From NCBI GenBank assembly GCA_963825005.1, contig CAWGRP010000009.1, forward strand, positions 24,719 through 88,718: DNA of 64,000 nt, written 5' to 3'. This DNA is from an uncultured delta proteobacterium (GTDB taxonomy: Bacteria > Desulfobacterota > Syntrophorhabdia > Syntrophorhabdales > WCHB1-27). The translations under genes and the position numbers were made by a program. The notes beneath the pieces were generated by a model that was not told the origin of the DNA, ran no database searches, and was given only the letters and a program-made list of their open reading frames with translations. This document shows positions 1 to 64,000 of the stretch, piece after piece. How positions within the stretch are numbered: position 1 is the stretch's first letter; the number at the start of each line of letters is the position of its first letter.

Positions 1-751
1 TGATAACGCCATTCTTATCGATCTGATCCACCGGCTTTCCTAATCGTACCTCGACGCGTAATTTCTCGAGCCGCCTTTTTGCCGCCTCGGAAAGGTTCTC
101 CGAAAAACTGCCTAGTACGCGACTCGCCATGTCTACCAGAACGATTCGCGCTGACATGGGATCGATTCTCCGAAACTGTCGTTTCAGGGTGGTCCGCACC
201 AGCACCGCCAGAGCGCCGGCCATCTCCACGCCTGTGGGACCCGCGCCAACCAATATAAACGTCAACAGGTCCCGACGACGGCTCGGGTCTTCCTCCATTT
301 CCGCCTGCTCGAATGCCAGCAGAATCTTGTTGCGGATCGCCACGGCATCCACCAGGCTTTTTAATCCCGGCGCAAATTCTGCAAATTCATCGTGCCCGAA
401 GTAGCTGTGGGTCACGCCGGTTGCAAGAATCAAATAATCGTAGGAAATCGGCACTCCCTCGCGGTCCAGGTTGTTGACGATGACGTACTTCCGATCTTTA
501 TCCACGCCTGTGACTTCACCCAGGATCACCGTCACATTTTTTTGATTCTGTAGAATCCCGCGAATCGGGGATGCAATCTGTCCGGGTGCGAGGGCCGCGA
601 TAGCCACCTGATAGAGCAACGCCTGAAATAAGTGGTGATTGGTACGGTCGATCAGGATTATCTGCGCGGGCGTATTCTTGAGAGCCTTGGCAGCGGAAAG
701 CCCACCAAACCCCCCGCCTACGATTAAGACACGTGATCTTCCATCATTCAT
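1..751 (-). CDS. ndh: Type II NADH dehydrogenase / FAD-dependent pyridine nucleotide-disulfide oxidoreductase (5' part; gene runs off the left edge)
   Basis: Absent from the ORF track because it is open to the window edge. My translation from ATG 749-751 gives MNDGRSRVLIVGGGFGGLSAAKAL...DYLILATGV...FILVGAGPTGVEMAGAL, i.e. two GxGxxG dinucleotide-binding folds typical of NDH-2. Confidence 0.8.
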   Translation of the reverse strand, partial: MNDGRSRVLIVGGGFGGLSAAKALKNTPAQIILIDRTNHHLFQALLYQVAIAALAPGQIASPIRGILQNQKNVTVILGEVTGVDKDRKYVIVNNLDREGVPISYDYLILATGVTHSYFGHDEFAEFAPGLKSLVDAVAIRNKILLAFEQAEMEEDPSRRRDLLTFILVGAGPTGVEMAGALAVLVRTTLKRQFRRIDPMSARIVLVDMASRVLGSFSENLSEAAKRRLEKLRVEVRLGKPVDQIDKNGVI

Positions 752-829
752 ACCGTTCCTCGACCGGCTATCTTCTTGTTTGAAGATGGTCATCATCATG
801 CCTCTCCTTTCAACCGTCTTCTTTGCCGC

Positions 830-1642
830 CTACGCCGGTCGGGTAGACATATAGACATGTTGCTGCGGTGCGGGAAAGCCGGCTTCGTCGAAAGTTTCCT
901 TGATGACGCGATTCGTATCAAAGTAGACCTGCCAGTAATCCGCGTTGTTGCAGTAAGGCCGCACGGCCAGCACCGGGCCATCCAGCGTGAAATTGAGAAT
1001 CTCCACGTCTGAGGCGGGATTTGCGACCACGTTGGGTATCCTGGCGAGACGTTCCTTAAGAAGCTGAACGGCGATCTTGGGATCCACGCTGTTGTCCAGC
1101 TGCGCAACCAGGTCTACACGCCGGTAAGGATTGACAGAGAAATTCTGAATATTGTCAGAAAAGACCTTGCCGTTCCCGATAAAAGTCCTGATGTTGTCCA
1201 TCGTGTTGAGCGTGGTCACAATGAGTCCTATCTCCTCCACGGTTCCCATGACGCCACCCGCCTGAATGAAATCTCCTATTTTGAATGGTTTGAGGACCAC
1301 CAGAAATGCCCCTGCTGCGAAATTCGCGAGGAGACCGCTCCAGGCTGCTCCGATCGCCAGACCCGCGGCTGCGAGCAATGCTGCGAAGGTAGTGGTCTGA
1401 ATCCCGAAGTAGCCGAGGATAGCCACAACCAGCGTGATCTTAAGCAGTATGGAGACGGCATTCGAAGCAAAGGAGACGATGGTCTGATCAATGCCCTTCA
1501 GCCGCATGGCCCTCATTATGAGTTTCACAGCGAAGCCGATCAGCCAGCTGCCAACGAACCAGAGGACTATTGCACCTAAGACCTTAAGACCTACCTGGGT
1601 ACCTGTGGCGAGAATGTCCTGTCCAAGCCTGTTATAGTCCAT
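830..1642 (-). CDS. Small-conductance mechanosensitive channel (MscS family)
   Basis: ORF 830..1663, with the start moved to MDYNRLGQ. TM helices are followed by the MscS beta-domain signature FKIGDFIQAGGVMGTVEEIGLIVTTLNTMDN. Confidence 0.85.
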   Translation of the reverse strand: MDYNRLGQDILATGTQVGLKVLGAIVLWFVGSWLIGFAVKLIMRAMRLKGIDQTIVSFASNAVSILLKITLVVAILGYFGIQTTTFAALLAAAGLAIGAAWSGLLANFAAGAFLVVLKPFKIGDFIQAGGVMGTVEEIGLIVTTLNTMDNIRTFIGNGKVFSDNIQNFSVNPYRRVDLVAQLDNSVDPKIAVQLLKERLARIPNVVANPASDVEILNFTLDGPVLAVRPYCNNADYWQVYFDTNRVIKETFDEAGFPAPQQHVYMSTRPA

Positions 1643-2048
1643 CCAGCCCTCCTTTTGGCACAAAAAACCTTTTCACTTGCTCTGTCCATAAACCTCGTTC
1701 GGCTTAAGGACTTACTAAGCACGCGAATTTTGTCTTGCGTCTCCGACGGGATCTACCCTTGTTGATAACAATAGCAGCGATTTCGGGAGGTCGTCTATGG
1801 GACTTTAACACGCCCTTGTCCTCACGCGGCAAACAGGGGCGGCGCTCCGGCATGGCACGTGAGCGTCCGCCCCTGAGAACCTTCGGGTGCCTGGCACTAC
1901 TAATTATCTCGTGTGTGACTGCTCAAAGGTCATTACCTCTGCCGCTGCACCACTCATAATCCTTTTCTGCTATACGCTCTTGTCGGTCACAATAGCAGAA
2001 TCCACTGTATAACTGCCTCTCAATCCCCACCGGGTTAGGGGTAGGGAC

Positions 2049-2594
2049 TTAGCGTTTTTCTAAACCGATGATTTCAACCTCGACGCGGCGGTTCTTCGCC
2101 CGGCCTTCCCTGGTGCTGTTATCAGCGACCGGGTTAGCCTCGCCCGCCCCGGTGACCTGCATTTTGCTGGGGTCGGCTCCAAGGCTGACCAGGTAATCGC
2201 GCACTGCTTCTGCACGTCGCTGCGACAGCTTCATGTTGTAGTCCGCAGCACCGGTACTGTCAGTATAGCCGGTGATTGTTATCTTATCGGCACGGCTCAT
2301 CTCGGCCTGCACCTCGTCGCGATATTTTTTAATCTGCTCCTTTCCTCCAGGCTTCAGGTCTGCCTTGTCGAAATCGAACAGGGTTACTTCATCAAACACC
2401 ATGGTTTTAGGTTTAGGAGCGGGAGGTGGAGGTGGAGGCGGCGGAGGTGGAGGCGGCGGAGGTGGAGGCTCTGATTTCGCTACTGGAGGCGGAGGCGTTT
2501 CTCCCTTCGTCGCCTGCTGAAAACAGCTGCAACCCGACAAGAACATTCCAACGAGTGCCACGACAAGCAGACAAACCAACGATTTCCCTTTCAT
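2049..2594 (-). CDS. OmpA-family lipoprotein with long poly-proline linker
   Basis: Signal peptide plus lipobox LSGC, a 17-residue Pro run, and a C-terminal OmpA-like domain (ITGYTDSTG...KLSQRRAEAVRDYL...NRRVEVEI). Confidence 0.9.
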   Translation of the reverse strand: MKGKSLVCLLVVALVGMFLSGCSCFQQATKGETPPPPVAKSEPPPPPPPPPPPPPPPPAPKPKTMVFDEVTLFDFDKADLKPGGKEQIKKYRDEVQAEMSRADKITITGYTDSTGAADYNMKLSQRRAEAVRDYLVSLGADPSKMQVTGAGEANPVADNSTREGRAKNRRVEVEIIGLEKR

Positions 2595-2679
2595 CTTAAC
2601 AGTCCTCCTTCTAGAATTTAGTATTGTTACTAATGTGACACCAAGAAAACTGGACCCCGAACCCGCTTGTATATTATAG

Positions 2680-2726
2680 ATGTTAGACCGGAGGCCATAG
2701 TACGTCTATAGGACCTAGGTCGTATA
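2680..2726 (-). promoter_or_regulatory. Palindrome-fused sigma-70-type promoter of the OmpA paralog 1 gene
   Basis: Palindrome TATAGGACCTAGGTCGTATA (2707-2726). On the minus strand its end overlaps the -35-like TAGACG (2703-2708), followed by a 17-nt spacer and the -10-like TAACAT (2680-2685). Confidence 0.5.
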
Positions 2727-2787
2727 CGGGTTTCGCGGTATAGCGGTGAGAAAACCTCATCATGTGCTTCCTGACAGAGGAGGGCCT

Positions 2788-3092
2788 ATGATCTGTCAGA
2801 AGTGTGGTTTCGGGGAGATTCGGCGCACGAGTCTGTTCTCGCTGTGGTGAGGAGATGGACGAAAAGAATGCATCGAGGTTATGTAAGAACTGCTTGAGGT
2901 ATTGCGATATGCATGCCGCCCGGCTGAAGGGGCGCAACTACGGCGAAACCGTTTGCGCCTGCGGCACGATATTCACGAGAAAAAGGTCCCACGCAGCTGT
3001 TTCACTCCAAGGAGTGCAAGAAACGGATAGTGACCGTAGTGCAAGAACAGCGACCTTTAAGACTTGAGAGATTTGCCAGTTTTGCGAAGTGA
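2788..3092 (+). pseudogene. Small Cys-rich zinc-ribbon protein, frame broken twice
   Basis: RBS GGAGG sits before ATG 2788. MICQKCGFGE continues in frame +1 as FGARVCSRCGEEMDEKNASRLCKNC...CACG, then in frame +2 as QLFHSKECKKRIV... Extra nucleotides lie near 2818 and 2993. Confidence 0.35.
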
Positions 3093-3511
3093 ATCAGCTG
3101 ACATTTGAGATTAGATGTCTTACAGTTATTTAAGAGGAAGAACGTGATGAGACGGTTACTGCTATTCGGCAGGAGACTGTGGCGGGGTACACGGACCCAG
3201 AAAGAGAAAGCTCAATGGCTCTCTGTGCCGTTATCGGCAAAGCCCGATATGTTGTCCGACGAACTCGTGCTCATCCTTAAACGCTCCCGAGGGCTTCCAC
3301 AGATTCGCGGGTTGATCTGGCCCGAACCTGCCATTCACATTCAGGCACCGTAGACTATCATTACCGCTCTCTTCAACCTTCTGAGGATTGTTGGAGAGCA
3401 CCCCGGGGCTTGAAGTAGTCCCATCCTCAAGACTGCGCATAGCATTCCGACGCTACGGCTCCCGAACCTTCCTTCCCTTACGGGTAGGTTCTATCAGGCA
3501 AAGTGGCACGG

Positions 3512-3559
3512 TATGCGACTAAAGTCCTATTGACTGATGTCATGCCTTCTTGTTATCCT
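3512..3559 (+). promoter_or_regulatory. Palindrome-fused promoter of the membrane-protein gene
   Basis: Degenerate palindrome TATGCGACTAAAGTCCTATT (3512-3531), -35 TTGACT (3530-3535), 18-nt spacer, extended -10 TGT-TATCCT (3551-3559). The implied start codon is 3585, not 3537. Confidence 0.45.
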
Positions 3560-3584
3560 CGGCACAAAGATTATCGGGGCGGAG

Positions 3585-4163
3585 ATGACCGAAAACAAAG
3601 GAAAGAAAACCGACTGGAAACGCAAACTCTTCCTCGAAATGACTGCGTATTGGATCAATGTTGCATACCTCACTATTTTGTTCGCGGTGTTTACCTCATA
3701 TCGGAGACTCATACTGGCGCATTACGACGTCACCTACTCGAATTGGGGTATTAGTTTCATTAAAGCCATGGTCCTGGCCAAAGTTGTTATGATAGGAGGA
3801 TTGTTTCACTTCGATCGTACGCTTGAGAAGAAGCCTCTGATTCTTCCAACCATCTTTAAGAGTTTTCTGTTCACCCTTTGGGTGGCGCTCTTTGCTGTTG
3901 TCGAATCTGCCCTGCGCGGACTGCTCCACGGCAAGGCTTTGACTGGAGTGCTGGATCACCTTTTAAGCGAAGGTACGCATGAATTTTATGCCAAGTGTTT
4001 GGTTGTATTTGTGGCGTTTATACCTTTCTTCGCCTTCAAGGAATTAGGACGGGTACTCGGCAAAGGCAAAATATGGGAACTGTTTTTCCGGAAAGGTCCA
4101 GTGTCGGAGGGAATCTTGGTGGATCAAGGTAAGAGCACTGCCAAGAGCGACAACACCTTTTGA
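3585..4163 (+). CDS. Hypothetical integral membrane protein
   Basis: ORF 3537..4163 with the start moved to MTENKGKK, downstream of the predicted promoter. It has 4-5 hydrophobic helices and no family I recognise. Confidence 0.55.
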   Translation: MTENKGKKTDWKRKLFLEMTAYWINVAYLTILFAVFTSYRRLILAHYDVTYSNWGISFIKAMVLAKVVMIGGLFHFDRTLEKKPLILPTIFKSFLFTLWVALFAVVESALRGLLHGKALTGVLDHLLSEGTHEFYAKCLVVFVAFIPFFAFKELGRVLGKGKIWELFFRKGPVSEGILVDQGKSTAKSDNTF

Positions 4164-4296
4164 CAATGCAGCTACATGCTGACGACTGCGATGCGAAAAG
4201 TGTAACTTTTGTTTAAAGGCTGTGAAGGTTCGGGTCGGGCCGGGACTTACTGTCCAACCACGAACCTTCACGCAAACAGCTTCTCCGATCTGCTGG

Positions 4297-4677
4297 CTAA
4301 TCCTTCTTCGGTCCTGCGCTGGGCGGCATGTACGGTGCGGCCGGCCTCACTTTTGAAATCCAGTTCGTCCCATCGACTATTGCGCCCTCACCACTGATCT
4401 TATCGCCAGGTTTCAGGTCGGCTACGCCCTTGTACTCGCCTTCATACTTGGCGTAACCCATCCTTGCGACGGTCATCTTACCGGTGTTAGGATTCTTAAC
4501 GGAAATAGTCTGGGCCTTCGGGTCGACGCTCAGAATCTCAAGCCCTGCAAACTTGAAGTGTTTAGCTTTTGCAATCGCCTTGGCCTCGTCCGCGCTGTCC
4601 CATTTCTGCGCATAACCCGAGGTAAAAACCAAAGCCAGACTGATCACCACTGCCAAAACTGCTAACGCCTTTTTCAT
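4297..4677 (-). CDS. Hypothetical exported protein
   Basis: ORF 4297..4716; the likely start MKKALAVLAVVISLALVFTSGYA is a signal peptide. No family recognised. Confidence 0.5.
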   Translation of the reverse strand: MKKALAVLAVVISLALVFTSGYAQKWDSADEAKAIAKAKHFKFAGLEILSVDPKAQTISVKNPNTGKMTVARMGYAKYEGEYKGVADLKPGDKISGEGAIVDGTNWISKVRPAAPYMPPSAGPKKD

Positions 4678-4756
4678 TACGCCTACCTCCTCTGTGCGTT
4701 GGGGGACAGCTTGCACTGTCCCCTTTATCCACGCCCCTTATCGGCAGCAGGAGAGT

Positions 4757-5182
4757 TTATTTCCTAATGCCGACGGTTTTCGCGTCTTTCAACGCCTGGT
4801 CGCAGCGTTTAGTGAGTTTGGCTTGCTGCCTGTCAAGACAGGTGAGCAATCTGCCTTGTCCCGCCGGGACGGCCGAACAGTATGCTTTCAAATCGTCCCT
4901 GCATTCGTTCGCTACATAGGTCAGGACGGTAAGTGCGTGTTCGAGCTGCGCGGCTGCGTCATACAGTGAATACTCGCACCCTGGTGACAGTTTGTCCTGA
5001 TAGGCGTACAGACAGGCAAGAAGACGCGATTCGCCGGGTGTTACATCCTTGCAGTAGGTATCAAATTCCTTCGCGCAGCCCTCCAGAACCGTTTCTACAG
5101 GTCCTTTGTCTGCCGCAAATGTATCACCGACAAAGAGTACCGCAAGAAAAAAGCTCAAGCCCAGAACCAGTACACGACCCAT
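4757..5182 (-). CDS. Exported cysteine-rich repeat protein
   Basis: Signal peptide MGRVLVLGLSFFLAVLFVGDTFA. Two copies of a C-x6-C...G(E/Q)(S/G)RLLxCL...C repeat, as in bacterial cysteine-rich-repeat proteins. Confidence 0.6.
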   Translation of the reverse strand: MGRVLVLGLSFFLAVLFVGDTFAADKGPVETVLEGCAKEFDTYCKDVTPGESRLLACLYAYQDKLSPGCEYSLYDAAAQLEHALTVLTYVANECRDDLKAYCSAVPAGQGRLLTCLDRQQAKLTKRCDQALKDAKTVGIRK

Positions 5183-5547
5183 GTTTCCCTCCTTTTCGTT
5201 TTGTTTTCGTGACATCTTCCCACGATGCTGCGCTTGCTTTGTGCTCTATTCACGCCGTTTCATGTTTCATGGTACGCCTCCGTTCCTAGCCTCACTGGGA
5301 GTTCTCCCAAAGAACCAGTCACTGTTGCTAACCTGTATCCTCACAGTACAGTTGTCAAGGGGAAGAGCATAATTGCCCATGAAACAGGGTGACAGACTAA
5401 TCTCACGGGGTACTGAGAGAGCCTATTGAAGGTTAAGAGTCTTGGGGTACGAGTTGTCGGTTCCCGCATGTACCATGGCATGGCAGTAAGAGTTCTTCCG
5501 TTTATAATTTTGGGATACCGACCCAATGCCCGAAATAGGGTTTTCTG

Positions 5548-6597
5548 TCAGTTCTGCCCTTCGCCGATCCAGTGCACCATCAGATTGTAACCTACTGAAA
5601 GAACGATAGCCCCGGTGAACAGCCCGATCAAGCCGGAGAAGATAAATCCGCCGATGGCGCCGAGGAAGATGACGAGCATTGGCACGGTGGATCCTTTTCC
5701 CATCAGCAGCGGTTTCAACACATTGTCGGAGAGGCCGATGAGCAGCAGCGGGATCGTCCACAGGATAGCCATCAGCAGTGCTTTCACCGAGAAAAGGTAA
5801 ATGATGACGGGTATGATGACAATGGCCGAAGGCAATTGGAGAATGGCAATAACCATGACCGCAAAGGCACAAAGTCCTGGAAGAGGTACGCCAGCCAACA
5901 TGAACACCGCACCGGCTGTAACAAACTGAAAGAATGCAACTCCGAGGATGCCTTTGGCGACATTCTTGATAGTTACCCCTGTGATAGACATCATCTCATC
6001 GCTGCCTTCACCGACCAGGCGACGGATTAGTTTCCGGACAAAACCGGCCGAAGCATCGGCTTTGACAAGGAATACGCCGGCGATGATCACCGAGATGAAA
6101 AACATGATGAGGCTCTTCCCGAAACCGCCCAGCGGCCCGATAATTGATATGCCCAATCTCGACAGGGGTCCCCTGTATGTCGTGATAGCCGATTCCAGGC
6201 TCTGGGAGGCCAGCAACCATATTTCCGAAATAGGTTTCCCGATCAGGGGCCATCCTGCAACAGACGGGTCGGGGGGAGGGATCACAAGGGTTTGGTCCCT
6301 GAGCTGGCTGGTCAGGCTTTGTATCCCTCCAATCAGCAATTTGAGAAGCCAAGCGGTTGGCAGCAGGAAAATGACAAGGATTAGTAGGGTCAATAGGACC
6401 CCTGCCAGTATATTCCTGTTCCCCACCCAGCGTTTTACCATCAAAAAGAAGGGGTGAAGGGCGACGGCAATGATGGCGCCCCAGATCACGGGTTCGATGA
6501 AGGGGAGGATGATCCCGATGCACCAGGCGATGAGCAGGAAAAGGAGGACGATCCTGAGGATGGTGTCGGTTAAAGGAGATTTAACGGTTTGGTTCAT
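5548..6597 (-). CDS. AI-2E family transporter (PerM/UPF0118)
   Basis: 349 aa with about 8 TM segments. The length and helix pattern are typical of the AI-2E/UPF0118 family. Confidence 0.8.
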   Translation of the reverse strand: MNQTVKSPLTDTILRIVLLFLLIAWCIGIILPFIEPVIWGAIIAVALHPFFLMVKRWVGNRNILAGVLLTLLILVIFLLPTAWLLKLLIGGIQSLTSQLRDQTLVIPPPDPSVAGWPLIGKPISEIWLLASQSLESAITTYRGPLSRLGISIIGPLGGFGKSLIMFFISVIIAGVFLVKADASAGFVRKLIRRLVGEGSDEMMSITGVTIKNVAKGILGVAFFQFVTAGAVFMLAGVPLPGLCAFAVMVIAILQLPSAIVIIPVIIYLFSVKALLMAILWTIPLLLIGLSDNVLKPLLMGKGSTVPMLVIFLGAIGGFIFSGLIGLFTGAIVLSVGYNLMVHWIGEGQN

Positions 6598-6789
6598 ACG
6601 CTTACCTCTCTCACTCCGCTTAAGGTTTCCGTCGTGGCTTGCTCCGTCTCTCGCCGAAGCACCGCGATCACATGACGGCTGGTCGGGTACAGCCGTTCTT
6701 CCCCGATCAATTCAAGCAAATGACGACGCGCAACCAAAACAGAGGGCCGTCTGATAGGCATTGCGTCGCCTTCTCGAGGGGTTGTACCA

Positions 6790-6836
6790 ACGATAGTCGC
6801 CAACGCGCATGGTGTCTATAAGACTTTGGTCCCATA
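6790..6836 (-). promoter_or_regulatory. Palindrome-fused promoter upstream of the AI-2E transporter
   Basis: Palindrome TATAAGACTTTGGTCCCATA (6817-6836). On the minus strand: -35 TAGACA (6813-6818), 17-nt spacer, -10 TATCGT (6790-6795). Confidence 0.4.
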
Positions 6837-7006
6837 CGGCAGGGTCGGCACCCTAACCCTTCATTTCTGGGGCCGGGTCATGACGTTTGAAAGGTGCAAT
6901 CACAATTAGAATCTAAACTCACGCTTCCGGGAAGAACGAAAGCGGGCAAGGGTTGTCGAGAGTGATCACTGTTTTTCATCTCTCCACAGTCTTCCCTCGA
7001 AACTCG

Positions 7007-7053
7007 TATGGGACCTAAGTCCTATTGCTCTCCTATAACCTGGGCCGTAACAT
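7007..7053 (+). promoter_or_regulatory. Palindrome-fused promoter of the OmpA paralog 2 gene
   Basis: Palindrome TATGGGACCTAAGTCCTATT (7007-7026), -35-like TTGCTC (7025-7030), 17-nt spacer, -10 TAACAT (7048-7053). This is the same -10 and the same spacing as paralog 1. Confidence 0.5.
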
Positions 7054-7136
7054 CTGTATATGGACCGGTTCGCGTTGCGGTTTTTAAAAACGTGGTTGGG
7101 TACTAACAATACTAAATTTTAGGGGAGGAACTGAAA

Positions 7137-7592
7137 ATGAAACTGAAGTTAGTAGCTCTTTTGTTTGTCATGACATTCCTTGGATTTTACTTGTCAGGCT
7201 GCGGCTCTCCGCCCCCTCCGCCCCCTCCGCAAGCTAAACTCATGGTGTTTGAGGAAGGAGCCCTGTTTGATTTCGACAAGGCAGACCTGAAGCCTGAAGG
7301 AAAGGAGCAGATTAAAAAATATCGCGAAGAGGCGCAGGCCGATATGAGCCATGCCATTAAGGTGAAAATTACCGGCTATACCGACAACACCGGTGATGCA
7401 GATCACAACAAGAAGCTGTCGCTGCAGCGCGCAGAAGCGGTGCGCGACTACCTGGTCAGCCTTGGAGGCGACGCCAGCAAAATGGAGGTCAGCGGAGCGG
7501 GCGACGCTAACCCGGTCGCCGATAACAGTACGAAGGAGGGTCAGGCGAAGAACCGCCGCGTCGAGGTTGCAGTGCTTGGTATGGCAAAATAA
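7137..7592 (+). CDS. OmpA-family lipoprotein (paralog of 2049..2594, short poly-Pro linker)
   Basis: Lipobox LSGC, a 7-residue Pro run, and an OmpA-like domain nearly colinear with paralog 1 (FDFDKADLKPEGKEQIKKYREE...NRRVEVAV). RBS GGGGAGGA. Confidence 0.9.
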   Translation: MKLKLVALLFVMTFLGFYLSGCGSPPPPPPPQAKLMVFEEGALFDFDKADLKPEGKEQIKKYREEAQADMSHAIKVKITGYTDNTGDADHNKKLSLQRAEAVRDYLVSLGGDASKMEVSGAGDANPVADNSTKEGQAKNRRVEVAVLGMAK

Positions 7593-7678
7593 GGCGGTTG
7601 CTCTATGGTACGGGCCGCGAACCGGCTGGCAATAGAGCGGCGGTTATGCAGTAAATGCTGCTTAGTTTCACGAGGCAA

Positions 7679-7717
7679 AAAAGGGGTCTAGCACAGTTAG
7701 CTATACCCCTTTTGTTT
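7679..7717 (+). terminator. Rho-independent terminator after OmpA paralog 2
   Basis: AAAAGGGGTCTAGC...GCTATACCCCTTTTGTTT, a GC-containing stem followed by a T-rich tract about 90 nt after the stop codon. Confidence 0.55.
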
Positions 7718-8032
7718 CAGTCAGCGTTTGATAGGCCTGGGCTTTCCAGTCTGGCAACAGATTATGTCCGCGTTGACTGACCCCACACAGTATCGGTATC
7801 ACCTCAAAGAGCGTTGTAAGAGGATCGGGAAGTGGAGAAGAGAGAGTTGACCACGCAGGAAGCCCTATAAGTTAAGGTAGCCGGTGTCGCAACCGATGTG
7901 GCAAGGCGACTGCAATTTTATGATAACAGTTCGAAGGTGCTGTGGAAAGAATATTTCTGAAAGTGAGGACTTCAGCTTAGTATGAAGGAATTTAGAGATG
8001 GCCCTAACTCTACTCTTTTGTCGGCGCCTCAG

Positions 8033-8245
8033 TTATTTTCGAATGGGCGAGAAGTGGCCCCTTCCATTCTCTGCCCACGCAGCGTGAACACCTTTCGGCG
8101 TGCCTTTCGAGGAAACCGTTTCAATATCAGCGGGTCCCGTCTTTCTCGCAACCATAGTGCCGGTGGGCGAGCCTAATGGCAGGACAATCTGTGCAAATAA
8201 GACAATCAAAGCCAGAACTATCAGTGCGGATATTGCTGTTTTCAT
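8033..8245 (-). CDS. Hypothetical small exported protein
   Basis: 70-aa ORF starting with the signal-like MKTAISALIVLALIVLFAQ. Support is weak. Confidence 0.3.
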   Translation of the reverse strand: MKTAISALIVLALIVLFAQIVLPLGSPTGTMVARKTGPADIETVSSKGTPKGVHAAWAENGRGHFSPIRK

Positions 8246-8488
8246 GCGGCACGTCCTATTTTGTAGGTATCGGCTAACCGGGACTGTCTGCCGGTAGTCG
8301 TCAACTGATGACGGATGATGCGCGGTCGGGGCCTACTACGCTGCCTCCACAGCCTCTCAATTCCGTAGAGCATCAGGACACTCAAACCACTGACCATCAG
8401 CACACTCACAACCATCGCTATCTCCATCATCGCCTCCCTTTTATCCACCATGAACAAGCACGCTACAAGCGAACCCGTTGGGAAATAT

Positions 8489-9031
8489 TCAGATCCCTTT
8501 GTCTCTATTTGCAAAGCTTCGCAGCCGCTCCAGCACAAGACTGCATGTGCCGCTATCCACGTATAAGCTGTCACCGTCCATGAGGAACGTTGCATTGATT
8601 GCCCAGCCATCCTGCTTGATAATAAGTGTCTGACCCACAACACGGTAACGCTCGCTGTTCGTGTCTGTTACCGTTCTTCCGTCCCAGTAGGTTGTGGTCG
8701 TTGTCAACGTGCCATCTGAATTAAATCTCTCCACCTTGGATTTCATGGGCTCCGCAGGCTTCGGGATAACGCTCACTATCTGCCATACTGTGTTGGCGAG
8801 GGGCCCGGTATCTTGCTCTGATGGGATACCAACGTCTCTCCTTGTGGGAATGCCCGTTGTACTTCCTCCGTCTGTCTGACCGAGAAGGGCACCCATGCCC
8901 GCTCCGGTGAGATATGGAGTTTCAGACGTATTCATGCCCGTAGCGGGGTTGATGCTCCCGCAGCCACTACTCAAGGCGAGTGTCAAACAGATTGCCGTGG
9001 CCACAAAAACTTTCTTGATCCGCTCTTCCAT
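8489..9031 (-). CDS. Hypothetical lipoprotein
   Basis: ORF 8489..9094. The likely start MEERIKKVFVATAICLTLALSSGC has a lipobox. No family recognised. Confidence 0.5.
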   Translation of the reverse strand: MEERIKKVFVATAICLTLALSSGCGSINPATGMNTSETPYLTGAGMGALLGQTDGGSTTGIPTRRDVGIPSEQDTGPLANTVWQIVSVIPKPAEPMKSKVERFNSDGTLTTTTTYWDGRTVTDTNSERYRVVGQTLIIKQDGWAINATFLMDGDSLYVDSGTCSLVLERLRSFANRDKGI

Positions 9032-9106
9032 GATCGCTCCTTTCTGGTTTAAGTACATTCGGTCTCGTTTGCGCTGAGGGCGTTCTGTTCTCATTCCGCT
9101 ATCCCT

Positions 9107-9505
9107 TCACTGCACTGTTCGCACGGCCCTGTTAGCGACATATCCCGGCCAGGCATGCGAGCTTCCGGCACCGCACAATACATCCCTGGAACGCGCTGCC
9201 ATTGCCCTCTCCAAGCCGGTCACACCGGTGACCGTGCTGAATTGAATCTCGGGCGGCTCAACAGCCATCTCCATAACCATCAGTACTTCGCGGAAGTCAT
9301 CCGAGCGAAGGTAACAGTCCAGCTCTTCTTCGCTGTTCCATACTTCCTCTATAAGGATCGCGTGCGTCTCCTGTGCGTCCTGATAAACACGATACCGGTC
9401 ACAGCCTATCTCCACCCTGGTTCGTTCAGCTGTTCTGAGAAGGATTCTCAGGACCTCCACAAAGTTCTCGGGAGACATCACCATCCTTAACGTTGCCAGA
9501 ATCAT
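9107..9505 (-). CDS. ABM-domain (antibiotic-biosynthesis-monooxygenase-like) protein
   Basis: 132 aa. The pattern ...GCDRYRVYQDAQETHAILIEEVWNSEEELDCYLRSDDFREV resembles a ferredoxin-like ABM fold. Confidence 0.55.
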   Translation of the reverse strand: MILATLRMVMSPENFVEVLRILLRTAERTRVEIGCDRYRVYQDAQETHAILIEEVWNSEEELDCYLRSDDFREVLMVMEMAVEPPEIQFSTVTGVTGLERAMAARSRDVLCGAGSSHAWPGYVANRAVRTVQ

Positions 9506-9556
9506 TTACACCGCCTTTTTCTTTGTGCGATTTTCATAGTGTCTGAATGTGTATTA

Positions 9557-9572
9557 AGCGAATTGCGTGCCA
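9557..9572 (-). promoter_or_regulatory. Sigma-54 (-24/-12) promoter candidate
   Basis: The minus strand reads TGGCACGCAATTCGCT, i.e. TGGCAC-N5-TCGC with the canonical GG-N10-GC spacing. It lies about 40 nt upstream of the ABM start codon and directly downstream of the sigma-54 activator gene. Confidence 0.55.
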
Positions 9573-9701
9573 CCGGCGCCTGTCCACCTTTAGGCTCTTA
9601 AGCTGTTGTGATTAAAGGGTTTTTGTGCGGGATGGTTCATTCCGACTGGCCGGATGAAGCCTCGGTAGTGCCGATATATCGGTTTGAAGCCGGAATTTCG
9701 G

Positions 9702-11702
9702 TTAACGGGTTGGACGCTCTATGCCCAGTTTTTTCATCATCGACTGCAGGGTGCTTCTCTTGAGTCCAAGAATCTCGGCAGCGCTGTCCTTACCGGTAAC
9801 GCGCCAGTTGGTCTTTTCAAGTACGCTGATGATATGCCTGCGCTCGACATCCTCGAGATTCTGATCCAGAGAACTGTCAGCGCCGGTAATCCGGGGCAGG
9901 GTAATTTCAAGGGTCTCGGCATGGCTTAATATCATGGCCCGTTCGATCACGTTTCTGAGTTCCCTGACATTGCCGGGCCAGGGGTATGATTGCAGGGCGT
10001 CCATACTTTTCTTCGCGATGCTGTCGATCCGTTTTCCCATTTTTTCCTGGAATTGACTGACGAACGCCCATACCAGTAGCGGGATGTCCTCGTGCCGCTC
10101 GCGGAGAGGAGGGATCCGGATCGGGAATACGTTGAGGCGATAGTACAGGTCTTTTCGCAACCTGCCTTCTTTCACTTCCTGGGCAAAGTCCCTGTTAGTG
10201 GCTGCAATGAGTCGGACGTCCACGTGAATCGGCCTGGTCGAACCCAGCCTTTCAAAGATTCCTTCCTCGAGAACACGGAGCAATTTAACCTGCAACTCCA
10301 GGGGCAGTTCACCGATCTCGTCGAGAAAAAGAGTAGAGCCGTTCGCGACCTCGAAACGGCCTGCCATGCTGGTCATGGCGCCCGTGTAAGCGCCTTTCTC
10401 CCTGCCGAAGAGTTCGCTCTCCATCAGCGTGGGCGCGAGCGATGCGCAGTTGACCGTCACCAAAGGCCTGTTTTTTCGGGCGCTCATTTTGTGTATTGCG
10501 CGCGCCAGAAGCTCCTTGCCGGTCCCCGTTTCACCGAGAATGAGGACGGTTGAGTCTGTTCTGGCAACCTGCCCGGCCTGAGTCAGAACTGTTTTCATTG
10601 GTGCGCTCTGACCCACGATATTATGCTCCCCGAGGAGGCTCACTTCTTTTTGCAAATAGATGTTTTCCCTCTCCAGTTGCTGCTTGAGTTCCTCAATCTC
10701 CTCCAGCCGCCGCCGAAGTTCGTCGTCAGCGCGTCTACGGGCGAGCGCATTGGCGAACAATTCTGCGATAACGTGAAGCTGTTTTACAACGGTTGCGGGC
10801 CAGTCCCGTTCCTCCCGCATCGTGGCAAAAGTCAAGGCACCGAATACGCGCCCGCCTGTCGATAAGGGAATGATCAGCGCGGACTTCGTATTAAACGCGG
10901 TATAACTTTCCCGGTCGTGCGCAGCCTCCGGCGGCAGGTCGGCCGACTTTGCGATAACGAGAATCTGCCCGGTCAAGACTTTCTGCACCGTCCATGGAAA
11001 AAGGTCGTCTGCTACCAGCCCCTTTTGAGCGTCCACTTCAGACAACTGATACACATGTGTCAATAAAAACGGCGCCCTTGACTCGACCCGAGAGGATTGC
11101 CACAGCGTGGAACGGTCAAGGTTGAAGAATTCGCCGATGCGGCGCTGCGCGGATTCAATTTCGCTGTCAATGCGGTCGGCAGGCAGATTGACAAAATTCC
11201 CCGAGACGTCGGCGAGTATGGTCTCGAACCCCAGCCGCTCGGCAAGAGCATCGTTGGCAACAGCGAGTTCCGCGGTTCGCTCTCTTACGCGCTGGTCTAA
11301 TTCATCATTGGCCTGCTGAAGCGCATCTTCCGCCTTTTTGATGCGTAGAAGGGAGTTGACCCGCGCGAGAAGCTCGCTGTTGGGAATCCCCTTGACGATG
11401 TAACCGTCCGCGCCAATATCAAGGCCGGTTGTCTGCGCTTCGCTGGAGGTGCTAAGCCCTGAAAGAAGAGCCACAAAGGTACTACGCAGCCCCGGATCGG
11501 ACTTGATCTGCTTGCAGACATCGAAGCCGCTCATATCGGGAAGCACCACGTCGAGCACAACCAGGTCGGGACGAGCCGCAGCGACCGCCTCCAGCGCATC
11601 CTTTCCTGTGGATGCTTCTATAACATCGTAGCCGCCCAAAGACAGCACCGCCGACGTGAGCGCAAGCATATCCGGATCGTCGTCAACAACCAGAATTTTC
11701 AT
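9702..11702 (-). CDS. Sigma-54-dependent response regulator (REC-GAF-AAA+-HTH)
   Basis: [12 protein letters not shown] receiver domain, a central GAF-like region, an AAA+ domain with GETGTGKE and the GAFTGA variant GAYTGA, and a C-terminal Fis-type HTH. The upstream 33 codons of ORF 9702..11801 lie in heptamer repeats and were dropped. Confidence 0.9.
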
Positions 11703-11730
11703 GTGATCGCTCATAAGCAATAGCAATAAA

Positions 11731-11935
11731 GTGTCGAGTGTCGAGTGTCGAGTGAGAGACACTGAATGAGTGTCGAGTGTCGCGTGTCGAGTGAGAGACA
11801 CTGAATGAGTGTCGAGGACGGTCTAATGGACCCAAACTGTTCAAGGGCACTCTGGCTCATCTAAGCTCTGTCCTCACTCGACACTCGACCCTTTATACTT
11901 TATACTTTTTCCCCTCGACACGCGACACTCGACAC
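11731..11935. repeat. Heptamer-word dyad element A (GTGTCGA / TCGACAC)
   Basis: The left arm is (GTGTCGA)n plus a duplicated GTGAGAGACACTGAATGA unit. A ~55-nt spacer follows, then the right arm CTCACTCGACACTCGAC...CTCGACACGCGACACTCGACAC. The stop codon of the kinase gene lies inside the right arm. Confidence 0.7.
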
Positions 11936-14900
11936 TTTTTCTATCCGTCCAGCGCCTTTCGTAACAGTGCGTCCCAACTCCGCTTGCGTCAAGGGCTTCA
12001 TGACAAAAGCCCGGATGCCGGCTTCCTTTACTGCTGCCCCATTAGTCATATGACTGAATCCGGTGGCAAGGACGATAGGGATATCAGGGCGAAGAGCCAC
12101 ACACGCTCTTGCCAGTTCCAGACCGGTCAACTCGGGCATGGTCTGATCAGTCACGATGAGGTCGAACCGGTTCGGATCATCGGTGAAAAGTTTCAGCGCT
12201 TCAACGCTGCTGTTTCTGGCAGTCACGGTATAGCCAAGCTCTTCGAGAAACTTCTGGCCGACCTCGGTCAGGGCTCTCTCATCGTCAACGAAGAGCACCC
12301 GCTCGTGCCCGGTAGGGACTGGTTCTTCAGCTTGGGCTTCTGTTCGGGGTTGTTCTGCAACTTTAGGCAGATAGATGGTGAAGGCAGAGCCTATCCCCGG
12401 TTGGCTCTCCACGGTGATGTACCCGTCGTGTTGCCGTATGATGCCTTGCGCCACGGAGAGGCCGAGTCCCGTTCCCTCGTCGGGCTTCTTGGTCGTAAAG
12501 AAAGGATCGAAAATTCTATTGAGCAGTTCAGGCGGTATACCAATGCCCGTGTCACGCACGACGAGCTTGATGTAGAACCCGGGCTTCATGCCGCCAGGTG
12601 TGCCTTCAGATGGCGCCATACTGAAATCACTCAGAGTAAGGTCGAGTGCGCCGCCCTTCTCTTTCATGGCGTGGGCAGCATTCGTGCAGAGGTTCATGAG
12701 GACCTGCTGCAATTGGACCGGATCGGCAAGTACGGGACCTGACTCGCTCTCGACATCGACCCCGATACTGATCGTCGTGGGAATCGAGGCTCTCAGGAAC
12801 CGGGCGGTCTCCTTTGCGAGGGTGCTCAACTGGAGCGGTTTCTTTTCCTGTTCCGTCTGACGGGAGAACGTGAGCATCTGCTTGATGAGTTCGCGGCCGC
12901 GGAGGCCTGCATCCATCACCATCTGGAGGTGACGCTCATCCGGGCTTCCCGCAGGGAGTTTGCTTTTTGTCAGCTCGGCAAAGCCCATCATGGCTGCAAG
13001 GATGTTGTTGAAGTCATGGGCGATGCCGCCCGTGAGCGTACCGAGGGCTTCCATCTTCTCTGCCTGGCGCATTCGAGCTTCGATCTGCTGCCGCTGGGTG
13101 ATGTCTGTGTCGACGCCGCGATAGCCGATGAGGTCGCCGGCTTCATCCAGCATCGGAGAGCCGCTCGTTTCCAGGTGCACCACGCGGCCGTCTTTGCGAA
13201 GGTTGGGATTGGGGAATGCCCGGAAGGGTTGCTTCGTGGCGAATACCTCGAACGCGCTTCTCTTCAGCTCTTCACGAACCTCCGGCGCGAACAGGTCGTA
13301 GAAGTGCATTTTACCGACCAGTTCGTCAGGCGCGTAGCCCAGAATCTTTTTAACGGACGGGCTCGTGTATGTGTAGAGGCCGTCCGCATCAATCTCCCAG
13401 ATGAAGTCGCCGATGTTCTCGGCCACCTGCCGGAATCGCTCCTCACTCTCGCGCAGCGCCGCCTCAGCACGCTTGCGCTCGGTGATGTTATCTATGAAGC
13501 CACTATAGAAGAGTGTCCGTCCATCCGGCCCGGGAGTGCGCCGGGCGCTGAGTAACGCCCAGAATTTTGTCCCGTCCTTGCGCTTGAGCTGGCACTCGAA
13601 TCCAAGGACAATATCCTGTGTCTCGAGCAGCTGGATATACCTCAGACGCTCGCTGGGGTCCACCCACACCTGATGTTCCAAGTCTGTGATTGATGATATG
13701 AACTCTCCCGGCGAATCATAACCCAACATCCTCACCAATGCCGGGTTTGCTGTCAAAGACTCCCCCTGGGGTGATGTTTCAAAAATACCTTCCAGCGCAT
13801 TATCGAAAATGTCGCGATACTTTGCTTCGGCTTTGCGCATGGCCTCTTCCGCCTTCATCTTCCGGCGTCTTTCGACGATAAGGATGACGATAAGAGCAGC
13901 CTCGGCGAGGCAAAGAAGGAGGACGCCGATGAGATAGTATCTATAGTCCCAGAGGGTGAATTCCCTGTTTATGATGATGCTGCCTTGGGGCAGTACGGCC
14001 TCGTTCACATTCCAGCGCCTGAGTTGTCGCCAGTCAAACATTAATGTCTTGCCGCTTCCAAGGGTAGTTACCGGTTTCGTCAGAACTATTTTCTTGTCCA
14101 GTATGTCGAGGGCCACATTTGCAGCGTATGCGCCTTCGGCCTCGAAGCTCAGCAGAGAGCCGCCAATGGAACCGTTCCCCATGACGGTATCGTAGAGGCA
14201 AAAAACAGGCGCGTTGGCAACCCTGGAGATGTCTTTCGCGACCTCCAGTGGGGTGAAGGTCCGGCCGGTTTTGTCTGAGAAGACATTAACGTAAATAACG
14301 ATTGAATAAGGCGGGAGGCTTGCAACCAATTGCAGGATTTCCTCAACAGTTCGATCCTTCGTGTACTGGAATTCCAGTTTGTCCTTCCAGGGCGAAAAAA
14401 GACGCTTGGCATCCTCTACATGCCTTTCATCAGCCGCTCCGCGTCCGCTGACAAAGACAACGTTCCGAGTTCGGGGAAACATCTTCAACGCTATTTCCAG
14501 GGTTCCTACGATGTCCTGGTTTTGTGGCCGTTGTAGGATCCGGCGCCCCAGTGTGTTCTTGGCTTCGATCAGTTCCGGCTCGATAACGGTCAAATAGGAC
14601 AGGACCGGCACATCGGGGAAGAGTCCCTTGCATTCTTCCAGGAGAAATTCAAGCGCCCACGTGTGTACGGTGACTATCAACCCGATCTGGTGCATCCCAT
14701 ATTTGTAGCGGAGCAGCTCGGCCAGTCTTTTACGATATTCGCCACTATTGTTGCGCTGCAGGTCCAGGTATTCAAGAAAAATGTCGTTGGTACTTATACC
14801 GCGCTCTCTCATAACGGACAAGAAGGCAGGTGTGGCTTTCTGATACGCTGGGAGTCCGTCTCCATACCCGTAAAGCACAAGAATCTGTTTTGCGAAATGC

Positions 14901-15046
14901 GGAGCAGTCTCTTGCTGCGAAAAGGCGGGCAGCGGAATGCTCAGTTGCAAAACAAGCAACGCCAGGAAAGCAAGCGGCAGCAAGCCGTGGTCCTGCCGAA
15001 TGGCGTTCAGTAGCCTACTTGAGTGCAGAGAGGTTTTGTCTTGCAT
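11900..15046 (-). CDS. Hybrid sensor histidine kinase (periplasmic ABC-substrate-binding-like sensor, PAS x2, HisKA, HATPase, REC)
   Basis: 1048 aa. N-terminal signal/TM plus a PBP-type domain, a TM segment, PAS repeats, H-box IAHDFNNIL, an ATPase with DTGIGI and GTGLGLS, and a C-terminal receiver VLFVDDE... Confidence 0.9.
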   Translation of the reverse strand: MQDKTSLHSSRLLNAIRQDHGLLPLAFLALLVLQLSIPLPAFSQQETAPHFAKQILVLYGYGDGLPAYQKATPAFLSVMRERGISTNDIFLEYLDLQRNNSGEYRKRLAELLRYKYGMHQIGLIVTVHTWALEFLLEECKGLFPDVPVLSYLTVIEPELIEAKNTLGRRILQRPQNQDIVGTLEIALKMFPRTRNVVFVSGRGAADERHVEDAKRLFSPWKDKLEFQYTKDRTVEEILQLVASLPPYSIVIYVNVFSDKTGRTFTPLEVAKDISRVANAPVFCLYDTVMGNGSIGGSLLSFEAEGAYAANVALDILDKKIVLTKPVTTLGSGKTLMFDWRQLRRWNVNEAVLPQGSIIINREFTLWDYRYYLIGVLLLCLAEAALIVILIVERRRKMKAEEAMRKAEAKYRDIFDNALEGIFETSPQGESLTANPALVRMLGYDSPGEFISSITDLEHQVWVDPSERLRYIQLLETQDIVLGFECQLKRKDGTKFWALLSARRTPGPDGRTLFYSGFIDNITERKRAEAALRESEERFRQVAENIGDFIWEIDADGLYTYTSPSVKKILGYAPDELVGKMHFYDLFAPEVREELKRSAFEVFATKQPFRAFPNPNLRKDGRVVHLETSGSPMLDEAGDLIGYRGVDTDITQRQQIEARMRQAEKMEALGTLTGGIAHDFNNILAAMMGFAELTKSKLPAGSPDERHLQMVMDAGLRGRELIKQMLTFSRQTEQEKKPLQLSTLAKETARFLRASIPTTISIGVDVESESGPVLADPVQLQQVLMNLCTNAAHAMKEKGGALDLTLSDFSMAPSEGTPGGMKPGFYIKLVVRDTGIGIPPELLNRIFDPFFTTKKPDEGTGLGLSVAQGIIRQHDGYITVESQPGIGSAFTIYLPKVAEQPRTEAQAEEPVPTGHERVLFVDDERALTEVGQKFLEELGYTVTARNSSVEALKLFTDDPNRFDLIVTDQTMPELTGLELARACVALRPDIPIVLATGFSHMTNGAAVKEAGIRAFVMKPLTQAELGRTVTKGAGRIEKVSSVACRGEKV

Positions 15047-15090
15047 CTGATTTCCCGATAAGGCTTCGCAGTCTCAGATGACAATCGCGT

Positions 15091-15227
15091 CGATTATTAC
15101 CCCGGCAATTAAATAGTTTGTCATGCCGGACTTGATCCGCCATCCAGACAGGGACTGGATTCCGGCTTTCGCCGGAATGACGGCCGAAAAAGTGTAGGTA
15201 TTATTTAGTTGCCGTATTAATAATTAC
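15091..15227. repeat. Nested palindromic (REP/MITE-like) element
   Basis: An outer ~24-nt inverted repeat (ATTATTACCCCGGCAATTAAATA / TATTTAGTTGCCGTATTAATAAT) encloses GTCATGCCGG...ATCCAG-N7-CTGGATTCCGGCTTTCGCCGGAATGAC. There is a single copy in this window. Confidence 0.45.
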
Positions 15228-15380
15228 TTTAGCTCCAGTTTACATGATCGAGAGCTGCAGGTCCAGATTTCCCAATAGTGTTCGACGAGCTTGCGCGGCC
15301 TTCAGCCGTCATATAGTGGCCTTCGACCCTGCCCTCAATCCGACGCCCCATGCTGTGGCGGTTGTTCAAAGTTCATAACC

Positions 15381-15427
15381 ACAATAACAAACATTGAGCG
15401 GCGTTGTCTGTAGGACCAAAGTCCGAT
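15381..15427 (-). promoter_or_regulatory. Palindrome-fused promoter facing the histidine kinase gene
   Basis: Palindrome TGTAGGACCAAAGTCCGATG (15408-15427). On the minus strand: -35 CAGACA (15405-15410), 18-nt spacer, -10 TATTGT (15381-15386). This would give a ~330-nt leader. Confidence 0.35.
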
Positions 15428-15489
15428 GGGTCGCTTCAGTCCTCGTGTCATCAGCCAATAGATGTCACACGTCGCGATAGATTGACATG

Positions 15490-16161
15490 TCACTCACTCT
15501 TTCCGATCCGGAGCGACACCAGGCGCGCCACGAGAATCGCCAGGTAAAGCGGACCGATTACTGCTTCCAGCATCACGGCGGACCGCGCCCACGGATGGAT
15601 TGGCGTGATGTCTCCGTACCCGAGAGTGGTGATAGTAACTACGCTGAAATAGAGAAACCCCTGATGGAGCTCGCCCTTTGCCGCATGCATGCCCTCCGGA
15701 AAACGTAAGGAACCCGGGTTCACATATTCGATGAGGCCGTACAAATACGCGAAGAAAACCGCAAGGAGCAGGTAGGCTGCGATTGCGCCACGTATCCGGT
15801 GTGCTGTTACAGGACCTTCCCTGAGGACCGCCCACAACGACACAACTGTCAGCGCGCCAAGGCCCACGGCAGAAAGCAGGGCATCCCAGAACAACAAGCC
15901 CGGTATACCGGCAAGGCGCAGCCAGTCGACAGTTATGATTGCGACGACAAGAAGGGCGGATGCGCTCCGAAAAACCGGGTGGCGCGTTATGGAGAGAAGG
16001 CCCGCAAGCAGGAGAAAGGAGTAAAGGGTGGCGTTTACGAGGCCAAGTAATACGCCCCTATGCAGCAGCGGGAAAATGAGAAACATTTCGAAGCTAAGAA
16101 AAATGAGGAGGGCCGTCAGACCGTTCTCTTCGGACCAGAAGCGCATTGCTTTACGGATCAT
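15490..16161 (-). CDS. Two-TM potassium channel
   Basis: K+ selectivity filter TTLGYGD within FSVVTITTLGYGDITP. The start was moved to MIRKAMRFW because the first 13 codons of the ORF lie in repeat B. Confidence 0.8.
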   Translation of the reverse strand: MIRKAMRFWSEENGLTALLIFLSFEMFLIFPLLHRGVLLGLVNATLYSFLLLAGLLSITRHPVFRSASALLVVAIITVDWLRLAGIPGLLFWDALLSAVGLGALTVVSLWAVLREGPVTAHRIRGAIAAYLLLAVFFAYLYGLIEYVNPGSLRFPEGMHAAKGELHQGFLYFSVVTITTLGYGDITPIHPWARSAVMLEAVIGPLYLAILVARLVSLRIGKSE

Positions 16162-16170
16162 GGAACCCCT

Positions 16171-16500
16171 GGACGCGGTGACTGGGAGAGAGGAAGACAC
16201 GGAGACACGGAGACCAAGCCGTGCAAACCGATAGGGAGACGCGGAGAAACGGGGAGAGGGAGAAAAGTACGGATAGCATGCACTCCCAGTTGACGGAAAT
16301 AGCGGATGTTACTCATCCTTCAGTTCTCTCCCTATCTCTCCGCGTCACCGTGTCTCCGCATCTTCCTCTCTCCGTGTCTTATTTGTTACTCGCCGTGTCT
16401 CCCCGTCTCCCTGTCTCCTTGTCTCCGCGTCACCGTGTCTCCGCGTCACCGTGTCTCCGCGTCTTATTTGTTACTCGCCGTGTCTTATTTGTTACTCGCC
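16171..16500. repeat. Heptamer/octamer-word dyad element B (GGAGACG / CGTCTCC)
   Basis: The left arm is GGAGACACGGAGAC...GGGAGACGCGGAGAAACGGGGAGAGGGAGAA, followed by a ~55-nt spacer. The right arm is CTCTCCGCGTCACCGTGTCTCCGC... plus three copies of GTCTTATTTGTTACTCGCC. Confidence 0.7.
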
Positions 16501-17909
16501 ACCGGCGGTCCCGTCATCTTATCCGCTTCGATTACCCAGCCGCCCCCGATTGCCTTGTAAAGATTTACATAACTGACCAGCGCCGCCGCCTGCGTCTGTG
16601 CAGCGCTCAGCTCTGCAGGGAAGAGTTGCGTCTCTGCGTAAAGAACTTCGAGGTAGCTCGTATAGCCACCGTTGTATTTGAGCCACGAGAGGCGTGAGTA
16701 ATCCTTGTAAGCGACGACGCGCTTCTGCTCGGCTGCGAGTTGCTCTCCCAGTTTGTCCCGTGACACGAGCGAGTTCTCAACGTCGGCGAACGCATTCTGG
16801 ATCGCCAGTTCGTAAGCCGAGAGCGCGGCCCTCTGCGCTGCCTCAGCCTGATTTACCTGGCCTTTGATGGCGCCAAAGGTAAAGATCGGTCCGGTGATGG
16901 AACCGCCGTAGTTCCAGGTGTTGCTCGGCCCCTTGAAGAGGTTTTCCAGCTCGGTGCTCGACTTGCCGTAACTACCGGTAAGCGATATGCTCGGATAGTA
17001 AAGCGCTTTAGCGGCGCCGATCTGGGCATTTGCCGCGATCAGGTTCTGCTCGGCCTGCCGGAGGTCGGGGCGTTGTTCGAGCAGCTGTGACGGCAAGCCC
17101 GCAGGGACCGCGGGCATCGCGAGATCAGCGAGCGTGCACCCCCGGGCAATGGGTCCGGGGTTACGGCCGAGCAGAATCGAGATGGCATTTTCCGTCGCCA
17201 CGATCTGGATCTCGATCGCCGGGATGGCCGCTGCCGCGGTTTCGTACTGAGACTGCGCCTGCGCTACAGTCATCTGGGAAACCTGACCGTACTTATGCTG
17301 CTTCTCGAAGAGCGTTACAGAATCTGCGTACGTCTTGAGCGTACGTTTTGAAATTGCCAACTGTTCGTCGAATGCGCGCAGCTGGATGTAAGAAGCTGCA
17401 ACTCCGGAAACGAGGGAAAGGATGACCCCGCGCCGCGCCTCGTCGGTGGCGAGCAGGTTGGCCTGAGCTGCCTCGGATTGGCGCCTGATGCGGCCCCAGA
17501 GGTCTATCTCCCAGGTGGCACCTCCCAGGATCTGATGGATATTGAACGGGTTCTCGTTCGGTGCTTGGAGCGCGTTGTTCCGTGAAACGCGTTGGCGGAT
17601 AGCATTCGCCTCGTAACCCACCTGCGGAAAAAGAGCCGAGCGCGTTGTCATGAGGATGCCTGCAGCCTGCTCCACGTTCGCAGCGGCTATTTTTACATTC
17701 TTGTTGTTTGCGAGCGACTCGGCAATGAGAGAATCGAGCACCGGGTCGTTGAACTGTTTCCACCATTCGGTGTTGGCCGTCTCTGCCACGTCTTTCGGCT
17801 CGTACCGGAAAGACTGCGGCGTGTCGATCAAGGGACGCTTGTAGTCTGGGCCGACCATGCAGCCGGCAACACAGATAAGCATTATTGAGGCGATCAGTGT
17901 TCGGCGCAT
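16485..17909 (-). CDS. RND efflux outer-membrane factor lipoprotein (NodT/OprM family)
   Basis: Lipobox VAGC followed by MVGPDYKRP, the hallmark N-terminus of NodT-family OMFs. 474 aa. Confidence 0.9.
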   Translation of the reverse strand: MRRTLIASIMLICVAGCMVGPDYKRPLIDTPQSFRYEPKDVAETANTEWWKQFNDPVLDSLIAESLANNKNVKIAAANVEQAAGILMTTRSALFPQVGYEANAIRQRVSRNNALQAPNENPFNIHQILGGATWEIDLWGRIRRQSEAAQANLLATDEARRGVILSLVSGVAASYIQLRAFDEQLAISKRTLKTYADSVTLFEKQHKYGQVSQMTVAQAQSQYETAAAAIPAIEIQIVATENAISILLGRNPGPIARGCTLADLAMPAVPAGLPSQLLEQRPDLRQAEQNLIAANAQIGAAKALYYPSISLTGSYGKSSTELENLFKGPSNTWNYGGSITGPIFTFGAIKGQVNQAEAAQRAALSAYELAIQNAFADVENSLVSRDKLGEQLAAEQKRVVAYKDYSRLSWLKYNGGYTSYLEVLYAETQLFPAELSAAQTQAAALVSYVNLYKAIGGGWVIEADKMTGPPVASNK

Positions 17910-17910
17910 G

Positions 17911-20900
17911 TTAGTGACCTCCCTCTATGACAGGTGCCGGTCCCTCCGCGGCGCCACCGCCGTGAGGTCCTGCTGGTGACGGTGTGACAGGAGACTTCGC
18001 TTTCTTCTTCTTGGCGGATCGTTCTGCAAGGGTGTCGAAGTAGTAGAAGAAGAGAGGTACGTAGAGCATGGCAAGAGTAGTCTCGCCCAACATGCCGCCC
18101 ATGATTCCGGTTCCTATTGAATGGCGGGCGTTGGCACCCGCGCCCGTCGCAATCGCCAGCGGGAGTACGCCGAATATGAAGGCCAGCGACGTCATAACGA
18201 TCGGCCGCAGCCGCTCTTCGCCTGCCTGTATCGTCGCGTCCATGACCGACAGCCCCTGGTGGCGCAGGTCCACGGCAAAAGCGACCCTGAGCACAGCATT
18301 CTTCGCCCCGAGGCCGATCAGCACCAGAAGGCCTATCTGGAAGTAGACATCGTTGTTAAGACCGCGCAGCCAGTTAAAGATAAGTGCGCCGAGGATGCCG
18401 AATGGCACCGCTGTCAGCACGGCGCCCGGCAGGATCCACGATTCGAACTGGGCAGCGAGCACGAGGAACACGATGATGATGCCGAATATAAAGGCGTTTG
18501 CCGAGGTTCCCCCGGATTTCTTTTCCTCGTAAGCCATGCCTGACCAGGCGACATCATACCCGGAGGGGAGCACCTCTTTTGCGACCTCTTCCATTACCTT
18601 GATTGCAGTACCCGAGCTGAAGCCGGCCGCGGCGTTACCGGTGATCTGTGCTGCCGGGAACCCGTTGAAATGCGGCACCAGGTCAGGCCCGGTCACGTAC
18701 TTGGTGGTCACCAGGGCGGAGAGAGGAACCATTTTGCCGTCTTGAGACCTCGTGTAGAGCTTGGTAATGTCCGAAGGGGTCCGGCGGTATGGAGCATCCG
18801 ATTGGAGGATGACATTCCAGACACGGCTGTATTCGTTGTACTGGCTCACCTGGATGGAGCCGAACTGAGCTTGCAGGGCATTGTACACATCGGATACCGG
18901 CACTCCGAGAAGCACCGTTTTTGAGCGGTCGACTTCCGCCCGCAGCTGTTGCGATGCTGCCCGGAACGTGGTGTTCAGGCCGGTTAACTCCGGCCGTGTG
19001 CGGGCCTTGGCCAGGAACTGCTGTGTAATCTCATTCAGGCGCGCAGGGTCCCCGGCTGCTTTATCCTGAATCCAGAACTCAAAGCCGCCCGTAGTGCCTA
19101 TACCCATGATAGCCGGTGGCAATATCGGGATGAAGCGACCCGTGTCTATCGTGCGCGCTCCGGCAGCGATCTCTTTCATTACGGCCTCGGCGTTTTCCTT
19201 CTCGGCGCGCTTCTTGGAAGAATAGCGCTCCTCGAAGTCTTTGAACGTTACAAAAAAGGTCGCGACGTTTGGTTTGTACTGGGCGTCAATTATGCTGTAG
19301 CCGTTGATGATCGTCCGGTTTGCCACCGCCTCATTTTTGGCGTACAGCTCGTCTATGCGGCTTGAGGTCTGAACCGTGCGGTTCAGACTGGCAGAGTCGG
19401 GCATGATGAGCTGCCCCATCATGTAACCCTGGTCCTCATTGGGCACAAAGGCTGTCGGGATTATCTTGAAGAGGTGCACGAGCGCATAGATGAGAAAGGC
19501 AAGGATGATAAGGGCGATGGTCACCCGCTTGATCATGAGCACGACCAGGTCCCCGAAGCCCGTGGTGAATCGCGCGAAACCCCGGTTGAACCAGGCGAAG
19601 AACCGGTTAACATACCCCATGATACCCGTCTGTTTGGGCGTGCTGTGTTTCAGCAGGAGACCGCACATCGCGGGGCTCAAGGTGAGCGCCACGAATCCGG
19701 AGATGGCGACCGAGATGACGATGGTGATGGCGAACTGCTTATAAAGCTGCCCGGTGGTGCCGGGAAGGAAAGCCGCGGGAATAAAGACCGAAGCCATGAC
19801 GAGCACGACGGAAATGAGCGCGCCGCTGATCTGCTCCATGGCCATGGTCGTGGCCTCTTTGACAGATTTGTGCTCCTTGGACATTATTCGCTCAACGTTC
19901 TCCACCACGACAATGGCATCGTCGACCACCATTCCTATGGCAAGCACCAGACCGAAGAGTGTGAGCAGGTTGATGGAAAAGCCGAGCGCGAGCATGCCGG
20001 CGAACGTGCCTATCAACGAAACGAAGACAGCAACAATACAGATGATCGTGGAACGGAAACTCTGCAGGAAAAAGTAGACGACCAGTACGACGAGAATGAT
20101 AGCTTCAAAGAGAGTGTGGATCACCTCGTCGATAGAGAGGCGCACAAAATCGGTGGTGTCAAGCGCTACGATGTACTCGATGCCCGCGGGCATTGTTGAC
20201 TTCAGGTCCTCCATCACCTTGCGGACCTGTTTGGAGACGTCGAGACCGTTCGCGCCCGGCTGCTGGTAGACGATGATAGGGGTTGCGGGCGCCCCGTTCA
20301 GGATGTTTTGGTCGATGTACTGCCTGCGGCCGGTCTCTGCACGGGCAACATCCTTCACGCGGACGATGGCGCTGCCGTCAGGGTTGGCGCGCAGTATGAT
20401 GTCTTCGTACTCTGAAGGCTGCACGAACGGCTGTTGCGTTATAACCGGGAAAGGTCAACTGCACGTCCTTGGCACCCGGTTGCTGACCTACCTGGCCCGC
20501 ACCGTAAAGGGCATTCTGTTTCGCAATCGCATTCTGGATATCGGTCGTAGTGATCGACATGGCGGCCATCTTGTCCGGATTCATCCAGACGCGCATCGCC
20601 TGGTCAGGAACGCCGAAGATCTGTGCCTGGCCCGCGCCGTTCACCCGCTTGATCGCATCGAGTATATAAATGTTGGTATAGTTGGTGACGTACTCGGCGC
20701 TGTACCGGCCGTCCTTGTTGAAGACCGAAATGATCATCAGAGGAGTAGCCGACTTTTTCTGCACCGATACGCCATACTGTATGACCGCTTCCGGAAGCTG
20801 CGGCATGGCAAGGTTGACGCGGTTCTGCACCCACACCTGGGCCATGTCGGGATCCGTGTTCAGCGTGAAATAGACGGTTATCGTCATCTGCCCCGTGTTG

Positions 20901-21154
20901 GAACTGGTCGATGTCATGTAGAGCATGTTGTCGACGCCGTTGATCTGCGCCTCGATGGGTGCTGCTACCGAGTCGCCGACTGTCTTGGAGTCAGCCCCGG
21001 GATAGGTGGTCGTCACCTGCACCGTGACCGGCGTGATCGTCGGGTACTGCTCTATCGGCAGGGCTTTCATCGCGACCAGTCCGCCGATGACAATGATTAA
21101 CGAGACGACCGTAGCGAAAATGGGCCGGTCTATGAAGAACTTGGAGAACGTCAT
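17911..21154 (-). pseudogene. RND multidrug efflux permease (AcrB/HAE1 family), frame broken once
   Basis: ORFs 20378..21154 (N-terminal MTFSKFFIDRPIFATV) and 17911..20424 are colinear with AcrB-type pumps. One extra C/G in the CCCGG run near 20446 restores ...LTFPVITQQPFVQPSEYEDI... Confidence 0.85.
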
Positions 21155-21169
21155 AGTTCGGTCCCTCCC

Positions 21170-22411
21170 TTATCTATCGCCCAAGGCGGGTTCTTTTTTT
21201 TCAGCAGCAGCTTTCGATGGGGCAGCGGCCGCAGCGGCTTGTGCAGCGGAGGCTTGTTCTTTGATCTTGACAGGCTCCCCGGGCCGCAACGCGAGGCCAC
21301 CGTCAATGACCACCACGTCCCCTGCGTTTAGTCCCTCGGTGATGAACCAGTTGTTTCCCATCCAGTCGCCGACCACCACCGGCCTCTGCTCTGCCTTGGC
21401 CTCTTTGCTCACCACCCAGACGAAGTGGCCCTTGCTCCCTTGCTGTACCGCCCGTTGCGGCACGAGAATCCCGTTCGGGCGCCTGGCGCCCAGGAGTTGT
21501 GCGCGCACGAACTGGCCGGGCCGCAGCGTCCCGTTCGGGTTTGCAAAGGTTGCACGCACCAGGAACGTGCCTGTTTGCGGATTATATTCCGCGTCGGCAA
21601 ACGTAATCTTTCCTCTTTGTGGGTATTTCGAACCGTCAGCAAGCGTGATGTCAACTTCGTAGGTGCCTTCTTTAGGCAAGATAATCTGACCCAGGGCTGC
21701 CTGACCACGGTACTTCAGTACGTCGTTCTCGGATACGCTGAAGTTGACCCAGATCGGATCGACCTGTGCTACGTAGGTAAGAAGGCTATTGGCCTGACTG
21801 ATGTAAGCCCCCTCCTGCACGCGCGCGTAACTCGAAAGCCCGGTCACGGGAGAACTTATCGTGGTATAACCAAGGTTGAGCTTCGCCTGATCAACGTTAG
21901 CCTTTGCCGTTTCTACGGCTGCTGCTGCAGCCTGTTCCTGTCCGGTGGCATCGTCAAGGTCCTTCTGCGACAACGCGTCCTGTTCGACCAGAGGCTTTAC
22001 CCTGGCAAGGTTCGCACGTGCGGTAGTGAGGCGGGCCTGCTGTTGAGCCAGCGCGCCCTGTTCCGCTTCAAGTTGCGCCTGGAAGGGCTTGGGGTCCATC
22101 TTGAACATGACATCGCCGGCATGGACAAGGCTTCCCTCGTTGTACGTCCGCTTGTCAAGGAAGGCATTGACGCGCGCGCGGATCTCCACCTGGTGCGAGC
22201 TTTCCGTGCGACCTACAAACTCGACCGCTATGGGCGTGTCCTTAGGTTCGATCTTCATAGCGGTCACTTCCGCGGGTGGCCGTGCCTGGGGAGCTTCTTT
22301 TTTCCCGCAGCCAGGAAGCGCTACGAGCGCGAAGAAAGCGGTTAGAAGCACCACCAAGCCCCAGGATTTGATCTCTCGATTTCCGTTCAACGTCAGATAT
22401 CTTTTTTCCAT
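21170..22411 (-). CDS. RND efflux membrane-fusion (periplasmic adaptor) protein
   Basis: Lipobox LPGC, coiled-coil hairpin and beta-barrel regions typical of AcrA/MexA, and an Ala-rich tail. The start was moved to MEKRYL. Confidence 0.85.
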   Translation of the reverse strand: MEKRYLTLNGNREIKSWGLVVLLTAFFALVALPGCGKKEAPQARPPAEVTAMKIEPKDTPIAVEFVGRTESSHQVEIRARVNAFLDKRTYNEGSLVHAGDVMFKMDPKPFQAQLEAEQGALAQQQARLTTARANLARVKPLVEQDALSQKDLDDATGQEQAAAAAVETAKANVDQAKLNLGYTTISSPVTGLSSYARVQEGAYISQANSLLTYVAQVDPIWVNFSVSENDVLKYRGQAALGQIILPKEGTYEVDITLADGSKYPQRGKITFADAEYNPQTGTFLVRATFANPNGTLRPGQFVRAQLLGARRPNGILVPQRAVQQGSKGHFVWVVSKEAKAEQRPVVVGDWMGNNWFITEGLNAGDVVVIDGGLALRPGEPVKIKEQASAAQAAAAAAPSKAAAEKKEPALGDR

Positions 22412-22499
22412 GCTCGCCACCTCTGGATTAGACACTATTTCGCCCGATGGGCTCTTTACGACAAAAAATGGATATCGGCATGATACCAGATTTCATTCT

Positions 22500-22547
22500 A
22501 ATGTAGAAGAAAAGAAAGAATCGTGTCTATGGGACCTTGGTCCTATA
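22500..22547 (-). promoter_or_regulatory. Palindrome-fused promoter of the RND efflux operon
   Basis: Palindrome TATGGGACCTTGGTCCTATA (22528-22547). On the minus strand: -35 TAGACA (22524-22529), 18-nt spacer, -10 TACATT (22500-22505). Confidence 0.5.
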
Positions 22548-22554
22548 CCGGAAA

Positions 22555-22743
22555 CCAGTTGCCAGTGGCCAGTAAGAAAATAAAACAGTGGCCAGTAAAT
22601 GCAAAAAAGAGTTACCAGTGGCCAGTGAGGGCGGAAGCTACTTCTACATACTGGCTACTGGGCACTGGCAACTGGCTACTGAGTTGTCCTGGCTACTGAC
22701 AACTGGCACTATACTGGCCACTTCTCTTTACTGGCTACTGGCC
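22555..22743. repeat. Heptamer-word dyad element C (CCAGTGG / CCACTGG, CTACTGG)
   Basis: Left arm CCAGTTGCCAGTGGCCAGTAAG...CAGTGGCCAGTAA...TTACCAGTGGCCAGTGA, a short spacer, then right arm ACTGGCTACTGGGCACTGGCAACTGGCTACTG...ACTGGCTACTGGCC. It overlaps the aor stop codon. Confidence 0.7.
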
Positions 22744-24471
22744 CAGTTCCCTGATAGCCTTTGCATACTCTTTCGTGAGAGCATTGAGGTAGTCGTGGTC
22801 CACGGTCCCCTTCGCGGTTGTTACCTCATAGAAACGTTTCGGGATCGTCACCTCTTCCGGTTTGTAACCGGTCGCAAGACGCATTTTCCACCGGAGCTGC
22901 TGAATGTTCCGACCGACAGGCCCGAGGTTATCCGCAATTGAGCCGTATCCGACGCTCTTGAGGCACGCTGTCAGCATTTCATCCGTATAGACTCCGCGCG
23001 CAAAGAGACAGGAGACCATGGAGGTGAGGAGCGCTCTTCCCTGCTCGTCCTTGACCAGAAAATCTACTGCCTTAGACACATCTTTGCCCTTCTCCTTCTG
23101 ATCAAAAGAGTAGCCGCCGCTGTCCAGATGCGAGTGGCGGAAGCCCAGCGCCTGGGAAGCAAAGTAGACCTCACCTGTCGCATAACCCGCCATCTCCTGG
23201 CCGAGAACGCAGGCGTACTCCTTTCCGCCGTAATGCTCCGCCGCCTTGAGCGTGCCCTGTGCGAGGAGAGTATAGAACTCGTTCGTGGACCTGCCCAGAT
23301 GCTCCATCGCCTGTTTATAGCCCTCGGTGTCGCCGAAGGAGAGGCGGACGATAGTCTCCTTTTCCGAAATGACCCCCTTCTCCGTGGCCTCAGTCGCCCA
23401 GGCCAGGGCAACGCCCGCTGACATCACGTCGAGCCCCACCTTTTCAGAGATGTCAATGATCGCGAGCACGTGAAAAGGGTCGGTAACCGAAAGCATCGCC
23501 CCCACGGCAAATATCGGCTCGTGATCATAGGAAACCTGCCGGTAGATGTAGCGGTGTTCCTTGGTGTACCGTTCACGCACGAACCCTATGTGGATGCAAC
23601 CCACCGGACAGCCTGCGCAGGCCGCATTTCGAAGCAGGACATCGTCCGCGAATTTTTCACCTGAGATGCTGCTCATAGCCGGGTCGGTCGTCCGCTGGAG
23701 GTTACGGATGGGCAGCATCTTCGTTTCGTTCAGCACGGCCATGTTGATCGGCGTGCCGATGTCGTGATACTTCATCATGTCCTTACCGGTAACCTTGGTA
23801 TAGGTCTCCTGAAAGACCTTCGGGTACTCTTTCGAATCCGGAAGCGAAAACGATGCGTCACCCTCGATTAAGATAGCCTTGAGATTCTTGCGTCCCATGA
23901 CCGCTCCTCCGCCAAGCCTTCCGAAATGGCGGTACGTGTCGGCGTTGATGGCTGCCATGGCAGAGCCGTTCTCGCCGGCCGGCCCGATGCGCATGATGGT
24001 CCGGTGACCTGAGCCACGCTTGACGAGGCCGCGGAGCATTCTTCCCGACTCAAAAACGTCCTTTCCCCAGACAAAGGGGAGTTCCTTTATCACCAGGTTT
24101 TGTGAGGCAACGCCGATACAGGAAGGGTTTGCAGCCTTGCCGACAATAACCAGCGCATCGAGATCGGCAAATCGAAGGGCCAGGGCCGATCGGCCGCCGG
24201 CGTGACTTTCAGCGTACTGGTCGTGATAGGGCGATTTGAAAGCACAGACGGTCTTGCTCATGAGCGGGAAATAGCCGGTGAGAGGACCGATAGCGAAGAT
24301 GAGCGGCTGATCGGGATCATCCCATGGTTTGTCCGGATGGCCGTATTTACTGAATAACAGGGCCGCGAGTCCGCTGCCACCGACAACCGTATCACGCCCA
24401 TCGAGTGTTACCACGTTGCCTCGACCGGTAGCGAGGTTAACGAGCAAAATTCTAAAGTTGTCTCTGATCAT
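22735..24471 (-). CDS. aor: Aldehyde:ferredoxin oxidoreductase family (tungstopterin) enzyme
   Basis: 578 aa with AOR N-terminal and catalytic domains colinear with the family, including the Cys-rich region NAACAGCPVGCIH. Confidence 0.8.
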   Translation of the reverse strand: MIRDNFRILLVNLATGRGNVVTLDGRDTVVGGSGLAALLFSKYGHPDKPWDDPDQPLIFAIGPLTGYFPLMSKTVCAFKSPYHDQYAESHAGGRSALALRFADLDALVIVGKAANPSCIGVASQNLVIKELPFVWGKDVFESGRMLRGLVKRGSGHRTIMRIGPAGENGSAMAAINADTYRHFGRLGGGAVMGRKNLKAILIEGDASFSLPDSKEYPKVFQETYTKVTGKDMMKYHDIGTPINMAVLNETKMLPIRNLQRTTDPAMSSISGEKFADDVLLRNAACAGCPVGCIHIGFVRERYTKEHRYIYRQVSYDHEPIFAVGAMLSVTDPFHVLAIIDISEKVGLDVMSAGVALAWATEATEKGVISEKETIVRLSFGDTEGYKQAMEHLGRSTNEFYTLLAQGTLKAAEHYGGKEYACVLGQEMAGYATGEVYFASQALGFRHSHLDSGGYSFDQKEKGKDVSKAVDFLVKDEQGRALLTSMVSCLFARGVYTDEMLTACLKSVGYGSIADNLGPVGRNIQQLRWKMRLATGYKPEEVTIPKRFYEVTTAKGTVDHDYLNALTKEYAKAIRELGQ

Positions 24472-24908
24472 GGATGCACCTCACTTTTCACGGATCTCCC
24501 CCTCGTGATCTCGCTCAACTCAAGGCACTCGTGAGGGCAAAAGGGGACGCACCGGCCACAGTGGATGCAGACAAACGGGTCTCCTGTTTGATCGAGGTAG
24601 ATGGCGTCCACGGGGCAGGCTTTGGCGCATTTGCCGCAACGAATGCAGAGATTCTTTTTCACTATTACGCCTCCGTCCTTGCGCTGGCTGTAGGCGCCTG
24701 TGGGGCAGGCTTCAGCGCAGGGAGCAGGGTCGCAAGCCACGCACGTCCTGGCCACAAAACCGGTGGAGAGCCCTCCTGATGAGCCTATGCGGATACCGGC
24801 GGTATCCCATGAGAGGTTCTTGTGTATAAGGCGGGCGCAGGCAAAAGAACAGGAGTGGCAGCCGATACAGCGCTCCATTCTCGGTGTTGTCAACATTTTC
24901 ATCTTCAA
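24468..24908 (-). CDS. 4Fe-4S multicluster ferredoxin (AOR partner)
   Basis: Several CxxCxxCxxxC(P) motifs (CIGCHSCSFAC, CIRCGKCAKACP, CIHCGRCVPFCP). There is a 4-nt overlap with the aor start. Confidence 0.75.
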   Translation of the reverse strand: MKMKMLTTPRMERCIGCHSCSFACARLIHKNLSWDTAGIRIGSSGGLSTGFVARTCVACDPAPCAEACPTGAYSQRKDGGVIVKKNLCIRCGKCAKACPVDAIYLDQTGDPFVCIHCGRCVPFCPHECLELSEITRGRSVKSEVHP

Positions 24909-24980
24909 TCTCCTTCTCTTTCCATTGCTACTGTCAATTCCAAGCCTTTCTATTCATCACCAACTTCAAAAGAAAACACC

Positions 24981-25214
24981 TTTTCGTCGCAGATAAGAGC
25001 GGATAAAAGCTGTGATGAACGCAGATAATTTATCTTTGACCGCCTGTGTGATAAAGCCGCACAGCCGGTCAACCCAGCACCTCCGGTGGGGTAAATTTCA
25101 CTCGCGGAGCGACGGAGTGTGGACAGCATTGACGTTGTATCACAATGCTGCACACGGTCAAACTCATCTGTGTACATCTCTCTTGGCTCTTATCTGCGTT
25201 AATCTGCGATAAAA
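24981..25214 (+). repeat. R240 structured inverted-repeat element, copy 1 (MITE-like)
   Basis: Terminal inverted repeat TTTTCGTCGCAGATAAGAGC / GCTCTTATCTGCGTTAATCTGCGATAAAA. Internal hairpins GACCGCCTGTG...CACAGCCGGTC and GTGGACAGCATTG...CAATGCTG. Confidence 0.8.
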
Positions 25215-25230
25215 TTCTTCATTAGCTAAT

Positions 25231-26864
<1,634 letters not shown>

Positions 26865-26889
26865 TTCTGACTCCTTTTATCTTCACACC

Positions 26890-27636
26890 CTAGGACTTCT
26901 TCAACTGGTCTGCTACCGCCTTTGCCGCTTTTTCAATCGCTTCCTGATCTCCCAGGTAATAGCTGCGGATTGCCTTAAGGTCATCTTCAAGTTCGTACAC
27001 CAGGGGTATTCCTGTAGGAATATTAAGACCGACAATGTCATCATCGGAGACGTTGTCGAGATATTTGACCAGGGCGCGAAGACTATTGCCATGCGCGGCA
27101 ATTACCACTCTCCTGCCTTCTCGCACTGCCGGAGCGATTGTGTCATGCCAGTACGGCAGGAACCGCGCAACCGTATCTTTGAGCGCCTCCGTCAGAGGGA
27201 CCTCTTCAGGCTTAAGGTGCGCATAACGCGGATCCTTACCCGGATAGCGCTCATCATCCTTTGTGAGTGCCGGAGGCTGGATGGCGTAACTTCTACGCCA
27301 GATTTTCACCTGATCCATCCCGTGCTTTTCAGCGGTTTCTGCCTTGTTCAAACCCTGCAAAGCGCCATAGTGGCGCTCGTTGAGCCTCCAGCTATTATGA
27401 ACCGGTATCCACATGAGGTCCATTTCCTCAAGCGCAAGCCAGAGTGTCTTGATGGCCCTTCTGAGCACAGAGGTGAACGCCACGTCAAAGACAAACTTTT
27501 CCCGTAAGAGGAGTTTGCCGGCCTCCACCGCTTCTTGCCTGCCTTTGTCGCTGAGATCCACGTCGGTCCATCCGGTAAAACGGTTTTCCTTGTTCCATGT
27601 GCTCTCGCCATGGCGAAGCAGTACCAACTTTTTCAT
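26890..27636 (-). CDS. gpmA: 2,3-bisphosphoglycerate-dependent phosphoglycerate mutase
   Basis: [25 protein letters not shown] catalytic His motif. 248 aa, intact. Confidence 0.9.
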
Positions 27637-27666
27637 CTCCTTGCCTCCTAATGATCGAACACAGCC

Positions 27667-27903
27667 TTTTTATCGCCGATAAAAGCGGATAAAAGCTATG
27701 ATGAACGCTGATAGTTTATCTTTGACCGCCTGTGCGATAAAGCGGCACAGCCGGTCAACCTGGCAGCACCTCCGGTGGGGTGAGACTTGCGCGGGAGCGC
27801 TGAAGGTGTGGACTGCATTGCCGTTGTATCACAATGCTGTCCACCGGTATACTCATCTGCGTACATCTCTCTTTGCCTTTATCTGCGTGCATCTGCGATA
27901 AAA
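27667..27903 (+). repeat. R240 element, copy 3
   Basis: Aligns end to end with copies 1, 2 and 6. Hairpin GTGGACTGCATTG-N11-CAATGCTGTCCAC. Confidence 0.8.
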
Positions 27904-27939
27904 TTCTGTCCTTTGTCTGATTTCACCATCAGCATCCTC

Positions 27940-29371
27940 TCACCGTGCCAGATCGATGATCTGCATGCTGTGATTGGCATCCGGATGCCGTGATGAAGGC
28001 CCCTCAATAACAACGGCTAAACTCCCATCCAGACCATGTTCATTCACCCACGCTCTCACATAGTCGTTCCAGTGGTCTGGTAATTGCGGCTCACAAACCG
28101 GATGAACACTTGACGAGAACTGGAGCTGCCGGCATGTCGCCTCATGCCTGCTCACCGCTACTACCCAGACGGGGAAACGAAACCTTGCGATGCTCCGTGC
28201 AGTGGCGCCACTCCGCGTCGGGACGAAGACTGCTGCGGGCGTTACCCATTGGAGGCCTGATTCCACCCCAATAGCTATGAGATGCTCCGGCCGAATTTTT
28301 CCCCTCAGGTCAATGCCCTCGTACAACGCTCTTACCGTGGTCATGGGCCGATGTTGCTCCACTGCGTGAGCGATCTTTGCGAGCATCGCAACAGCATCAA
28401 CAGGATACTTTCCCATAGCCGACTCGCCCGACAACATGACGCAATCCGTGCCGTCGAGGATTGCGTTCGCGACATCGGTTGCCTCAGCGCGGGTGGGACG
28501 GCGATTATCGGTCATCGATTCGAGCATCTGTGTTGCCGTAATCACCGGTTTTGCGTACATGTTCGCAAGACGCATCAGCCGCTTCTGGACCACCGCAATC
28601 TCCTCTATCGGAACTTCCACGCCCAGGTCTCCACGGGCAACCATGATACCATCGGCAGCCACGACAATCTCATCGATGTTATCGAGCGCGCCGGACCGTT
28701 CGATCTTGGCGATGATGAAGGGATGGTAGCCGAGGTCTGCCGCCGCCTTCCGCACCGTGTTTATATCTCCGGCGTTCTCAACGAAAGATTGGCTGACGGC
28801 GTCAACGCCGTTCTCAAGCGCGAATGCAAGGCATTCGCGGTCGCGCGGCGTGAAGGCGCTGATGCCGAGGTCAATGCCGGGAAGGTTGAGCCCCTTGCGG
28901 GAACGAAGCTCGCCGCCGACCCGCACGGTGCAGATCACGTCGTTACCGGTCACGCGGTTCACTTCGAGCTGGATGTAGCCGTCATTCAGGAAAAGCGTGT
29001 TCCCGGGTTTTACCGCCTTCGGAAGGCCGGCAAAGGAGACGGAGACGCGGCTCTGCATCACCGACGATATCGTCGGTGGTCAGCGTGAACGGATCGCCGG
29101 GGCTAAGGTTGATCGGCTCCGAGGCAAATTTTCCGATACGCATCTTCGGGCCCGAAAGATCGGCCATGATCGCAATGCGCCGACCAAGTGATGCTGACAC
29201 GGCCCGCAGGTTCTCGATTACCTTCTTATGAGCCGCGAAGTCTCCATGAGAAAAGTTGAGCCGGGCAACGTTCATGCCTGCTTCAATCATCTGCTTCATT
29301 ACGTCTGGAGATTCAGACGCAGGTCCTATGGTGCAGACGATCTTGGTCTTGGGTGCAGTGATCTTCATCAT
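27940..29371 (-). pseudogene. pyk: Pyruvate kinase, frame broken once
   Basis: ORFs 28982..29371 (TKIVCTIGPAS...NFSHG) and 27940..29061 (MVARGDLGVE...) join if one extra nucleotide near 29056 is removed (...DDIVGD-QSRVSVSF...). Confidence 0.9.
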
Positions 29372-29420
29372 TTCCTCCCTGCCAACAATGATTCATGCCG
29401 GCCACTTCGTTAGACAAGGC

Positions 29421-29695
29421 TTTTATCGCAGATCGCAGCATCCTGTAAGGATAAAAACGGATAAAAGCTATGATGAACGCTGATAGTTTATCTTTGACCG
29501 CCTGTGCGATAAAGCGGCACAGCCGGTCAACCCCAGCACCTCCGGTGGGGTGAGACTTGCGCGGGAGCGCTGGAGGTGTGGACTGCATTGCCGTTGTATC
29601 ACAATGCTGTCCACCGCCACACTCGCCCTTACAGGAGGCTTCGCACTCTGCGCATATCTCTCTTTGCTCTTATCGGCGTGCATCTGTGATAAAAA
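29421..29695 (+). repeat. R240 element, copy 4 (long variant)
   Basis: Same core plus an extra complementary pair, GCAGCATCCTGTAAGG (left) / CCTTACAGGAGGCTTCGCACTCTGCG (right). Confidence 0.8.
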
Positions 29696-29725
29696 TCCTT
29701 CCTTTGCTCATGAGCCTCGAAGTCC

Positions 29726-30268
29726 TTATGCGGTCAACTCCATCAACACATGCACTGACTCGCGCGACGGTGTCTTCTTAATCGCAAGACCGCTTCGCGT
29801 AAAAACCTTCAGCATCGCTTCGTTCGAGGGGAGGACCTCTGCCTCAAACTGTGTGATTCCCGAGTCGCGGGCGATCGCGAGCAGGTGCTTGAATATGAGC
29901 GATGCGATCCCGAGGCCCTGAAATCTGTCATCGACAAGGAATGCCACCTCTGCCTTTTGTCCTGCCCCCGATGTTCCGCTACGGATGTACCTGCCGCCTG
30001 CTACAAGCTGTTCTTTCCCATTTTTCTCCAGTGCAGCGACAAGCGCAACCGTATTTACGAAATCGACCTCGGTGACTTTTTTCAAGCCTTCATCGGAGAT
30101 ATCGTTCTTCATGGTGAAAAGTCGGCGGTAGATCGAATCGGCGCTCACTCCGGCCAGTGCTTCGACCACGAGGCCCTTATCATCAGGTCGCACAACCCGT
30201 ATAACCATCGACCGCTGATCTCTCAACCGCTCAGTAACGGAATAATTGACGATGTCATCTCTGTTCAT
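29726..30268 (-). CDS. Pat-type GNAT (protein lysine) acetyltransferase domain protein
   Basis: AEVAFLVDDRFQGLGIASLIFKHLLAIARDSGITQFEAEVLPSNEAMLKVF matches the acetyl-CoA-binding core of Pat/PatA-type GNAT domains. The start was moved to MNRDDIV because the upstream 25 codons are heptamer repeat D. Confidence 0.7.
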   Translation of the reverse strand: MNRDDIVNYSVTERLRDQRSMVIRVVRPDDKGLVVEALAGVSADSIYRRLFTMKNDISDEGLKKVTEVDFVNTVALVAALEKNGKEQLVAGGRYIRSGTSGAGQKAEVAFLVDDRFQGLGIASLIFKHLLAIARDSGITQFEAEVLPSNEAMLKVFTRSGLAIKKTPSRESVHVLMELTA

Positions 30269-30309
30269 TTCGACCGTCGATCCTCGCCGCCACACTTCTG
30301 TCTTCCACC

Positions 30310-30380
30310 GGTCACTGATAACTGATAACTGGTCACTGGTCACTGGTCACTGGTCACTGATAACTGGTCACTGATCACTC
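30310..30380. repeat. Heptamer-word array D (GGTCACT / GATAACT), single arm
   Basis: GGTCACTGATAACTGATAACTGGTCACTGGTCACTGGTCACTGGTCACTGATAACTGGTCACTGATCACTC. I saw no complementary arm. Confidence 0.7.
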
Positions 30381-30385
30381 TCATT

Positions 30386-31381
30386 CTATTGCGAGCCCCA
30401 GGAATTCAAGAGATGCATATAATGCAGCCTTGATAACGACTTAGGATCAGGGATATGTTCAATGTTCATAGTGCCCCGCATTTGTCGGACCGACTCATAC
30501 TCATGCTGCTCCAGCCATTCGGCCAGCCCCTCGCGCAAGGTCTTCACGTGTCCGATCCCGTTCTTCTGCAGAGTCGAGCAGAGTTGTACGCAGTCTGCTC
30601 CTGCCATCACGGACTTCACCACGTCCTTCATGACGTGGACACCTCCGCTGGCCGCAAGTGAGCAGCTTACATTGCCCGAAATGATGGCAAGCCATCGTAG
30701 CCTGAGCAACAGCTCACGGGAATCGGACTGTTGAAGTTTTGAGATAGGTTCGAGATTGTCAATATCAATGTCCGGCTCGTAAAGCCGGTGCAGGAGGACG
30801 AGGCCGTCGGCCCCTTCTCCCACAAGCTGTCGTGCGAAGTTCGCTAATGAAGTGTGAAAGCCCGTAAGCTTCACGCTGACCGGGATGCTTACGTTTCTCT
30901 TCACTCTCCTTAGCGCCAGCAAAAACCGTCGCTCAATCGTTCTTCCCGACTCAGAGGCATCAGTTGCTACATAGTAGAAGTCCAGTTCCAGTGCATCCGC
31001 GCCTGCCTGCTCCATGCCCACTGCATAATCCTTCCATCGGGCGGCTGTAACGGCATTAATTGATGCTATGATCGGGACTCTGATATGCTTCTTCACCTCG
31101 GCAATATGCGCCATGTAGCTTTCAGCCTCGACGATCGCACGCTCAGGCTCCGCAAAATAGGAAAGCGCCTCAGGGAAGGACTCGGCAGGCGTGTCGATCG
31201 AGTTGAAAAGCTCCATCTCATCGCTCATCAGTTGTTCCTCGAAGAGCGGCGGAAGCACCACAGCAGCAATGCCGGCATCCTCCAGACGTTTGATCGTGTC
31301 GAGACGCACCGTGAACGGGGAAGCACCCGCAACAAACGGATTGGCGAGCGGTAGCCCAAGAAATGTCGTTGTGAGATCCAT
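30386..31381 (-). CDS. Dihydroorotate dehydrogenase-like (class 1 DHOD/DPD-fold) flavoprotein
   Basis: 331 aa with a TIM-barrel DHOD-family pattern (FLGLPLANPFVAGASP...VSVKL...ASGGV). It lacks features that would let me assign it to PyrD proper. Confidence 0.65.
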   Translation of the reverse strand: MDLTTTFLGLPLANPFVAGASPFTVRLDTIKRLEDAGIAAVVLPPLFEEQLMSDEMELFNSIDTPAESFPEALSYFAEPERAIVEAESYMAHIAEVKKHIRVPIIASINAVTAARWKDYAVGMEQAGADALELDFYYVATDASESGRTIERRFLLALRRVKRNVSIPVSVKLTGFHTSLANFARQLVGEGADGLVLLHRLYEPDIDIDNLEPISKLQQSDSRELLLRLRWLAIISGNVSCSLAASGGVHVMKDVVKSVMAGADCVQLCSTLQKNGIGHVKTLREGLAEWLEQHEYESVRQMRGTMNIEHIPDPKSLSRLHYMHLLNSWGSQ

Positions 31382-31415
31382 GTATCAATCCTCCTTACCC
31401 GGCGCAGCGCCGGAA

Positions 31416-35284
<3,869 letters not shown>

Positions 35285-35309
<25 letters not shown>

Positions 35310-36582
35310 TTCTCTCGTTTCGTTTGCAGCTCACGTTGGCACTTCAATTTGGCTTTCTTGATCGTTTCAATCGTCTGACGCGCGATCTCCCTTCTCCTCA
35401 TCGGTTTTTACCACCAGGATCTTGACCGAGGCGCTCTCATCCTGGATCTCTGCGACGTTTCCCGAGACGATCTGATTTCTTGTCTCGTCCAGTGCTTATG
35501 CCCATATGTTCGAGCCCGCTGCAGACTCTGGACGCGCACGGTCGTCGAATTCTCGCCGATGCCGCCGGTGAAGACAACCGCATCCAGCTTTCCAACAACC
35601 GCGAAGTAAGCGCCGATATATTTCTTGATGCGATAGCAGAACATATCAAGGGCAAGCAGGGCTCGGTCCGCGCCCGATCCGGCCTGCTCTTCTATCTCGC
35701 GCATGTCGGAGAGCCCGCAGATCCCCTTGAGGCCGCTTTGCGAATTGAGCGCTTTTTCCAGATCATCCGCTGACATACCTGTCTCTCTCATGATGAAGAA
35801 GTGCAGCGCCGGATCAATGTCTCCGGACCTCGTACCCATGACGAGGCCTTCCAGCGGTGTCAGGCCCATCGAAGTATCTATGCTCAAACCGCCGCGCACG
35901 GCAGCTACGCTCGCGCCATTGCCAAGATGGAGCGTGATAAGGTTCGTGCTCTCCGGCGCTTTGCCCAGGTATTTCGCAGCCTCTCTCGAGACGTAACGAT
36001 GGGAGCTACCGTGAAACCCGTATCTGCGGACGTGATGTTTCGCATACCAATCGTATGGAACGGCATAATGAAATGCGTGTGAAGGAAGGGTCTGGTGAAA
36101 CGCCGTGTCGAAGACCGCCACCTGCGGTACACGCGGAAACATCTTTCGGGCGGTCTCTATGCCGAGGAGATTGGAAGGATTGTGGAGCGGAGCCAAAGGT
36201 ATAAGGCTGCGGATAGCGTCAATAACCTGCGTCGTCGATCAGGGTCGGCTCTCTGAAAGAGCTCCCCGCCGTGGACCACGCGATGGCCGATGCCGAGAAG
36301 TTCGGAATCGTCCTTGATGATCTTGTCTTCACGGTTCACGTTCGCCATGAGTTCGAATCCTTCCCTGTGATCTGCCACACGTTTCGAAAGGACCTTCTCC
36401 TCGAACGTTCCGTCGGCGTTACGCCTCTTCTGACGCAGACGACCCTCGCCGCTTCCTATCTTCTCGACGAGACCTGATGCGAGCATGACAAAGTCCGGTG
36501 CGTTGAAAACTTCATACTTGATGGAGGAGCTACCGCAGTTAATCGTACAGCTACTTCTTTCATGGACACTCCGTGTCCTCAT
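35285..36582 (-). pseudogene. ackA: Acetate kinase, frame broken about five times
   Basis: INCGSSSIKY, LAPLHNP, FHGSSH, FTGGIGENS. Extra nucleotides lie near 36257, 36227, 35532, 35493 and 35390. The restored tail is ...RVCSGLEHMGISLDETRNQIVSGNVAEIQDESASVKILVVKTDEEKEIARQTIE. The 3' end is uncertain. Confidence 0.85.
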
Positions 36583-38661
36583 TGTTGCGCCTGGATCGCC
36601 GTAATAGCTATGGTGTTGACGATATCCGTCACGAGGGCGCCGCGGCTCAGATCGTTCACCGGTTTGTTGAGCCCCTGGAGTACGGGCCCGACGGCAACCG
36701 CATTCGCTGCCCGCTGCACTGCTTTGTACGCATTGTTGCCCGCATTCAAGTCGGGAAAGATGAAGACCGTGGCGCGACCTGCTACTTCGCTCTCCGGCAG
36801 CTTCACCTTCGCCACGGTGGCGTCAATGGCCGCATCGTATTGTATCGGCCCCTCGATTTTGAGATCCGGCCTGCGCATCCGGACCAGCCTGGTTGCTTCC
36901 CGCACCCGGTCGACATCTGCGCCGGTACCCGATTTGCCGGTGGAGTACGAGAGCATGGCAATCCGGGGCTCGATGCCAAAGCCGCTTGTCGTCTCCGCCG
37001 AGCTGATCGCGATGTCTGCAAGCTGTTCTGCTGTCGGGTCGGGGACAATTGCGCAGTCACCGTAGACCAATGTCCTGTCGGCAAGACACATGAAGAAGAC
37101 GCTCGATACAATCGAGATCCCCGGCCTGGTCTTCACGAACTCTAATGCCGGCCTGATAGTGTGCGCAGTGGTGTGTATTGAACCTGAGACCATGCCGTCG
37201 GCGAGCCCACGGTGCACCAGCATGGTGCCGAAGTAGCTGACATCGGTCATGGTGTCTCGTGCTATCTCCCTGGAGATGCCTTTTTGCTTGCGCAGCTCGT
37301 AGTAAGCGTCGGCGAAAACCGGAAGAAGCTCAGAGGTCTGGGGATCAATAATCACGGGCGCTCTCAATGGAAAGCCCGAGCTTTGCGGCTTTCTGCCGGA
37401 CTTCATCCTGGTTGCCGAGCAGGGTAATATCACAGAGATCGCGTAAAAGAGCGATTTCTGCTGCCCTGAGAATTCGCTCTTCAGTGCCCTCCGGTAGCAC
37501 AATGTGTTTACGCTGTTGCTTCGCCCTCCTGACGATCTCATACTGGAACATGAGAGGCGTGATCCGCTCAGAGCCTGTCACGGCAACCTGTTCAAGAAGC
37601 CCGGGCACGTCAATTGCGGATTCGACAATCCCGAGAATAGCGGCGATCTTCCGTTCGCTCTGCGAATTGAGAGACGGCCGCACGGCGCTGACACGCATGG
37701 CCGTGGTGAAGGTATCCGTTTCAACGCCCAGAACCGGCACGGGTGAGGCGATGAGCCCTTCGATCAGTTTGCGAACTTGGGGCGCCGGATCGGCGCTACC
37801 CGTGATGACGATGCCCGCCACTCTGGGGTAGGTGGTGGATCGGTCTGCAGCGAGAGCGCCCAGGATAATGTCGGATCGATCTGCAGGGGTTATGACGAGG
37901 CTTCCTTCTTCCAGATGATCGAGAAAGTTCGGGAGTTCCATAGCACCTATCTTGATGCTGTTGACCGCTCCGTCGAGCCAGTCGGCATCCCCGCTGATCT
38001 GCTTTGCATTGAGGGCGCTTGCGATCTCACGTACCGTTGGCTTTTCAAGAAGCGGCTCTTCCGGAAGCACATAGACCGGCCTGGCGGAAGGGAGTTGTCT
38101 TACGCAATCAAGTAGGGCATCTTTTTCGGCCGGCTCAACCCGGTTGACGATGATTGCGAGGAGATCGCACTTCTTCTCTTCCAGCGATTCGGTCAGGGCG
38201 CGCACTGCATTAACGAGTGTGGATTGATCCTTCCCGTGTCCGTTCAGAACAGGCACCAGGGGTGATCCGATATTCCTCGCAACCTCCACGTTGAAGTCGA
38301 ATTCCATGGCCACCGACACGCCGGTATAGTCCGTGCCCACGCAGAGAACGAACTCGGATTTGCTTTCGAGCGATTTGTACCGTTCGAGTATGCGGGTGTA
38401 AAGCTCATCGTACTTACCGGCTGTGAGAAGGGGTTTCGCATCCGCCATGGTAACGCCGTACATCTCATCAGCGGAAAACTGAAGACCATAGAGATCCATT
38501 GCGAGCGATATAAGCGTGTCCGACGCACCCTTCTCAGACACTACCGGCCTGAAGAGACTCGCGCTCGGAAGCCGTCCCGAGAGTTGCCCCATAAGAGCAA
38601 GTGCCACGACCCCCTTGCCGCTCTGTCCTTCAAGACTGGTGATGTAAAGACTCTTTGACAC
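36579..38661 (-). pseudogene. pta: Phosphate acetyltransferase, long form (N-terminal AAA/DRTGG region + PTA domain), frame broken once
   Basis: ORFs 37345..38661 and 36579..37541. One extra nucleotide near 37362 joins ...KLGLSIE to [11 protein letters not shown].... The stop overlaps the ackA start (ATGA). Confidence 0.9.
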
Positions 38662-38694
38662 TGTCGACTCCCTACCTTCTAGTTAGCGCCCTTT

Positions 38695-39860
38695 TCAGCT
38701 CATCTCCCTCGGCTGCCCGGTCGACGCGATGACGCTGTTCCAGAGCATGTCCTTGGGGTCTATCTTCTTGCGCTGCGACACCGCAAGTGAAATGGGTACG
38801 TGCGTGAACTGGTGGCTCCAGAAGCTGACGACCATGTTCGTTCGTCCGGTCATGCCGGCATGCACTGCACTCTGCCCGAGGAGAAGGCAGAAGGCAGAGT
38901 CATGCGGGTTCGCCGGCGTGCTCCTGATGGCGTAACTGGGATCGATGTACTTGAGGTTTATCTCTATGCCTGCCCGCTGGAAATAATTCTTTATGGCGTC
39001 CCTGAGAAAAATGCCGATATCGCCGTACTTGATGTTTCCTGAAGCGTCCCGCTCGCCGCTCTTCTCCATAAGATTCTGGCCCGCGCCCTCCGCAACAACG
39101 ATCACCGCGTGGCCCCTGCGCTCAAGCCGGTCCCTCAGGGCTGTGAGAAATCCGTCGAGAGTGAAGGGCACTTCAGGAACCAAACAGAAGTTCACGTGGT
39201 TGTCGACGAGGACCGAAAAGGCTGCGATGAATCCCGAGTCCCGGCCCATCAGTTTCACCAGCCCGATGCCGTTGCGCGCTGCCTCTGCCTCGGTGTTGGC
39301 TGCGTAGGTGGCCCGACGTGCCTCGGTAACCGCTGTCTCGAAACCGAAGGTTATCTGGACGAAGGAGATATCATTGTCGATCGTCTTTGGAATGCCGATG
39401 ACGCTCAACGGGAGCCCCCGTCGCATGGCTTCTTCACCGATCTTCTGTGCCCCGCGCAGCGTCCCGTCGCCACCGATGGCGAATAGAATGCCTATCTTCA
39501 GCTCCTCAAGGTAGTTCACCATCTCCGCCGGGTCCTGAGGCCCCCGGGACGAGCCCAGGATAGTCCCGCCCATTTCGTGGATGCGGACCGACCGATTCCG
39601 GTGAGAGCTCAAGCGGCTTGTGTCCGATACCGTGGCACAAGACCCTCGTACCCGAAGCGGAACCCGTAGACCTTACTCACGCCGTAATGGTGGTACAGGC
39701 TCAGGACGATCGAACGTATCACGTCGTTCAGCCCGGGACAGATTCCCCCGCATGTCACAATGCCGCACGCGAGCTGCGACGGATCGAAGCAGATCTTCTC
39801 CCTTGGTCCCGCGACTTCCATCGAAGGCGGATCAATGCGTTTGTCGATCCACGATTTCAT
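38695..39860 (-). pseudogene. pfkA: 6-phosphofructokinase (GGDG motif suggests ATP-dependent), frame broken twice
   Basis: [33 protein letters not shown]. Extra nucleotides lie near 39626 and 39590. The restored sequence is ...[33 protein letters not shown]. Confidence 0.85.
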
Positions 39861-40030
39861 CTCCTCAAGACGCGTGTGATAGAGAACGCGTTCATCATTA
39901 CCGAGTAAAGTGTACGCCCTTCATCGGGGAAGGGATCTTGCATTCGCCGATCCTGGCTATTGTAAAATCGAGCTCAGTGTTGCTCATTAGTCCTCCAATA
40001 CTCCATTCATCAACCGCTTACCAGAAACCG

Positions 40031-40268
40031 CTTCTTATCGCAGATAACAGCAGATAAGAGCTATGATAAGAGCGGATGATTCATTTCTTGACCGCCTGTG
40101 CGATACAGCGGCACAGCCGGTCAACCCCAGCACCTCCGGTGGGGTGAGACACCTGCGCGGAGCGCTGGAGGTGTGGACTGCATTGACGCTGTATCACAAT
40201 GCTGTCCACGGCCACACTCATCTGCGCACATCTCTCATTGCTCTCATCTGCGTGCATCTGCGATAAAA
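40031..40268 (+). repeat. R240 element, copy 6
   Basis: TTCTTATCGCAGATAACAGCAGATAAGAGC...GCTCTCATCTGCGTGCATCTGCGATAAAAA, with the same core hairpins. It ends 9 nt from the fba stop. Confidence 0.8.
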
Positions 40269-40276
40269 ATTCCGCC

Positions 40277-41300
40277 TCACTTCATCATCGTCGTGCCGAG
40301 ACCGCGTAGTTCGGTCACGGCCTGTTTTACACGTTCCGCCATAGACTTCTCAGCCGCGGTCAGGTACTCACGCGGGTCATACGTCTTCTTGTTGCCCACG
40401 TCACCGTCCACCTTGAGCACGCCGTTGTAGTTCTTGAACATATGGTCTGCAATGGCACGTGTAAATGCGTACTGCGTGTCGGTATCGATATTCATCTTCA
40501 CCACACCATAATCAACGGCCGCATGTATCTCGTCAATGGAAGAGCCCGAACCCCCGTGGAACACCAGGTAGAAACGGGCCTCCTCGCCGTACTGCTTGAC
40601 GACCGCATCCTGGCAATCTTTCAGGATGGAAGGTTTCAGCTTGACGTGGCCGGGCGCATAGACGCCGTGCACATTACCGAAAGTCGCGGCCAGCAGGTAG
40701 CGCGCCCCTGATCGGGTTAAGCCGGCGCGCAACTTCGAGGGTATCCTCGGGGGTAGTGTACAGCTTTGCTGAAGCGCTCGCCTTCACGCCGTCTTCTTCT
40801 CCTCCCACTACGCCCGCTTCGATTTCGAGGATCAGCTCGCTCTTCCGGAACCGTTCGAGCAGCTTCGCCGCAATGTCGAGATTTTCGTTCAGGGGAAGCG
40901 CGCTCCCGTCGAACATGTGGGCAGTGAAGAGGTTCGGCTTTCCTGCCGCGCGCCGCCTCTCCGTCTCTTCCACGAGCGGGATCACAAACTTCTCGAGGTT
41001 GCCTGCGGTGCAATGGTCTGTGTTGAGCGCCACGTAGATGGGATATCTGTCTGCGACGCGGTGGACGTGTTCGGCTATCGACATCGCGCCGAGAGCCATG
41101 TCCTTGATGGAAGAGCCTGAGGCAAAGGCGCCCCCGCCCGTAGAGATCTGGATGATCCCGTCGCTTTTGCTTTCGGCGAGCCCTTTCAGGACTGCATTCG
41201 CCGTGGTGAGCGATGTGACGTTGAAGGCAGGATAGGCAAAATGATTCTTCCGGGCTTTATCGAGCATTTCGCAAAATATCGCATAGTTCGCAAACGGCAT
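40277..41300 (-). pseudogene. fba: Class II fructose-1,6-bisphosphate aldolase, frame broken once
   Basis: MPFANYAIFCEML... preceded by RBS AAAGGAGGA. ALNTDHC, FGNVHGVY, VFHGGSG. An extra nucleotide in the 40700-40712 G/C run joins the two ORFs. Confidence 0.9.
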
Positions 41301-41319
41301 ATGATCCTCCTTTTGCTTG

Positions 41320-43470
41320 TTATCGTAGCCACACCTTGGCAAACGGCGCCAAGGAATGGCACCGCATTGTTACGCGCCTGGTCAGCAGGAGCACCACCGA
41401 GCGCGGCTGGACCAGGTACGTCGAACCATCGACGGTCGGTGCTTCAGGCCAGGGGTGTATATCGTCGGGTGAATCGAGAAACGTATCGATGCTTCTCCGC
41501 CAGGGCTCATACTCATGGCTGCCTGAGGGATCTCAAATGAGAGCGCTTCCCAGAAAGCATTGACCATGATGTGCAGGAGGAGTTGGTTTCCCGGGACGGC
41601 AACAGTGGCAGACACTACGTGAGACTGGTCGCCCCAGTCGGGAGCGTTAAGCTTGACCCCGTGCCATTGAACCGGTTGGTTGCGCAGCAGTTCGTTCAAG
41701 CTCATGTTCGCCCGCTCTATCGGCAGTTCGCGATTCCGGCGTACCGCGATGAGGTGCTTCGTAAAGCGAAGGATGTCTGCATGCTTCGCCACACGCGCCC
41801 AATCGAACCAGCTGATCTCGTTGTCCTGGCAGTATGCATTGTTGTTGCCGCCCTGGCTGTGTCTTATCTTCATCGCCCATGAGTAGCATGGGTGTACCTA
41901 TCGAAAGGAGCGTGAGGGTGAGGAAATTTTTCACCTGGCGATTACGTAGCCGCTCAACCTCCGGATCGTCGGTGGGCCCCTCGACGCCACAGTTCCAGCT
42001 CATGTTGTCATTCGATCCGTCGCGGTTCTCTTCGCGGTTCGCCTCGTTGTGCTTATAGTTGTAGGAGACAAGATCGTTAAGGGTGAAGCCGTCGTGACAG
42101 GTAACAAAATTGATAGACTGCTCCGGCTCACGCCCTTTGTGCCCGTATATATCAGGGCTCCCGAGTAGCCGTTGGGCTATGGATCCGGCCTTCCCATCAT
42201 CGCCTTTTACGAAGGCGCGGATGTCGTCACGAAAGCGGCCGTTCCATTCCTTCCACCCGTCGCCCACAAAACTGCCCACCTGGTAGAGACCCGCTGCATC
42301 CCATGCCTCAGCGATCAACTTCACGTTGGCAAGCACCGGATCAGACTCGATATCCCAGAGCACAGGGGGAGACGGCATGGGATGGCCGTTGCTGTCCCGC
42401 GAAAGTATCGACGCCAGGTCAAAACGGAAGCCGTCAACATGCATCTCGCTGACCCAGTAACGAAGACTGTCAATGATCATTCTCCTGCAGATGGGTTCAT
42501 TCGCATTTAAGGTGTTGCCGCACCCGGTGTAATTACCGTAAAGAGCCTTGTTCGATTCGAGAATGTAATAGGCTTCGTTGGAAAGACCGCGGAAACAGAA
42601 GGTCGGGCCATTCTCATTGCCCTCAGCGGTATGGTTGTAGACCACGTCCAGGATCACCTCGATATTGGCACGGTGGAGCGCCTTGACCATGTCCCGGAAC
42701 TCATCCAGCACGCCAAGCGGATCCTGGCGCTGAGCTGTAGCCGGCATGGGGTGCAAAAAAAGCGATGGGAGAATAACCCCAGTAATTGCAAAGGCCCGGA
42801 GGGCCGTCCTGTTCGTCGAATGCAAACACGGGCAGCAGTTCAACCGCGGTGATCCCGAGGTCCTGAAGATACGGGATTTTTTCTATCAGCCCTGCGTACG
42901 TGCCTCTTTTGTCAGGGGCAACACCTGAATTGGGATGTCTTCGTGAAGCCGCCGATATGCAATTCGTAAATGACCGATCTGACAAAAGGCATTCGTAGCA
43001 GCGTGTCATCTTCCCAGTCGTACGCGCTCGATGTCAGCGACCACGCTTTTCATGGCAGAGGCGGCATTATCTCCGGGCTTGGACGCGGCATCGCGGCTGT
43101 AGCCTGCCGGCCGGGCAATGCACCTTCCGTACGGATCGAGCAGCACCTTCTCCGAATCGAACCGGAGTCCTCGTTCCGGCTCAAAAGGGCCGCGCACCCG
43201 ATAGGCATAGAGTTGTCCCGCCGTAATAGCCGGCACGAATACGTGCCAGTAGTGGTACGTACGATTGGTATGCCGGTCCAGCTCCACCACGCGGGACGGC
43301 TTCGGATCGTCGACCCGATCGAAAAGAAGCAGCTGCACCCCTTCGCTCTGCTTCGAAAAAAGACTGAAGTTCACGCCTTCAGGGTAGATTGTGGCACCGA
43401 GCGGAAAACTCCTGCCGTAAGAAAGAGGGGTGGTTTCATGTGTGCGAATTGTGCTGCGTTCTCTATTCAT
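41320..43470 (-). pseudogene. glgX: Glycogen debranching enzyme (GlgX/isoamylase, GH13), frame broken about five times
   Basis: GH13 regions VILDVVYNHT, GFRFDLAS, LIAEAWD, FVTCHDGFTLND. Breaks lie near 43024, 42940, 42734, 41868 and 41515. The start ATG overlaps the glk stop (ATGA at 43467-43470). The reconstructed stop is at 41320-41322. Confidence 0.85.
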
Positions 43471-44144
43471 CGCGCGCCTCTCTGTTTGCGAATGCCCGCT
43501 TTGTCCCACATGAGAAATCCTCCGCGGAAGGCATTGTCATTGTGACCCTTACGGCAACCCGGAGGCAACTCCTTCAGCTTATGAACATTGCCGCCGCCTA
43601 TGACCACTTCGTCAATCAGCAGCGCACTTGTCATCCGGGTTACACAGGCAAAAACGTGCTGCTGCCATTTCTTGAATCCGAGGCGCTCCAAACCTCTGTG
43701 TCCCAGGTACCCTTCATAGGTGCCTCTCTTGTAGGGCAGGTGACCGAGTTCCATGGGCTGCAGCTGACCGCTCACGATTAAGGCGCTGCCGAGGCCGGTT
43801 CCGAGGCCCAGGAAGAACATCCTTCCGCCTTTGTAACTGCCAAGCGCCTGCATAGCCGCGTCATTTAAGATTTTCACAGGACACCCGAAGGCAGCCTCAT
43901 AGTCAAACCCAACCCAGCCGCGTCCCAGGTTGCGCGGTTCCGCCATCGGATGGCCGTCGAGGACCGGGCCAGGGTAACCGATCGATACCACATCATACTT
44001 CCACCCGTTGGCAACCTGCCTCACTCTTGATACCATCTGCTCGGCCGTGAAGGTAGGACCTGAGTGAAAGGCCCGGGGCGTTTCCTGCCCCGTCGCCAAT
44101 ATCTTGATGCTGGTCCCGCCCACATCGACGACGAGAACTCTCAT
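43467..44144 (-). CDS. ROK-family sugar kinase (glucokinase / polyphosphate-glucokinase-like)
   Basis: MRVLVVDVGGTSIK phosphate-1 motif, ILNDAAMQALG, GLGTGLGSA. 225 aa. Confidence 0.7.
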   Translation of the reverse strand: MRVLVVDVGGTSIKILATGQETPRAFHSGPTFTAEQMVSRVRQVANGWKYDVVSIGYPGPVLDGHPMAEPRNLGRGWVGFDYEAAFGCPVKILNDAAMQALGSYKGGRMFFLGLGTGLGSALIVSGQLQPMELGHLPYKRGTYEGYLGHRGLERLGFKKWQQHVFACVTRMTSALLIDEVVIGGGNVHKLKELPPGCRKGHNDNAFRGGFLMWDKAGIRKQRGAR

Positions 44145-44164
44145 GAAAAAACTCCAAGTACCTT

Positions 44165-44272
44165 AGTAATCAGTCATCAGTAATCAGTTAACAGTTGCCA
44201 GTGATCAGTAAGAGCAATCGACACCGATTACCGATTACTGATAACTGATCACTCTCTTTGTTCACTGATCAC
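44165..44272. repeat. Heptamer-word dyad element E (CAGTRAT / ATYACTG)
   Basis: AGTAATCAGTCATCAGTAATCAGTTAACAGTTGCCAGTGATCAGTAAGAG, a spacer, then GATTACCGATTACTGATAACTGATCACTC...CACTGATCAC. Confidence 0.7.
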
Positions 44273-45929
44273 TTTTTTTCGTCGCCAGATCCTGGCTCAA
44301 TATTTTTTTGGCCTCGTCTACAATCGTCTGCAGGTGCGCTTCATCCTTGAAGCTCTCTGCGTAGAGCTTGTATATGTTCTCTGTTCCGGACGGCCTGGCT
44401 GCAAACCAGCCGCTGTCTGTCACGACTTTCAAACCACCAATAGGCGCTCCATTGCCTGGAGCAGATGAGAGTTTCGCCAGGATCGGCTCGCCCGCTAATT
44501 GCTTCGCCGTTACGTCCTCTGGAGAGAGGTTTGCCAATCGCGCCTTCTGCTCGGGTGTTGCCGGTGTATCAATCCTTGTGTAATACGGCGTTCCCAGCCG
44601 AGCCGTAATCTCCTTATAGAGCTCACCAGGGTCACGACCGGTCCTGGCCGTGATCTCGGCTGCCAGCAGATTCATGATGAGGCCGTCCTTGTCAGTCGCC
44701 CAGACGCTGCCGTCTTTTCTCAGGAAACTTGCTCCTGCACTTTCTTCGCCTCCGAAACAGTACGATCCGTCAAACAACCCGTCCACAAACCACTTGAAAC
44801 CAACAGGCACTTCTGACAAGGTCCGCCCGAGGCTCTTCACAACACGGTCGATAAGGCTACTGCTCACCAGCGTCTTGCCGATAGCCGCTTTCACGGGCCA
44901 TTCGGGACGGTGAGCGAGCAGGTAATTTATTGCTACGGCAAGATAATGGTTGGGATTCAGAAGGCCCATTGAACGGGTGACGATGCCGTGCCGGTCTGCG
45001 TCGGTGTCGTTTGCGAAAGCGATCTGAAACTGATCTTTTAGCCCCACCAGCCGGGCCATGGCATATGGGCTCGAGCAATCCATCCTGATCTTGCCGTCGT
45101 GATCGACGGTCATAAAGGCGAACTGCGGATCCACCTTGGAATTGACAACCGTGATGTCGAGACCATAGATGGCCCTGATCGGCTCCCAGTAGTGGACCGA
45201 GGCCCCGCCGAGCGGATCGCAGCCGATTTTGATGGCTGCAGATCGTATGGCATCGATATCGATGACATTGGACAGGTCCTTTACGTAAGGCATCATAAAA
45301 TCTTGCTGGTGTGTCGTCTTGCCCTTCAAAGCAGAGTCGTAAGGGATGCGCTTGACCTCGCGGTTGCCGGAGCGCAACAGATCATTGGCGCGGTCCTGGA
45401 TCCATCGCGTCACGTGGGTATCGGCAGGCCCGCCGTTGGGCGGATTGTATTTGAAACCGCCGTCCTCGGGCGGGTTGTGCGACGGCGTTACCACGATACC
45501 GTCGGCCAGGCCGTTTTTCCGGCCGCGGTTATACGTGAGGATGGCGTGAGAGACGACCGGCGTGGGGGTGAAGCCATCGTCCTTCTGGATCATCGTTTCG
45601 ACGCCATTCGCTGCAAGCACTTCGAGCGCCGTACGCTGGGCAGGCCCGGACAATCCATGCGTGTCCTTGCCCAAGAAAAGCGGTCCATCGGTCTTCTGGG
45701 CGAGCCGGTAGTCGCAAATCGCCTGCGTGGTGGCGAGAATGTGCGCTTCGTTAAAAGTGCCGCGTAATGACGAGCCGCGGTGTCCGCTGGTACCGAAGCT
45801 CACCAGTTGCAGAGGATCGCCTGTATCGGGCTGACGCTCATAATATTCCCGTTCGAGCCGGGCGAGGTCAACGAGCAGTTCCTTTGGCGCCGGCTTACCG
45901 GCAAGAGGGGATAGTGCCATATCAGTCAC
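44262..45929 (-). CDS. pgm: Phosphoglucomutase (alpha-D-glucose-phosphate specific)
   Basis: Active-site loop [15 protein letters not shown]. 555 aa, colinear with Pgm. Confidence 0.9.
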
Positions 45930-45939
45930 TCCTTAAATT

Positions 45940-46125
45940 CAGTGTCGAGTGTCAGGTGTCGGGTGAAGATTCAGAAAGAACAACCGCTCGGTATTTCCAG
46001 AAGCCAGACGGTCTATTTACCCAATACACTTTACGTTCCTCCTTCATCATCTCACTCTCGTTATTTCTTATTTTTTCCCTCGACACTCGACCCTCGACAC
46101 TTTCTCACTTGTCACTCGTCACTCC
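45940..46125. repeat. Heptamer-word dyad element F (GTGTCGA / TCGACAC)
   Basis: CAGTGTCGAGTGTCAGGTGTCGGGTG, a ~110-nt spacer, then CCCTCGACACTCGACCCTCGACACTTTCTCACTTGTCACTCGTCACTCC. The glgP stop lies inside the right arm. Confidence 0.7.
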
Positions 46126-48620
46126 ACCGGGCATGGCTTTACATTCCAGATTTCCTTGGCGTATTCCGCGATAGTTCGATCACTTGAGAATTTACCTGAG
46201 CCGGCCACGTTCAGGATCGCTTTTTGCGCCCATGCTTGCGGATCTTTATATAGCTCGCAGAGGCGCTGGTCTGCTTCGAGATAGGATTTAAGGTCTGCCA
46301 GGTGCATGTAGTGGTCCCCGTGTGTCAGGAGCGTATCGCGCACAGGAGCGAAGATGCCTGGTTCATAACGGCTGAAGTAATCCGAGAAGATAAGATCCAG
46401 TGCTGCACGGGTCTCCGGCTCGTTCTCGTAGTGCCATTGCGGGCTGTACCATCCGCTACTACTGACAACCTGGTCCGCAGTCAGACCGAACAGGAAGAAG
46501 TTCTCTTCACCTGCTTCTTCAGCCATCTCAATGGTCGCGCCGTCGCGCGTGCCGATCGTCAATGCGCCGTTCATCATGAATTTCATATTGCTCGTGCCGC
46601 TGGCCTCGTACCCCGCGGTCGATATCTGGTTGGATACATCACTGGCGGGAATCAGCCGCTCCGCGACCGACACGCAGTAGTCGGGAATGAAGACTACCTT
46701 GAGTTTGTCGCGCACAGCCGGGTCGCCATCGATGGTACCCGCAAGGTTGTTGATGAACTTGATGATGAGCTTGGCCAGATGGTAGGCAGGCGCTGCCTTG
46801 CCGGCGAAGAAGAACGTGCGCCGCGGCAGGTCGAGCCCGGGGTTTTCCCGTAGTCTATTGTACAGTACGACAATGCGTAAAGCATTGAGCAGTTGCCGCT
46901 TATACTCATGGATGCGCTTCACCTGGCAGTCAAAAATGGTGTCAGGGTCCACGATCTGGCCGCTGGTTAATTTGAGCCAGTCCGCTAACCGCACTTTAGC
47001 ATCACGGTTCGCTTTGAGAAAGGTGTCGCCGAATGTTTTGTCATTCGCAAAGGGTTTGAGTTTCTTCAGCTGATCGAGGTCCGTGATCCACCCGTCGCCG
47101 ATGGCATCGGTGATGGTGCGGGAAAGGGCCGGGTTACATAAGAGCAGCCAGCGCCGGGGAGTGACTCCATTCGTTTTATTGTTGAAGCGCTCGGGGTACA
47201 TCTCGGCAAGGTCCTTGACCGTGATCGTACGCAAAAGGCCCGAATGAATTGCAGCCACGCCGTTAGTGCTGTGAGAACCCACAATCGCCAGGTTTGCCAT
47301 CCTGACTTTGCGGCCGGCGCCCTCTTCTATGAGGCTCACGTTAGCGACCCGTTGATTGTCGCCGGGGAAGCGGGTCTCGACCGAAATGAGAAGACGGCGG
47401 TTGATCTCATAGATGATTTCCATTAGACGGGGCTGTATTAATTCAAACCAGGCGACAGGCCATTTCTCCAGTGCTTCGGGCAGAAGCGTGTGGTTCGTGT
47501 ACGCGAGCGTTCGCTGAGTGATGTCCCAGGCCTCGTCCCACCCCAGTTTCGCTTCATCAAGCAGAATGCGCATCAACTCAGGGACCGCCATGGAAGGGTG
47601 CGTATCGTTGAGCTGAATCGCAACCTTCTCCGGTAGCTTGCTCCAGTCGGCGTTGCTCCGGCGGAAGCGTCGCACAAGATCGGCCAGAGAACAGGCAACC
47701 AGAAAATACTCCTGGATGAAGCGCAGTCCCTGCCCTATGCTTGTCGAGTCGTCCGGATAGAGTACCCGCGTGAGCGACTCGCTGGCCAGTGTCCCGGCAA
47801 GCGCGGCCACGAAGTCGCCGCTACTGAATTTCTGAAAGTCGAAATAATCGGGTGCTGCTGCGGCCCAGAGCCGAAGCGCGTTGATGGTCTTCCCATCGTA
47901 GCCGACGACGGGACGGTCGAACGGGATGCCGAGGACGCTGCTCGGTTGGCCGGGGATCGCGCGCAAGCTTCCGCCGCTCAATTCGAACGAGCAGTTGAGC
48001 TTCACTTCGACCGCGTCCTGCAGGCGTTCCACCTCCCACGGGTCCGGGCGACGGAGCCAGTTGTCCGGCTGTTCTTGCTGCCAGCCATCCTTGATGGTCT
48101 GTTTGAAGATGCCGTACTCGTAACGCAGACCGTAACCCATGGCCGGGAGTTGCATGGTGGCCATGGAGTCAAGGAAGCACGCAGCAAGGCGGCCGAGGCC
48201 GCCATTGCCGAGGCCGGCGTCAGGTTCCTGTTCGAGTACGTCGATCCAGTCGACGTGCTTTCGCTCGGCAACCTGCATTGCAAAAGGACCGAGCAGTAAA
48301 TTCGTAAGATTGTTTGCCAGGGAGCGGCCGATGAGGAACTCCATCGACAGATAGTAGATGCGTTTCGGGTTCTTGCGCTCGTACGTATCTCCCGTAGCCA
48401 CCCATCGTTGCGAGAGGGCATCCCTCGCAGAACGGGCAGCGGCCTCAAAATGCTCGCGCGGGCTTGTCTTGTTCGAGTCAATAATATTGTCGAACATGAG
48501 GTGCCGCTCATAGAGCCCGTCTTCCCCGGTGAACTGGATCGGGCCGCACCCGTATCGTTTGAAAAGCTCAGATAAATTATTGGACAGATCAGGTGGATCG
48601 CTTATTTTCTTTGCGCTCAT
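46119..48620 (-). CDS. glgP: Glycogen phosphorylase
   Basis: 833 aa with the PLP-lysine motif EASGTSNMKFMMNGALTIGTRDGATIE. Intact. Confidence 0.95.
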   Translation of the reverse strand: MSAKKISDPPDLSNNLSELFKRYGCGPIQFTGEDGLYERHLMFDNIIDSNKTSPREHFEAAARSARDALSQRWVATGDTYERKNPKRIYYLSMEFLIGRSLANNLTNLLLGPFAMQVAERKHVDWIDVLEQEPDAGLGNGGLGRLAACFLDSMATMQLPAMGYGLRYEYGIFKQTIKDGWQQEQPDNWLRRPDPWEVERLQDAVEVKLNCSFELSGGSLRAIPGQPSSVLGIPFDRPVVGYDGKTINALRLWAAAAPDYFDFQKFSSGDFVAALAGTLASESLTRVLYPDDSTSIGQGLRFIQEYFLVACSLADLVRRFRRSNADWSKLPEKVAIQLNDTHPSMAVPELMRILLDEAKLGWDEAWDITQRTLAYTNHTLLPEALEKWPVAWFELIQPRLMEIIYEINRRLLISVETRFPGDNQRVANVSLIEEGAGRKVRMANLAIVGSHSTNGVAAIHSGLLRTITVKDLAEMYPERFNNKTNGVTPRRWLLLCNPALSRTITDAIGDGWITDLDQLKKLKPFANDKTFGDTFLKANRDAKVRLADWLKLTSGQIVDPDTIFDCQVKRIHEYKRQLLNALRIVVLYNRLRENPGLDLPRRTFFFAGKAAPAYHLAKLIIKFINNLAGTIDGDPAVRDKLKVVFIPDYCVSVAERLIPASDVSNQISTAGYEASGTSNMKFMMNGALTIGTRDGATIEMAEEAGEENFFLFGLTADQVVSSSGWYSPQWHYENEPETRAALDLIFSDYFSRYEPGIFAPVRDTLLTHGDHYMHLADLKSYLEADQRLCELYKDPQAWAQKAILNVAGSGKFSSDRTIAEYAKEIWNVKPCPVE

Positions 48621-48694
48621 CTCGATATCCTTTCTATGGGTTGATACTCTTTATACCTGCGGCAGAATGTTTCACTCTTCTGCCACTTTAGTAA

Positions 48695-48742
48695 ATTTTG
48701 CGCAAAAACGCTATGAACTGTCTATAGGACCTTGGTCGTACC
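48695..48742 (-). promoter_or_regulatory. Palindrome-fused promoter of glgP
   Basis: Palindrome TATAGGACCTTGGTCGTACC (48723-48742). On the minus strand: -35 TAGACA (48719-48724), 18-nt spacer, -10 CAAAAT (48695-48700). Confidence 0.45.
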
Positions 48743-48789
48743 TGGCCGGCCTCTATGAAGAGAAGTTCTTCTCGGACCATCGGGAATTC

Positions 48790-49050
48790 TCATTCAACGA
48801 TAGGCAGAAAAATACTCGTCACTTTTCTGTTGCATTCGCGACACGTGACTTTCTGTCTGCCCACGGGTGTGAGGAGTTTATAGCGCCTGCCGTCAATCCA
48901 CGCCGCCGGCAAGGGTGATTCATAAAAAAGGTCATCGCCCTTCCCGTGTGCCAGTATTTCCTTGAAATCATGACGCCGAACAGCACATTCGACGCACAAA
49001 CCCGTAACGACGCTACTGTTTAATGGTGGCACGTTTTCCATGAGCTGCAT
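48790..49050 (-). CDS. Hypothetical small protein with two CxxC pairs
   Basis: 86-aa ORF with CVEC...CREC, a possible zinc ribbon. No family recognised. Confidence 0.3.
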   Translation of the reverse strand: MQLMENVPPLNSSVVTGLCVECAVRRHDFKEILAHGKGDDLFYESPLPAAWIDGRRYKLLTPVGRQKVTCRECNRKVTSIFLPIVE

Positions 49051-49085
49051 GTTTCCTCCCGTCCGCGCTTCTTTTACTTTTCACG

Positions 49086-49910
49086 TCACCGCAACTCATT
49101 AAGCCACGAAGGCTCTTTGAGCCATTTTTGCGCGATTTCATCTAATTCTCCGGTCTTATCGAGGAGCCTGAGGGTGTTTTCTACCATGTTGACCAGAAGA
49201 GGATCATTGGGGGGCAGAGCCACCCCGATGGGTTCGTATGAGAGCGGTTTGTCAAGCGTGATCAGTCTTGCGTCAGGGTAACGGAGGACCGAGACCTGGC
49301 AGATCGGCAGATCGGCAATCATCGCCTGCGCCTTGTCGTTCTTCACCATGTTCACGGCCTGGTCATAGTCCTGAGCAAGCTCCAGTTTCGCATTCGGGAT
49401 AAGCTTCTCGATAAAGAGCTGGCTGGTCGAACCCTTCAGCGCCACCAGAATATTCGAAGGCTTGTTCAACTTCTCCATCGTGTCGAGCGAGGCTGCATTT
49501 ACGGCTTTGACGAGGATGGACTTGCCTGAATGGAAATAGGGGCCTGCGAAGGCGACCCTGACATTGCGTGACGGAGTCATGGTCATGTTCGAGAGCACGA
49601 TATCCACCTTTCCCGCGAGGAGCGCCGGAATGAGCTCATCGAATTGCATCTGTTTCAACGTGAGCTTGACGTCCATGCCTCTGGCCAGCAGATCGGCAAG
49701 GTCCGGCTCTATACCTACGATCTTACCGCTCTTCGTCATCATATTGAGCGGCGGCATACTGGCGGCCGTGCCCACGACCAGCTCTTTTTTCGACAGGATC
49801 CGGTCGAGAACTGGCGATGTTTTCGCGGCGTCGGCCGCATACGTCCTCCCCCACGTGCAGACGATACCAACAAGCACAAATAGCGTCACTAGCAATTTCA
49901 TTTTTCGCAT
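49086..49910 (-). CDS. Amino-acid ABC transporter substrate-binding protein (family 3 SBP)
   Basis: Signal peptide MRKMKLLVTLFVLVGIV preceded by RBS GGAGGAGGAG. PBPb-type pattern LVVGTAASMPPLNM...GIEPDLA... Confidence 0.8.
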   Translation of the reverse strand: MRKMKLLVTLFVLVGIVCTWGRTYAADAAKTSPVLDRILSKKELVVGTAASMPPLNMMTKSGKIVGIEPDLADLLARGMDVKLTLKQMQFDELIPALLAGKVDIVLSNMTMTPSRNVRVAFAGPYFHSGKSILVKAVNAASLDTMEKLNKPSNILVALKGSTSQLFIEKLIPNAKLELAQDYDQAVNMVKNDKAQAMIADLPICQVSVLRYPDARLITLDKPLSYEPIGVALPPNDPLLVNMVENTLRLLDKTGELDEIAQKWLKEPSWLNELR

Positions 49911-49936
49911 TTCAAATCTCCTCCTCCATAGAACCA

Positions 49937-50362
49937 TTAAGACGTGTGGTCGGCTTTGATCTTTTGTTGTGCCTGGTCCGCGCCTGTTGCCCCCTCAGCC
50001 CTCTCTCCCTTGGGCTTATCCGGCCCTTTCAGTTTGTGGATCCCTCCTGCTCTTTCTGATACCGCCGGAGCATACTGATTCTCCATGGAAAGCGAGTGGA
50101 CCGGGCATATCTCGACGCACAGATTACACGTGCAGCATTTAAGGCGATCAATCTGCCATTCCCTGCTATCCTTGGTGACCACGATGGCATAACAAGGACA
50201 GCGCCTGCTGCACATGCCGCAGAAAATGCACTTGTTGATATCATTGTCAACTCTGCCCCTGGTAATCGGGGTAAAGGTCCGTTTCTTCTTGGGGTACATG
50301 AGCGTCGCCGGACCGCTGAACAGGTTCTTGAGAACGGTCTTGGTCATCGTAAATGATCTCAT
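49937..50362 (-). CDS. echF: Ech-type hydrogenase 2x[4Fe-4S] subunit (NuoI/HycF-like)
   Basis: CIFCGMCSRRCP and CCTCNLCVEICP. It is the last gene of the six-gene set. Confidence 0.8.
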   Translation of the reverse strand: MRSFTMTKTVLKNLFSGPATLMYPKKKRTFTPITRGRVDNDINKCIFCGMCSRRCPCYAIVVTKDSREWQIDRLKCCTCNLCVEICPVHSLSMENQYAPAVSERAGGIHKLKGPDKPKGERAEGATGADQAQQKIKADHTS

Positions 50363-50374
50363 CTGCTTACTCCA

Positions 50375-51454
50375 TCACCTTTCTGTGCAGCTGATGCAGG
50401 GGTCGAGGGTGAGGATGATATTAGGAACATCAGCAATCTCCGAACCCTTGAGCACCTTGATCATAGCCGGGATGTTGCTGAAGGTGGGTACCCGCACCCT
50501 GAATCGTGTCAGAAATTTTGAACCGTTGCCTTTGACATAGTGAATCACTTCACCCCGGGGCTGCTCTATGCGGGAAAAATATTCTCCATTTGGAGTGCCC
50601 TTCACCTTGAGATCAAAAGGTCCGTCGGGGATTTTTGCCGCTGCCTGACGAACCAGATCGATAGAGTGAAACGTTTCGCGAATTCGTACCAGGCAGCGCG
50701 CATAGCAGTCTCCCGTGGTCTCAACCATCGGCTCCACATCCAGGTACTTGTAGGCGGCATACCCGATGGTTCGCATATCCATGGCTAATCCGCTCGCCCT
50801 GGCCATGGGCCCGACACAGCCGAGCTTATACGCATCTTCACGGGAGATGTATCCCACACCCACCAACCGATGCCTGATCGAGTAATCTTCGATAAAGACA
50901 GAGCAGATTTCGTCAAGATCGACTTTCAACCTGGCCAGACGCTCTACGATCCCTTTCAGGGTATCGGCGTCGATATCGCGTCTCACTCCTCCAACCTTGC
51001 AGACGCCGAGGATGACCCTGGCGCCGGTGGTTCCTTCAAATATATCGAGCACCGACTCTCGCAACCTCAGGCTCTGCATGAAGAGGCTCTCAAAACCGAA
51101 CGCATCGGCAGCCACGCCAAGCCAGAATATATGACTGTGAATCCGTGACAGCTCAGCCCATATGGTCCTCAGATAGAGCGCGCGCTCCGGTACCTCAATA
51201 CCCATGATCTCTTCGACCGCCTGACTGTATCCCAGCGAGTGCATGAAGCTGCACAGACCGCAGATCCGGTCGGCAACGTGCACAAAATCAATGAAATCTC
51301 TTTTTTCGATCAACCTTTCCAGTCCCCGGTGCACGTAGCTTATCGAGGGAATAGCGTCCACAATCTTCTCATCTTCCGTCACGAGATCGAAATGGATCGG
51401 CTCGGGAAGAACGGGATGCTGCGGTCCGAAAGGGATGACATTCTTATGAGCCAT
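50375..51454 (-). CDS. echE: Ech-type (group 4) [NiFe] hydrogenase large subunit
   Basis: N-terminal Ni-binding RICGLCSFMH and C-terminal DPCISCTER. 359 aa, NuoD-like. Confidence 0.9.
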   Translation of the reverse strand: MAHKNVIPFGPQHPVLPEPIHFDLVTEDEKIVDAIPSISYVHRGLERLIEKRDFIDFVHVADRICGLCSFMHSLGYSQAVEEIMGIEVPERALYLRTIWAELSRIHSHIFWLGVAADAFGFESLFMQSLRLRESVLDIFEGTTGARVILGVCKVGGVRRDIDADTLKGIVERLARLKVDLDEICSVFIEDYSIRHRLVGVGYISREDAYKLGCVGPMARASGLAMDMRTIGYAAYKYLDVEPMVETTGDCYARCLVRIRETFHSIDLVRQAAAKIPDGPFDLKVKGTPNGEYFSRIEQPRGEVIHYVKGNGSKFLTRFRVRVPTFSNIPAMIKVLKGSEIADVPNIILTLDPCISCTER

Positions 51455-51465
51455 GGAAAATACCT

Positions 51466-51972
51466 CTACTCCTTTTGCGCTTCAGGGGCTTCTGCCTTTT
51501 GTGGTTCAGGGGCTTCTGACTTCTCTGCCTCGGTAGTTTGGGTTTGGGCTTCTGCCTGCTGCTTCGGTTTTTCGGCCGCCGGTGCAGGGGCAGTGCCTTT
51601 CTGCTTCGGGGGCTCCGGCAGCTTGACATTCTCCACGCTGAAGGGCGCCTTGATCGCGGTGCGGTACAGAGTGCCGCCATAGTCGATATTTATATTCTTG
51701 ATGACGACACCGAAGAGGTCGTGTATTTCGTTTTCGTAGAGAAACGCGTTCGTATAGACCGCGCTGATGCTCGGCAGTTCTTCTTCCGGCCCTGCGGTAA
51801 CCCGGAGGTTTTTGAATCGATACTCCTTGTCAAACGAATAGTTGATCTCATAGCCGTTCTCAAGCGTGCTGCAACCGATCTGCACCAGACGAAAGCCTTC
51901 TGCGAAAAGCTGAGCCACAGCGCCAACCAGATCGCTCTTTCCTATAGGGATGATTTCCTGGGGTTCACTCAT
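51466..51972 (-). CDS. echD: Ech-type hydrogenase NuoC-like subunit with low-complexity C-terminal tail
   Basis: A 30-kDa-subunit-like core followed by PEPPKQKGTAPAPAAEKPKQQAEAQTQTTEAEKSEAPEPQKAEAPEAQKE. Confidence 0.7.
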   Translation of the reverse strand: MSEPQEIIPIGKSDLVGAVAQLFAEGFRLVQIGCSTLENGYEINYSFDKEYRFKNLRVTAGPEEELPSISAVYTNAFLYENEIHDLFGVVIKNINIDYGGTLYRTAIKAPFSVENVKLPEPPKQKGTAPAPAAEKPKQQAEAQTQTTEAEKSEAPEPQKAEAPEAQKE

Positions 51973-52417
51973 GTTCGGTTCTAACCTCTCTGTTCTTCCT
52001 TTGCGCATATTTCTTTTCGAGAACCTCGCACGCCTGGATCACTCCATCAATAATCGCTTCCGGCCGGGCCGCGCACCCGGGAACATAGACATCCACCGGC
52101 ACGACCTTATCAACCCCTCCCATGACGTTATAGCAGTCCTGGAAGACACAGCCGGAGATGGCGCATAAGCCTACCGCCACGACAGCCTTGGGATTGGGCA
52201 TCTGATCGTAAAGCGTTTTCAGGACTTGTACGCTCTTCTCATTGACCGACCCCGTGGCAAGGAGTATATCCGCATGCTTCGGGTTTCCGGTGTTTATAAT
52301 GCCGAACCGCTCGAGATCGTAGAGCGGGGTAAGGCTTACGATGACCTCGGTATCGCACCCATTACAACTGGTCGCATTGTAATGAAGGACCCATGGCGAG
52401 CGTTTGAACCATCCCAT
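51965..52417 (-). CDS. echC: Ech-type hydrogenase small subunit (NuoB-like)
   Basis: CNGC...GLC...PGC cluster ligands of NuoB/HycG-type subunits. 150 aa. Confidence 0.9.
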   Translation of the reverse strand: MGWFKRSPWVLHYNATSCNGCDTEVIVSLTPLYDLERFGIINTGNPKHADILLATGSVNEKSVQVLKTLYDQMPNPKAVVAVGLCAISGCVFQDCYNVMGGVDKVVPVDVYVPGCAARPEAIIDGVIQACEVLEKKYAQRKNREVRTEHE

Positions 52418-52432
52418 GTTTTCTCTCCACTC

Positions 52433-53314
52433 TCACTTCAGTACGCTGAGAACGATAATATTGGAAACCCCTGCCACGGCCGTAAAGATCCACGAGCTTG
52501 CCAGGGTGAGTTGCCATTTGAACCGGGCGTAATTCATGTCGATAAATATCTCAAAGAGATATGCTGCCACAGATACCGCGAGCGCAATCCAGGGATTAAA
52601 TCCGAAGAACAGGTAAACCATGCCCAGCAGAAGCACATTCTCGTACCAGTGTGTGATCTCGATGAGCGCGAGTGAGGGACCTGAAAATTCGGTGGTGATC
52701 CCGCGCACTATCTCCTGATGCGCGTGGTGTGACATGGAAAGGTCGAAAGGAGACTTTCTTAGTTTGATGGTGAGTATATAGAGAAAGCCCGCAAAAACCC
52801 CTGGAAGGTAAAGTATCAGCGGCTCCGGATACTGCACGAGCTCTGCCACTTTGAAACTTCCCGTCACCTGGTACATGCCGATAGCCATGATAATGACCAT
52901 GGGCTCGTAGGCAACCATCTGGATCAACTCGCGCTCAGCGCCGATGTGGCTGTAGGGAGAACCGACAGCGTACCCTCCGAGGATGAAGAATGTCACTGCC
53001 AGGGCGAGACTGAAGATGATCAACAGGAGATCGGCGCCCGCAAAGAAAAGGGCGCCCGAAAACAGGGTGAACAGAAAAAAGAGCACGATGCTGAGATTCT
53101 GGAATTTGTTGACGACAATTCTCTCCTTTTGGAAGAGCTTCAGCACGTCAAAAAAAGGCTGCCGCAATGGCGGGCCGTATCTCCCCTGCAGTCGCGCACT
53201 CAACTTCCGATCCACGCCGGAGAGAAAGCCGCCCACAAAAGGCGCGAGCACAATAAAAACCAACATTCTCTCTATCATGCCCAGAGACTGATAGAACTCG
53301 TAGATGCTGCTCAT
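52433..53314 (-). CDS. echB: Ech-type hydrogenase membrane subunit (NuoH/HycD-like)
   Basis: Polytopic with a NuoH-like pattern (GRYGPPLRQPFFDVLKLF). The start overlaps the echA stop. Confidence 0.85.
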   Translation of the reverse strand: MSSIYEFYQSLGMIERMLVFIVLAPFVGGFLSGVDRKLSARLQGRYGPPLRQPFFDVLKLFQKERIVVNKFQNLSIVLFFLFTLFSGALFFAGADLLLIIFSLALAVTFFILGGYAVGSPYSHIGAERELIQMVAYEPMVIIMAIGMYQVTGSFKVAELVQYPEPLILYLPGVFAGFLYILTIKLRKSPFDLSMSHHAHQEIVRGITTEFSGPSLALIEITHWYENVLLLGMVYLFFGFNPWIALAVSVAAYLFEIFIDMNYARFKWQLTLASSWIFTAVAGVSNIIVLSVLK

Positions 53315-55206
53315 ATCAATGCCACCCCGAACATAACGCAAAGCAGTGTCAAGGAAATGAGAACCCCTGCGTTAAACAGGCGATCCTCGCCGAAATACTT
53401 TTCCAGGTAGTAGTTCTTGAGCTGAATGGGCTGTGCAGAGGCCATCGCGCCTTCGAACGTGATATCGTCGATATTGGCCCCACCGAGATAGGTTCCCACC
53501 CGTTTGTAGTCTTTATTGACGTATCCGAAAAAGAAGATGCCCAGGGGCAGGAGGATGAGCAGGCCAACCATCATGGCGAACGTTACCATGATGTTAAAGC
53601 TGTCAGGCGCAGGAACGTCACCGAACACTTCCGTGATATAGGGGTTGATAATGGCTGAAGCGATAAGCGGGAATGCAAGGCAGACCACCACTGTGCATGC
53701 CGCGAGAATATCAAGCGTGATCCACTCCCAGTTACTTACCTTATGCTCCACGACCTCGGCCTCTCCGTGCCTGACAGACATGATCTTACCCATCCATTTT
53801 GTCCAGAAAAAGACCGTGGCAGCGCTTCCATAGGCAAGTATGATCGCCATCCCGGGATTGGTGTCGATAAATGCTTTGAGTGTAACGAACTTGCTGATGA
53901 TCATCCCGAAGGGCGCAAGAAACATTCCGGCCATGCCGACCATCATCACCGCGGTGAGCTTGGGCAGGCGCATGATCAGGTAGTCCATATCCTCTATGTC
54001 ACGGCTATCCAACTTGTATTCAATAATCCCGACACAAAGGAAGAGGAGCGACTTCGCCACCGCGTGGAAGATGATCAGGAGCAGGGCTGACCAGAGCGCC
54101 GCGTGCGTGTTGATGCCTGCGCAGGCCACGATCAGACCGAGATTGGATATGGTCGAATAGGCGAGCACTTTTTTGGCATTGCTCTGGGAAATGGCCATTA
54201 ATGCGGCAATGAGGAAACTGACGCCACCGATGAGCATGAGCATCTTTGCGGCCACCGTGTTCTCAAGCGCCGGGGCCACTCTCAGGATGATGTAGACTCC
54301 GGCTTTTACCATCGTGCTCGAATGAAGCAGCGCCGACACCGGCGTCGGAGCAACCATGGCGCCGGTGAGCCAGGAAGAAAACGGTAACTGGCCGGCTTTT
54401 ACAATTCCTGCGAATGCGATGCAGACCGCGGGCAGCAGGGCGTAGTTCTGGTCGAGGCGGATCAGTTTGTCGAGCTCCATGGTGTGGGAGGAGTTATACA
54501 GGCAGACGAGCCCGATGGCGAAGACCACGCCTCCCAGCAGGTTCATCTTCAGGGCCCTGAACATACTCGCAACGGACGGCTTGTCATTTCTATACCCGAT
54601 CAAGAGAGCCGAGCAGATCGTGGTTATCTCCCAGAAGAAATAGAGCCAGATCAGATTGTTGGAAAAAATGATGCCGAACATGGCGGACAGGAAAAGATAG
54701 AAGAGGAAAGTAAAATAACGCCGCCTCTCCTTCACCTCCTTGTGGTGCTCGTGATATTCGGGAAGATAGCCGATGGCGTAGAGGCAGATGGCGCTGCCGA
54801 TAATGCCGACGATGAGCGCCATGATGATCGAGAATTTGTCTATGAACAGACTGTTCTCGATCTCCATCGTGCCGCCTGCAGAAAACTCGAAGACTATCAT
54901 GATCAGCGATTGCACAACGACGAGCAGCACGGGCAGGTACTGTTTTGCTTTGAGGGAGATATAAACGATGAACGCCGCGATGAGCACCTCTATCCCCAAC
55001 ATCAACATATTCACGAGATGGGTCTCAGCGTGGAAGTATACAGCGTCCTTATCCAGATACGCGACCAGCAGGTAGATCGGCACTGCGCACAGCACAACAT
55101 TGGCAATGACACCGATCGTTTTTCTGAGAGCCGTTCCAACGGGCAGCACAAGCGCCAATCCTGCGATGCCTAACGGAAAAAGTATCAGGAAAATGAGCGC
55201 ATTCAC
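53311..55206 (-). CDS. echA: Ech-type hydrogenase antiporter-like membrane subunit (NuoL/HyfB-like)
   Basis: 631 aa with about 14-16 TM segments, in the proton-conducting Mrp/NuoL family. Confidence 0.85.
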   Translation of the reverse strand: MNALIFLILFPLGIAGLALVLPVGTALRKTIGVIANVVLCAVPIYLLVAYLDKDAVYFHAETHLVNMLMLGIEVLIAAFIVYISLKAKQYLPVLLVVVQSLIMIVFEFSAGGTMEIENSLFIDKFSIIMALIVGIIGSAICLYAIGYLPEYHEHHKEVKERRRYFTFLFYLFLSAMFGIIFSNNLIWLYFFWEITTICSALLIGYRNDKPSVASMFRALKMNLLGGVVFAIGLVCLYNSSHTMELDKLIRLDQNYALLPAVCIAFAGIVKAGQLPFSSWLTGAMVAPTPVSALLHSSTMVKAGVYIILRVAPALENTVAAKMLMLIGGVSFLIAALMAISQSNAKKVLAYSTISNLGLIVACAGINTHAALWSALLLIIFHAVAKSLLFLCVGIIEYKLDSRDIEDMDYLIMRLPKLTAVMMVGMAGMFLAPFGMIISKFVTLKAFIDTNPGMAIILAYGSAATVFFWTKWMGKIMSVRHGEAEVVEHKVSNWEWITLDILAACTVVVCLAFPLIASAIINPYITEVFGDVPAPDSFNIMVTFAMMVGLLILLPLGIFFFGYVNKDYKRVGTYLGGANIDDITFEGAMASAQPIQLKNYYLEKYFGEDRLFNAGVLISLTLLCVMFGVALI

Positions 55207-55245
55207 GGTATCATCACCGCCTCAAATGATCTTGTCGCTACCTGC

Positions 55246-55292
55246 ATTCTCACAAAACCCTGCGGGGATGTCCATAGGACCTTGGTCTTATA
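55246..55292 (-). promoter_or_regulatory. Palindrome-fused promoter of the Ech hydrogenase operon
   Basis: Palindrome CATAGGACCTTGGTCTTATA (55273-55292). On the minus strand: -35 TGGACA (55269-55274), 17-nt spacer, extended -10 TGT-GAGAAT (55246-55254). Confidence 0.5.
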
Positions 55293-55476
55293 GTGAGAGG
55301 GAAGAGGTGAGTGAAGAGAAGTGTCGAGTGGGACGCGGAGAAAGGGAGACAGGAAGAAAGGGAGAAAGAGGGGACTTACCGAGTCTTTTCGCACTGTCAC
55401 CGTGTCACTCCGTCTCCGCGTCTCCGCGTCCCCGTGTCTCTGTCTCTCCGCGTGTCTCCGTGTCTCTTCGACTTAC
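55293..55476. repeat. Heptamer-word dyad element G (GGAGA-rich / TCTCC-rich)
   Basis: GTGAGAGGGAAGAGGTGAGTGAAGAGAAGTGTCGAGTGGGACGCGGAGAAAGGGAGACAGG..., a spacer, then CACCGTGTCACTCCGTCTCCGCGTCTCCGCGTCCCCGTGTCTCTGTCTCTCCGCG... Confidence 0.7.
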
Positions 55477-55486
55477 TAATTGCCTA

Positions 55487-55891
55487 TCAACCGGGTGTTA
55501 CTTCCCTTACCTCCGATAGCCAGTCGATCGCCTCCTCAAAGCTCGTGAACACCTTATAGGAAAATCCCTGAAGATGCAGAGATGCTTCAAACTGTTTGGC
55601 TATGGAGAGGCGTTTTTCATCCGCCGGTACCACGTTTGCGATTTTGCCTTTAAAAACGGACCCGTAACGTGCCATCTCCACTGCCAGCCGCAACACGGTA
55701 CCCATGTTGCTCTCTCCTGACATGCGTGTTTCTCTCAGATCAACGAGGATATTGTGGTCAGCGTAAAAAGAAGCGGCCACGGCAAGGTCGCGGACTATCT
55801 GTACTGAACGGTCGAAATCTATCTCTCCTGAATCATTCAGCCGAATAAAATCTTTAACTTTGTAAATCTTGATGTCGGAAGCCATATTCAC
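55487..55891 (-). CDS. Hypothetical 134-aa protein, tandem paralog 1 (possibly STAS/SpoIIAA-like fold)
   Basis: MNMASDIKIYKVKDF...ILVDLRET...KIANVVPADEKRLSIAKQFEAS...KVFTSFEEAIDWL. The fold guess rests only on the pattern and is weak. Confidence 0.6.
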   Translation of the reverse strand: MNMASDIKIYKVKDFIRLNDSGEIDFDRSVQIVRDLAVAASFYADHNILVDLRETRMSGESNMGTVLRLAVEMARYGSVFKGKIANVVPADEKRLSIAKQFEASLHLQGFSYKVFTSFEEAIDWLSEVREVTPG

Positions 55892-55906
55892 CTACCCTTT
55901 TCAGAT

Positions 55907-56012
55907 CAGTGTCGAGTGTCGAGTAAACTCAAATAAAGTTACCAGTGATCAGTGAGCAGCGAGAAACCACCGAGCAGGTGCTGATGACTCATAACTGATT
56001 ACTGGTCACTGG
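55907..56012. repeat. Heptamer-word dyad element H
   Basis: CAGTGTCGAGTGTCGAG plus GTTACCAGTGATCAGTGAGCAG, a spacer, then CTGATGACTCATAACTGATTACTGGTCACTGG. Confidence 0.65.
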
Positions 56013-56410
56013 GGTATCACTTCCGTTACCTCCGATAGCCAGTCGATCGCGTCCTCGAAGCTCGTGAACACCTTATAGGTAAATCCCTGGAGATTCAGGG
56101 ACGCTTCAAATTGTTTGGCTATGGAGAGTCGTTTTTCATCCGCCGGAACCACGTTTGCTATTTTTCCTTTGAAAGCGGCCCCGTAGCGCACCATCTCCAC
56201 TGCCAGACGCAATATGTCCCCCATGCTACCCTCAACGTGAACGGTCGTCTCTCTCAGGTCAACAAGGATATTATGGCCCGCATGAAAAGAGGCTGCTACG
56301 GCAAGGTCATGGATGATCTGTATGGAACGGTCGAGGTCTATTTCTCCTGACTCGTTCAGCCGGACGAAGTCTTTAACTTTGTAAATCTTGATGTCGGAAG
56401 CCATATTCAC
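56006..56410 (-). CDS. Hypothetical 134-aa protein, tandem paralog 2
   Basis: About 25 differences from paralog 1 over 134 aa (by eye). They are concentrated at residues 56-66 (RMSGESNMGTV versus TVHVEGSMGDI). Confidence 0.6.
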   Translation of the reverse strand: MNMASDIKIYKVKDFVRLNESGEIDLDRSIQIIHDLAVAASFHAGHNILVDLRETTVHVEGSMGDILRLAVEMVRYGAAFKGKIANVVPADEKRLSIAKQFEASLNLQGFTYKVFTSFEDAIDWLSEVTEVIPQ

Positions 56411-56419
56411 CTACCTTAT

Positions 56420-56572
56420 GAGTGTCGGGTGTCGAGTGTCGAGGTCGAGTGACAGATAAAAAATTACCCAGCCTTCGCTCACCGCATTGCCCTATCTCCC
56501 GCTCTCCGCGTCTCCGTCTCTCACCTTTCGTTCGTCCTTCGACACTCGACACTTGTTACTTGTCACTATCTC
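56420..56572. repeat. Heptamer-word dyad element I (GTGTCGA / TCGACAC)
   Basis: GAGTGTCGGGTGTCGAGTGTCGAGGTCGAGTGACAG, a spacer containing CTCTCCGCGTCTCCGTCTCTC, then CCTTCGACACTCGACACTTGTTACTTGTCAC. Confidence 0.7.
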
Positions 56573-56617
56573 TCCGAAAGCTACACCCATAATCCGTGTC
56601 TCCTTGTCGTCGTCTTT

Positions 56618-58375
56618 TCACGTTTTTTTTCTGCGCAGGGCTGAGTCCGGCGGCGGGTAGTCAAGCGTGTTGTTGATTTCGGCCAACGTTTCAGGCGAGA
56701 AATCGGGAAAGGGTAATTTGCCTTGATCCCGCCACTCGCGGACCTGCGCCATAGCTTCCTGGCTTTTCGCGGCATCGAGGCCTCTATCCCGGGCCACATA
56801 CGTCATCTGGGAGGGAAAAGCAAAGCCGCTGCCGCTCGCCTCGACAATCTCCATCATGCGCAGGAGCAGGTCTTCCTGTATGGGAAGGAAAGATGCGTAA
56901 TCTGTTTCCAGTATATACGCAAAGATCTCCAGGTCGAGTGATGACTTTCCGAATCCTGTGAAGCGCACTCGCGCCGAGGCTGATTCAACTTTCGGATGCG
57001 CATACAACAGCTTTCGGATCTCGGCAAGAATGTACCGGAGCTGTTCTGATGCTGTTTCATACCTTAGCTGTAACGTGTGGTGAAACCAGATCTTGTCCCG
57101 CAGAGTGAAGTTCTCCAGGCTCATAACGGCAAGCTGCCCGTTGGGGACCGACACTACGGTTCGATCGAGTGTCCGGATACGGGTCGAGCGAAGTCCGACG
57201 TCTTCGACCGTGCCCGCGTAGTCGCCTGCCTTGCAGAAATCACCCACACCGATTGGTTGATCCGAAGCGATCATGATTCCGCCAAACAGGTTTTCCAGGG
57301 TCTTCTGTGCGGCAAAAGCCACGGCGATACCGCCGACTCCGAGACCCGTCAGCACCGCAGTGAGGTTGACGTTAGCAAGGTAAAGCATACAAACCCCGCC
57401 GCCGATTACCACAACTATCGTGGATAGTCTCCTCGCAAGCTGCAGCATAGAGATCTTGCTTGATAACGTCATCACCAGCTGCCGCTGTTTCACGCTGAAT
57501 ACGATATCCACGAAACGCATACAGAGCCAGGTCACTCCGACAATAGTGAGTGTTGCCGCCACGTAGGCCCAGAAGACACTGGTCAGGACTGAACGGGAAA
57601 ATAATGAAAGGCACCAGATAGCAACAGCGAAGAGGAGGATGCGGACAGGACCGGATAGGCCTGCCATGTGACGGTCGGCGCGGACACCTACTATCCGGTG
57701 CACCAGCAGCATAAAGAGAGGGGCAAGAAGACGGGTCACCACCGTGGCAAGGCCAAAGCAAAGCGGAATGATCAGAAGAATCGAGAGCCACTGCCATAAA
57801 GGAAACCAGAGAAACCAGGTATTGAGGAGGAACTTCGGCAAGTAGGCCTCGACGGTACGAGCACCCACTTCCTGGTAATACTCCGGAACTTCCTTAAGGG
57901 TTTCAGCGGAGAAAAGCCAGATAGGCGGTCCTTTCCCCAGGCGCACCCGTTCAAGGAGAATATCGAAACTGCCGGATGGGGTCTCCACGGTACCGACCCG
58001 GTTCTGAGATAGCGGGAGGTCCTCTTCCGGCGAGCCTTCCGGCTTATTGCTCAGCAACGGCACTCTACCGGAGAAACCACGTTCCAGAATGGTCTGCAGC
58101 GCCAGGATAAGTTTCTGGGCGGCTATGCCCCTTTTCTTGGTATTGAGATACTGGAGGGCCTGCCCATAGTCTTGCTGCCTGGCCGATTTCATGAATCCGA
58201 GGACAGTGCCCTGAGGCGTGCTGCGCCCGAGCGGATCGCTGACCGTCGGTAGCGGTTCCGCAGGGCCTTGTTCCACTTTTGCTTCCGGCGTTGTCCCTAT
58301 CTTTTCAGCAGCGACTGCGATCGCCGCCGTGAACAGCATCAACAAAAGGGCGAGCATCAGGGCTCGTCTAGCCAT
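56618..58375 (-). CDS. Mechanosensitive channel family protein (MscS-like, large N-terminal periplasmic domain)
   Basis: Signal peptide, about 5 TM segments, and the conserved MscS core IMIASDQPIGVGDFCKAGDYAGTVEDVGLRSTRIRTLDRT. Confidence 0.85.
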   Translation of the reverse strand: MARRALMLALLLMLFTAAIAVAAEKIGTTPEAKVEQGPAEPLPTVSDPLGRSTPQGTVLGFMKSARQQDYGQALQYLNTKKRGIAAQKLILALQTILERGFSGRVPLLSNKPEGSPEEDLPLSQNRVGTVETPSGSFDILLERVRLGKGPPIWLFSAETLKEVPEYYQEVGARTVEAYLPKFLLNTWFLWFPLWQWLSILLIIPLCFGLATVVTRLLAPLFMLLVHRIVGVRADRHMAGLSGPVRILLFAVAIWCLSLFSRSVLTSVFWAYVAATLTIVGVTWLCMRFVDIVFSVKQRQLVMTLSSKISMLQLARRLSTIVVVIGGGVCMLYLANVNLTAVLTGLGVGGIAVAFAAQKTLENLFGGIMIASDQPIGVGDFCKAGDYAGTVEDVGLRSTRIRTLDRTVVSVPNGQLAVMSLENFTLRDKIWFHHTLQLRYETASEQLRYILAEIRKLLYAHPKVESASARVRFTGFGKSSLDLEIFAYILETDYASFLPIQEDLLLRMMEIVEASGSGFAFPSQMTYVARDRGLDAAKSQEAMAQVREWRDQGKLPFPDFSPETLAEINNTLDYPPPDSALRRKKT

Positions 58376-58421
58376 GGTGATTCTCCGAGGTCTTCATTAT
58401 ATAGTGGCAAGGGTCAAAAAA

Positions 58422-58529
58422 AGACGCGGAGAAAGGGAGACGCGGGGAGTCTTCCTTCACCCCATCCCAGTCACTCCGTGTCGACTTATTCTGGTAATCA
58501 TCGGTCAGTAACCCGTGGCCAGTGGCCGG
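58422..58529. repeat. Mixed heptamer-word fragments J
   Basis: AGACGCGGAGAAAGGGAGACGCGGGGA, CAGTCACTCCGTGTCGAC and CCGTGGCCAGTGGCCGG. Three word types are present but there is no clear dyad. Confidence 0.4.
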
Positions 58530-58558
58530 TGTACGAGAGCTGTGGTGAGAGGCCAGTC

Positions 58559-60038
58559 TCATAGCGGATTCAGCCGGAAGAAGTAGTAACCCCACGGCCC
58601 GAGGTCGACGTAGAGTCCCGGATCGTGCATCTCATCACCGCTTCGGTCATAAGTCGTACCAGACAGAGCGTCGGTGAGACGCCACATTTTTCCACGTACC
58701 TCGTCCCAGGGCGCTCGAACGAGGGCTTGGGCGTTGCTATCGCTGAGATTGACTATGATGAGACACCGATCGTCTTTGTGTGCCCATCCCCAGGCTACGG
58801 TGTTCTGGTAGGTCGAATTGTCCGGCCAACCGGTGCGCGTACAGAGAAGCCACTGACCGTCCCGAAAGAGCGATCGCGTCAGTGGCGGCAAGAAGGCGTT
58901 TGTAGAAACCCTGTAAATCTTCATCGGGCGCTTCTGTTGGTCGCCTGGCCAGAAATACGGGCAGCCTCACTTTTCTCCCCTCGAATTGTCCTTCGTGGAA
59001 GAGCTTCGCTCCCGGCACCGTAGCCATAGTGACGGCAGCGGCGCGCTCCTTTTGGGATGAGAAGGTTGCGGCAGCGCGAGGTTCGTCGTGGTTCTCGATG
59101 AAACGCACGAGTCTGTTCTGATACGCACTATCAGCGCAGAGATGCAGCCGGACGCTCTCCGCATTGTCGTGCTCAAGACGATCATAGAGCTTCTTATCGT
59201 AACAGTCGTCGAACCCCTGCTGTTGGAGTTCCCACTCGAGGTCCCAGTACGCCTCCGCCATAAAGATAAAGTCCGGATGGCTTTTCTTGACGGCGGGAAT
59301 AATCTCCGGCCAGTAGTCGGCTGCGGGCCTGCTACCGGCGCGGCTGCCCCATGTGCGCTCGAAAATGGGATTCATGAGAAGCATGGCCATGTCACAACGC
59401 ACGCCATCACTTTGACCTGCAATATCGATGAGCGTCTCGATCACGGCCTGCCTGAGCCCCGGCTTGAAGGCGTTCAGCTGTACCACGTCGGACCACGCCG
59501 CGAAGTAAGGGTCCTTGCCGCACGCAAGAACATTTCCTCCTGCTTCGATGAAAGATGCCGGATCGTTCTTCAGATCGTCGGCATTCCCCTGGACAAAGTA
59601 TTCAGGATGCTCAATGACCCACGGGTGGTCCGGCGCCACATGGTTCGGCACGAAATCGAGAATGAGCTTGAGCCCGCGCCTGGCCAGCTCCTGCCGCGCC
59701 ACAACAAGACCATCGCGCCCTCCGAGGTGTGCATCCACTGCGTAACGTCGCACGCAATACGGAGATCCCACGTTGTCCTCAGGCCTGAAATCAGGTAGGA
59801 CCCGGCGGAAGTCTTCGAGAAGTCCCTTGTTCTCATTTGAGACGGCGATGCCCGCAGGGCTGCGTTCCCAGACGCCCATGAACCAGACCGCGCTCACGCC
59901 GACTTCGGCAATCGCGTCCCACTCAGATGCGGGCACTGTGGCCAGTGTCGTGGAGGTGCCATGCCTTGACTTAATCTCTTCAAGCCAGACCCAGGTGTTA
60001 ATCTCATAGATGACCGGGTTATGCTGCCAAAGGTTCAT
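58559..60038 (-). pseudogene. Alpha-amylase-family (GH13-like) protein, frame broken once
   Basis: GH13 regions LILDFVPNHVA, GVRCDMAM, FMAEAYWD, FIENHDEPR. One extra nucleotide in the TTT run near 58866 joins ...LLAATDAIAL to RDGQWLLCTRTGW... Confidence 0.8.
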
Positions 60039-60048
60039 CGGTTCCTCC

Positions 60049-60687
60049 TCACTTAATCTCCCTCACGAGCGCGCGGGCCGGCGCGCCGTCGGACCCTGCG
60101 ATCTTGAGAGGCAGGCAGATGAGCTGCACTCTGCCGGACTTGACTCGCGCCATGCTCAATCCTTCAATAAGCCAGATGCCGGCCTTGAGCAGTATCTGGT
60201 GAGTCTCCATCCCATCTGTGTGGAATCCTCCCACGGAGAGGTAATCAATGCCGATCAGCCTCACCTGTCGGTCGACAAGATAGCGGGCTGCTTCCGCAGA
60301 AATGTAGACAAAATCTTTCACGAAGCTATCCGTGTTCCAGCAGCGCGCTGAGTTTTTTGTTTTGAAAATGATTCGCTCGCCGCGCCGTATACGGTGAGGC
60401 AACAATTCATTCGTCTTGATCGATGTACGGTCTCGGATAGCAATCACCCGGGCCGCACCGATGGCTGCGTCGAGCGGCATTGTGTCGATCCCGCGGCCAC
60501 CACGCACGAAGTGTGCCGGAGCGTCCATGTGGGTGCCTGAATGCGCTCCCATCTCAAGGAATGACACCGTAGCGGGATCGCCATGGTCCATGTCGCGGCC
60601 GTGCGTAATGCGTACTGGCGGATCAGCCGGCCAGTGGACCATGCCGGTTCTCAGTGTCACAGAGACATCGATCCATGATGAAGCCAT
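60049..60687 (-). CDS. Cyclase-family protein (kynurenine-formamidase-like metal hydrolase)
   Basis: HSGTHMDAPAHF motif of the putative-cyclase family. 212 aa. Confidence 0.75.
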   Translation of the reverse strand: MASSWIDVSVTLRTGMVHWPADPPVRITHGRDMDHGDPATVSFLEMGAHSGTHMDAPAHFVRGGRGIDTMPLDAAIGAARVIAIRDRTSIKTNELLPHRIRRGERIIFKTKNSARCWNTDSFVKDFVYISAEAARYLVDRQVRLIGIDYLSVGGFHTDGMETHQILLKAGIWLIEGLSMARVKSGRVQLICLPLKIAGSDGAPARALVREIK

Positions 60688-60704
60688 GATATTCTCCTCG
60701 CCCT

Positions 60705-63403
<2,699 letters not shown>

Positions 63404-63464
63404 GGCCCATCCTCCTTAGTTCATCTTTTCATCTTAGCCTCAACCTCAACCTCAACCTTGGTTG

Positions 63465-64000
63465 TTAGCTTTTCTTCTCCTGGTCATCAGGAGACTTTGC
63501 CGGCGCCGCATACCACTGCTCTTTCGGGACTATCTTCGGGCGCTCGGGATCAAACCTGTACGAAGGCGACATGATCTGTACGCCGTACTCATTGAAAGCA
63601 TCCTGTATATTCCGATGGAGGTCCGCGTACGTGTAAGCCATGCGCTGCGGATCATCGGTGTAAACGTTCAGCTCGTAGGCCACATAGAAATCGTCAAGTG
63701 AGGTCTGGAGAACAAATGGGGCCGGTTCACGCATCAACCCGGGGGTCCTCTCTGCTGCCATGAGGAGCAGCGCTTCAACCTGACGCCACGGGGTATCATA
63801 TCCAATGGTGACCGAGGTGTGGAGAATAAGACCCTGCGTACGAGCCAGAGAGCTGTAATTGGTTACGTGGCTATTCACGATCATCGAACTCGGCACAACG
63901 ATCTCCTCGTTCTTGATTGTTCGCAAATGAACCACCTGAAGCCTCGTATCAATGACGTCTCCGGTGAAATCGGCGATCTTCACGCGGTCACCCACCTTGA
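63465..64000 (-). CDS. Mechanosensitive channel family protein (3' part; gene starts beyond the right edge)
   Basis: VGDRVKIADFTGDVIDTRLQVVHLRTIKNEEIVVPSS is the MscS beta-domain. The frame is open to the window end. Confidence 0.8.
   Translation of the reverse strand, partial: KVGDRVKIADFTGDVIDTRLQVVHLRTIKNEEIVVPSSMIVNSHVTNYSSLARTQGLILHTSVTIGYDTPWRQVEALLLMAAERTPGLMREPAPFVLQTSLDDFYVAYELNVYTDDPQRMAYTYADLHRNIQDAFNEYGVQIMSPSYRFDPERPKIVPKEQWYAAPAKSPDDQEKKS

Follow-up and report, generated by a model that had tools for sequence, protein, structure and literature searches.

A 20-bp palindrome heads eight promoters in the stretch of DNA analysed here (64,000 nt, hereafter the window), and in all likelihood it serves as the operator of a two-component response regulator that has not been studied and is found in many bacterial phyla. 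This regulator most likely reads DNA like that read by DosR, the dormancy regulator of tuberculosis. Two lines of evidence carry this reading: the core of the box is that of the DosR box, and the gene of one type of response regulator lies beside the box in several phyla.

Eight palindromes and their promoters

The window was scanned with the pattern TATRGGACYWWRGTCCYATA, allowing up to 3 mismatches, and shuffled sequences served as the control. The scan returned 8 matches in the whole window against a mean of 0.05 (maximum 1) in the shuffles, and these are exactly the eight intergenic dyads listed in an earlier note on this DNA. Seven of the positions given there are correct, while the fifth box lies at 15409-15428 rather than at 15408-15427. 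All eight promoters carry the box, as claimed; however, the two OmpA promoters (2707 and 7007) are paralogous copies of each other, 5' UTR included, and the number of independent promoters is therefore seven. The boxes, their promoter elements, and the genes that they head are as follows:

Box 1, 2680-2726, minus strand: box 2707-2726 (TATACGACCTAGGTCCTATA), -35 TAGACG (2703-2708), -10 TAACAT (2680-2685); OmpA-family gene (2049-2594, minus strand)
Box 2, 3512-3559, plus strand: box 3512-3531 (TATGCGACTAAAGTCCTATT), -35 TTGACT (3530-3535), 18 nt, TG, -10 TATCCT (3554-3559); plus-strand gene of a protein without Pfam or NCBIfam match, likely true start ATG 3585 behind GGGGCGGAG
Box 3, 6790-6836, minus strand: box 6817-6836, -35 TAGACA (6813-6818), -10 TATCGT (6790-6795); AI-2E family transporter gene (5548-6597, minus strand)
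Box 4, 7007-7053, plus strand: box 7007-7026, -35 TTGCTC (7025-7030), -10 TAACAT (7048-7053); OmpA-family gene (7137-7592, plus strand)
Box 5, 15381-15428, minus strand: box 15409-15428 (CATCGGACTTTGGTCCTACA), -35 CAGACA, -10 TATTGT (15381-15386); PAS hybrid histidine kinase (11900-15046, minus strand), leader of ~330 nt
Box 6, 22500-22547, minus strand: box 22528-22547 (perfect match), -35 TAGACA, -10 TACATT (22500-22505); RND efflux genes (minus strand) for membrane-fusion protein (21170-22435), AcrB (17911-21154), and outer-membrane factor (16485-17909)
Box 7, 48695-48742, minus strand: box 48723-48742, -35 TAGACA, -10 CAAAAT (48695-48700); glgP (46119-48620, minus strand), first of a gene string reaching 22735
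Box 8, 55246-55292, minus strand: box 55273-55292, -35 TGGACA, TGT-GAGAAT with the -10 at 55246-55251; Ech-type hydrogenase genes (55206 to ~49937, minus strand)

The minus-strand string after glgP comprises PGM, ROK kinase, amylase, FBA, PFK, Pta, Ack, PFOR, PK, PGAM, enolase, Fer4, and AFOR. The box 5 kinase gene is followed on its strand by a sigma-54 response regulator gene (9702-11801), possibly as part of one transcript.

A PWM made from the eight boxes and scored along the whole window gave 22.4-30.7 bits for the boxes themselves, 15.6 bits for the runner-up (at 31890, within the PFOR gene), and at most 10 bits everywhere else. The concern that the motif might be equally common inside genes is not borne out in the window: 15.6 bits is the best genic score, and all eight boxes fall in the 12% of the window without ORFs of at least 80 aa (p ~0.12^8). 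The consensus half-site is T-A-T-R-G-G-A-C-Y-W, and the dyad is perfect, its distal half-site being conserved as strongly as the proximal one. Each box points to one gene, whose start codon lies 67-363 bp past the box end (~54 bp at site 2 if the likely start at 3585 is counted). Tandem boxes were not seen: in the 80 bp distal to each of the eight boxes, no second site scores above 2.2 bits.

A fixed register to the promoter hexamers had also been claimed, and it was recovered at every site. The -35-like hexamer begins at palindrome position 19, so that box and hexamer overlap by two bases, and after a spacer of 17-18 nt the -10-like hexamer starts 21-22 nt past the box end. Of the -10 hexamers, six conform to TANNNT and two, CAAAAT and GAGAAT, do not; the latter is preceded by TGT, and a TG also stands upstream of TATCCT at site 2. 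With the -10 taken as -12 to -7, the box centre comes to -43.5/-44.5 from the predicted starts, in agreement with the earlier proposal of a dimer-type operator placed as for class II activation. Judged by their sequence, the eight palindromes are thus real predicted binding sites at a fixed distance from promoters.

The fixed spacing extends beyond the window. Among ~100 unique perfect palindromes from metagenomes, chosen regardless of their flanks, a TANNNT hexamer begins 21 nt past the palindrome end in 30 cases and 22 nt past it in 21, and every other offset accounts for ~1-2 cases each. The register, present in 51 of the ~100, is therefore general. Half of these palindromes have no TANNNT at +21/22, and some sites may therefore act otherwise or serve other regulators. 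GACA is favoured in the proximal flank (G.65, A.51, C.49, A.45) and the -35 is often poor (e.g. TAGCCG, TATACA), as expected for activator-dependent promoters. The -35 hexamers of the window are for the most part reasonably good (TAGACA).

The DosR box and the linked regulator gene

According to the earlier note the half-site matched no known operator, which proved wrong. The 14-bp core RGGACYWWRGTCCY of the window boxes is identical to that of the DosR/DevR box (PMC2275270, PMC3177182), which in M. tuberculosis is the 20-bp palindrome TTSGGGACTWWAGTCCCSAA (PMC2275270), its halves being read as G4G5G6A7C8T9 (PMC3177182). The DosR core reaches 16.1 bits on the window matrix, where the eight sites themselves reach 16.6-19.9. 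Both boxes are 20-bp palindromes with a WW centre and a half-site core of GGGACT (DosR) or RGGACY (window), and both abut the -35: the DosR box is centred at -43.5 beside a suboptimal -35 (PMC13486717), and the window box is predicted at -43.5/-44.5. Storage-compound and fermentative/redox metabolism figure among the targets of DosR and among the predicted targets in the window, whereas the classic DosR regulon genes (hspX, nitroreductases) were not found among the Pfam-scanned window proteins or downstream genes. The outer positions 1-3 differ (TAT/ATA in the window, TTS/SAA for DosR), and the eight window promoters carry a single box each, unlike the DosR promoters of M. tuberculosis, which always have at least two tandem boxes and never one (PMC3177182). 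The hosts of the box also differ, being Syntrophorhabdia, Acidobacteriota, Gemmatimonadota, and others rather than Actinobacteria.

Nor is the regulator, which the earlier note left unidentified, beyond identification, since one response-regulator subfamily is encoded beside the box across phyla. Its members, Response_reg plus GerE proteins by Pfam, have genes that directly adjoin the box in at least 5 phyla. When 30 genome loci were picked by the DNA motif alone, in at least 11 the box lay close behind the end of a REC+GerE gene and close before a stand-alone receiver gene (hosts: Syntrophorhabdales, an uncultured delta-proteobacterium, Acidobacteriaceae, and Gemmatimonadota). A regulator of the same type lies divergently beside the box in a Steroidobacteraceae locus and 1-3 kb from it in a Sorangium locus. 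In the pooled sample of genomes and metagenomes, a gene with the candidate recognition helix lies within 1.2 kb of the box at 30 of 123 unique loci, and such genes number 127 per Mb near the box versus 9 per Mb farther off. The motif EKT(I/V)KxHR occurs in 34 of the 37 LuxR-type HTHs near boxes; the DosR-type helix EKTVKNY occurs in none of these 37, all within 1.2 kb. Searching from the protein side gave the same picture: in six of six independent homologues a strong box (23.9-31.7 bits) separates the regulator gene from the receiver gene, each time with a -10 at +21/22. The window itself holds no regulator gene of the candidate type within its 64,000 nt; from its relatives, the gene should lie elsewhere in the source genome. 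A global role for the regulator, as the earlier note proposed, is no more than possible: close relatives have only 1-2 boxes per 15-20 kb around the regulator gene, and local clusters of boxes are seen in other organisms.

The candidate regulator is FixJ/StyR-like (receiver plus LuxR-type HTH), with the recognition helix AEKT(I/V)K(V/I)HRG. Aligned to AEKTVKNYVSR of DosR, it keeps K179, T180, and K182, while N183 is replaced by V, I, or occasionally K/F/A. As the base readers of DosR are K179, K182, and N183 (PMC13486717), two of the three (both lysines) are present, and because N183 is not conserved the common DNA core is not fully explained. The best PDB match is StyR (1YIO, 4e-56), ahead of FixJ (3e-47) and DosR (4e-12); by these matches the regulator belongs to the FixJ/StyR branch and is not a DosR orthologue.

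Its best NCBIfam match is FixJ (NF006900, 215.5 and 203.8 bits, below the equivalog cut-off of 255), and that of the neighbouring kinases is FixL (289-319 bits, below the cut-off of 850). Common to both systems are a palindromic operator, PAS domains in the kinases, and a receiver comparable to FixT. In Caulobacter, induction of FixT is mediated by FixK and not by FixJ directly. FixT is a single-domain receiver that feeds back on FixL (PMC7078487) and whose induction at low oxygen is ascribed to the FixLJ system (PMC7078487; bioRxiv 10.1101/2024.02.05.579008). FixJ proper was rejected as a candidate, given the scores under the equivalog cut-offs and an operator unlike the FixJ site, a 16-18-bp imperfect palindrome (TAAGTAATTTCCCTTA, GTAMGTAG; PMC4999443). 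On the window matrix TAAGTAATTTCCCTTA averages -11.2 bits, and the solved FixJ helix SPRTIEVYR lacks both lysines of the candidate.

StyR, the closest solved structure, is an activator when phosphorylated and has its essential high-affinity site STY2 at about -40 from the start; StyR and TodT need IHF and several sites (PMC2442086). They control one catabolic operon, whereas the window boxes head many unrelated units, and the StyR helix AEVTVKVHRHN has V in the place of K179, which the candidate subfamily and DosR share. STY and Tod boxes are 16-bp palindromes of the form ATAAACC-AT-GGTTTAT, which fits the TAnnACC-WW-GGTnnTA frame of the window box with AA rather than GG in the core. At yeaR and ogt NarL activates by itself, its 7-2-7 sites lying at -43.5/-44.5, and the lux box (20 bp) is centred at -42.5. 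These NarL/NarP and LuxR sites are likewise inverted repeats for a GerE-type dimer, but their sequences are unrelated to the window box (mean of -12.9 bits for the NarL pattern, -27 bits for the lux box). Proteins with an autoinducer-binding domain were not seen near boxes.

Mode of action and alternative readings

We consider it probable that the palindrome binds a dimer of a NarL/FixJ-superfamily response regulator, namely this organism's orthologue of the uncharacterised AEKT(I/V)K(V/I)HRG subfamily, and that the dimer acts by class II activation. As in class II activators of this superfamily, a REC plus GerE gene is linked to a dyad of 16-20 bp that overlaps the -35. A PAS/GAF histidine kinase would phosphorylate the regulator, whose dimer would then occupy the 20-bp box at -43.5/-44.5, abutting and overlapping the -35 hexamer, and would contact sigma region 4 and the alpha subunits to recruit sigma-70 RNA polymerase. 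For M. tuberculosis DosR, structural work has demonstrated class II activation on a box whose 14-bp core is identical, the dimer touching sigma-A region 4, alpha-CTD, and alpha-NTD (PMC13486717). Binding by the regulator, activation in place of repression, and the signal are what we infer.

Repression is less likely, and we rate it as improbable. A dimeric protein, the same or another, would then block sigma region 4 or alpha-CTD at the -35/UP of otherwise constitutive promoters. Occlusion is sterically possible, as the window -35 hexamers are mostly good (TAGACA at three sites, GAC at hexamer positions 3-5 in seven of eight) and might fire unaided, and the box overlaps them by two bases. However, a box/-10 register exact to the base in 51 unrelated promoters is what an activator needs and a repressor does not; a recognisable -35 is often lacking across taxa although the -10 persists; and the closest characterised analogues, DosR (-43.5) and StyR (about -40), are activators (PMC13486717, PMC2442086).

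Slightly less probable still is binding by a genuine DosR/DevR orthologue (NarL subfamily, EKTVKNY) whose gene lies in another part of the genome, which would make the FixJ-like regulator beside the box in other genomes a mere neighbour or target. The identical core and promoter position (PMC2275270, PMC13486717) would suit such a protein, as would an Actinomycetota MAG (L026) among the box matches. Yet near the boxes the helix count is 34 to 0 of 37 for the FixJ-like type, the FixJ-like regulator is paired with the box in all six protein-first loci, and both the outer positions (TAT vs TTS) and the lack of tandem boxes at the eight promoters set the window apart from DosR.

We give little credence to the idea that the 24-bp unit is the promoter of an alternative sigma factor or RNAP-associated factor and contains no transcription-factor operator. 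Constant distance to a -10-like element and recurrence before many genes would fit it, but the -10 is of the ordinary TANNNT kind and the equal conservation of both halves of a perfect dyad points to a symmetric dimer, not to an asymmetric sigma domain. That a short palindrome repeated in intergenic DNA could be a mobile element end or a REP/MITE-like repeat, a caveat also raised earlier, is scarcely credible here, as the sites share only 20-24 bp with flanks 25% identical (random) outside the duplicated OmpA pair, box orientation always follows the downstream gene, and the same box recurs in the same gene context in several phyla.

A proposed regulon

With the response regulator as activator, the core target conserved across phyla would be the stand-alone receiver gene that comes next after the regulator gene; its product is probably a phosphate sink or feedback inhibitor. 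The Ech-type hydrogenase genes of the window show 70-90% identity to their counterparts in Syntrophorhabdus sp. PtaU1.Bin153. In this Syntrophorhabdus-like genome the regulon would have been extended to glycogen breakdown, fermentation to acetate, and Ech hydrogenase. It would further take in the RND efflux pump, two OmpA-like proteins, the AI-2E transporter, a protein of unknown function, and a second signalling module.

More speculatively, PAS/GAF kinase, DosR-like reading head, box, and receiver might form an unrecognised module of many phyla, which in this syntroph would switch on a survival programme functionally paralleling the mycobacterial DosR dormancy regulon. If so, the programme would burn stored glycogen to acetate, vent reduced ferredoxin as H2 via Ech, and remodel the envelope, and the LuxR-type family would have two distinct branches that read one DNA core.

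Box sites and promoter register in the window

The eight palindromes reported for the window in the earlier note are a genuine regulon signal, and the positional reasoning attached to them was sound. A search with the consensus TATRGGACYWWRGTCCYATA allowing up to 3 mismatches returns exactly those eight sites (mean in shuffled sequence, 0.05). The matrix built from them scores its own sites at 22.4-30.7 bits, the next position in the window at 15.6 bits, and the rest at 10 bits or less. All eight boxes lie, as had been claimed, between genes, in the 12% of the window without ORF coverage. The register described for them is likewise present: read toward the adjoining gene, the final two bases of the palindrome open a -35-like hexamer, and a -10-like hexamer follows 17 or 18 nt on. 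GAC occupies positions 3-5 of the -35 hexamer in seven of the eight sites, and two of the promoters were also found independently by a generic promoter scan. The downstream units were assigned with Pfam.

Boxes of the window (start position) and the units behind them
Box 1, 2707: OmpA-family protein
Box 2, 3512: protein without a family match (corrected gene start most likely at 3585)
Box 3, 6817: AI-2E transporter
Box 4, 7007: OmpA-family protein
Box 5, 15409: PAS hybrid kinase, followed by a sigma-54 response regulator
Box 6, 22528: RND efflux set
Box 7, 48723: glgP
Box 8, 55273: Ech-type hydrogenase

Besides the gene start behind box 2, two details needed amendment. The fifth site had been placed one base off and spans 15409-15428. 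The count of eight holds for the sites; as the OmpA promoters are a duplicated pair with a common leader, the independent promoters number seven. A mobile-element terminus, which had been named as a possible source of the palindrome, is ruled out by flanks that are unrelated beyond 20-24 bp.

Several further elements were seen near the boxes or resembling them. The two OmpA-family genes have the box, the -10 and leader segments (in 2594-2680 and 7054-7137) in common, including an identical TAACAATACTAAATT just ahead of the ribosome-binding site that has no Rfam match; Rfam families were not found anywhere in the window, its long leaders included. The runner-up of the matrix scan, CATGAGACCAAGGTCCTTCT at 31890-31909, lies within the PFOR coding region and is probably a chance match or an internal site. 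At 22552-22742, just distal to box 6 and separating the RND operon from the AFOR gene, a motif like CCAGTGGCCAGTA (ACTGGCYACTGG) is densely repeated, about nine times and on either strand; these copies could be the sites of a second regulator.

Promoter position and DosR-like core of the box

One genome per species was scanned with the pattern TATRSGACYWWRGTCYYATAGAC, which gave 30 loci against an estimated ~4 chance matches. They belong to Acidobacteriaceae, Syntrophorhabdus, Syntrophorhabdales, uncultured delta-proteobacteria, Verrucomicrobiae, Rokubacteria, Sorangium, Gemmatimonadota, Steroidobacteraceae, an Actinomycetota MAG, a Phototrophicaceae MAG, and Paraglaciecola. Because this pattern fixes part of the -35, metagenomes were rescanned with the palindrome only (TATRGGACCWWGGTCCYATA), yielding at least 120 loci, with about 100 unique contexts among the matches listed. 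Within these listed contexts TANNNT starts at offset 21 from the palindrome end in 30 cases and at offset 22 in 21, compared with about 1-2 cases at any other single offset. What stays constant is the spacing of box and -10. Half of the perfect metagenome palindromes among the matches listed have no -10 where one would be expected; some of these, and some sites with the lengthened dyad described below, may be used by other proteins or in another way.

The -35 is of good quality in the window and, at the other extreme, cannot be recognised in GC-rich organisms. In that half of the metagenome sample which could be oriented, the proximal flank tends to GACA; GAC stands immediately past the palindrome in only about 20% of the metagenome sites listed. 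That low proportion among unbiased palindromes, with the -10 position kept, rules out TAGACA as a third half-site in place of a -35. A variable -35 with a fixed -10 distance is the pattern expected when an activator replaces -35 recognition, and it is improbable that the box, whose last bases enter the -35-like hexamer, acts in repression. With the -10 taken as -12 to -7, the dyad centre falls at -43.5 or -44.5, which bears out the class-II-type position proposed earlier. The box, with its DosR-like core, is most likely a site for class II activation by a regulator of the NarL/FixJ type.

A literature search for the motif as a string returned primers or no match, and the earlier note had found no operator resembling it. 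The latter view has to be given up: the box of the Mycobacterium tuberculosis dormancy regulator DosR/DevR, the 20-bp palindrome TTSGGGACTWWAGTCCCSAA (PMC2275270), has the length, the centre and the 14-bp core of the window consensus, and differs only in the outer three positions on each side. The DosR half-site is read as G4G5G6A7C8T9 (PMC3177182). On the window matrix the DosR core reaches 16.1 bits, just below the 16.6-19.9 bits of the window's own sites, and the average scores of FixJ, NarL and lux-box sequences are negative. Cryo-EM of the activation complex puts the centre of the DosR box at -43.5, adjoining a suboptimal -35, and shows the dimer touching sigma-A region 4, the alpha-CTD and the alpha-NTD (PMC13486717). 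Every DevR promoter carries at least two boxes (PMC3177182), whereas the window promoters have single ones; tandem secondary boxes as in M. tuberculosis were not found at any of the eight. Classic DosR regulon genes were also absent from the window proteins and the downstream genes scanned with Pfam.

Other layouts of the box occur elsewhere. The sole DosR-style multi-box arrangement among the loci examined is at L056 (1005-1062), with three tandem box-like sequences that start at intervals of 16 and 22 bp, the first of them overlapping the second. Dense local clusters, with up to 6 boxes in 10 kb, were seen in several other organisms. On eight metagenome contigs of GC ~0.66 (L034, L065, L083, L089, L100, L119, L132, L150) the box is lengthened to a 28-bp dyad, GTGGTATGGGACC..GGTCCCATACCAC, at up to 6 boxes per 10 kb and with no FixJ-like regulator nearby in the stretch examined; this group may represent a regulon island or another binding mode. 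At three loci of the gammaproteobacterium Paraglaciecola (L009, L028, L029) a box-like site stands ahead of a conserved gene whose product begins like a signal peptide, a second, weaker box lies about 43 bp off in two of them (L009 and L029), and the sole LuxR-type regulator in the stretch has a different helix, TATVKAHV, and is kilobases from the box.

The candidate regulator and its linkage to the box

In loci picked by DNA alone, the gene ending just upstream of the box encodes a response regulator of ~210 aa (REC + GerE), and in many of the 30 genome loci the gene downstream encodes a stand-alone receiver domain of ~130 aa. The best solved relatives of the regulator are StyR (4e-56) and FixJ (3e-47), with DosR distant (4e-12); its nearest NCBIfam is FixJ, and that of the adjoining PAS/GAF kinases is FixL, both under the equivalog cut-off. 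Among the matches listed, the regulator gene lies within 1.2 kb of the box in 30 of 123 unique loci, many of which are only 1-3 kb long, and genes with the regulator helix amount to 127 per Mb near the box versus 9 per Mb farther off. Likewise among the matches listed, 34 of the 37 LuxR-type HTHs near boxes carry this helix and none of the 37 the DosR type. A protein-first search agreed: for all six independent homologues, which are 71-79% identical to the protein of Syntrophorhabdus, a single strong box separates the regulator gene from that of a stand-alone receiver, and the -10 lies at +21/22. The linkage of box and regulator gene is strong. The most probable regulator, which the earlier note could not name, belongs to a subfamily that is uncharacterised yet can be identified, and that is linked to the box across phyla. 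No gene of its type was found within the window.

The recognition helix, AEKT(I/V)K(V/I/K)HRG in every phylum with a box-linked regulator, aligns with DosR AEKTVKNYVSR. Of the residues K179, K182 and N183, with which helix alpha-9 of DosR reads its bases (PMC13486717), both lysines are retained, as is T180; N183 is replaced by V or I, occasionally by K, F or A. The regulator and DosR, which belong to different branches of the family (FixJ/StyR and NarL), appear to read one GGAC core from one promoter position, which helps in understanding the evolution of specificity in LuxR-type HTH proteins and the transfer of regulon predictions. Relatives at E <= 1e-40 numbered more than 7,400 among the 8,000 candidates examined, under generic names only. 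Members of the subfamily are known from Acidobacteriota, Syntrophorhabdia, Gemmatimonadota, Myxococcota and Gammaproteobacteria, and from further groups that have been little studied. An unstudied and very large response-regulator subfamily thereby gains a concrete and testable DNA site, a promoter architecture and a core target.

By analogy with these systems, the PAS/GAF kinase would phosphorylate the regulator, whose dimer would bind the box at -43.5 and recruit the sigma-70 holoenzyme in the fashion of DosR. The conserved stand-alone receiver probably serves in feedback or as a phosphate sink. It is similar in this to FixT of Caulobacter, a single-domain receiver and inhibitor of FixL (PMC7078487), and on sequence inspection it retains the acidic pocket together with the acceptor Asp, Ser and Lys.

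Two further proposals were discarded. A NarL-like second regulator downstream of the receiver gene (helix ESTVKVHV) is confined to Acidobacteriaceae and so is not what the box loci have in common. Nor was the kinase-regulator operon seen to be autoregulated through the box: of nine loci, a single one (L151) has a box ahead of the kinase gene, and that box is weak (16.2 bits).

The cassette itself varies. In L021 (4122-6146) and its Acidobacteriaceae orthologues, the kinase adjoining the regulator carries, ahead of its PAS domains, an ETR1_N domain (7.6e-40) resembling the N-terminal one of the ethylene receptor in plants. The kinase-regulator-receiver cassette is in several cases interrupted by small genes unrelated to it (L151-L157, L002, L018): a 23S rRNA intervening-sequence/bAvd-like or a GIY-YIG protein between kinase and regulator, and PIN/VapB-type toxin-antitoxin pairs in or near the gap between regulator and receiver.

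Genes behind the boxes

Behind the single box 7, glgP heads an uninterrupted minus-strand string of 26 kb (22735-48620), comprising phosphoglucomutase, ROK kinase, amylase, FBP aldolase, PFK, Pta, acetate kinase, PFOR, pyruvate kinase, phosphoglycerate mutase, enolase, ferredoxin and AFOR. Judged by its genes, this putative transcription unit is a complete glycogen-to-acetate route, and the Ech hydrogenase behind box 8 would be the natural outlet for the reduced ferredoxin made by PFOR. This suggests that in a syntroph glycogen fermentation and the Ech hydrogenase would share one two-component signal; energy-limited survival of such organisms is hard to study by experiment.

Many genes of the window appear to be divided between two ORFs, overlapping or side by side, that match successive portions of a single Pfam family. 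This was seen for AcrB, pyruvate kinase, PFOR, acetate kinase, Pta, FBP aldolase and amylase (17911-21154, 27940-29371, 31416-35014, 35408-36582, 36579-38661, 40277-41342, 41647-43009), and it looks like frequent indel errors of the assembly, or else pseudogenes. Exact-protein look-ups with three proteins of the window gave no match, for which such frameshifts may be the reason.

The window Ech proteins are 70-90% identical to their counterparts in Syntrophorhabdus sp. PtaU1.Bin153, which marks the window as DNA of a Syntrophorhabdus-like organism. In PtaU1.Bin153 a box precedes the receiver gene, with the Ech genes after it; in the window the box is directly ahead of Ech. In close relatives no more than one or two boxes lie near the regulator gene, and its neighbourhood there contains, unboxed, the same kinds of genes as the window (OmpA, Cys-rich protein, AFOR/Fer4, PFK, glycogen-debranching enzyme). 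It therefore appears that additional promoters have come under the box in the window genome. A literature search on regulation in Syntrophorhabdus gave no relevant match. In other taxa, 15 of 50 oriented boxes drive receivers, and others drive ATP synthase a-chain (3), Orn/Lys/Arg decarboxylase, HdeA, PPK2, sulfatases and SDRs, which may point to acid or energy stress as a theme of some lineages.

Follow-up and report, generated by a model that had tools for sequence, protein, structure and literature searches.

REP, BIME and REPIN elements are abundant extragenic palindromes that form hairpins and are frequently found inside operons, directly after stop codons, and REPs in particular are defined sequences of 20-40 nt maintained by RAYT transposases. 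Eukaryotic foldback transposons have long inverted arms of tandem short repeats around a variable centre and are mobile, with transposase-related ends and target duplications. The STRR heptamer repeats of cyanobacteria, whose consensus words are CCCCAGT, TTGGTCA and CAACAGT, have long been known. STRR heptamers and TAACTGA repeats were described by MacGregor 2015 (PMC4679880), and Rehm et al. 2015 (PMC4692102) found that two Xanthomonas genomes each hold 70-75 GGGAATC pairs in convergent orientation. The heptamers of Xanthomonas and Nostoc (GGGAATC / GGGGAYT) are intergenic, tandem and transcribed, and they follow a strand rule in which the G-rich strand is sense within 50 bp after a stop codon or antisense within 50 bp upstream of an ORF; their arrays differ in length and sequence between close species at conserved loci (PMC4692102). 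In the anaerobe Geobacter metallireducens, Aklujkar et al. 2009 (PMC2700814) define classes 1-3 of putative binding sites for global regulators, which consist of three to five tandem repeats of 7-9 nt in opposite-strand pairs at variable distance.

Here we analyse ten intergenic elements, A to J, in a 64,000-nt stretch of DNA from an uncultured delta proteobacterium (the window). An earlier note on this DNA had taken paired complementary arrays to be undescribed outside cyanobacteria, which the reports from G. metallireducens (PMC2700814) and Xanthomonas (PMC4692102) contradict. The elements add members to a class of bacterial repeat that is already on record: long simple-sequence arrays of heptamers, frequently arranged in convergent pairs. 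On balance, and by a narrow preference, we interpret them as palindromes of simple sequence that form hairpins and whose effect is probably post-transcriptional.

Results

Both a tandem-repeat and an inverted-repeat search, which the earlier note had recommended, exceeded shuffled sequence when run on the window. TRF returned 26 rows of period 7 or 8 (16 and 10, respectively) spanning 742 nt, compared with means of 0.85 period-7 and 1.2 period-8 rows and 37 nt in 20 block shuffles of the window, which identifies the arrays as heptamer simple-sequence repeats longer than expected by chance, a kind defined by units of 5-11 nt joined head to tail. Copy number ranged from 2 to about 20, and all ten places where tandem arrays had been noted do contain them. 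Inverted 7-mer pairs spaced 20-350 nt apart numbered 1952 in the window versus 1371 +/- 41 after shuffling (14 sd above), and they concentrate in the ten elements, whose 1640 nt hold 315 of them. Their distribution (A 115, B 101, C 37, I 18, E 17, G 16, F 10, H 1, and none in D or J) indicates that A, B, C, E, F, G and I possess complementary arms. The two-arm architecture originally ascribed to the elements as a group is therefore genuine in these seven and marginal in H, but does not extend to D and J, which are single-orientation arrays; for D the presence of one orientation only had been recognised from the start. The repeat words had also been read correctly, with the refinement that the units of B and G are octamers (GGAGACRC). 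No Rfam family matched anywhere in the window at gathering score.

In element A the left arm on the plus strand (11730..11816), which is the 3' arm for the minus-strand genes, consists of blocks of (GTGTCGA)n arranged in a higher-order repeat of 39 nt (TRF periods 7 and 39) and stops 14 nt short of the response-regulator start codon, while the right arm (11875..11936), the 5' arm in gene sense, is (TCGACAC)n and contains the kinase stop codon (11900-11902); a 22-nt stretch that includes the variant unit GTGTCGC is common to both arms. Element B pairs a left arm of GGAGACR-type octamers (16185..16267) with a right arm of (YGTCTCCG)n (16330..16500; TRF period 8/16/21), in which the last 15 nt and stop codon of the OMF gene (CTTATTTGTTACTCGCC) are present in three copies, suggesting tandem duplication and growth in place. 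Element C has CCAGTGG-type words on the left (22555..22631) and CYACTGG-type words on the right (22645..22743), with the aor stop codon (22735-22737) in the first word. Element D (30306..30379) is a one-orientation array of CACTGGT/CACTGAT/AACTGAT with 10.6 copies whose gene strand is G-rich. In element E (44165..44272) CAGTNAT words make up the left arm (44165-44211) and ATNACTG words the right (44223-44272), and the first word of the element holds the pgm stop codon (AGTGATCAGTGA, S-D-Q-stop). The glgP stop codon likewise lies in the first word of element F (45940..46125), where a GTGTCRG left arm (45940-45966) is separated by a spacer of ~110 nt from a TCGACAC/TCGTCAC right arm (46079-46124).

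Element G (55320..55466) combines a left arm of mosaic make-up (GTGTCGA, then GGAGAAAG/GGAGACAG) with a right arm of YGTCTCCG units (55396-55466). Element H (55907..56012) starts with an unpartnered block of 2.4 GTGTCGA units, after which CCAGTGATCAGTGAG stands opposite CTGATTACTGGTCACTGG; its pairing is confined to one weak CAGTGAY/RTCACTG pair, the GTGTCGA/TCGACAC block having no partner. In element I (56420..56572) GTGTCGR words on the left (56420-56451) and TCGACAC words on the right (56539-56572) form the arms around an inner CGTCTCC block (56499-56522). Element J (58422..58529) consists of two unrelated arrays, of GGAGACG and CCAGTGG type, each G-rich on the plus strand; read in the sense of the MscS-type gene downstream, they are both C-rich (3'-arm type), and they form no dyad. 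The window elements have no conserved core in common, their likeness being confined to arms and linkers.

The claim that the elements begin at or over stop codons applies to the kinase, OMF, aor, glgP and pgm genes and to one twin gene, whose stops lie in or at the first word; D, I and G begin 6 nt, 14 nt and about 25 nt past the stop, respectively (a DHOdh-like gene in the case of D). Several gene calls do run through the arrays, as had been pointed out, but this is an artefact of choosing the longest ORF. The true starts all lie downstream of the arrays: MSDHMKIL for the response regulator, MIRKAMRF for the K+ channel and MNRDDIV for the GNAT protein. For annotation, the arrays thus produce over-extended ORFs, and several proteins also take their stop codons and final residues from them.

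The earlier note had proposed that the elements are intrinsic transcription terminators or insulators separating transcription units. Its observation that C and G precede a promoter was borne out, as an operator and promoter follow these two elements and no others, placing them between a stop codon and an operator-promoter region; the very stable predicted hairpins, and in element A a T-rich run after the 3' arm, would also suit termination. However, a pattern scan for intrinsic terminators (short GC-rich stem, 3-8 nt loop, U-tract) matched none of the ten elements on the gene strand, and their stems of 30-170 nt with large interior loops differ from the 5-20 bp followed by a U-tract of such terminators. 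Moreover, six elements (A, B, E, F, H and I) fill the interval between one gene's stop codon and the ribosome-binding site of the gene that follows, leaving no space for a promoter. The gene pairs are operon-like (kinase then regulator; glgP, pgm, ROK), and full termination between them would silence the downstream gene. We therefore consider a terminator role very unlikely.

Folding of the RNA, scored as z against mononucleotide shuffles, predicted very stable stem-loops on either strand, although strength was unevenly distributed. The folding analysis that had been suggested for these elements gave values far beyond shuffles (z -5.5 to -10.8) only for A (-7.9 and -10.8), C (-6.5 and -7.4), B (about -6.0) and E (-5.5); F (-2.7), G (-2.5) and I (-2.0) were intermediate, and H (-1.1), J (0.0) and D (+1.6) were near or above zero. 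Array-free control gaps scored within 1.1 of zero in seven of nine cases, the two exceptions being 24909-25363 (z -2.5) and 27637-27939 (z -4.0). Weak folds were also obtained for orthologous gaps in related genomes (gap C in L204, -0.5; gap B in L202, -0.9; gap C in L202 and L203, -2.1). Given the weak or absent hairpins in D, H, J and several orthologous gaps, birth and decay of the structures fits these values as well as selection does.

Orthologous gaps were read in syntenic relatives, gap D in L202 and L203 and gaps B and C in L200 and L202-L204. This revealed that arrays occupy gaps D, C and B in every relative read at those gaps, that the same gaps carry arrays, and the same gaps lack them, in all relatives compared, and that TRF finds no period-7/8 arrays elsewhere in the L202 and L203 syntenic stretches. 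Because the relatives were assembled independently (ENA and JGI), an artefact of assembly, a concern that had been raised, can be dismissed. The sequence within a gap is far less constant, with length and word varying among relatives at both B and C. At the aor to MFP gap (C) the window carries CCAGTGG/CCACTGG, L200 GTGTCGA/TCGACAC and L202 GGAGACR/YGTCTCC, and at the OMF to K+ channel gap (B) the word is GGAGACR in the window and L202, GTGTCGA in L200 and L204, and CAGTGAY in L203. Both arms switch word jointly between relatives, supporting the idea that the dyad outlasts the primary sequence, but hairpin strength is unevenly kept, as the value for gap C in L204 illustrates. A comparison of copy number, also recommended at the outset, showed variation, with about 10 copies of the element D unit in the window and 4.6 and 3.6 in relatives. 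At gap B, the arms of L200 and L204 are 93-100% identical around centres that cannot be aligned, and the outer edges are common to the window, L202 and L203, whose interiors differ.

This combination bears on whether the elements could be mobile foldback or MITE-like elements that insert beside stop codons, with arrays of transposase-binding words as terminal inverted repeats. The GTGTCGA family shows near-identical arms and linkers at gaps that are not orthologous (A and F of the window versus B and C of L200), a fixed inward polarity would be expected of terminal inverted repeats, and arrays in a Saprospiraceae MAG (L012, L035 and L066) flank a conserved core palindrome, although these represent a different element family. 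Against such mobility, the boundaries of gaps B and C, compared across five genomes, showed neither a target-site duplication nor any filled-versus-empty site pair, the same gaps being occupied in all five. Occupied and array-free gaps are identical in all relatives, the spacers of one family's elements are non-homologous, the OMF gene end duplicated within an arm indicates growth in place, and arbitrary transposase sites would not be expected to give dozens of unrelated words a common G>C bias. We give this explanation only the slimmest of chances, and the sequence comparison points to rapid in-situ turnover at lasting sites rather than transposition.

The arrays might alternatively be DNA sites for multimerising proteins, either nucleoid-associated proteins of the IHF/HU type or ribbon-helix-helix proteins bound at one unit per dimer, with one protein per word. 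The parS centromere of plasmid pSM19035 is reportedly made of contiguous heptad arrays; these heptads, WATCACW, are bound by the omega ribbon-helix-helix protein, and ATCAC occurs in the words of D, E and H. Deletion of heptamer repeats upstream of recO in Nostoc altered the effects of LexA and NtcA on promoter activity in E. coli reporters, and the same study speculates on a binding partner for the repeats. For the paired arrays of G. metallireducens, Aklujkar et al. (PMC2700814) put forward IHF/HU-type global regulators. Conversely, the word at a given gap differs between close relatives, which is hard to square with locus-specific regulation, at least four word families per 64 kb would require several dedicated proteins, and no candidate protein was identified. 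On this evidence, protein binding appears quite unlikely as the basis of the arrays.

The polarity of the elements is fixed: the G/purine-rich arm is 5' on both strands, whatever the orientation of the flanking genes. G outnumbers C in the 5' arm of 24 out of 27 independent dyads, which come from many phyla and have words other than the search word (p = 5e-5), and the split holds for co-directional (36:2), convergent (8:1) and divergent (12:0) gaps. Across the loci retrieved, arrays whose start lies no more than 40 nt past a stop codon have a G-rich sense strand in a ratio of 75:25. Within the window, all ten elements, D and J included, obey the strand rule (G-rich sense after a stop, antisense before an ORF), and in seven of the ten the G-rich strands are paired convergently.

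Such regularity also weighs on the view that the elements are a neutral by-product, in which slippage favours 7-nt units, quasi-palindrome template switching pairs the arms, and the result fills space without function. Word, copy number and centre turn over rapidly, several hairpins have decayed, and there is no association with gene function. In viral contigs, triple repeats of composition-matched control heptamers occur at 11 and 3 loci versus 4 for GTGTCGA, and Mrazek et al. 2007, in the statement quoted in PMC4679880, ascribed the heptamer excess to polymerase slippage, all of which agrees with a neutral origin. Pure mutation, however, predicts neither a fixed G-rich-5' polarity in all gap types nor the persistence of the same gaps while their content is replaced, and we consider the neutral explanation somewhat doubtful.

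Discussion

Our favoured reading, hairpin-forming palindromes with a post-transcriptional effect, would entail the following steps. A 7-8-nt unit would be amplified in tandem directly behind the stop codon of one gene and its reverse complement directly before the ribosome-binding site or promoter of the next. Replication slippage would lengthen and shorten the arrays in place, as suggested by the OMF gene end caught in a repeat unit, and inverted duplication or template switching between the arms would keep them complementary. Ectopic conversion among arrays that share a unit might limit each genome to a small vocabulary, as shared words and linkers such as GTGTCGAGGGGAAAAAG suggest. Once transcribed, the stem-loop between stop codon and ribosome-binding site may, by analogy, act post-transcriptionally much as REP/BIME hairpins do, a proposal that we put forward tentatively; it would serve as a barrier to 3' exonucleases or as an RNase III substrate, uncoupling neighbouring cistrons, and would not work as a canonical terminator. 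Polarity could then stem, in a post hoc account, from two constraints on the RNA, namely that C-rich, Rho-accessible RNA would be avoided behind stop codons and purine-rich, Shine-Dalgarno-like arrays would be avoided ahead of start codons.

A cause at the level of DNA is equally compatible with the independence of polarity from gene orientation, and polarity may, though we think it unlikely, reflect a general DNA-level cycle and not a function of the RNA. SbcCD-type cleavage would cut the hairpins at the centre of the palindrome, resection would leave G-rich words on both 3' tails, the geometry in which Chi-like sequences are active, and sister or ectopic arrays would provide the repair template. 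If true, such a cycle would explain centre turnover with conserved arms, copy-number change, genome vocabulary, site persistence and polarity together, and heptamer palindromes would be self-renewing fragile sites.

The mRNA-stabilising or uncoupling role that we propose is modelled on REP/BIME elements, but the stems in the window are instead tandem arrays that lack a conserved core. The elements resemble foldback transposons in form, yet neither transposase-related ends nor target duplications were seen here. The STRR and TAACTGA repeats are likewise intergenic heptamer arrays beside start codons or overlapping ORF ends (PMC4679880). TAACTGA is a rotation of the GATAACT unit found in D and E, and forward TAACTGA lies directly upstream of start codons, as do the 3' arms in the window, although the Beggiatoaceae sets are direct repeats with one inverted case reported (PMC4679880). 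We rejected identity with STRR elements, since the host is Syntrophorhabdus-like and not a heterocystous cyanobacterium and the words differ from the STRR consensus.

The class 2 consensus of G. metallireducens, TCTCCGTS[Y], as given in PMC2700814, is the octamer of elements B and G, whose (YGTCTCCG)n right arms and complementary left arms qualify them as class 2 paired sites. That study presents short sites of 3-5 units as proposed IHF/HU binding sites, not as hairpins or simple-sequence repeats, and, unlike the present analysis, makes no comparison of orthologous gaps. The convergent pairs of Xanthomonas share with the window intergenic tandem heptamers, convergence on opposite strands and the strand rule. 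Xanthomonas and Nostoc, however, each use a single dominant G-tract word, read as forming G-quadruplexes with a preference for four units (PMC4692102), whereas the window has at least four word families, mostly without G3 tracts and often in mosaic arms; its arms reach 170 nt, and orthologous gaps have exchanged one word for another. GTGTCGA, CCAGTGG, CAGTGAT and GGAGACRC contain no regular G3 tracts, and a G3-4 tract or G-quadruplex unit with a four-unit preference is absent from them. Beyond the cited descriptions, our analysis adds that the convergent-pair architecture and strand rule hold for words unable to form G-quadruplexes, which removes the published explanation of the rule; that polarity is independent of flanking-gene orientation; and that the site at a given gap persists while the word in both arms is replaced. 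Together, these three points narrow the possible mechanisms.

Paired word arrays in the window

A TRF search of the window, which has a G+C content of about 55%, gave 16 rows of period 7 and 10 of period 8, together covering 742 nt, versus means of 0.85 and 1.2 rows and 37 nt in 20 block shuffles. Nearly all strong arrays of the window lie at the ten intergenic sites, elements A to J (about 11731-58529), that an earlier note made from the sequence alone had listed. That note described them as dyads, in which a tandem word array is followed by a spacer and an array of the reverse-complement word, with one arm only in D. Inverted 7-mer pairs at spacings of 20-350 nt numbered 1952 in the window versus 1371 ± 41 in shuffles, with 315 of the 1952 inside the 1640 nt of elements A-J, and by this count the description holds for A, B, C, E, F, G, and I and marginally for H; D is one-armed, and in J two unrelated arrays point the same way. 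The words had been read correctly, those of B and G being octamers, and two word families are often mixed within arms, giving mosaic arms in G, H, and I.

The spacers of A and F carry a common motif, TTGGGTnnAT(T)AGACCGTC (11817-11835 and 46005-46024, minus strand), of which no further copy was found in the window or in the syntenic contigs of relatives (L200-L205). This motif could be a protein site or the remnant of a common origin.

Position of the elements relative to genes

Nearly all genes of the window lie on the minus strand, and Syntrophorhabdus MAGs provide the best named matches to its proteins. Pfam searches placed the elements among genes for a sigma-54 response regulator, a PAS kinase, a K+ channel, an OMF, an RND pump, an MFP, and aor; a DHOdh-like gene and a GNAT; ROK, pgm, and glgP; and a Mrp/Nuo-type antiporter subunit, two unannotated 132-aa paralogues, and an MscS-type channel. 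Every dyad, read in the direction of the genes, opens at a stop codon or a few bases past it, and the first word holds the stop codon of the kinase, aor, pgm, glgP, and one twin gene. That of the OMF gene lies within a 21-nt unit that recurs inside the arm; as the final 15 nt of this gene plus its stop codon occur in triplicate within arm B of the window, this arm has grown by in-place duplication. At their other end, A, B, E, F, H, and I finish directly ahead of the ribosome-binding site of the next gene, and C and G finish ahead of a palindrome that resembles an operator and is fused to a promoter-like site. ORF calling had extended several genes through the arrays. These extensions are artefacts of longest-ORF choice, as the gene calls of a relative, together with the first Met with conserved sequence, put the starts downstream, and coding potential of the arrays was dropped as an explanation on the same grounds.

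Array words can supply C-terminal residues and a stop codon, with AGTGATCAGTGA encoding S-D-Q-stop in the window pgm (44262-44275) and in the OMF gene of the relative L203 (18014-18034). The operator-like palindrome occurs at 22528-22547 (TATAGGACCAAGGTCCCATA) and 55273-55292 (TATAAGACCAAGGTCCTATG), overlapping a -35-like hexamer; the first copy precedes the MFP/RND/OMF operon and the second the Mrp/Nuo-type antiporter gene, and the palindrome is kept in all relatives (at about 2716-2735 in L200 and at corresponding sites in L202, L203, and L204). Its sequence and placement suggest that one repressor may act on both units. The tandem 132-aa paralogues (55487-55885 and 56006-56404; MASDIKIYKVKDF...) have no Pfam match, and each is preceded by a TCGACAC-ending element and an identical GGTAGGTGAATATG start context.

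Predicted RNA structure

Relative to dinucleotide shuffles, the predicted RNA folds of elements A (-105 kcal/mol, z -7.9), C (-86 kcal/mol, z -6.5), and B (-142 kcal/mol, z -6.2) are unusually stable. A uniform protocol using mononucleotide shuffles was applied to all elements and to control gaps. This revealed z values of -5.5 to -10.8 for A, B, C, and E and of -2.0 to -2.7 for F, G, and I, with no difference from shuffles for D, H, and J. Seven of the nine array-free control gaps gave z within 1.1 of zero, the others being 24909-25363 (z -2.5) and 27637-27939, which separates the pyruvate kinase and histidine-phosphatase genes (z -4.0, no Rfam match); the window as a whole had no Rfam match. 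The earlier note had suggested that the elements could serve as terminator or insulator hairpins. In a pattern scan none of the ten fitted the short-stem, small-loop, T-run arrangement of a true terminator, and we regard this role as very improbable.

Persistent sites with replaced content in relatives

Five contigs syntenic with the window (L200/L201, L202, L203, and L204/L205) have aor proteins 88-95% identical to that of the window. Arrays are present in gap D, after the stop of the DHOdh-like gene, in both relatives read there (L202 and L203), and in gaps C (aor to MFP) and B (OMF to K+ channel) in every relative read there (L200, L202, L203, and L204); outside these gaps, TRF found no period-7/8 arrays in the parts of L202 and L203 that are syntenic with the window. 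The words at these shared sites differ. The array stretch of the aor-MFP gap, which starts from the stop codon and is bounded by the conserved palindrome TATAGGACyAArGTCCCAT, is built of CCAGTGG/CCACTGG in the window; the corresponding words are GTGTCGA/TCGACAC in L200 and GGAGACR/YGTCTCC in L202, while L203 has a mixture of CAGTGAT/GTGAC and L204 a remnant with unrelated sequence. For the OMF-K+ channel gap the word is GGAGACR in the window and L202, GTGTCGA in L200 and L204, and CAGTGAY facing GTYACTG in L203.

When the word changes between relatives it changes in both arms jointly. In a comparison for locus-specific co-evolution, alignment scores between arms of one locus were not above those between arms of different loci of the same word family. 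The outer edges of the gaps are kept while the interior varies: in gap B of L200 and L204 the arms are 93-100% identical and the centres unalignable, and the copy number of element D is 10, 4.6, and 3.6 in the three genomes compared. At the nucleotide level the window aor is closest to that of L204 (92%), while its OMF gene is nearest to those of L203 and L202 (92% and 91%), with L200 at only 83%. The genes flanking the arrays in 16485-24471, all of one operon, thus have a mosaic history, which implies recombination between lineages. Some apparent word swaps therefore cover more divergence than aor identity suggests.

Foldback or MITE mobility would supply arms of this kind by insertion. No target-site duplications were seen at the compared gap boundaries, and elements of one word family have arms and linkers such as GTGTCGAGGGGAAAAAG in common but differ in their spacers. 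We judge mobility highly improbable. Taken together, the shared array sites, variable content, conserved edges, in-place growth of arm B, and lack of target-site duplications argue for long-lived sites whose interior would be quickly remodelled, and speak against insertion at new sites by transposition.

Three further differences were noted in this comparison. The RND pump is represented in the window by two overlapping ORFs (17911-20424 and 20378-21154, overlapping at 20378-20424), and the pyruvate kinase ORF (28982-29371 region) lacks the N-terminal 106 profile positions; orthologues of both are intact in L200 and L203, and the window copies are either frameshifted pseudogenes or assembly indel errors. 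The gap between K+ channel and kinase (15047-15489) is 443 nt in the window versus 7 nt in L200, lacks heptamer arrays, and holds a hairpin, GTCATTCCGGCGAAAGCCGGAATCCAG (about 15150-15185), that looks like a different small repeat.

A strand rule in a wider sample

With one genome scanned per species, (GTGTCGA)3 was found at no fewer than 119 loci in many phyla. We rejected GTGTCGA as a special cross-phylum word, as two composition-matched control heptamers were roughly equally common, with 11 and 3 loci versus 4 for GTGTCGA, counts that apply to a viral collection and not to the genome scan. In a sample of array-rich genomes, about 2 Mb around the listed loci, including 80 metagenome loci near pgm homologues, a reverse-complement partner lay within 350 nt downstream of 79 and upstream of 68 of 408 period-7/8 arrays. 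The 5' arm had G>C in 24 of 27 dyads with words other than the search word (p = 5e-5), and this polarity was seen in co-directional (36:2), convergent (8:1), and divergent (12:0) gaps alike. Palindrome-cored words follow it too: in TGATCA+N and TGGCCA+N the arms differ in N alone, with G on the 5' side and C on the 3' side. Arrays starting within 40 nt past a stop codon were G-rich on the sense strand by 75:25, and unpaired arrays in co-directional gaps had no overall strand bias relative to transcription (37 versus 33).

Two candidate causes of the polarity were set aside. A RecA preference for GT-rich DNA does not match the 5' arms of words other than GTGTCGA, which are purine-rich with A>T, and a thermodynamic asymmetry of the two arm orders fails by reasoning, since nearest-neighbour terms are identical by symmetry.

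The sample also held dyads of other designs. A Saprospiraceae MAG (L012, L035, L066) has GTGTCGA arrays on either side of a conserved core palindrome, GTACGCTTGGTTAT...ATGACCAAGCGTAC, with three tandem core-plus-array copies in L066. The uncultured bacterium MFD03726.bin.2.4 (L016, L018, L022, L049, L054, L080) has compact hairpins with 10-20-nt loops, in which the 5' arm is the longer, its copy number being far above that of the 3' arm. In the Phycisphaeraceae contig L040 (4982-5028), (TTTAGGG)n is followed by its complement, a head-to-head plant-type telomere heptamer that is probably a coincidence because the word vocabulary is wide.

Proposed mechanism

Our preferred reading is that the elements are hairpin-forming simple-sequence palindromes evolving in place. 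Slippage would change arrays in place, inverted duplication or template switching would act between arms, and ectopic conversion would act among arrays with a common unit. As for function, which we infer throughout, the effect is most likely post-transcriptional. A long stem-loop bridging from the stop codon to the ribosome-binding site may serve as a barrier to 3' exonucleases or as an RNase III substrate, and would uncouple neighbouring cistrons; REP/BIME hairpins provide the model, by analogy, for such an effect of a stem-loop on mRNA. Two constraints at the RNA level could account for the polarity, with C-rich, Rho-accessible RNA disfavoured after stop codons and purine arrays of Shine-Dalgarno type disfavoured before start codons; combined, these would yield one arm order across all three gap types.

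Such arrays could instead be protein-binding sites, an account that we judge improbable; heptad arrays reportedly form a plasmid parS site, and a reporter study of Nostoc repeats gives a hint of an effect that depends on them. That the palindromes are a neutral by-product of mutation is possible, if doubtful. A speculative alternative is a cycle of breakage and repair at dyad centres: palindromes are cut by SbcCD, with RecBCD/Chi repair following (PMC3315005, PMC5041463). A break at the centre would leave G-rich words as the 3' tails on either side, in agreement with the active orientation of Chi, and such a cycle fits the turnover of centres.

Comparison with published repeats

The view that paired arrays were undescribed outside cyanobacteria is contradicted by two studies. 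In Geobacter metallireducens, tandem repeats with units of 7-9 nt were annotated in three classes; they form opposite-strand pairs at variable distance and were named putative global-regulator (IHF/HU) binding sites (Aklujkar et al. 2009, PMC2700814), and the class 2 consensus, TCTCCGTS[Y], is the octamer of elements B and G. Xanthomonas genomes each hold 70-75 convergent pairs of GGGAATC heptamers whose G-rich strand is preferentially sense within 50 bp past a stop or antisense within 50 bp upstream of an ORF; these repeats are transcribed and vary between species in length and sequence at conserved loci, and the authors found no function and proposed a G-quadruplex role (Rehm et al. 2015, PMC4692102). 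We did not find in these two papers or in a third (MacGregor 2015, PMC4679880) a strand rule for words without G-tracts, a strand rule independent of gene orientation, or a persistent site at which both arms take on a new word. The third reports that in Beggiatoaceae, cyanobacteria, and Bacteroidetes, TAACTGA direct repeats lie directly before start codons, and TAACTGA is a rotation of a unit in elements D and E. The feature is real and belongs to a published kind of repeat.

Follow-up and report, generated by a model that had tools for sequence, protein, structure and literature searches.

It is known that a GOR composed of WorL and WorS works in glycolysis in Caldicellulosiruptor bescii (PMC13328260). 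Retention of the catalytic residues considered below has been reported in the bacterial GOR clade but not in archaeal GAPOR (PMC12096430). Here I describe a predicted WorS/WorL pair that ends a long run of glycogen and glycolysis genes in an uncultured bacterium; "the window" denotes the whole 64,000-nucleotide stretch analysed.

As listed in Table 1, sixteen consecutive genes run from glgP to worL (22735-48620). Their content and order, as given in a preliminary description, were borne out by Pfam and NCBIfam scans: all sixteen lie on the minus strand, and every enzyme was matched by one or the other collection, in most cases above curated cut-offs. Half of the genes, however, are not intact ORFs in this copy (glgX, fba, pfk, pta, ackA, por, pyk, and eno). 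The reading of the block as a glycogen-to-acetate route is supported as a coherent catabolic module. As to the direction of flux, it holds only degradative or irreversible catabolic enzymes (glgP, glgX, pfk, pyk), and none of glgA, glgC, fbp, and pps is present in it. The arrangement is indeed unusual, since the full set occurs in none of 80 PFOR neighbourhoods from other phyla. In 67 of these, por and the DHOD-like gene are together, with pta/ackA occasionally alongside; the DHOD-like gene, which comes after por across many phyla, is thus a conserved por partner. Co-direction, on the other hand, does not mark the block, because nearly the whole window is minus-strand: every family-matched ORF from 830 to 63995 has this orientation. 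GC skew is negative over most of the window, the cumulative value moving from -0.08 to -0.73. The short ROK kinase shows weak, below-cut-off similarity to polyphosphate-glucose phosphotransferase, and its gene is absent in the related locus L081. The nearest solved structures to the GNAT protein are Pat-family GNAT domains (4nxy, E 1.5e-22).

Table 1. Features of the gene block and its flanks, in the direction of transcription (positions counted from the first base of the window)
Feature	Product or type	Position	Strand	Evidence	Remarks
GH63/MGH1-like gene	glucosidase	60705-63403	-	Pfam MGH1-like_GH, Glyco_hydro_63	matched in two frames
ech, six genes	Ech-type group 4 [NiFe] hydrogenase	49937-55206	-	Pfam
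echA		53311-55206	-
echB		52433-53314	-
echC		51965-52417	-
echD		51466-51972	-
echE		50375-51454	-		RICGLC and DPCISC nickel-binding motifs
echF		49937-50362	-
SBP gene	periplasmic solute-binding protein	49086-49937	-	Pfam SBP_bac_3	between ech and glgP; same position in L081
TAGACA-18-CAAAAT	weak sigma-70-like motif	48724->48695	-		in 468-nt gap upstream of glgP
glgP	glycogen/alpha-glucan phosphorylase	46119-48620	-	PF00343, 1007 bits; TIGR02093, 1061 bits (cut-off 553)	intact
pgm	phosphoglucomutase	44262-45929	-	four PGM_PMM Pfam domains	intact; 91% identity to P0001
glk-like	short ROK-family sugar kinase	43467-44144	-	PF00480	intact
glgX	glycogen debranching enzyme	41374-43470	-	CBM_48, Alpha-amylase; intact orthologue TIGR02100, 719 bits (cut-off 641)	4 ORFs; indels at 43028, 42939, 42730, 41867, 41524
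fba	class II fructose-bisphosphate aldolase	40277-41300	-	PF01116 in two fragments; orthologue above NF006628 cut-off	broken; +1 insertion at 40710
R240	palindromic repeat, fba-pfk gap	40032-40273	-
pfk	ATP-dependent 6-phosphofructokinase	38695-39987	-	PF00365 in two fragments; orthologue NF005301, 642 bits (cut-off 400)	broken; +1 insertions at 39904, 39628, 39590
pta	long-form phosphate acetyltransferase	36579-38661	-	AAA_26, DRTGG, PTA_PTB; orthologue NF004167, 902 bits (cut-off 418)	broken; +1 insertion at 37354
ackA	acetate kinase	~35333-36582	-	PF00871 in two fragments	broken; at least 5 insertions (36258, 36230, 35529, 35493, 35394)
R240	palindromic repeat, ackA-por gap	35074-35315	-
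por	nifJ-type pyruvate:ferredoxin oxidoreductase	~31385-35014	-	POR_N, PFOR_II, POR, EKR, TPP_enzyme_C; orthologue TIGR02176, 1760 bits	broken; 2-nt insertion at 34260, 1-nt insertion at 31448
DHOD-like	dihydroorotate-dehydrogenase-like protein	30386-31381	-	NF005741, 388 bits (cut-off 303)	intact
heptamer array		30306-30379
GNAT gene	stand-alone GNAT acetyltransferase, Pat-like GNAT domain	29726-30268	-	PF00583	intact
R240	palindromic repeat, GNAT-pyk gap	29443-29700	-		same position occupied in L092
pyk	pyruvate kinase	27940-29371	-	PK, PK_C in two fragments; orthologue above TIGR01064 cut-off	broken; +1 insertion at 29053
R240	palindromic repeat, pyk-gpmA gap	27667-27909	-		same position occupied in L092
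gpmA	2,3-BPG-dependent phosphoglycerate mutase	26890-27636	-	NF010713, 433 bits (cut-off 305)	intact
R240	palindromic repeat, gpmA-eno gap	26624-26870	-
eno	enolase	~25231-26578	-	Enolase_N, Enolase_C	broken; +1 insertion at 25375 costs the C-terminus
R240	palindromic repeat, eno-worS gap	24981-25219	-
worS	class II tungsten oxidoreductase small subunit	24468-24908	-	Fer4 families
worL	AOR-family tungstopterin catalytic subunit	22735-24471	-	AFOR_N, AFOR_C	intact

The last two genes, previously called ferredoxin and aor, are by their sequences a two-subunit WorS/WorL tungsten oxidoreductase. WorS lacks a Tat signal and carries four [4Fe-4S]-cluster cysteine motifs. It is not a free ferredoxin, and it matches two Fe-S subunits, that of WOR5 (6x6u_B) and 9mqx_E, from end to end. 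In WorL, the catalytic second-shell residues and the cluster ligands are all retained, as the four cluster cysteines and the equivalents of Thr243, Glu313, Tyr427, and His448 are kept relative to 1aor. Judging from its gene context, WorSL may be a glyceraldehyde-3-phosphate:ferredoxin oxidoreductase. I analysed 80 metagenome loci chosen through the WorL orthologue (66-95% identity). Among them, worS is present in 76, and the neighbours include gpmA (21, plus iPGM in 2), pyk (21), eno (16), pgm (14), fba (9), pgi (7), and pfk (5), while gap (4) and pgk (2) are rare; these counts are not independent, since the loci were selected by WorL, many are short, and some are possibly close relatives. A cluster gene lies immediately upstream of worS in 48 of the 65 assessable loci. 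In a locus from a MAG named Syntrophorhabdus (L173), the only step without an enzyme between fba and gpmA is that from glyceraldehyde 3-phosphate (GAP) to 3-phosphoglycerate, and WorSL is the one oxidoreductase left without an assignment. Because of this conserved glycolytic neighbourhood, it is suggested that WorSL replaces gap and pgk. The enzyme would convert GAP into 3-phosphoglycerate in one step, which would explain the absence of gap and pgk from the block.

It is possible, though rather doubtful, that WorSL is instead an ordinary aldehyde:ferredoxin oxidoreductase serving aldehyde detoxification or an acetate-to-acetaldehyde electron sink, with GAPDH and PGK encoded elsewhere and four enzymes lacking from the route. 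Syntrophic Thermodesulfobacteriota have many AOR-type enzymes, the JGI annotation of the orthologues is aldehyde:ferredoxin oxidoreductase, worS-worL shares the block with the acetate-making pta-ackA, and gap adjoins worS in a few of the 80 loci (L163, L167, L148, and L152). The closest solved structure to WorL is also the broad-spectrum AOR of P. furiosus, but this match reaches only 190 bits and would thus place WorL outside the AOR sensu stricto clade. Moreover, it is overwhelmingly gpmA, eno, pgm, and pyk that adjoin the pair, and not pta/ackA or alcohol dehydrogenases; no cluster variant seen has an alcohol dehydrogenase, and in L173 and L089 the pair sits between gpmA/eno and pfk/pyk/malQ. 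The genes pgi, tpiA, gap, and pgk had been noted as the only ones missing from the route. Within the 64 kb, no homologues of pgi, pgk, or gap were found, and no window ORF scanned against Pfam matched the triose-phosphate isomerase family. If WorSL replaces gap and pgk, however, the route probably lacks pgi and tpiA only, and since these two are not in the window, the island is not self-sufficient.

Is this gene order common in relatives? At least five independent contigs share the sixteen-gene order, flanked upstream by Ech and SBP genes and downstream by RND efflux genes (L081, L082/L085, which are one 120,929-bp contig, L083, L084, L086, and L087). The preliminary description would have counted an order both common and already described in the clade against its hypothesis; the order is common there, and a literature search found no published description of it. 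The only named close homologues of WorL (77-81%) come from Syntrophorhabdus, Syntrophorhabdaceae, and Syntrophales MAGs. On this sequence evidence, the host is most likely an uncultured strict anaerobe of the class Syntrophorhabdia (Thermodesulfobacteriota), and probably a relative of Syntrophorhabdus. More distant relatives have reshuffled clusters (L088, L089, L093, L100, L149, L159, and L173). L089 has the order ackA-Ech-por-DHOD-gpmA-eno-worS-worL-pfk-pyk, whereas L088 has glgP-glgX-hydrogenase-gap-por-DHOD-pgl-zwf-edd-eda-pyk-pta-ackA-GNAT, including Entner-Doudoroff genes. The order in L173 is pgi-fba-pfk-pta-ackA-GNAT-pyk-gpmA-worS-worL-malQ-GH63, mostly with gaps of -4 to 66 nt. The 914-aa gene that ends the L173 cluster is the orthologue of the GH63-like gene of the window, which belongs to the glucan module as an outlier.

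It is improbable that the co-linearity is an inherited order without functional meaning, produced by strong leading-strand bias and low rearrangement. The co-direction of the whole window and the interspersed unrelated genes (SBP, DHOD-like, and GNAT) would fit such an origin, and shared ancestry alone predicts an identical order at 80-90% identity. However, sixteen consecutive genes of one pathway far exceed chance, and several junctions are translationally coupled. In addition, the distant relatives (L088, L089, L100, L149, L159, and L173) differ in order and partly in gene set, yet the functional classes stay together, which is the mark of selection for clustering.

The three ATGA junctions claimed earlier do exist (glk/glgX at 43467-43470, pta/ackA at 36579-36582, and worS/worL), although for ackA the ATG at 36563, with GGAG 5 nt upstream, is a likelier start codon than the overlapping ATG. 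The start of the GNAT gene is probably the ATG at 30268, since the longer ORF enters the heptamer array. Only glk-glgX, pfk-pta-ackA, por-DHOD, and worS-worL are tightly coupled. Six gaps of 289-354 nt carry one R240 repeat each, and the other gaps in the block are 73-198 nt. The very long transcript from a glgP promoter, left open earlier, is thus not supported. The motif exists and is partly conserved in L081 (TGGACA...GAGAAT in a blastn alignment), but it is a 9/12 match that is not enriched over shuffled sequence, and promoter and terminator scans gave nothing above chance. These gaps and repeats favour several sub-operons over one 26-kb transcript. The predicted units are glgP; pgm; glk-glgX; fba; pfk-pta-ackA; por-DHOD; GNAT; pyk; gpmA; eno; and worS-worL, which would be separated by R240 repeats or short heptamer arrays; I infer both these boundaries and co-regulation from spacing alone. 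One giant operon driven from glgP, with R240 acting only as RNA punctuation, is highly unlikely. In its favour, all the genes are co-directional, no intrinsic terminators are predicted in the intergenic gaps, the six R240 copies are oriented as the genes, and the widest gap (468 nt) precedes glgP. Against this, the genes are set apart by eleven gaps of 73-354 nt, the promoter motif is at chance level, and relatives divide the gene set among different neighbourhoods. Furthermore, close relatives lack R240 in the same gaps (in L085, fba-pfk is 22 nt and ackA-por 21 nt), indicating that the repeats are insertions and not built-in punctuation.

About 19 frameshifts cut the eight broken genes into two to four pieces. 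All but one are insertions (a single base in 17 cases, two bases in one), and homopolymer runs of more than three bases contain none of them. Frameshifts are strongly clustered, with 18 in 25.3-43.1 kb as against 2 in the roughly 32 kb of coding sequence checked elsewhere. With the indels removed, the broken genes share 84-96% amino acid identity with their orthologues, and 62-79% of the changed codons are synonymous, as in the intact genes. Seven of the eight then have no internal stop; pyk has one, in a diverged segment where indels compensate each other. Since every gene is intact in the short-read assemblies of relatives and selection on the broken genes is not relaxed, the frameshifts are probably errors of a long-read metagenome assembly rather than gene decay. 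Recent pseudogenes in a lineage losing glycogen fermentation are very improbable. In favour of them, half of the genes are interrupted (ackA by five or more breaks), the breaks are concentrated between intact flanking genes (ech, glgP, pgm, and aor), and L086, another contig_-named assembly, also has broken copies of pfk, pta, ackA, and por. Against them, L086 has the same insertion type at other positions, unrelated genes are frameshifted too (AcrB at 20450, the GH63-like gene near 62815), codon-level conservation is equal in broken and intact genes, and a ratio of 18 insertions to one deletion without nonsense substitutions or larger deletions is unlike natural decay.

The Ech genes lie directly upstream of the block in conserved synteny, just outside the coordinates first given, and their products are 74-93% identical in amino acids to those of the six genes called in L081. 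The Ech hydrogenase may be the electron sink of the pathway; it would pass ferredoxin electrons to H2 while pumping ions. Taken together, I regard as the best explanation, with fair rather than high confidence, a conserved Syntrophorhabdia island that would turn glycogen into acetate, CO2, and H2, with WorSL as a GOR, Ech as the sink, expression from sub-operons, and frameshifts due to assembly errors. As the sequence and the family assignments show, GlgP and GlgX debranch the polymer and free glucose-1-phosphate, Pgm yields glucose-6-phosphate, and the short ROK kinase could trap free glucose. Pfk and Fba then yield triose phosphates, the route to pyruvate runs through GpmA, Eno, and Pyk, PFOR forms acetyl-CoA and reduced ferredoxin, and Pta and AckA produce acetate and ATP. 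If WorSL oxidises GAP, all eight electrons per glucose would pass through ferredoxin, and the predicted yield per glucosyl unit would be 3 ATP by substrate-level phosphorylation plus an ion gradient.

The run of 16 consecutive minus-strand genes from glgP to worL was recovered in exactly the order of the preliminary description, when the ORFs and translations of 20-52 kb were listed and scanned with Pfam and NCBIfam models. As shown in the table, most of the identities exceed curated cut-offs. The scores were taken from intact orthologues wherever the window copy is broken. The named families belong to glycogen degradation, the EMP and the PFOR-Pta-AckA route, where PFOR is the product of por. 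No homologue of pgi, pgk or gap was found anywhere in the window, as had been said of the island itself, and neither Rfam (at gathering thresholds) nor ARAGORN detected an RNA family or a tRNA there. The island measures 26 kb, or 32 kb if the genes of the upstream Ech hydrogenase are included. Its co-direction had been put forward as an argument for a block. The co-direction is real, but all the family-matched ORFs from 830 to 63995 lie on the minus strand, so the argument adds little. The real signal is the functional coherence of the genes. The GC skew is negative over most of the window (its cumulative value goes from -0.08 to -0.73), which, together with the strand bias, fits genes on the leading strand.

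Genes of the island in their order, and the repeat elements in the window and in the loci of relatives (L081, L085, L092). Gaps are measured to the next gene listed.
Feature	Coordinates	Family model, bits (cut-off)	Frameshift sites	Gap (nt)
glgP		TIGR02093, 1061 (553)		198
pgm		Pfam alone		117
glk (short ROK-family kinase)				-4
glgX		TIGR02100, 719 (641), orthologue	41524, 41867, 42730, 42939, 43028	73
fba (class II)		NF006628, 444 (297), orthologue	40710	289
pfk (ATP-dependent)		NF005301, 642 (400), orthologue	39590, 39628, 39904	33
pta (long form)		NF004167, 902 (418), orthologue	37354	29 to residue 9 of the ackA orthologue alignment; 15 to ATG 36563; -4 from ATGA 36582
ackA		Pfam alone	35394, 35493, 35529, 36230, 36258	318
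por (nifJ type)	31385-35014	TIGR02176, 1760 (911), orthologue	31448, 34260	~3
DHOD-like gene		NF005741		~117
small GNAT gene				354
pyk		TIGR01064, 506 (306), orthologue	29053	303
gpmA		NF010713, 433 (305)		311
eno		Pfam alone	25375	322
worS (four-cluster Fe-S protein)	24468-24908			-4
worL (AOR family)	22735-24471
R240, window	24981-25219, 26624-26870, 27667-27909, 29443-29700, 35074-35315, 40032-40273
R240, L081	14974-15213
R240, L092	3212-3455, 4947-5188
Heptamer arrays, window	11730-11936, 16195-16500, 22649-22681, 30306-30379, 44165-44242, 46079-46124, 55337-55466, 55908-55924, 56420-56553
Heptamer arrays, L085	11009-11026
Heptamer arrays, L081	9958-9981, 11682-11778

About 19 frameshifts, placed by nucleotide alignment to orthologues from relatives, break eight of the 16 genes into two to four ORFs each. 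The spectrum comprises 18 insertions, 17 of a single base and one of two bases. The insertions are clustered, with 18 in the 17.8 kb from 25.3 to 43.1 kb versus two in the other coding sequence that was checked, about 32 kb in all. Unrelated genes of the window, encoding AcrB (at 20450) and a GH63-like protein (near 62815), are also frameshifted. Homopolymer-type sequencing error was rejected as the cause, since no homopolymer run at the insertion sites exceeds three bases. If the frameshifts were real, the broken genes would be pseudogenes; this is highly improbable. After removal of the indels in silico, the broken genes encode proteins 84-96% identical to their orthologues, and 62-79% of the changed codons are synonymous; the intact genes give the same picture. 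Seven of the eight repaired genes have no internal stop codon, while pyk has one, located where the sequence is divergent and indels compensate one another. In short-read relatives (k141_ contigs and JGI contigs), every gene is intact. The same kind of isolated insertions was found at other positions in the related locus L086, which comes from another contig_-named assembly of long-read type. The L086 insertions lie mainly in fba-pfk-pta-ackA-por, and at the fba site the window has +1 and L086 has +3. It was concluded that the frameshifts are probably errors in the consensus of a metagenome assembled from long reads, and not gene decay. Before metabolism is reconstructed from this assembly, its gene calls must be corrected for frameshifts; taken as they are, they would make the genome seem to have no pfk, fba, pta, ackA, por, pyk or glgX.

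The pair at the end of the island, first described as a ferredoxin gene and aor, appears from the protein sequences to encode a class II tungsten oxidoreductase (WorL plus WorS) in the sense of PMC13328260. WorS (146 aa) has four [4Fe-4S] cysteine motifs of the CxxCxxCxxxC type without a twin-arginine N-terminus or Tat signal, and it aligns over its full length with the WOR5 small subunit and with that of the 9mqx AOR complex. WorL (578 aa) consists of AFOR_N and AFOR_C domains. In an alignment with 1aor, it keeps the equivalents of the cluster cysteines C288, C291, C295 and C494 and of the second-shell residues T243, E313, Y427 and H448. The two ORFs overlap by an ATGA. WorL resembles AOR sensu stricto only distantly (190 bits), and the AOR of a Nitrospirota MAG (P0205) is 25% identical to WorL and lies in no cluster. 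The PDB matches to WorL include no structure of GOR, the glyceraldehyde-3-phosphate (GAP):ferredoxin oxidoreductase of the Caldicellulosiruptor bescii type, or of GAPOR, its archaeal counterpart. No tupABC or cofactor genes were found in the window.

Which reaction may WorSL catalyze? The neighbourhoods of WorL orthologues with 66-95% identity were surveyed at 80 loci in JGI metagenomes. In 76 of them, worS lies directly upstream of worL. The gene immediately upstream of worS belongs to the cluster in 48 of the 65 judgeable loci, gpmA being the commonest. The neighbours are gpmA (21 loci, plus two with iPGM), pyk (21), eno (16), pgm (14), the DHOD-like gene (10), pta, fba and glgX (9 each), pgi (7) and pfk (5), with gap in only four loci and pgk in only two. 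No triose-phosphate isomerase was recognised in these loci, where some of the recurrent unassigned ORF families were scanned with Pfam. In classical bacterial glycolytic operons, gap, pgk and tpi are the genes linked to pgm and eno. Thus, the presence of WorSL in their place suggests a non-orthologous displacement. I am inclined to predict that WorSL is a glyceraldehyde-3-phosphate:ferredoxin oxidoreductase like C. bescii GOR, displacing gap and pgk. Membership in the archaeal GAPOR clade was rejected: archaeal GAPOR is monomeric without WorS, and its region of the second-shell Tyr/His is not conserved (PMC12096430), whereas the enzyme described here has two subunits in nearly all of the surveyed loci and retains the Tyr and His in WorL. 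The C. bescii GOR is a cytoplasmic, ferredoxin-linked class II tungsten oxidoreductase composed of WorL and a four-cluster WorS, with the four second-shell residues conserved and with a glycolytic role alongside or instead of GAPDH (PMC13328260, PMC12096430). The likeness is one of features, namely the heteromeric WorL-WorS composition and the second-shell residues. On the other hand, C. bescii is a thermophilic Firmicute, and the present pair has gpmA, eno and pyk around it. Of 92 tungsten oxidoreductase clades, five have a known physiological role (PMC13328260); WorSL offers a clean candidate for an uncharacterised clade. A small Fer4_15/Fer4_13 ferredoxin gene adjoins an Ech or AOR gene in three of the compared loci (L081, 414-653; L172, 767-1060; L170, 698-940). 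This ferredoxin is a candidate electron carrier, and no homologue was found in the window.

Relatives of the island were collected by searches for PGM and DHOD-like homologues followed by contig look-ups. The identical 16-gene order was found in L081, L082/L085 (one contig of 120,929 bp), L083, L084, L086 and L087, except that the ROK kinase is absent from L081. These loci share their flanks, a six-gene Ech cluster and a solute-binding protein gene upstream and an RND efflux system downstream. In more distant relatives, the functional classes stay together and the order is reshuffled. A 5.6-Mb circular contig (L089) has ackA-Ech-por-DHOD-gpmA-eno-worS-worL-pfk-pyk, and L172 has worL-ferredoxin-Ech-por-DHOD. 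Syntrophorhabdus sp. PtaB.Bin006 (L173) has a compact pgi-fba-pfk-pta-ackA-GNAT-pyk-gpmA-worS-worL-malQ-GH63 cluster with gaps mostly of -4 to 66 nt. The GH63-like gene at its end has an orthologue in the window at 60705-63403. This orthologue is the frameshifted GH63/MGH1-like glucosidase gene of a region upstream of Ech (58737-63403), which also encodes a GH13-family protein (433 aa) and an arylformamidase-like cyclase; malQ (GH77) is present in L173 and absent from the window. Another locus, L088 (1-21008), has glgP-glgX-[NiFe] hydrogenase-gap-por-DHOD-pgl-zwf-edd-eda-pyk-pta-ackA-GNAT and is an Entner-Doudoroff version of the same island idea. It has gap, and no worSL is in view.

As an out-group, 80 PFOR neighbourhoods from many other phyla (L001-L080; PFOR identity of at most 67%) were compared. 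Only por with the DHOD-like gene, and occasionally pta/ackA, recur there; pta/ackA adjoin por in four of the 80 loci. The clustering is thus a feature of the clade, maintained through rearrangement, and is rare elsewhere. The only close named WorL homologues (77-81%) are those of Syntrophorhabdus sp. PtaB.Bin006 and PtaU1.Bin153, one Syntrophorhabdaceae MAG and one Syntrophales MAG, and these MAGs are of the class Syntrophorhabdia, phylum Thermodesulfobacteriota. Judging from these homologues, the window probably belongs to the same class. A protein 100% identical to WorL (P0245) lies on an NCBI/ENA contig of 359,864 bp. Three other taxa were considered and dropped: Nitrospirota, in view of the divergent AOR and missing cluster of P0205; MBNT15, whose description in the literature contained nothing that matched; and Acidobacteriota, where the similarity is in PFOR only (at most 67%).

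The DHOD-like partner of PFOR and the stand-alone, Pat-like GNAT protein are conserved passengers of the island. The DHOD-like gene (NF005741), which together with por spans 30386-35014 in the window, directly follows por in 67 of the 80 out-group loci, cyanobacteria included; its product is thus a very widely conserved PFOR partner, without a close solved structure. The GNAT protein has nine PDB matches at E <= 0.01, all to acetyltransferases of the Pat kind: 4nxy/4u5y (1.5e-22; deposited as acyl-CoA synthetase, presumably chains of the Pat GNAT domain), mycobacterial Pat, and 9it0/9isq and 3f8k (protein acetyltransferase). It has the GNAT catalytic domain of the Pat family. The full-length architecture of a Pat-type lysine acetyltransferase is missing, as the protein of ~180 aa has no regulatory domain (cNMP-binding or NDP-forming acyl-CoA synthetase-like), and NF058543 gives 89 bits against a cut-off of 460, with the match confined to the GNAT part. 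The ORF as listed begins within a heptamer repeat, and ATG 30268 is the likely start.

The idea that the island is transcribed as a single 26-kb unit is not supported, the gap sizes being against it. Only four junctions are overlapping or have at most 3 nt and two have 29-33 nt, while the remaining gaps are six of 289-354 nt and five of 73-198 nt. Judging from this spacing, several sub-operons appear likelier than one 26-kb transcript. The three ATGA junctions reported earlier are all present. However, a second ATG of ackA at 36563, with GGAG 5 nt upstream, is a likelier start than the overlapping one; pta and ackA would thus be tightly linked but not overlapping. The promoter motif proposed for glgP exists and is partly conserved in L081, but it matches only 9 of 12 positions, and scans of the window for sigma-70 promoters and terminators gave consensus matches at chance level. 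The sole sigma-54-type match in the window (TGGCACGCAATTCGCT, 9557-9572, minus strand) lies outside the cluster, shortly after an NtrC-type response regulator gene (9702-11801) and ahead of a 132-aa ORF. One such match would be expected by chance.

A single copy of R240 fills each of the six large gaps. This palindromic repeat of ~240 nt has two internal hairpins, and its inverted termini pair over ~30 bp. In a profile search of 2.3 Mb of compared loci, R240 was found only in the window (six copies), L081 (one) and L092 (two). All nine copies lie inside this cluster in the same orientation as the genes, beginning 4-31 nt past a stop codon and ending 31-73 nt ahead of the next start. In L085 and L173, the corresponding gaps lack R240. 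Since its presence varies between relatives, R240 looks like an ERIC- or MITE-like insertion specific to the lineage rather than a built-in punctuation of long transcripts. It shares with ERIC/IRU, REP/BIME and MITEs the long terminal inverted repeats, internal hairpins, multiple copies, variable presence and location in transcribed intergenic gaps. Unlike these elements, all of its copies are found in gene orientation and in one cluster. The shorter gaps hold tandem arrays of heptamers (CAGTGAC, CTCGACA and similar), and L081 and L085 have such arrays in the same places. Arrays of such 7-8-nt units (CAGTGAC, CTCGACA/AGTGTCG, CCGCGTCT) fill many intergenic spacers of the window and orthologous spacers in relatives, and are reminiscent of the cyanobacterial STRR heptamers.

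The upstream Ech complex (49937-55206) has six subunits, two membrane and four soluble, as in Ech-type group 4 hydrogenases. The large subunit EchE has the motifs RICGLC and DPCISC, that is, N- and C-terminal CxxC nickel ligands; thus, the complex is a genuine [NiFe] hydrogenase. Between echA and an MscS channel gene lies a tandem duplication (55475-56415; 519-nt register, 84-85% identity) that yields two paralogous 134-aa ORFs without a Pfam match.

In the proposed pathway, GlgP and GlgX would mobilise glycogen, and Pgm, with a Pgi encoded elsewhere in the genome, would feed Pfk and Fba. WorSL would oxidise GAP to 3-phosphoglycerate with reduction of ferredoxin. GpmA, Eno and Pyk would then produce pyruvate and ATP, PFOR would convert pyruvate to acetyl-CoA with further reduction of ferredoxin, and Pta and AckA would form acetate and ATP. 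Ech would re-oxidise ferredoxin, releasing H2 and conserving energy as an ion gradient. By substrate-level phosphorylation, each glucosyl unit is predicted to give a net 3 ATP, and no NADH would have to be disposed of. No enzymes other than degradative and irreversible catabolic ones are present, and the flux is therefore catabolic. The preliminary description holds but is incomplete. Its functional interpretation, a route from glycogen to acetate, was largely right, its transcriptional part was wrong or lacked support, and the GOR and Ech reading can sharpen it.

How does the island compare with known systems? Firmicutes have a central glycolytic operon, cggR-gapA-pgk-tpiA-pgm-eno, plus a pfkA-pyk operon. 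Lower-glycolysis genes are likewise clustered and co-directional here, but gap, pgk and tpiA are exactly those missing, with the WorSL pair in the neighbourhood instead, and besides glycolysis the cluster covers glycogen breakdown upstream of it and acetate formation downstream. Escherichia coli has the glgBXCAP and ackA-pta operons, and Desulfovibrio vulgaris has a por-pta-ackA cluster. The same linkages of glgX-glgP, pta-ackA and por-pta-ackA are found in those small operons; they are, however, separate units of two to seven genes including biosynthetic glg genes, whereas the island has only degradative glg genes, fused with glycolysis in one block. The genes of the Pyrococcus pathway are dispersed, in contrast to the island. 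Pyrococcus furiosus uses a modified Embden-Meyerhof pathway with GAPOR, POR and the membrane-bound hydrogenase MBH (PMC13328260, PMC12525153). The island is predicted to share this logic: GAP is converted directly to 3-phosphoglycerate with ferredoxin, pyruvate oxidation depends on ferredoxin, all reducing equivalents go to H2 via an energy-converting group 4 [NiFe] hydrogenase, and acetate is the end product. Unlike P. furiosus, the present organism is bacterial and comes from mesophilic metagenomes of wetland and soil type, with an ATP-dependent instead of an ADP-dependent Pfk, and with Pta and AckA in place of the ADP-forming acetyl-CoA synthetase. No published description of the island was found in the searchable literature, the main Syntrophorhabdus genome paper being outside what surfaced. 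Catabolic gene clusters and GOR-type glycolysis are already known, and the island was rated as a variant of these.

Syntrophorhabdia is a widespread mesophilic lineage known for syntrophic degradation of aromatic compounds. It is tentatively proposed, as a possibility still open to doubt, that Syntrophorhabdia and their wetland relatives may run a Pyrococcus-like, all-ferredoxin glycolysis from internal glycogen, with a two-subunit tungsten GOR replacing GAPDH and PGK, with PFOR and Pta/AckA and with an ion-pumping Ech, all encoded in one mobile-looking, repeatedly reshuffled island whose sub-operons may have the lineage-specific R240 elements between them as common cassettes for regulation or RNA processing. 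If this is true, ferredoxin-only glycolysis would not be confined to hyperthermophilic archaea and a single thermophilic Firmicute but would extend to mesophilic anaerobes that are abundant in peat, wetland and digester communities. Syntrophs living near the thermodynamic limit would thereby gain a self-contained reserve metabolism from glycogen to H2 and acetate.
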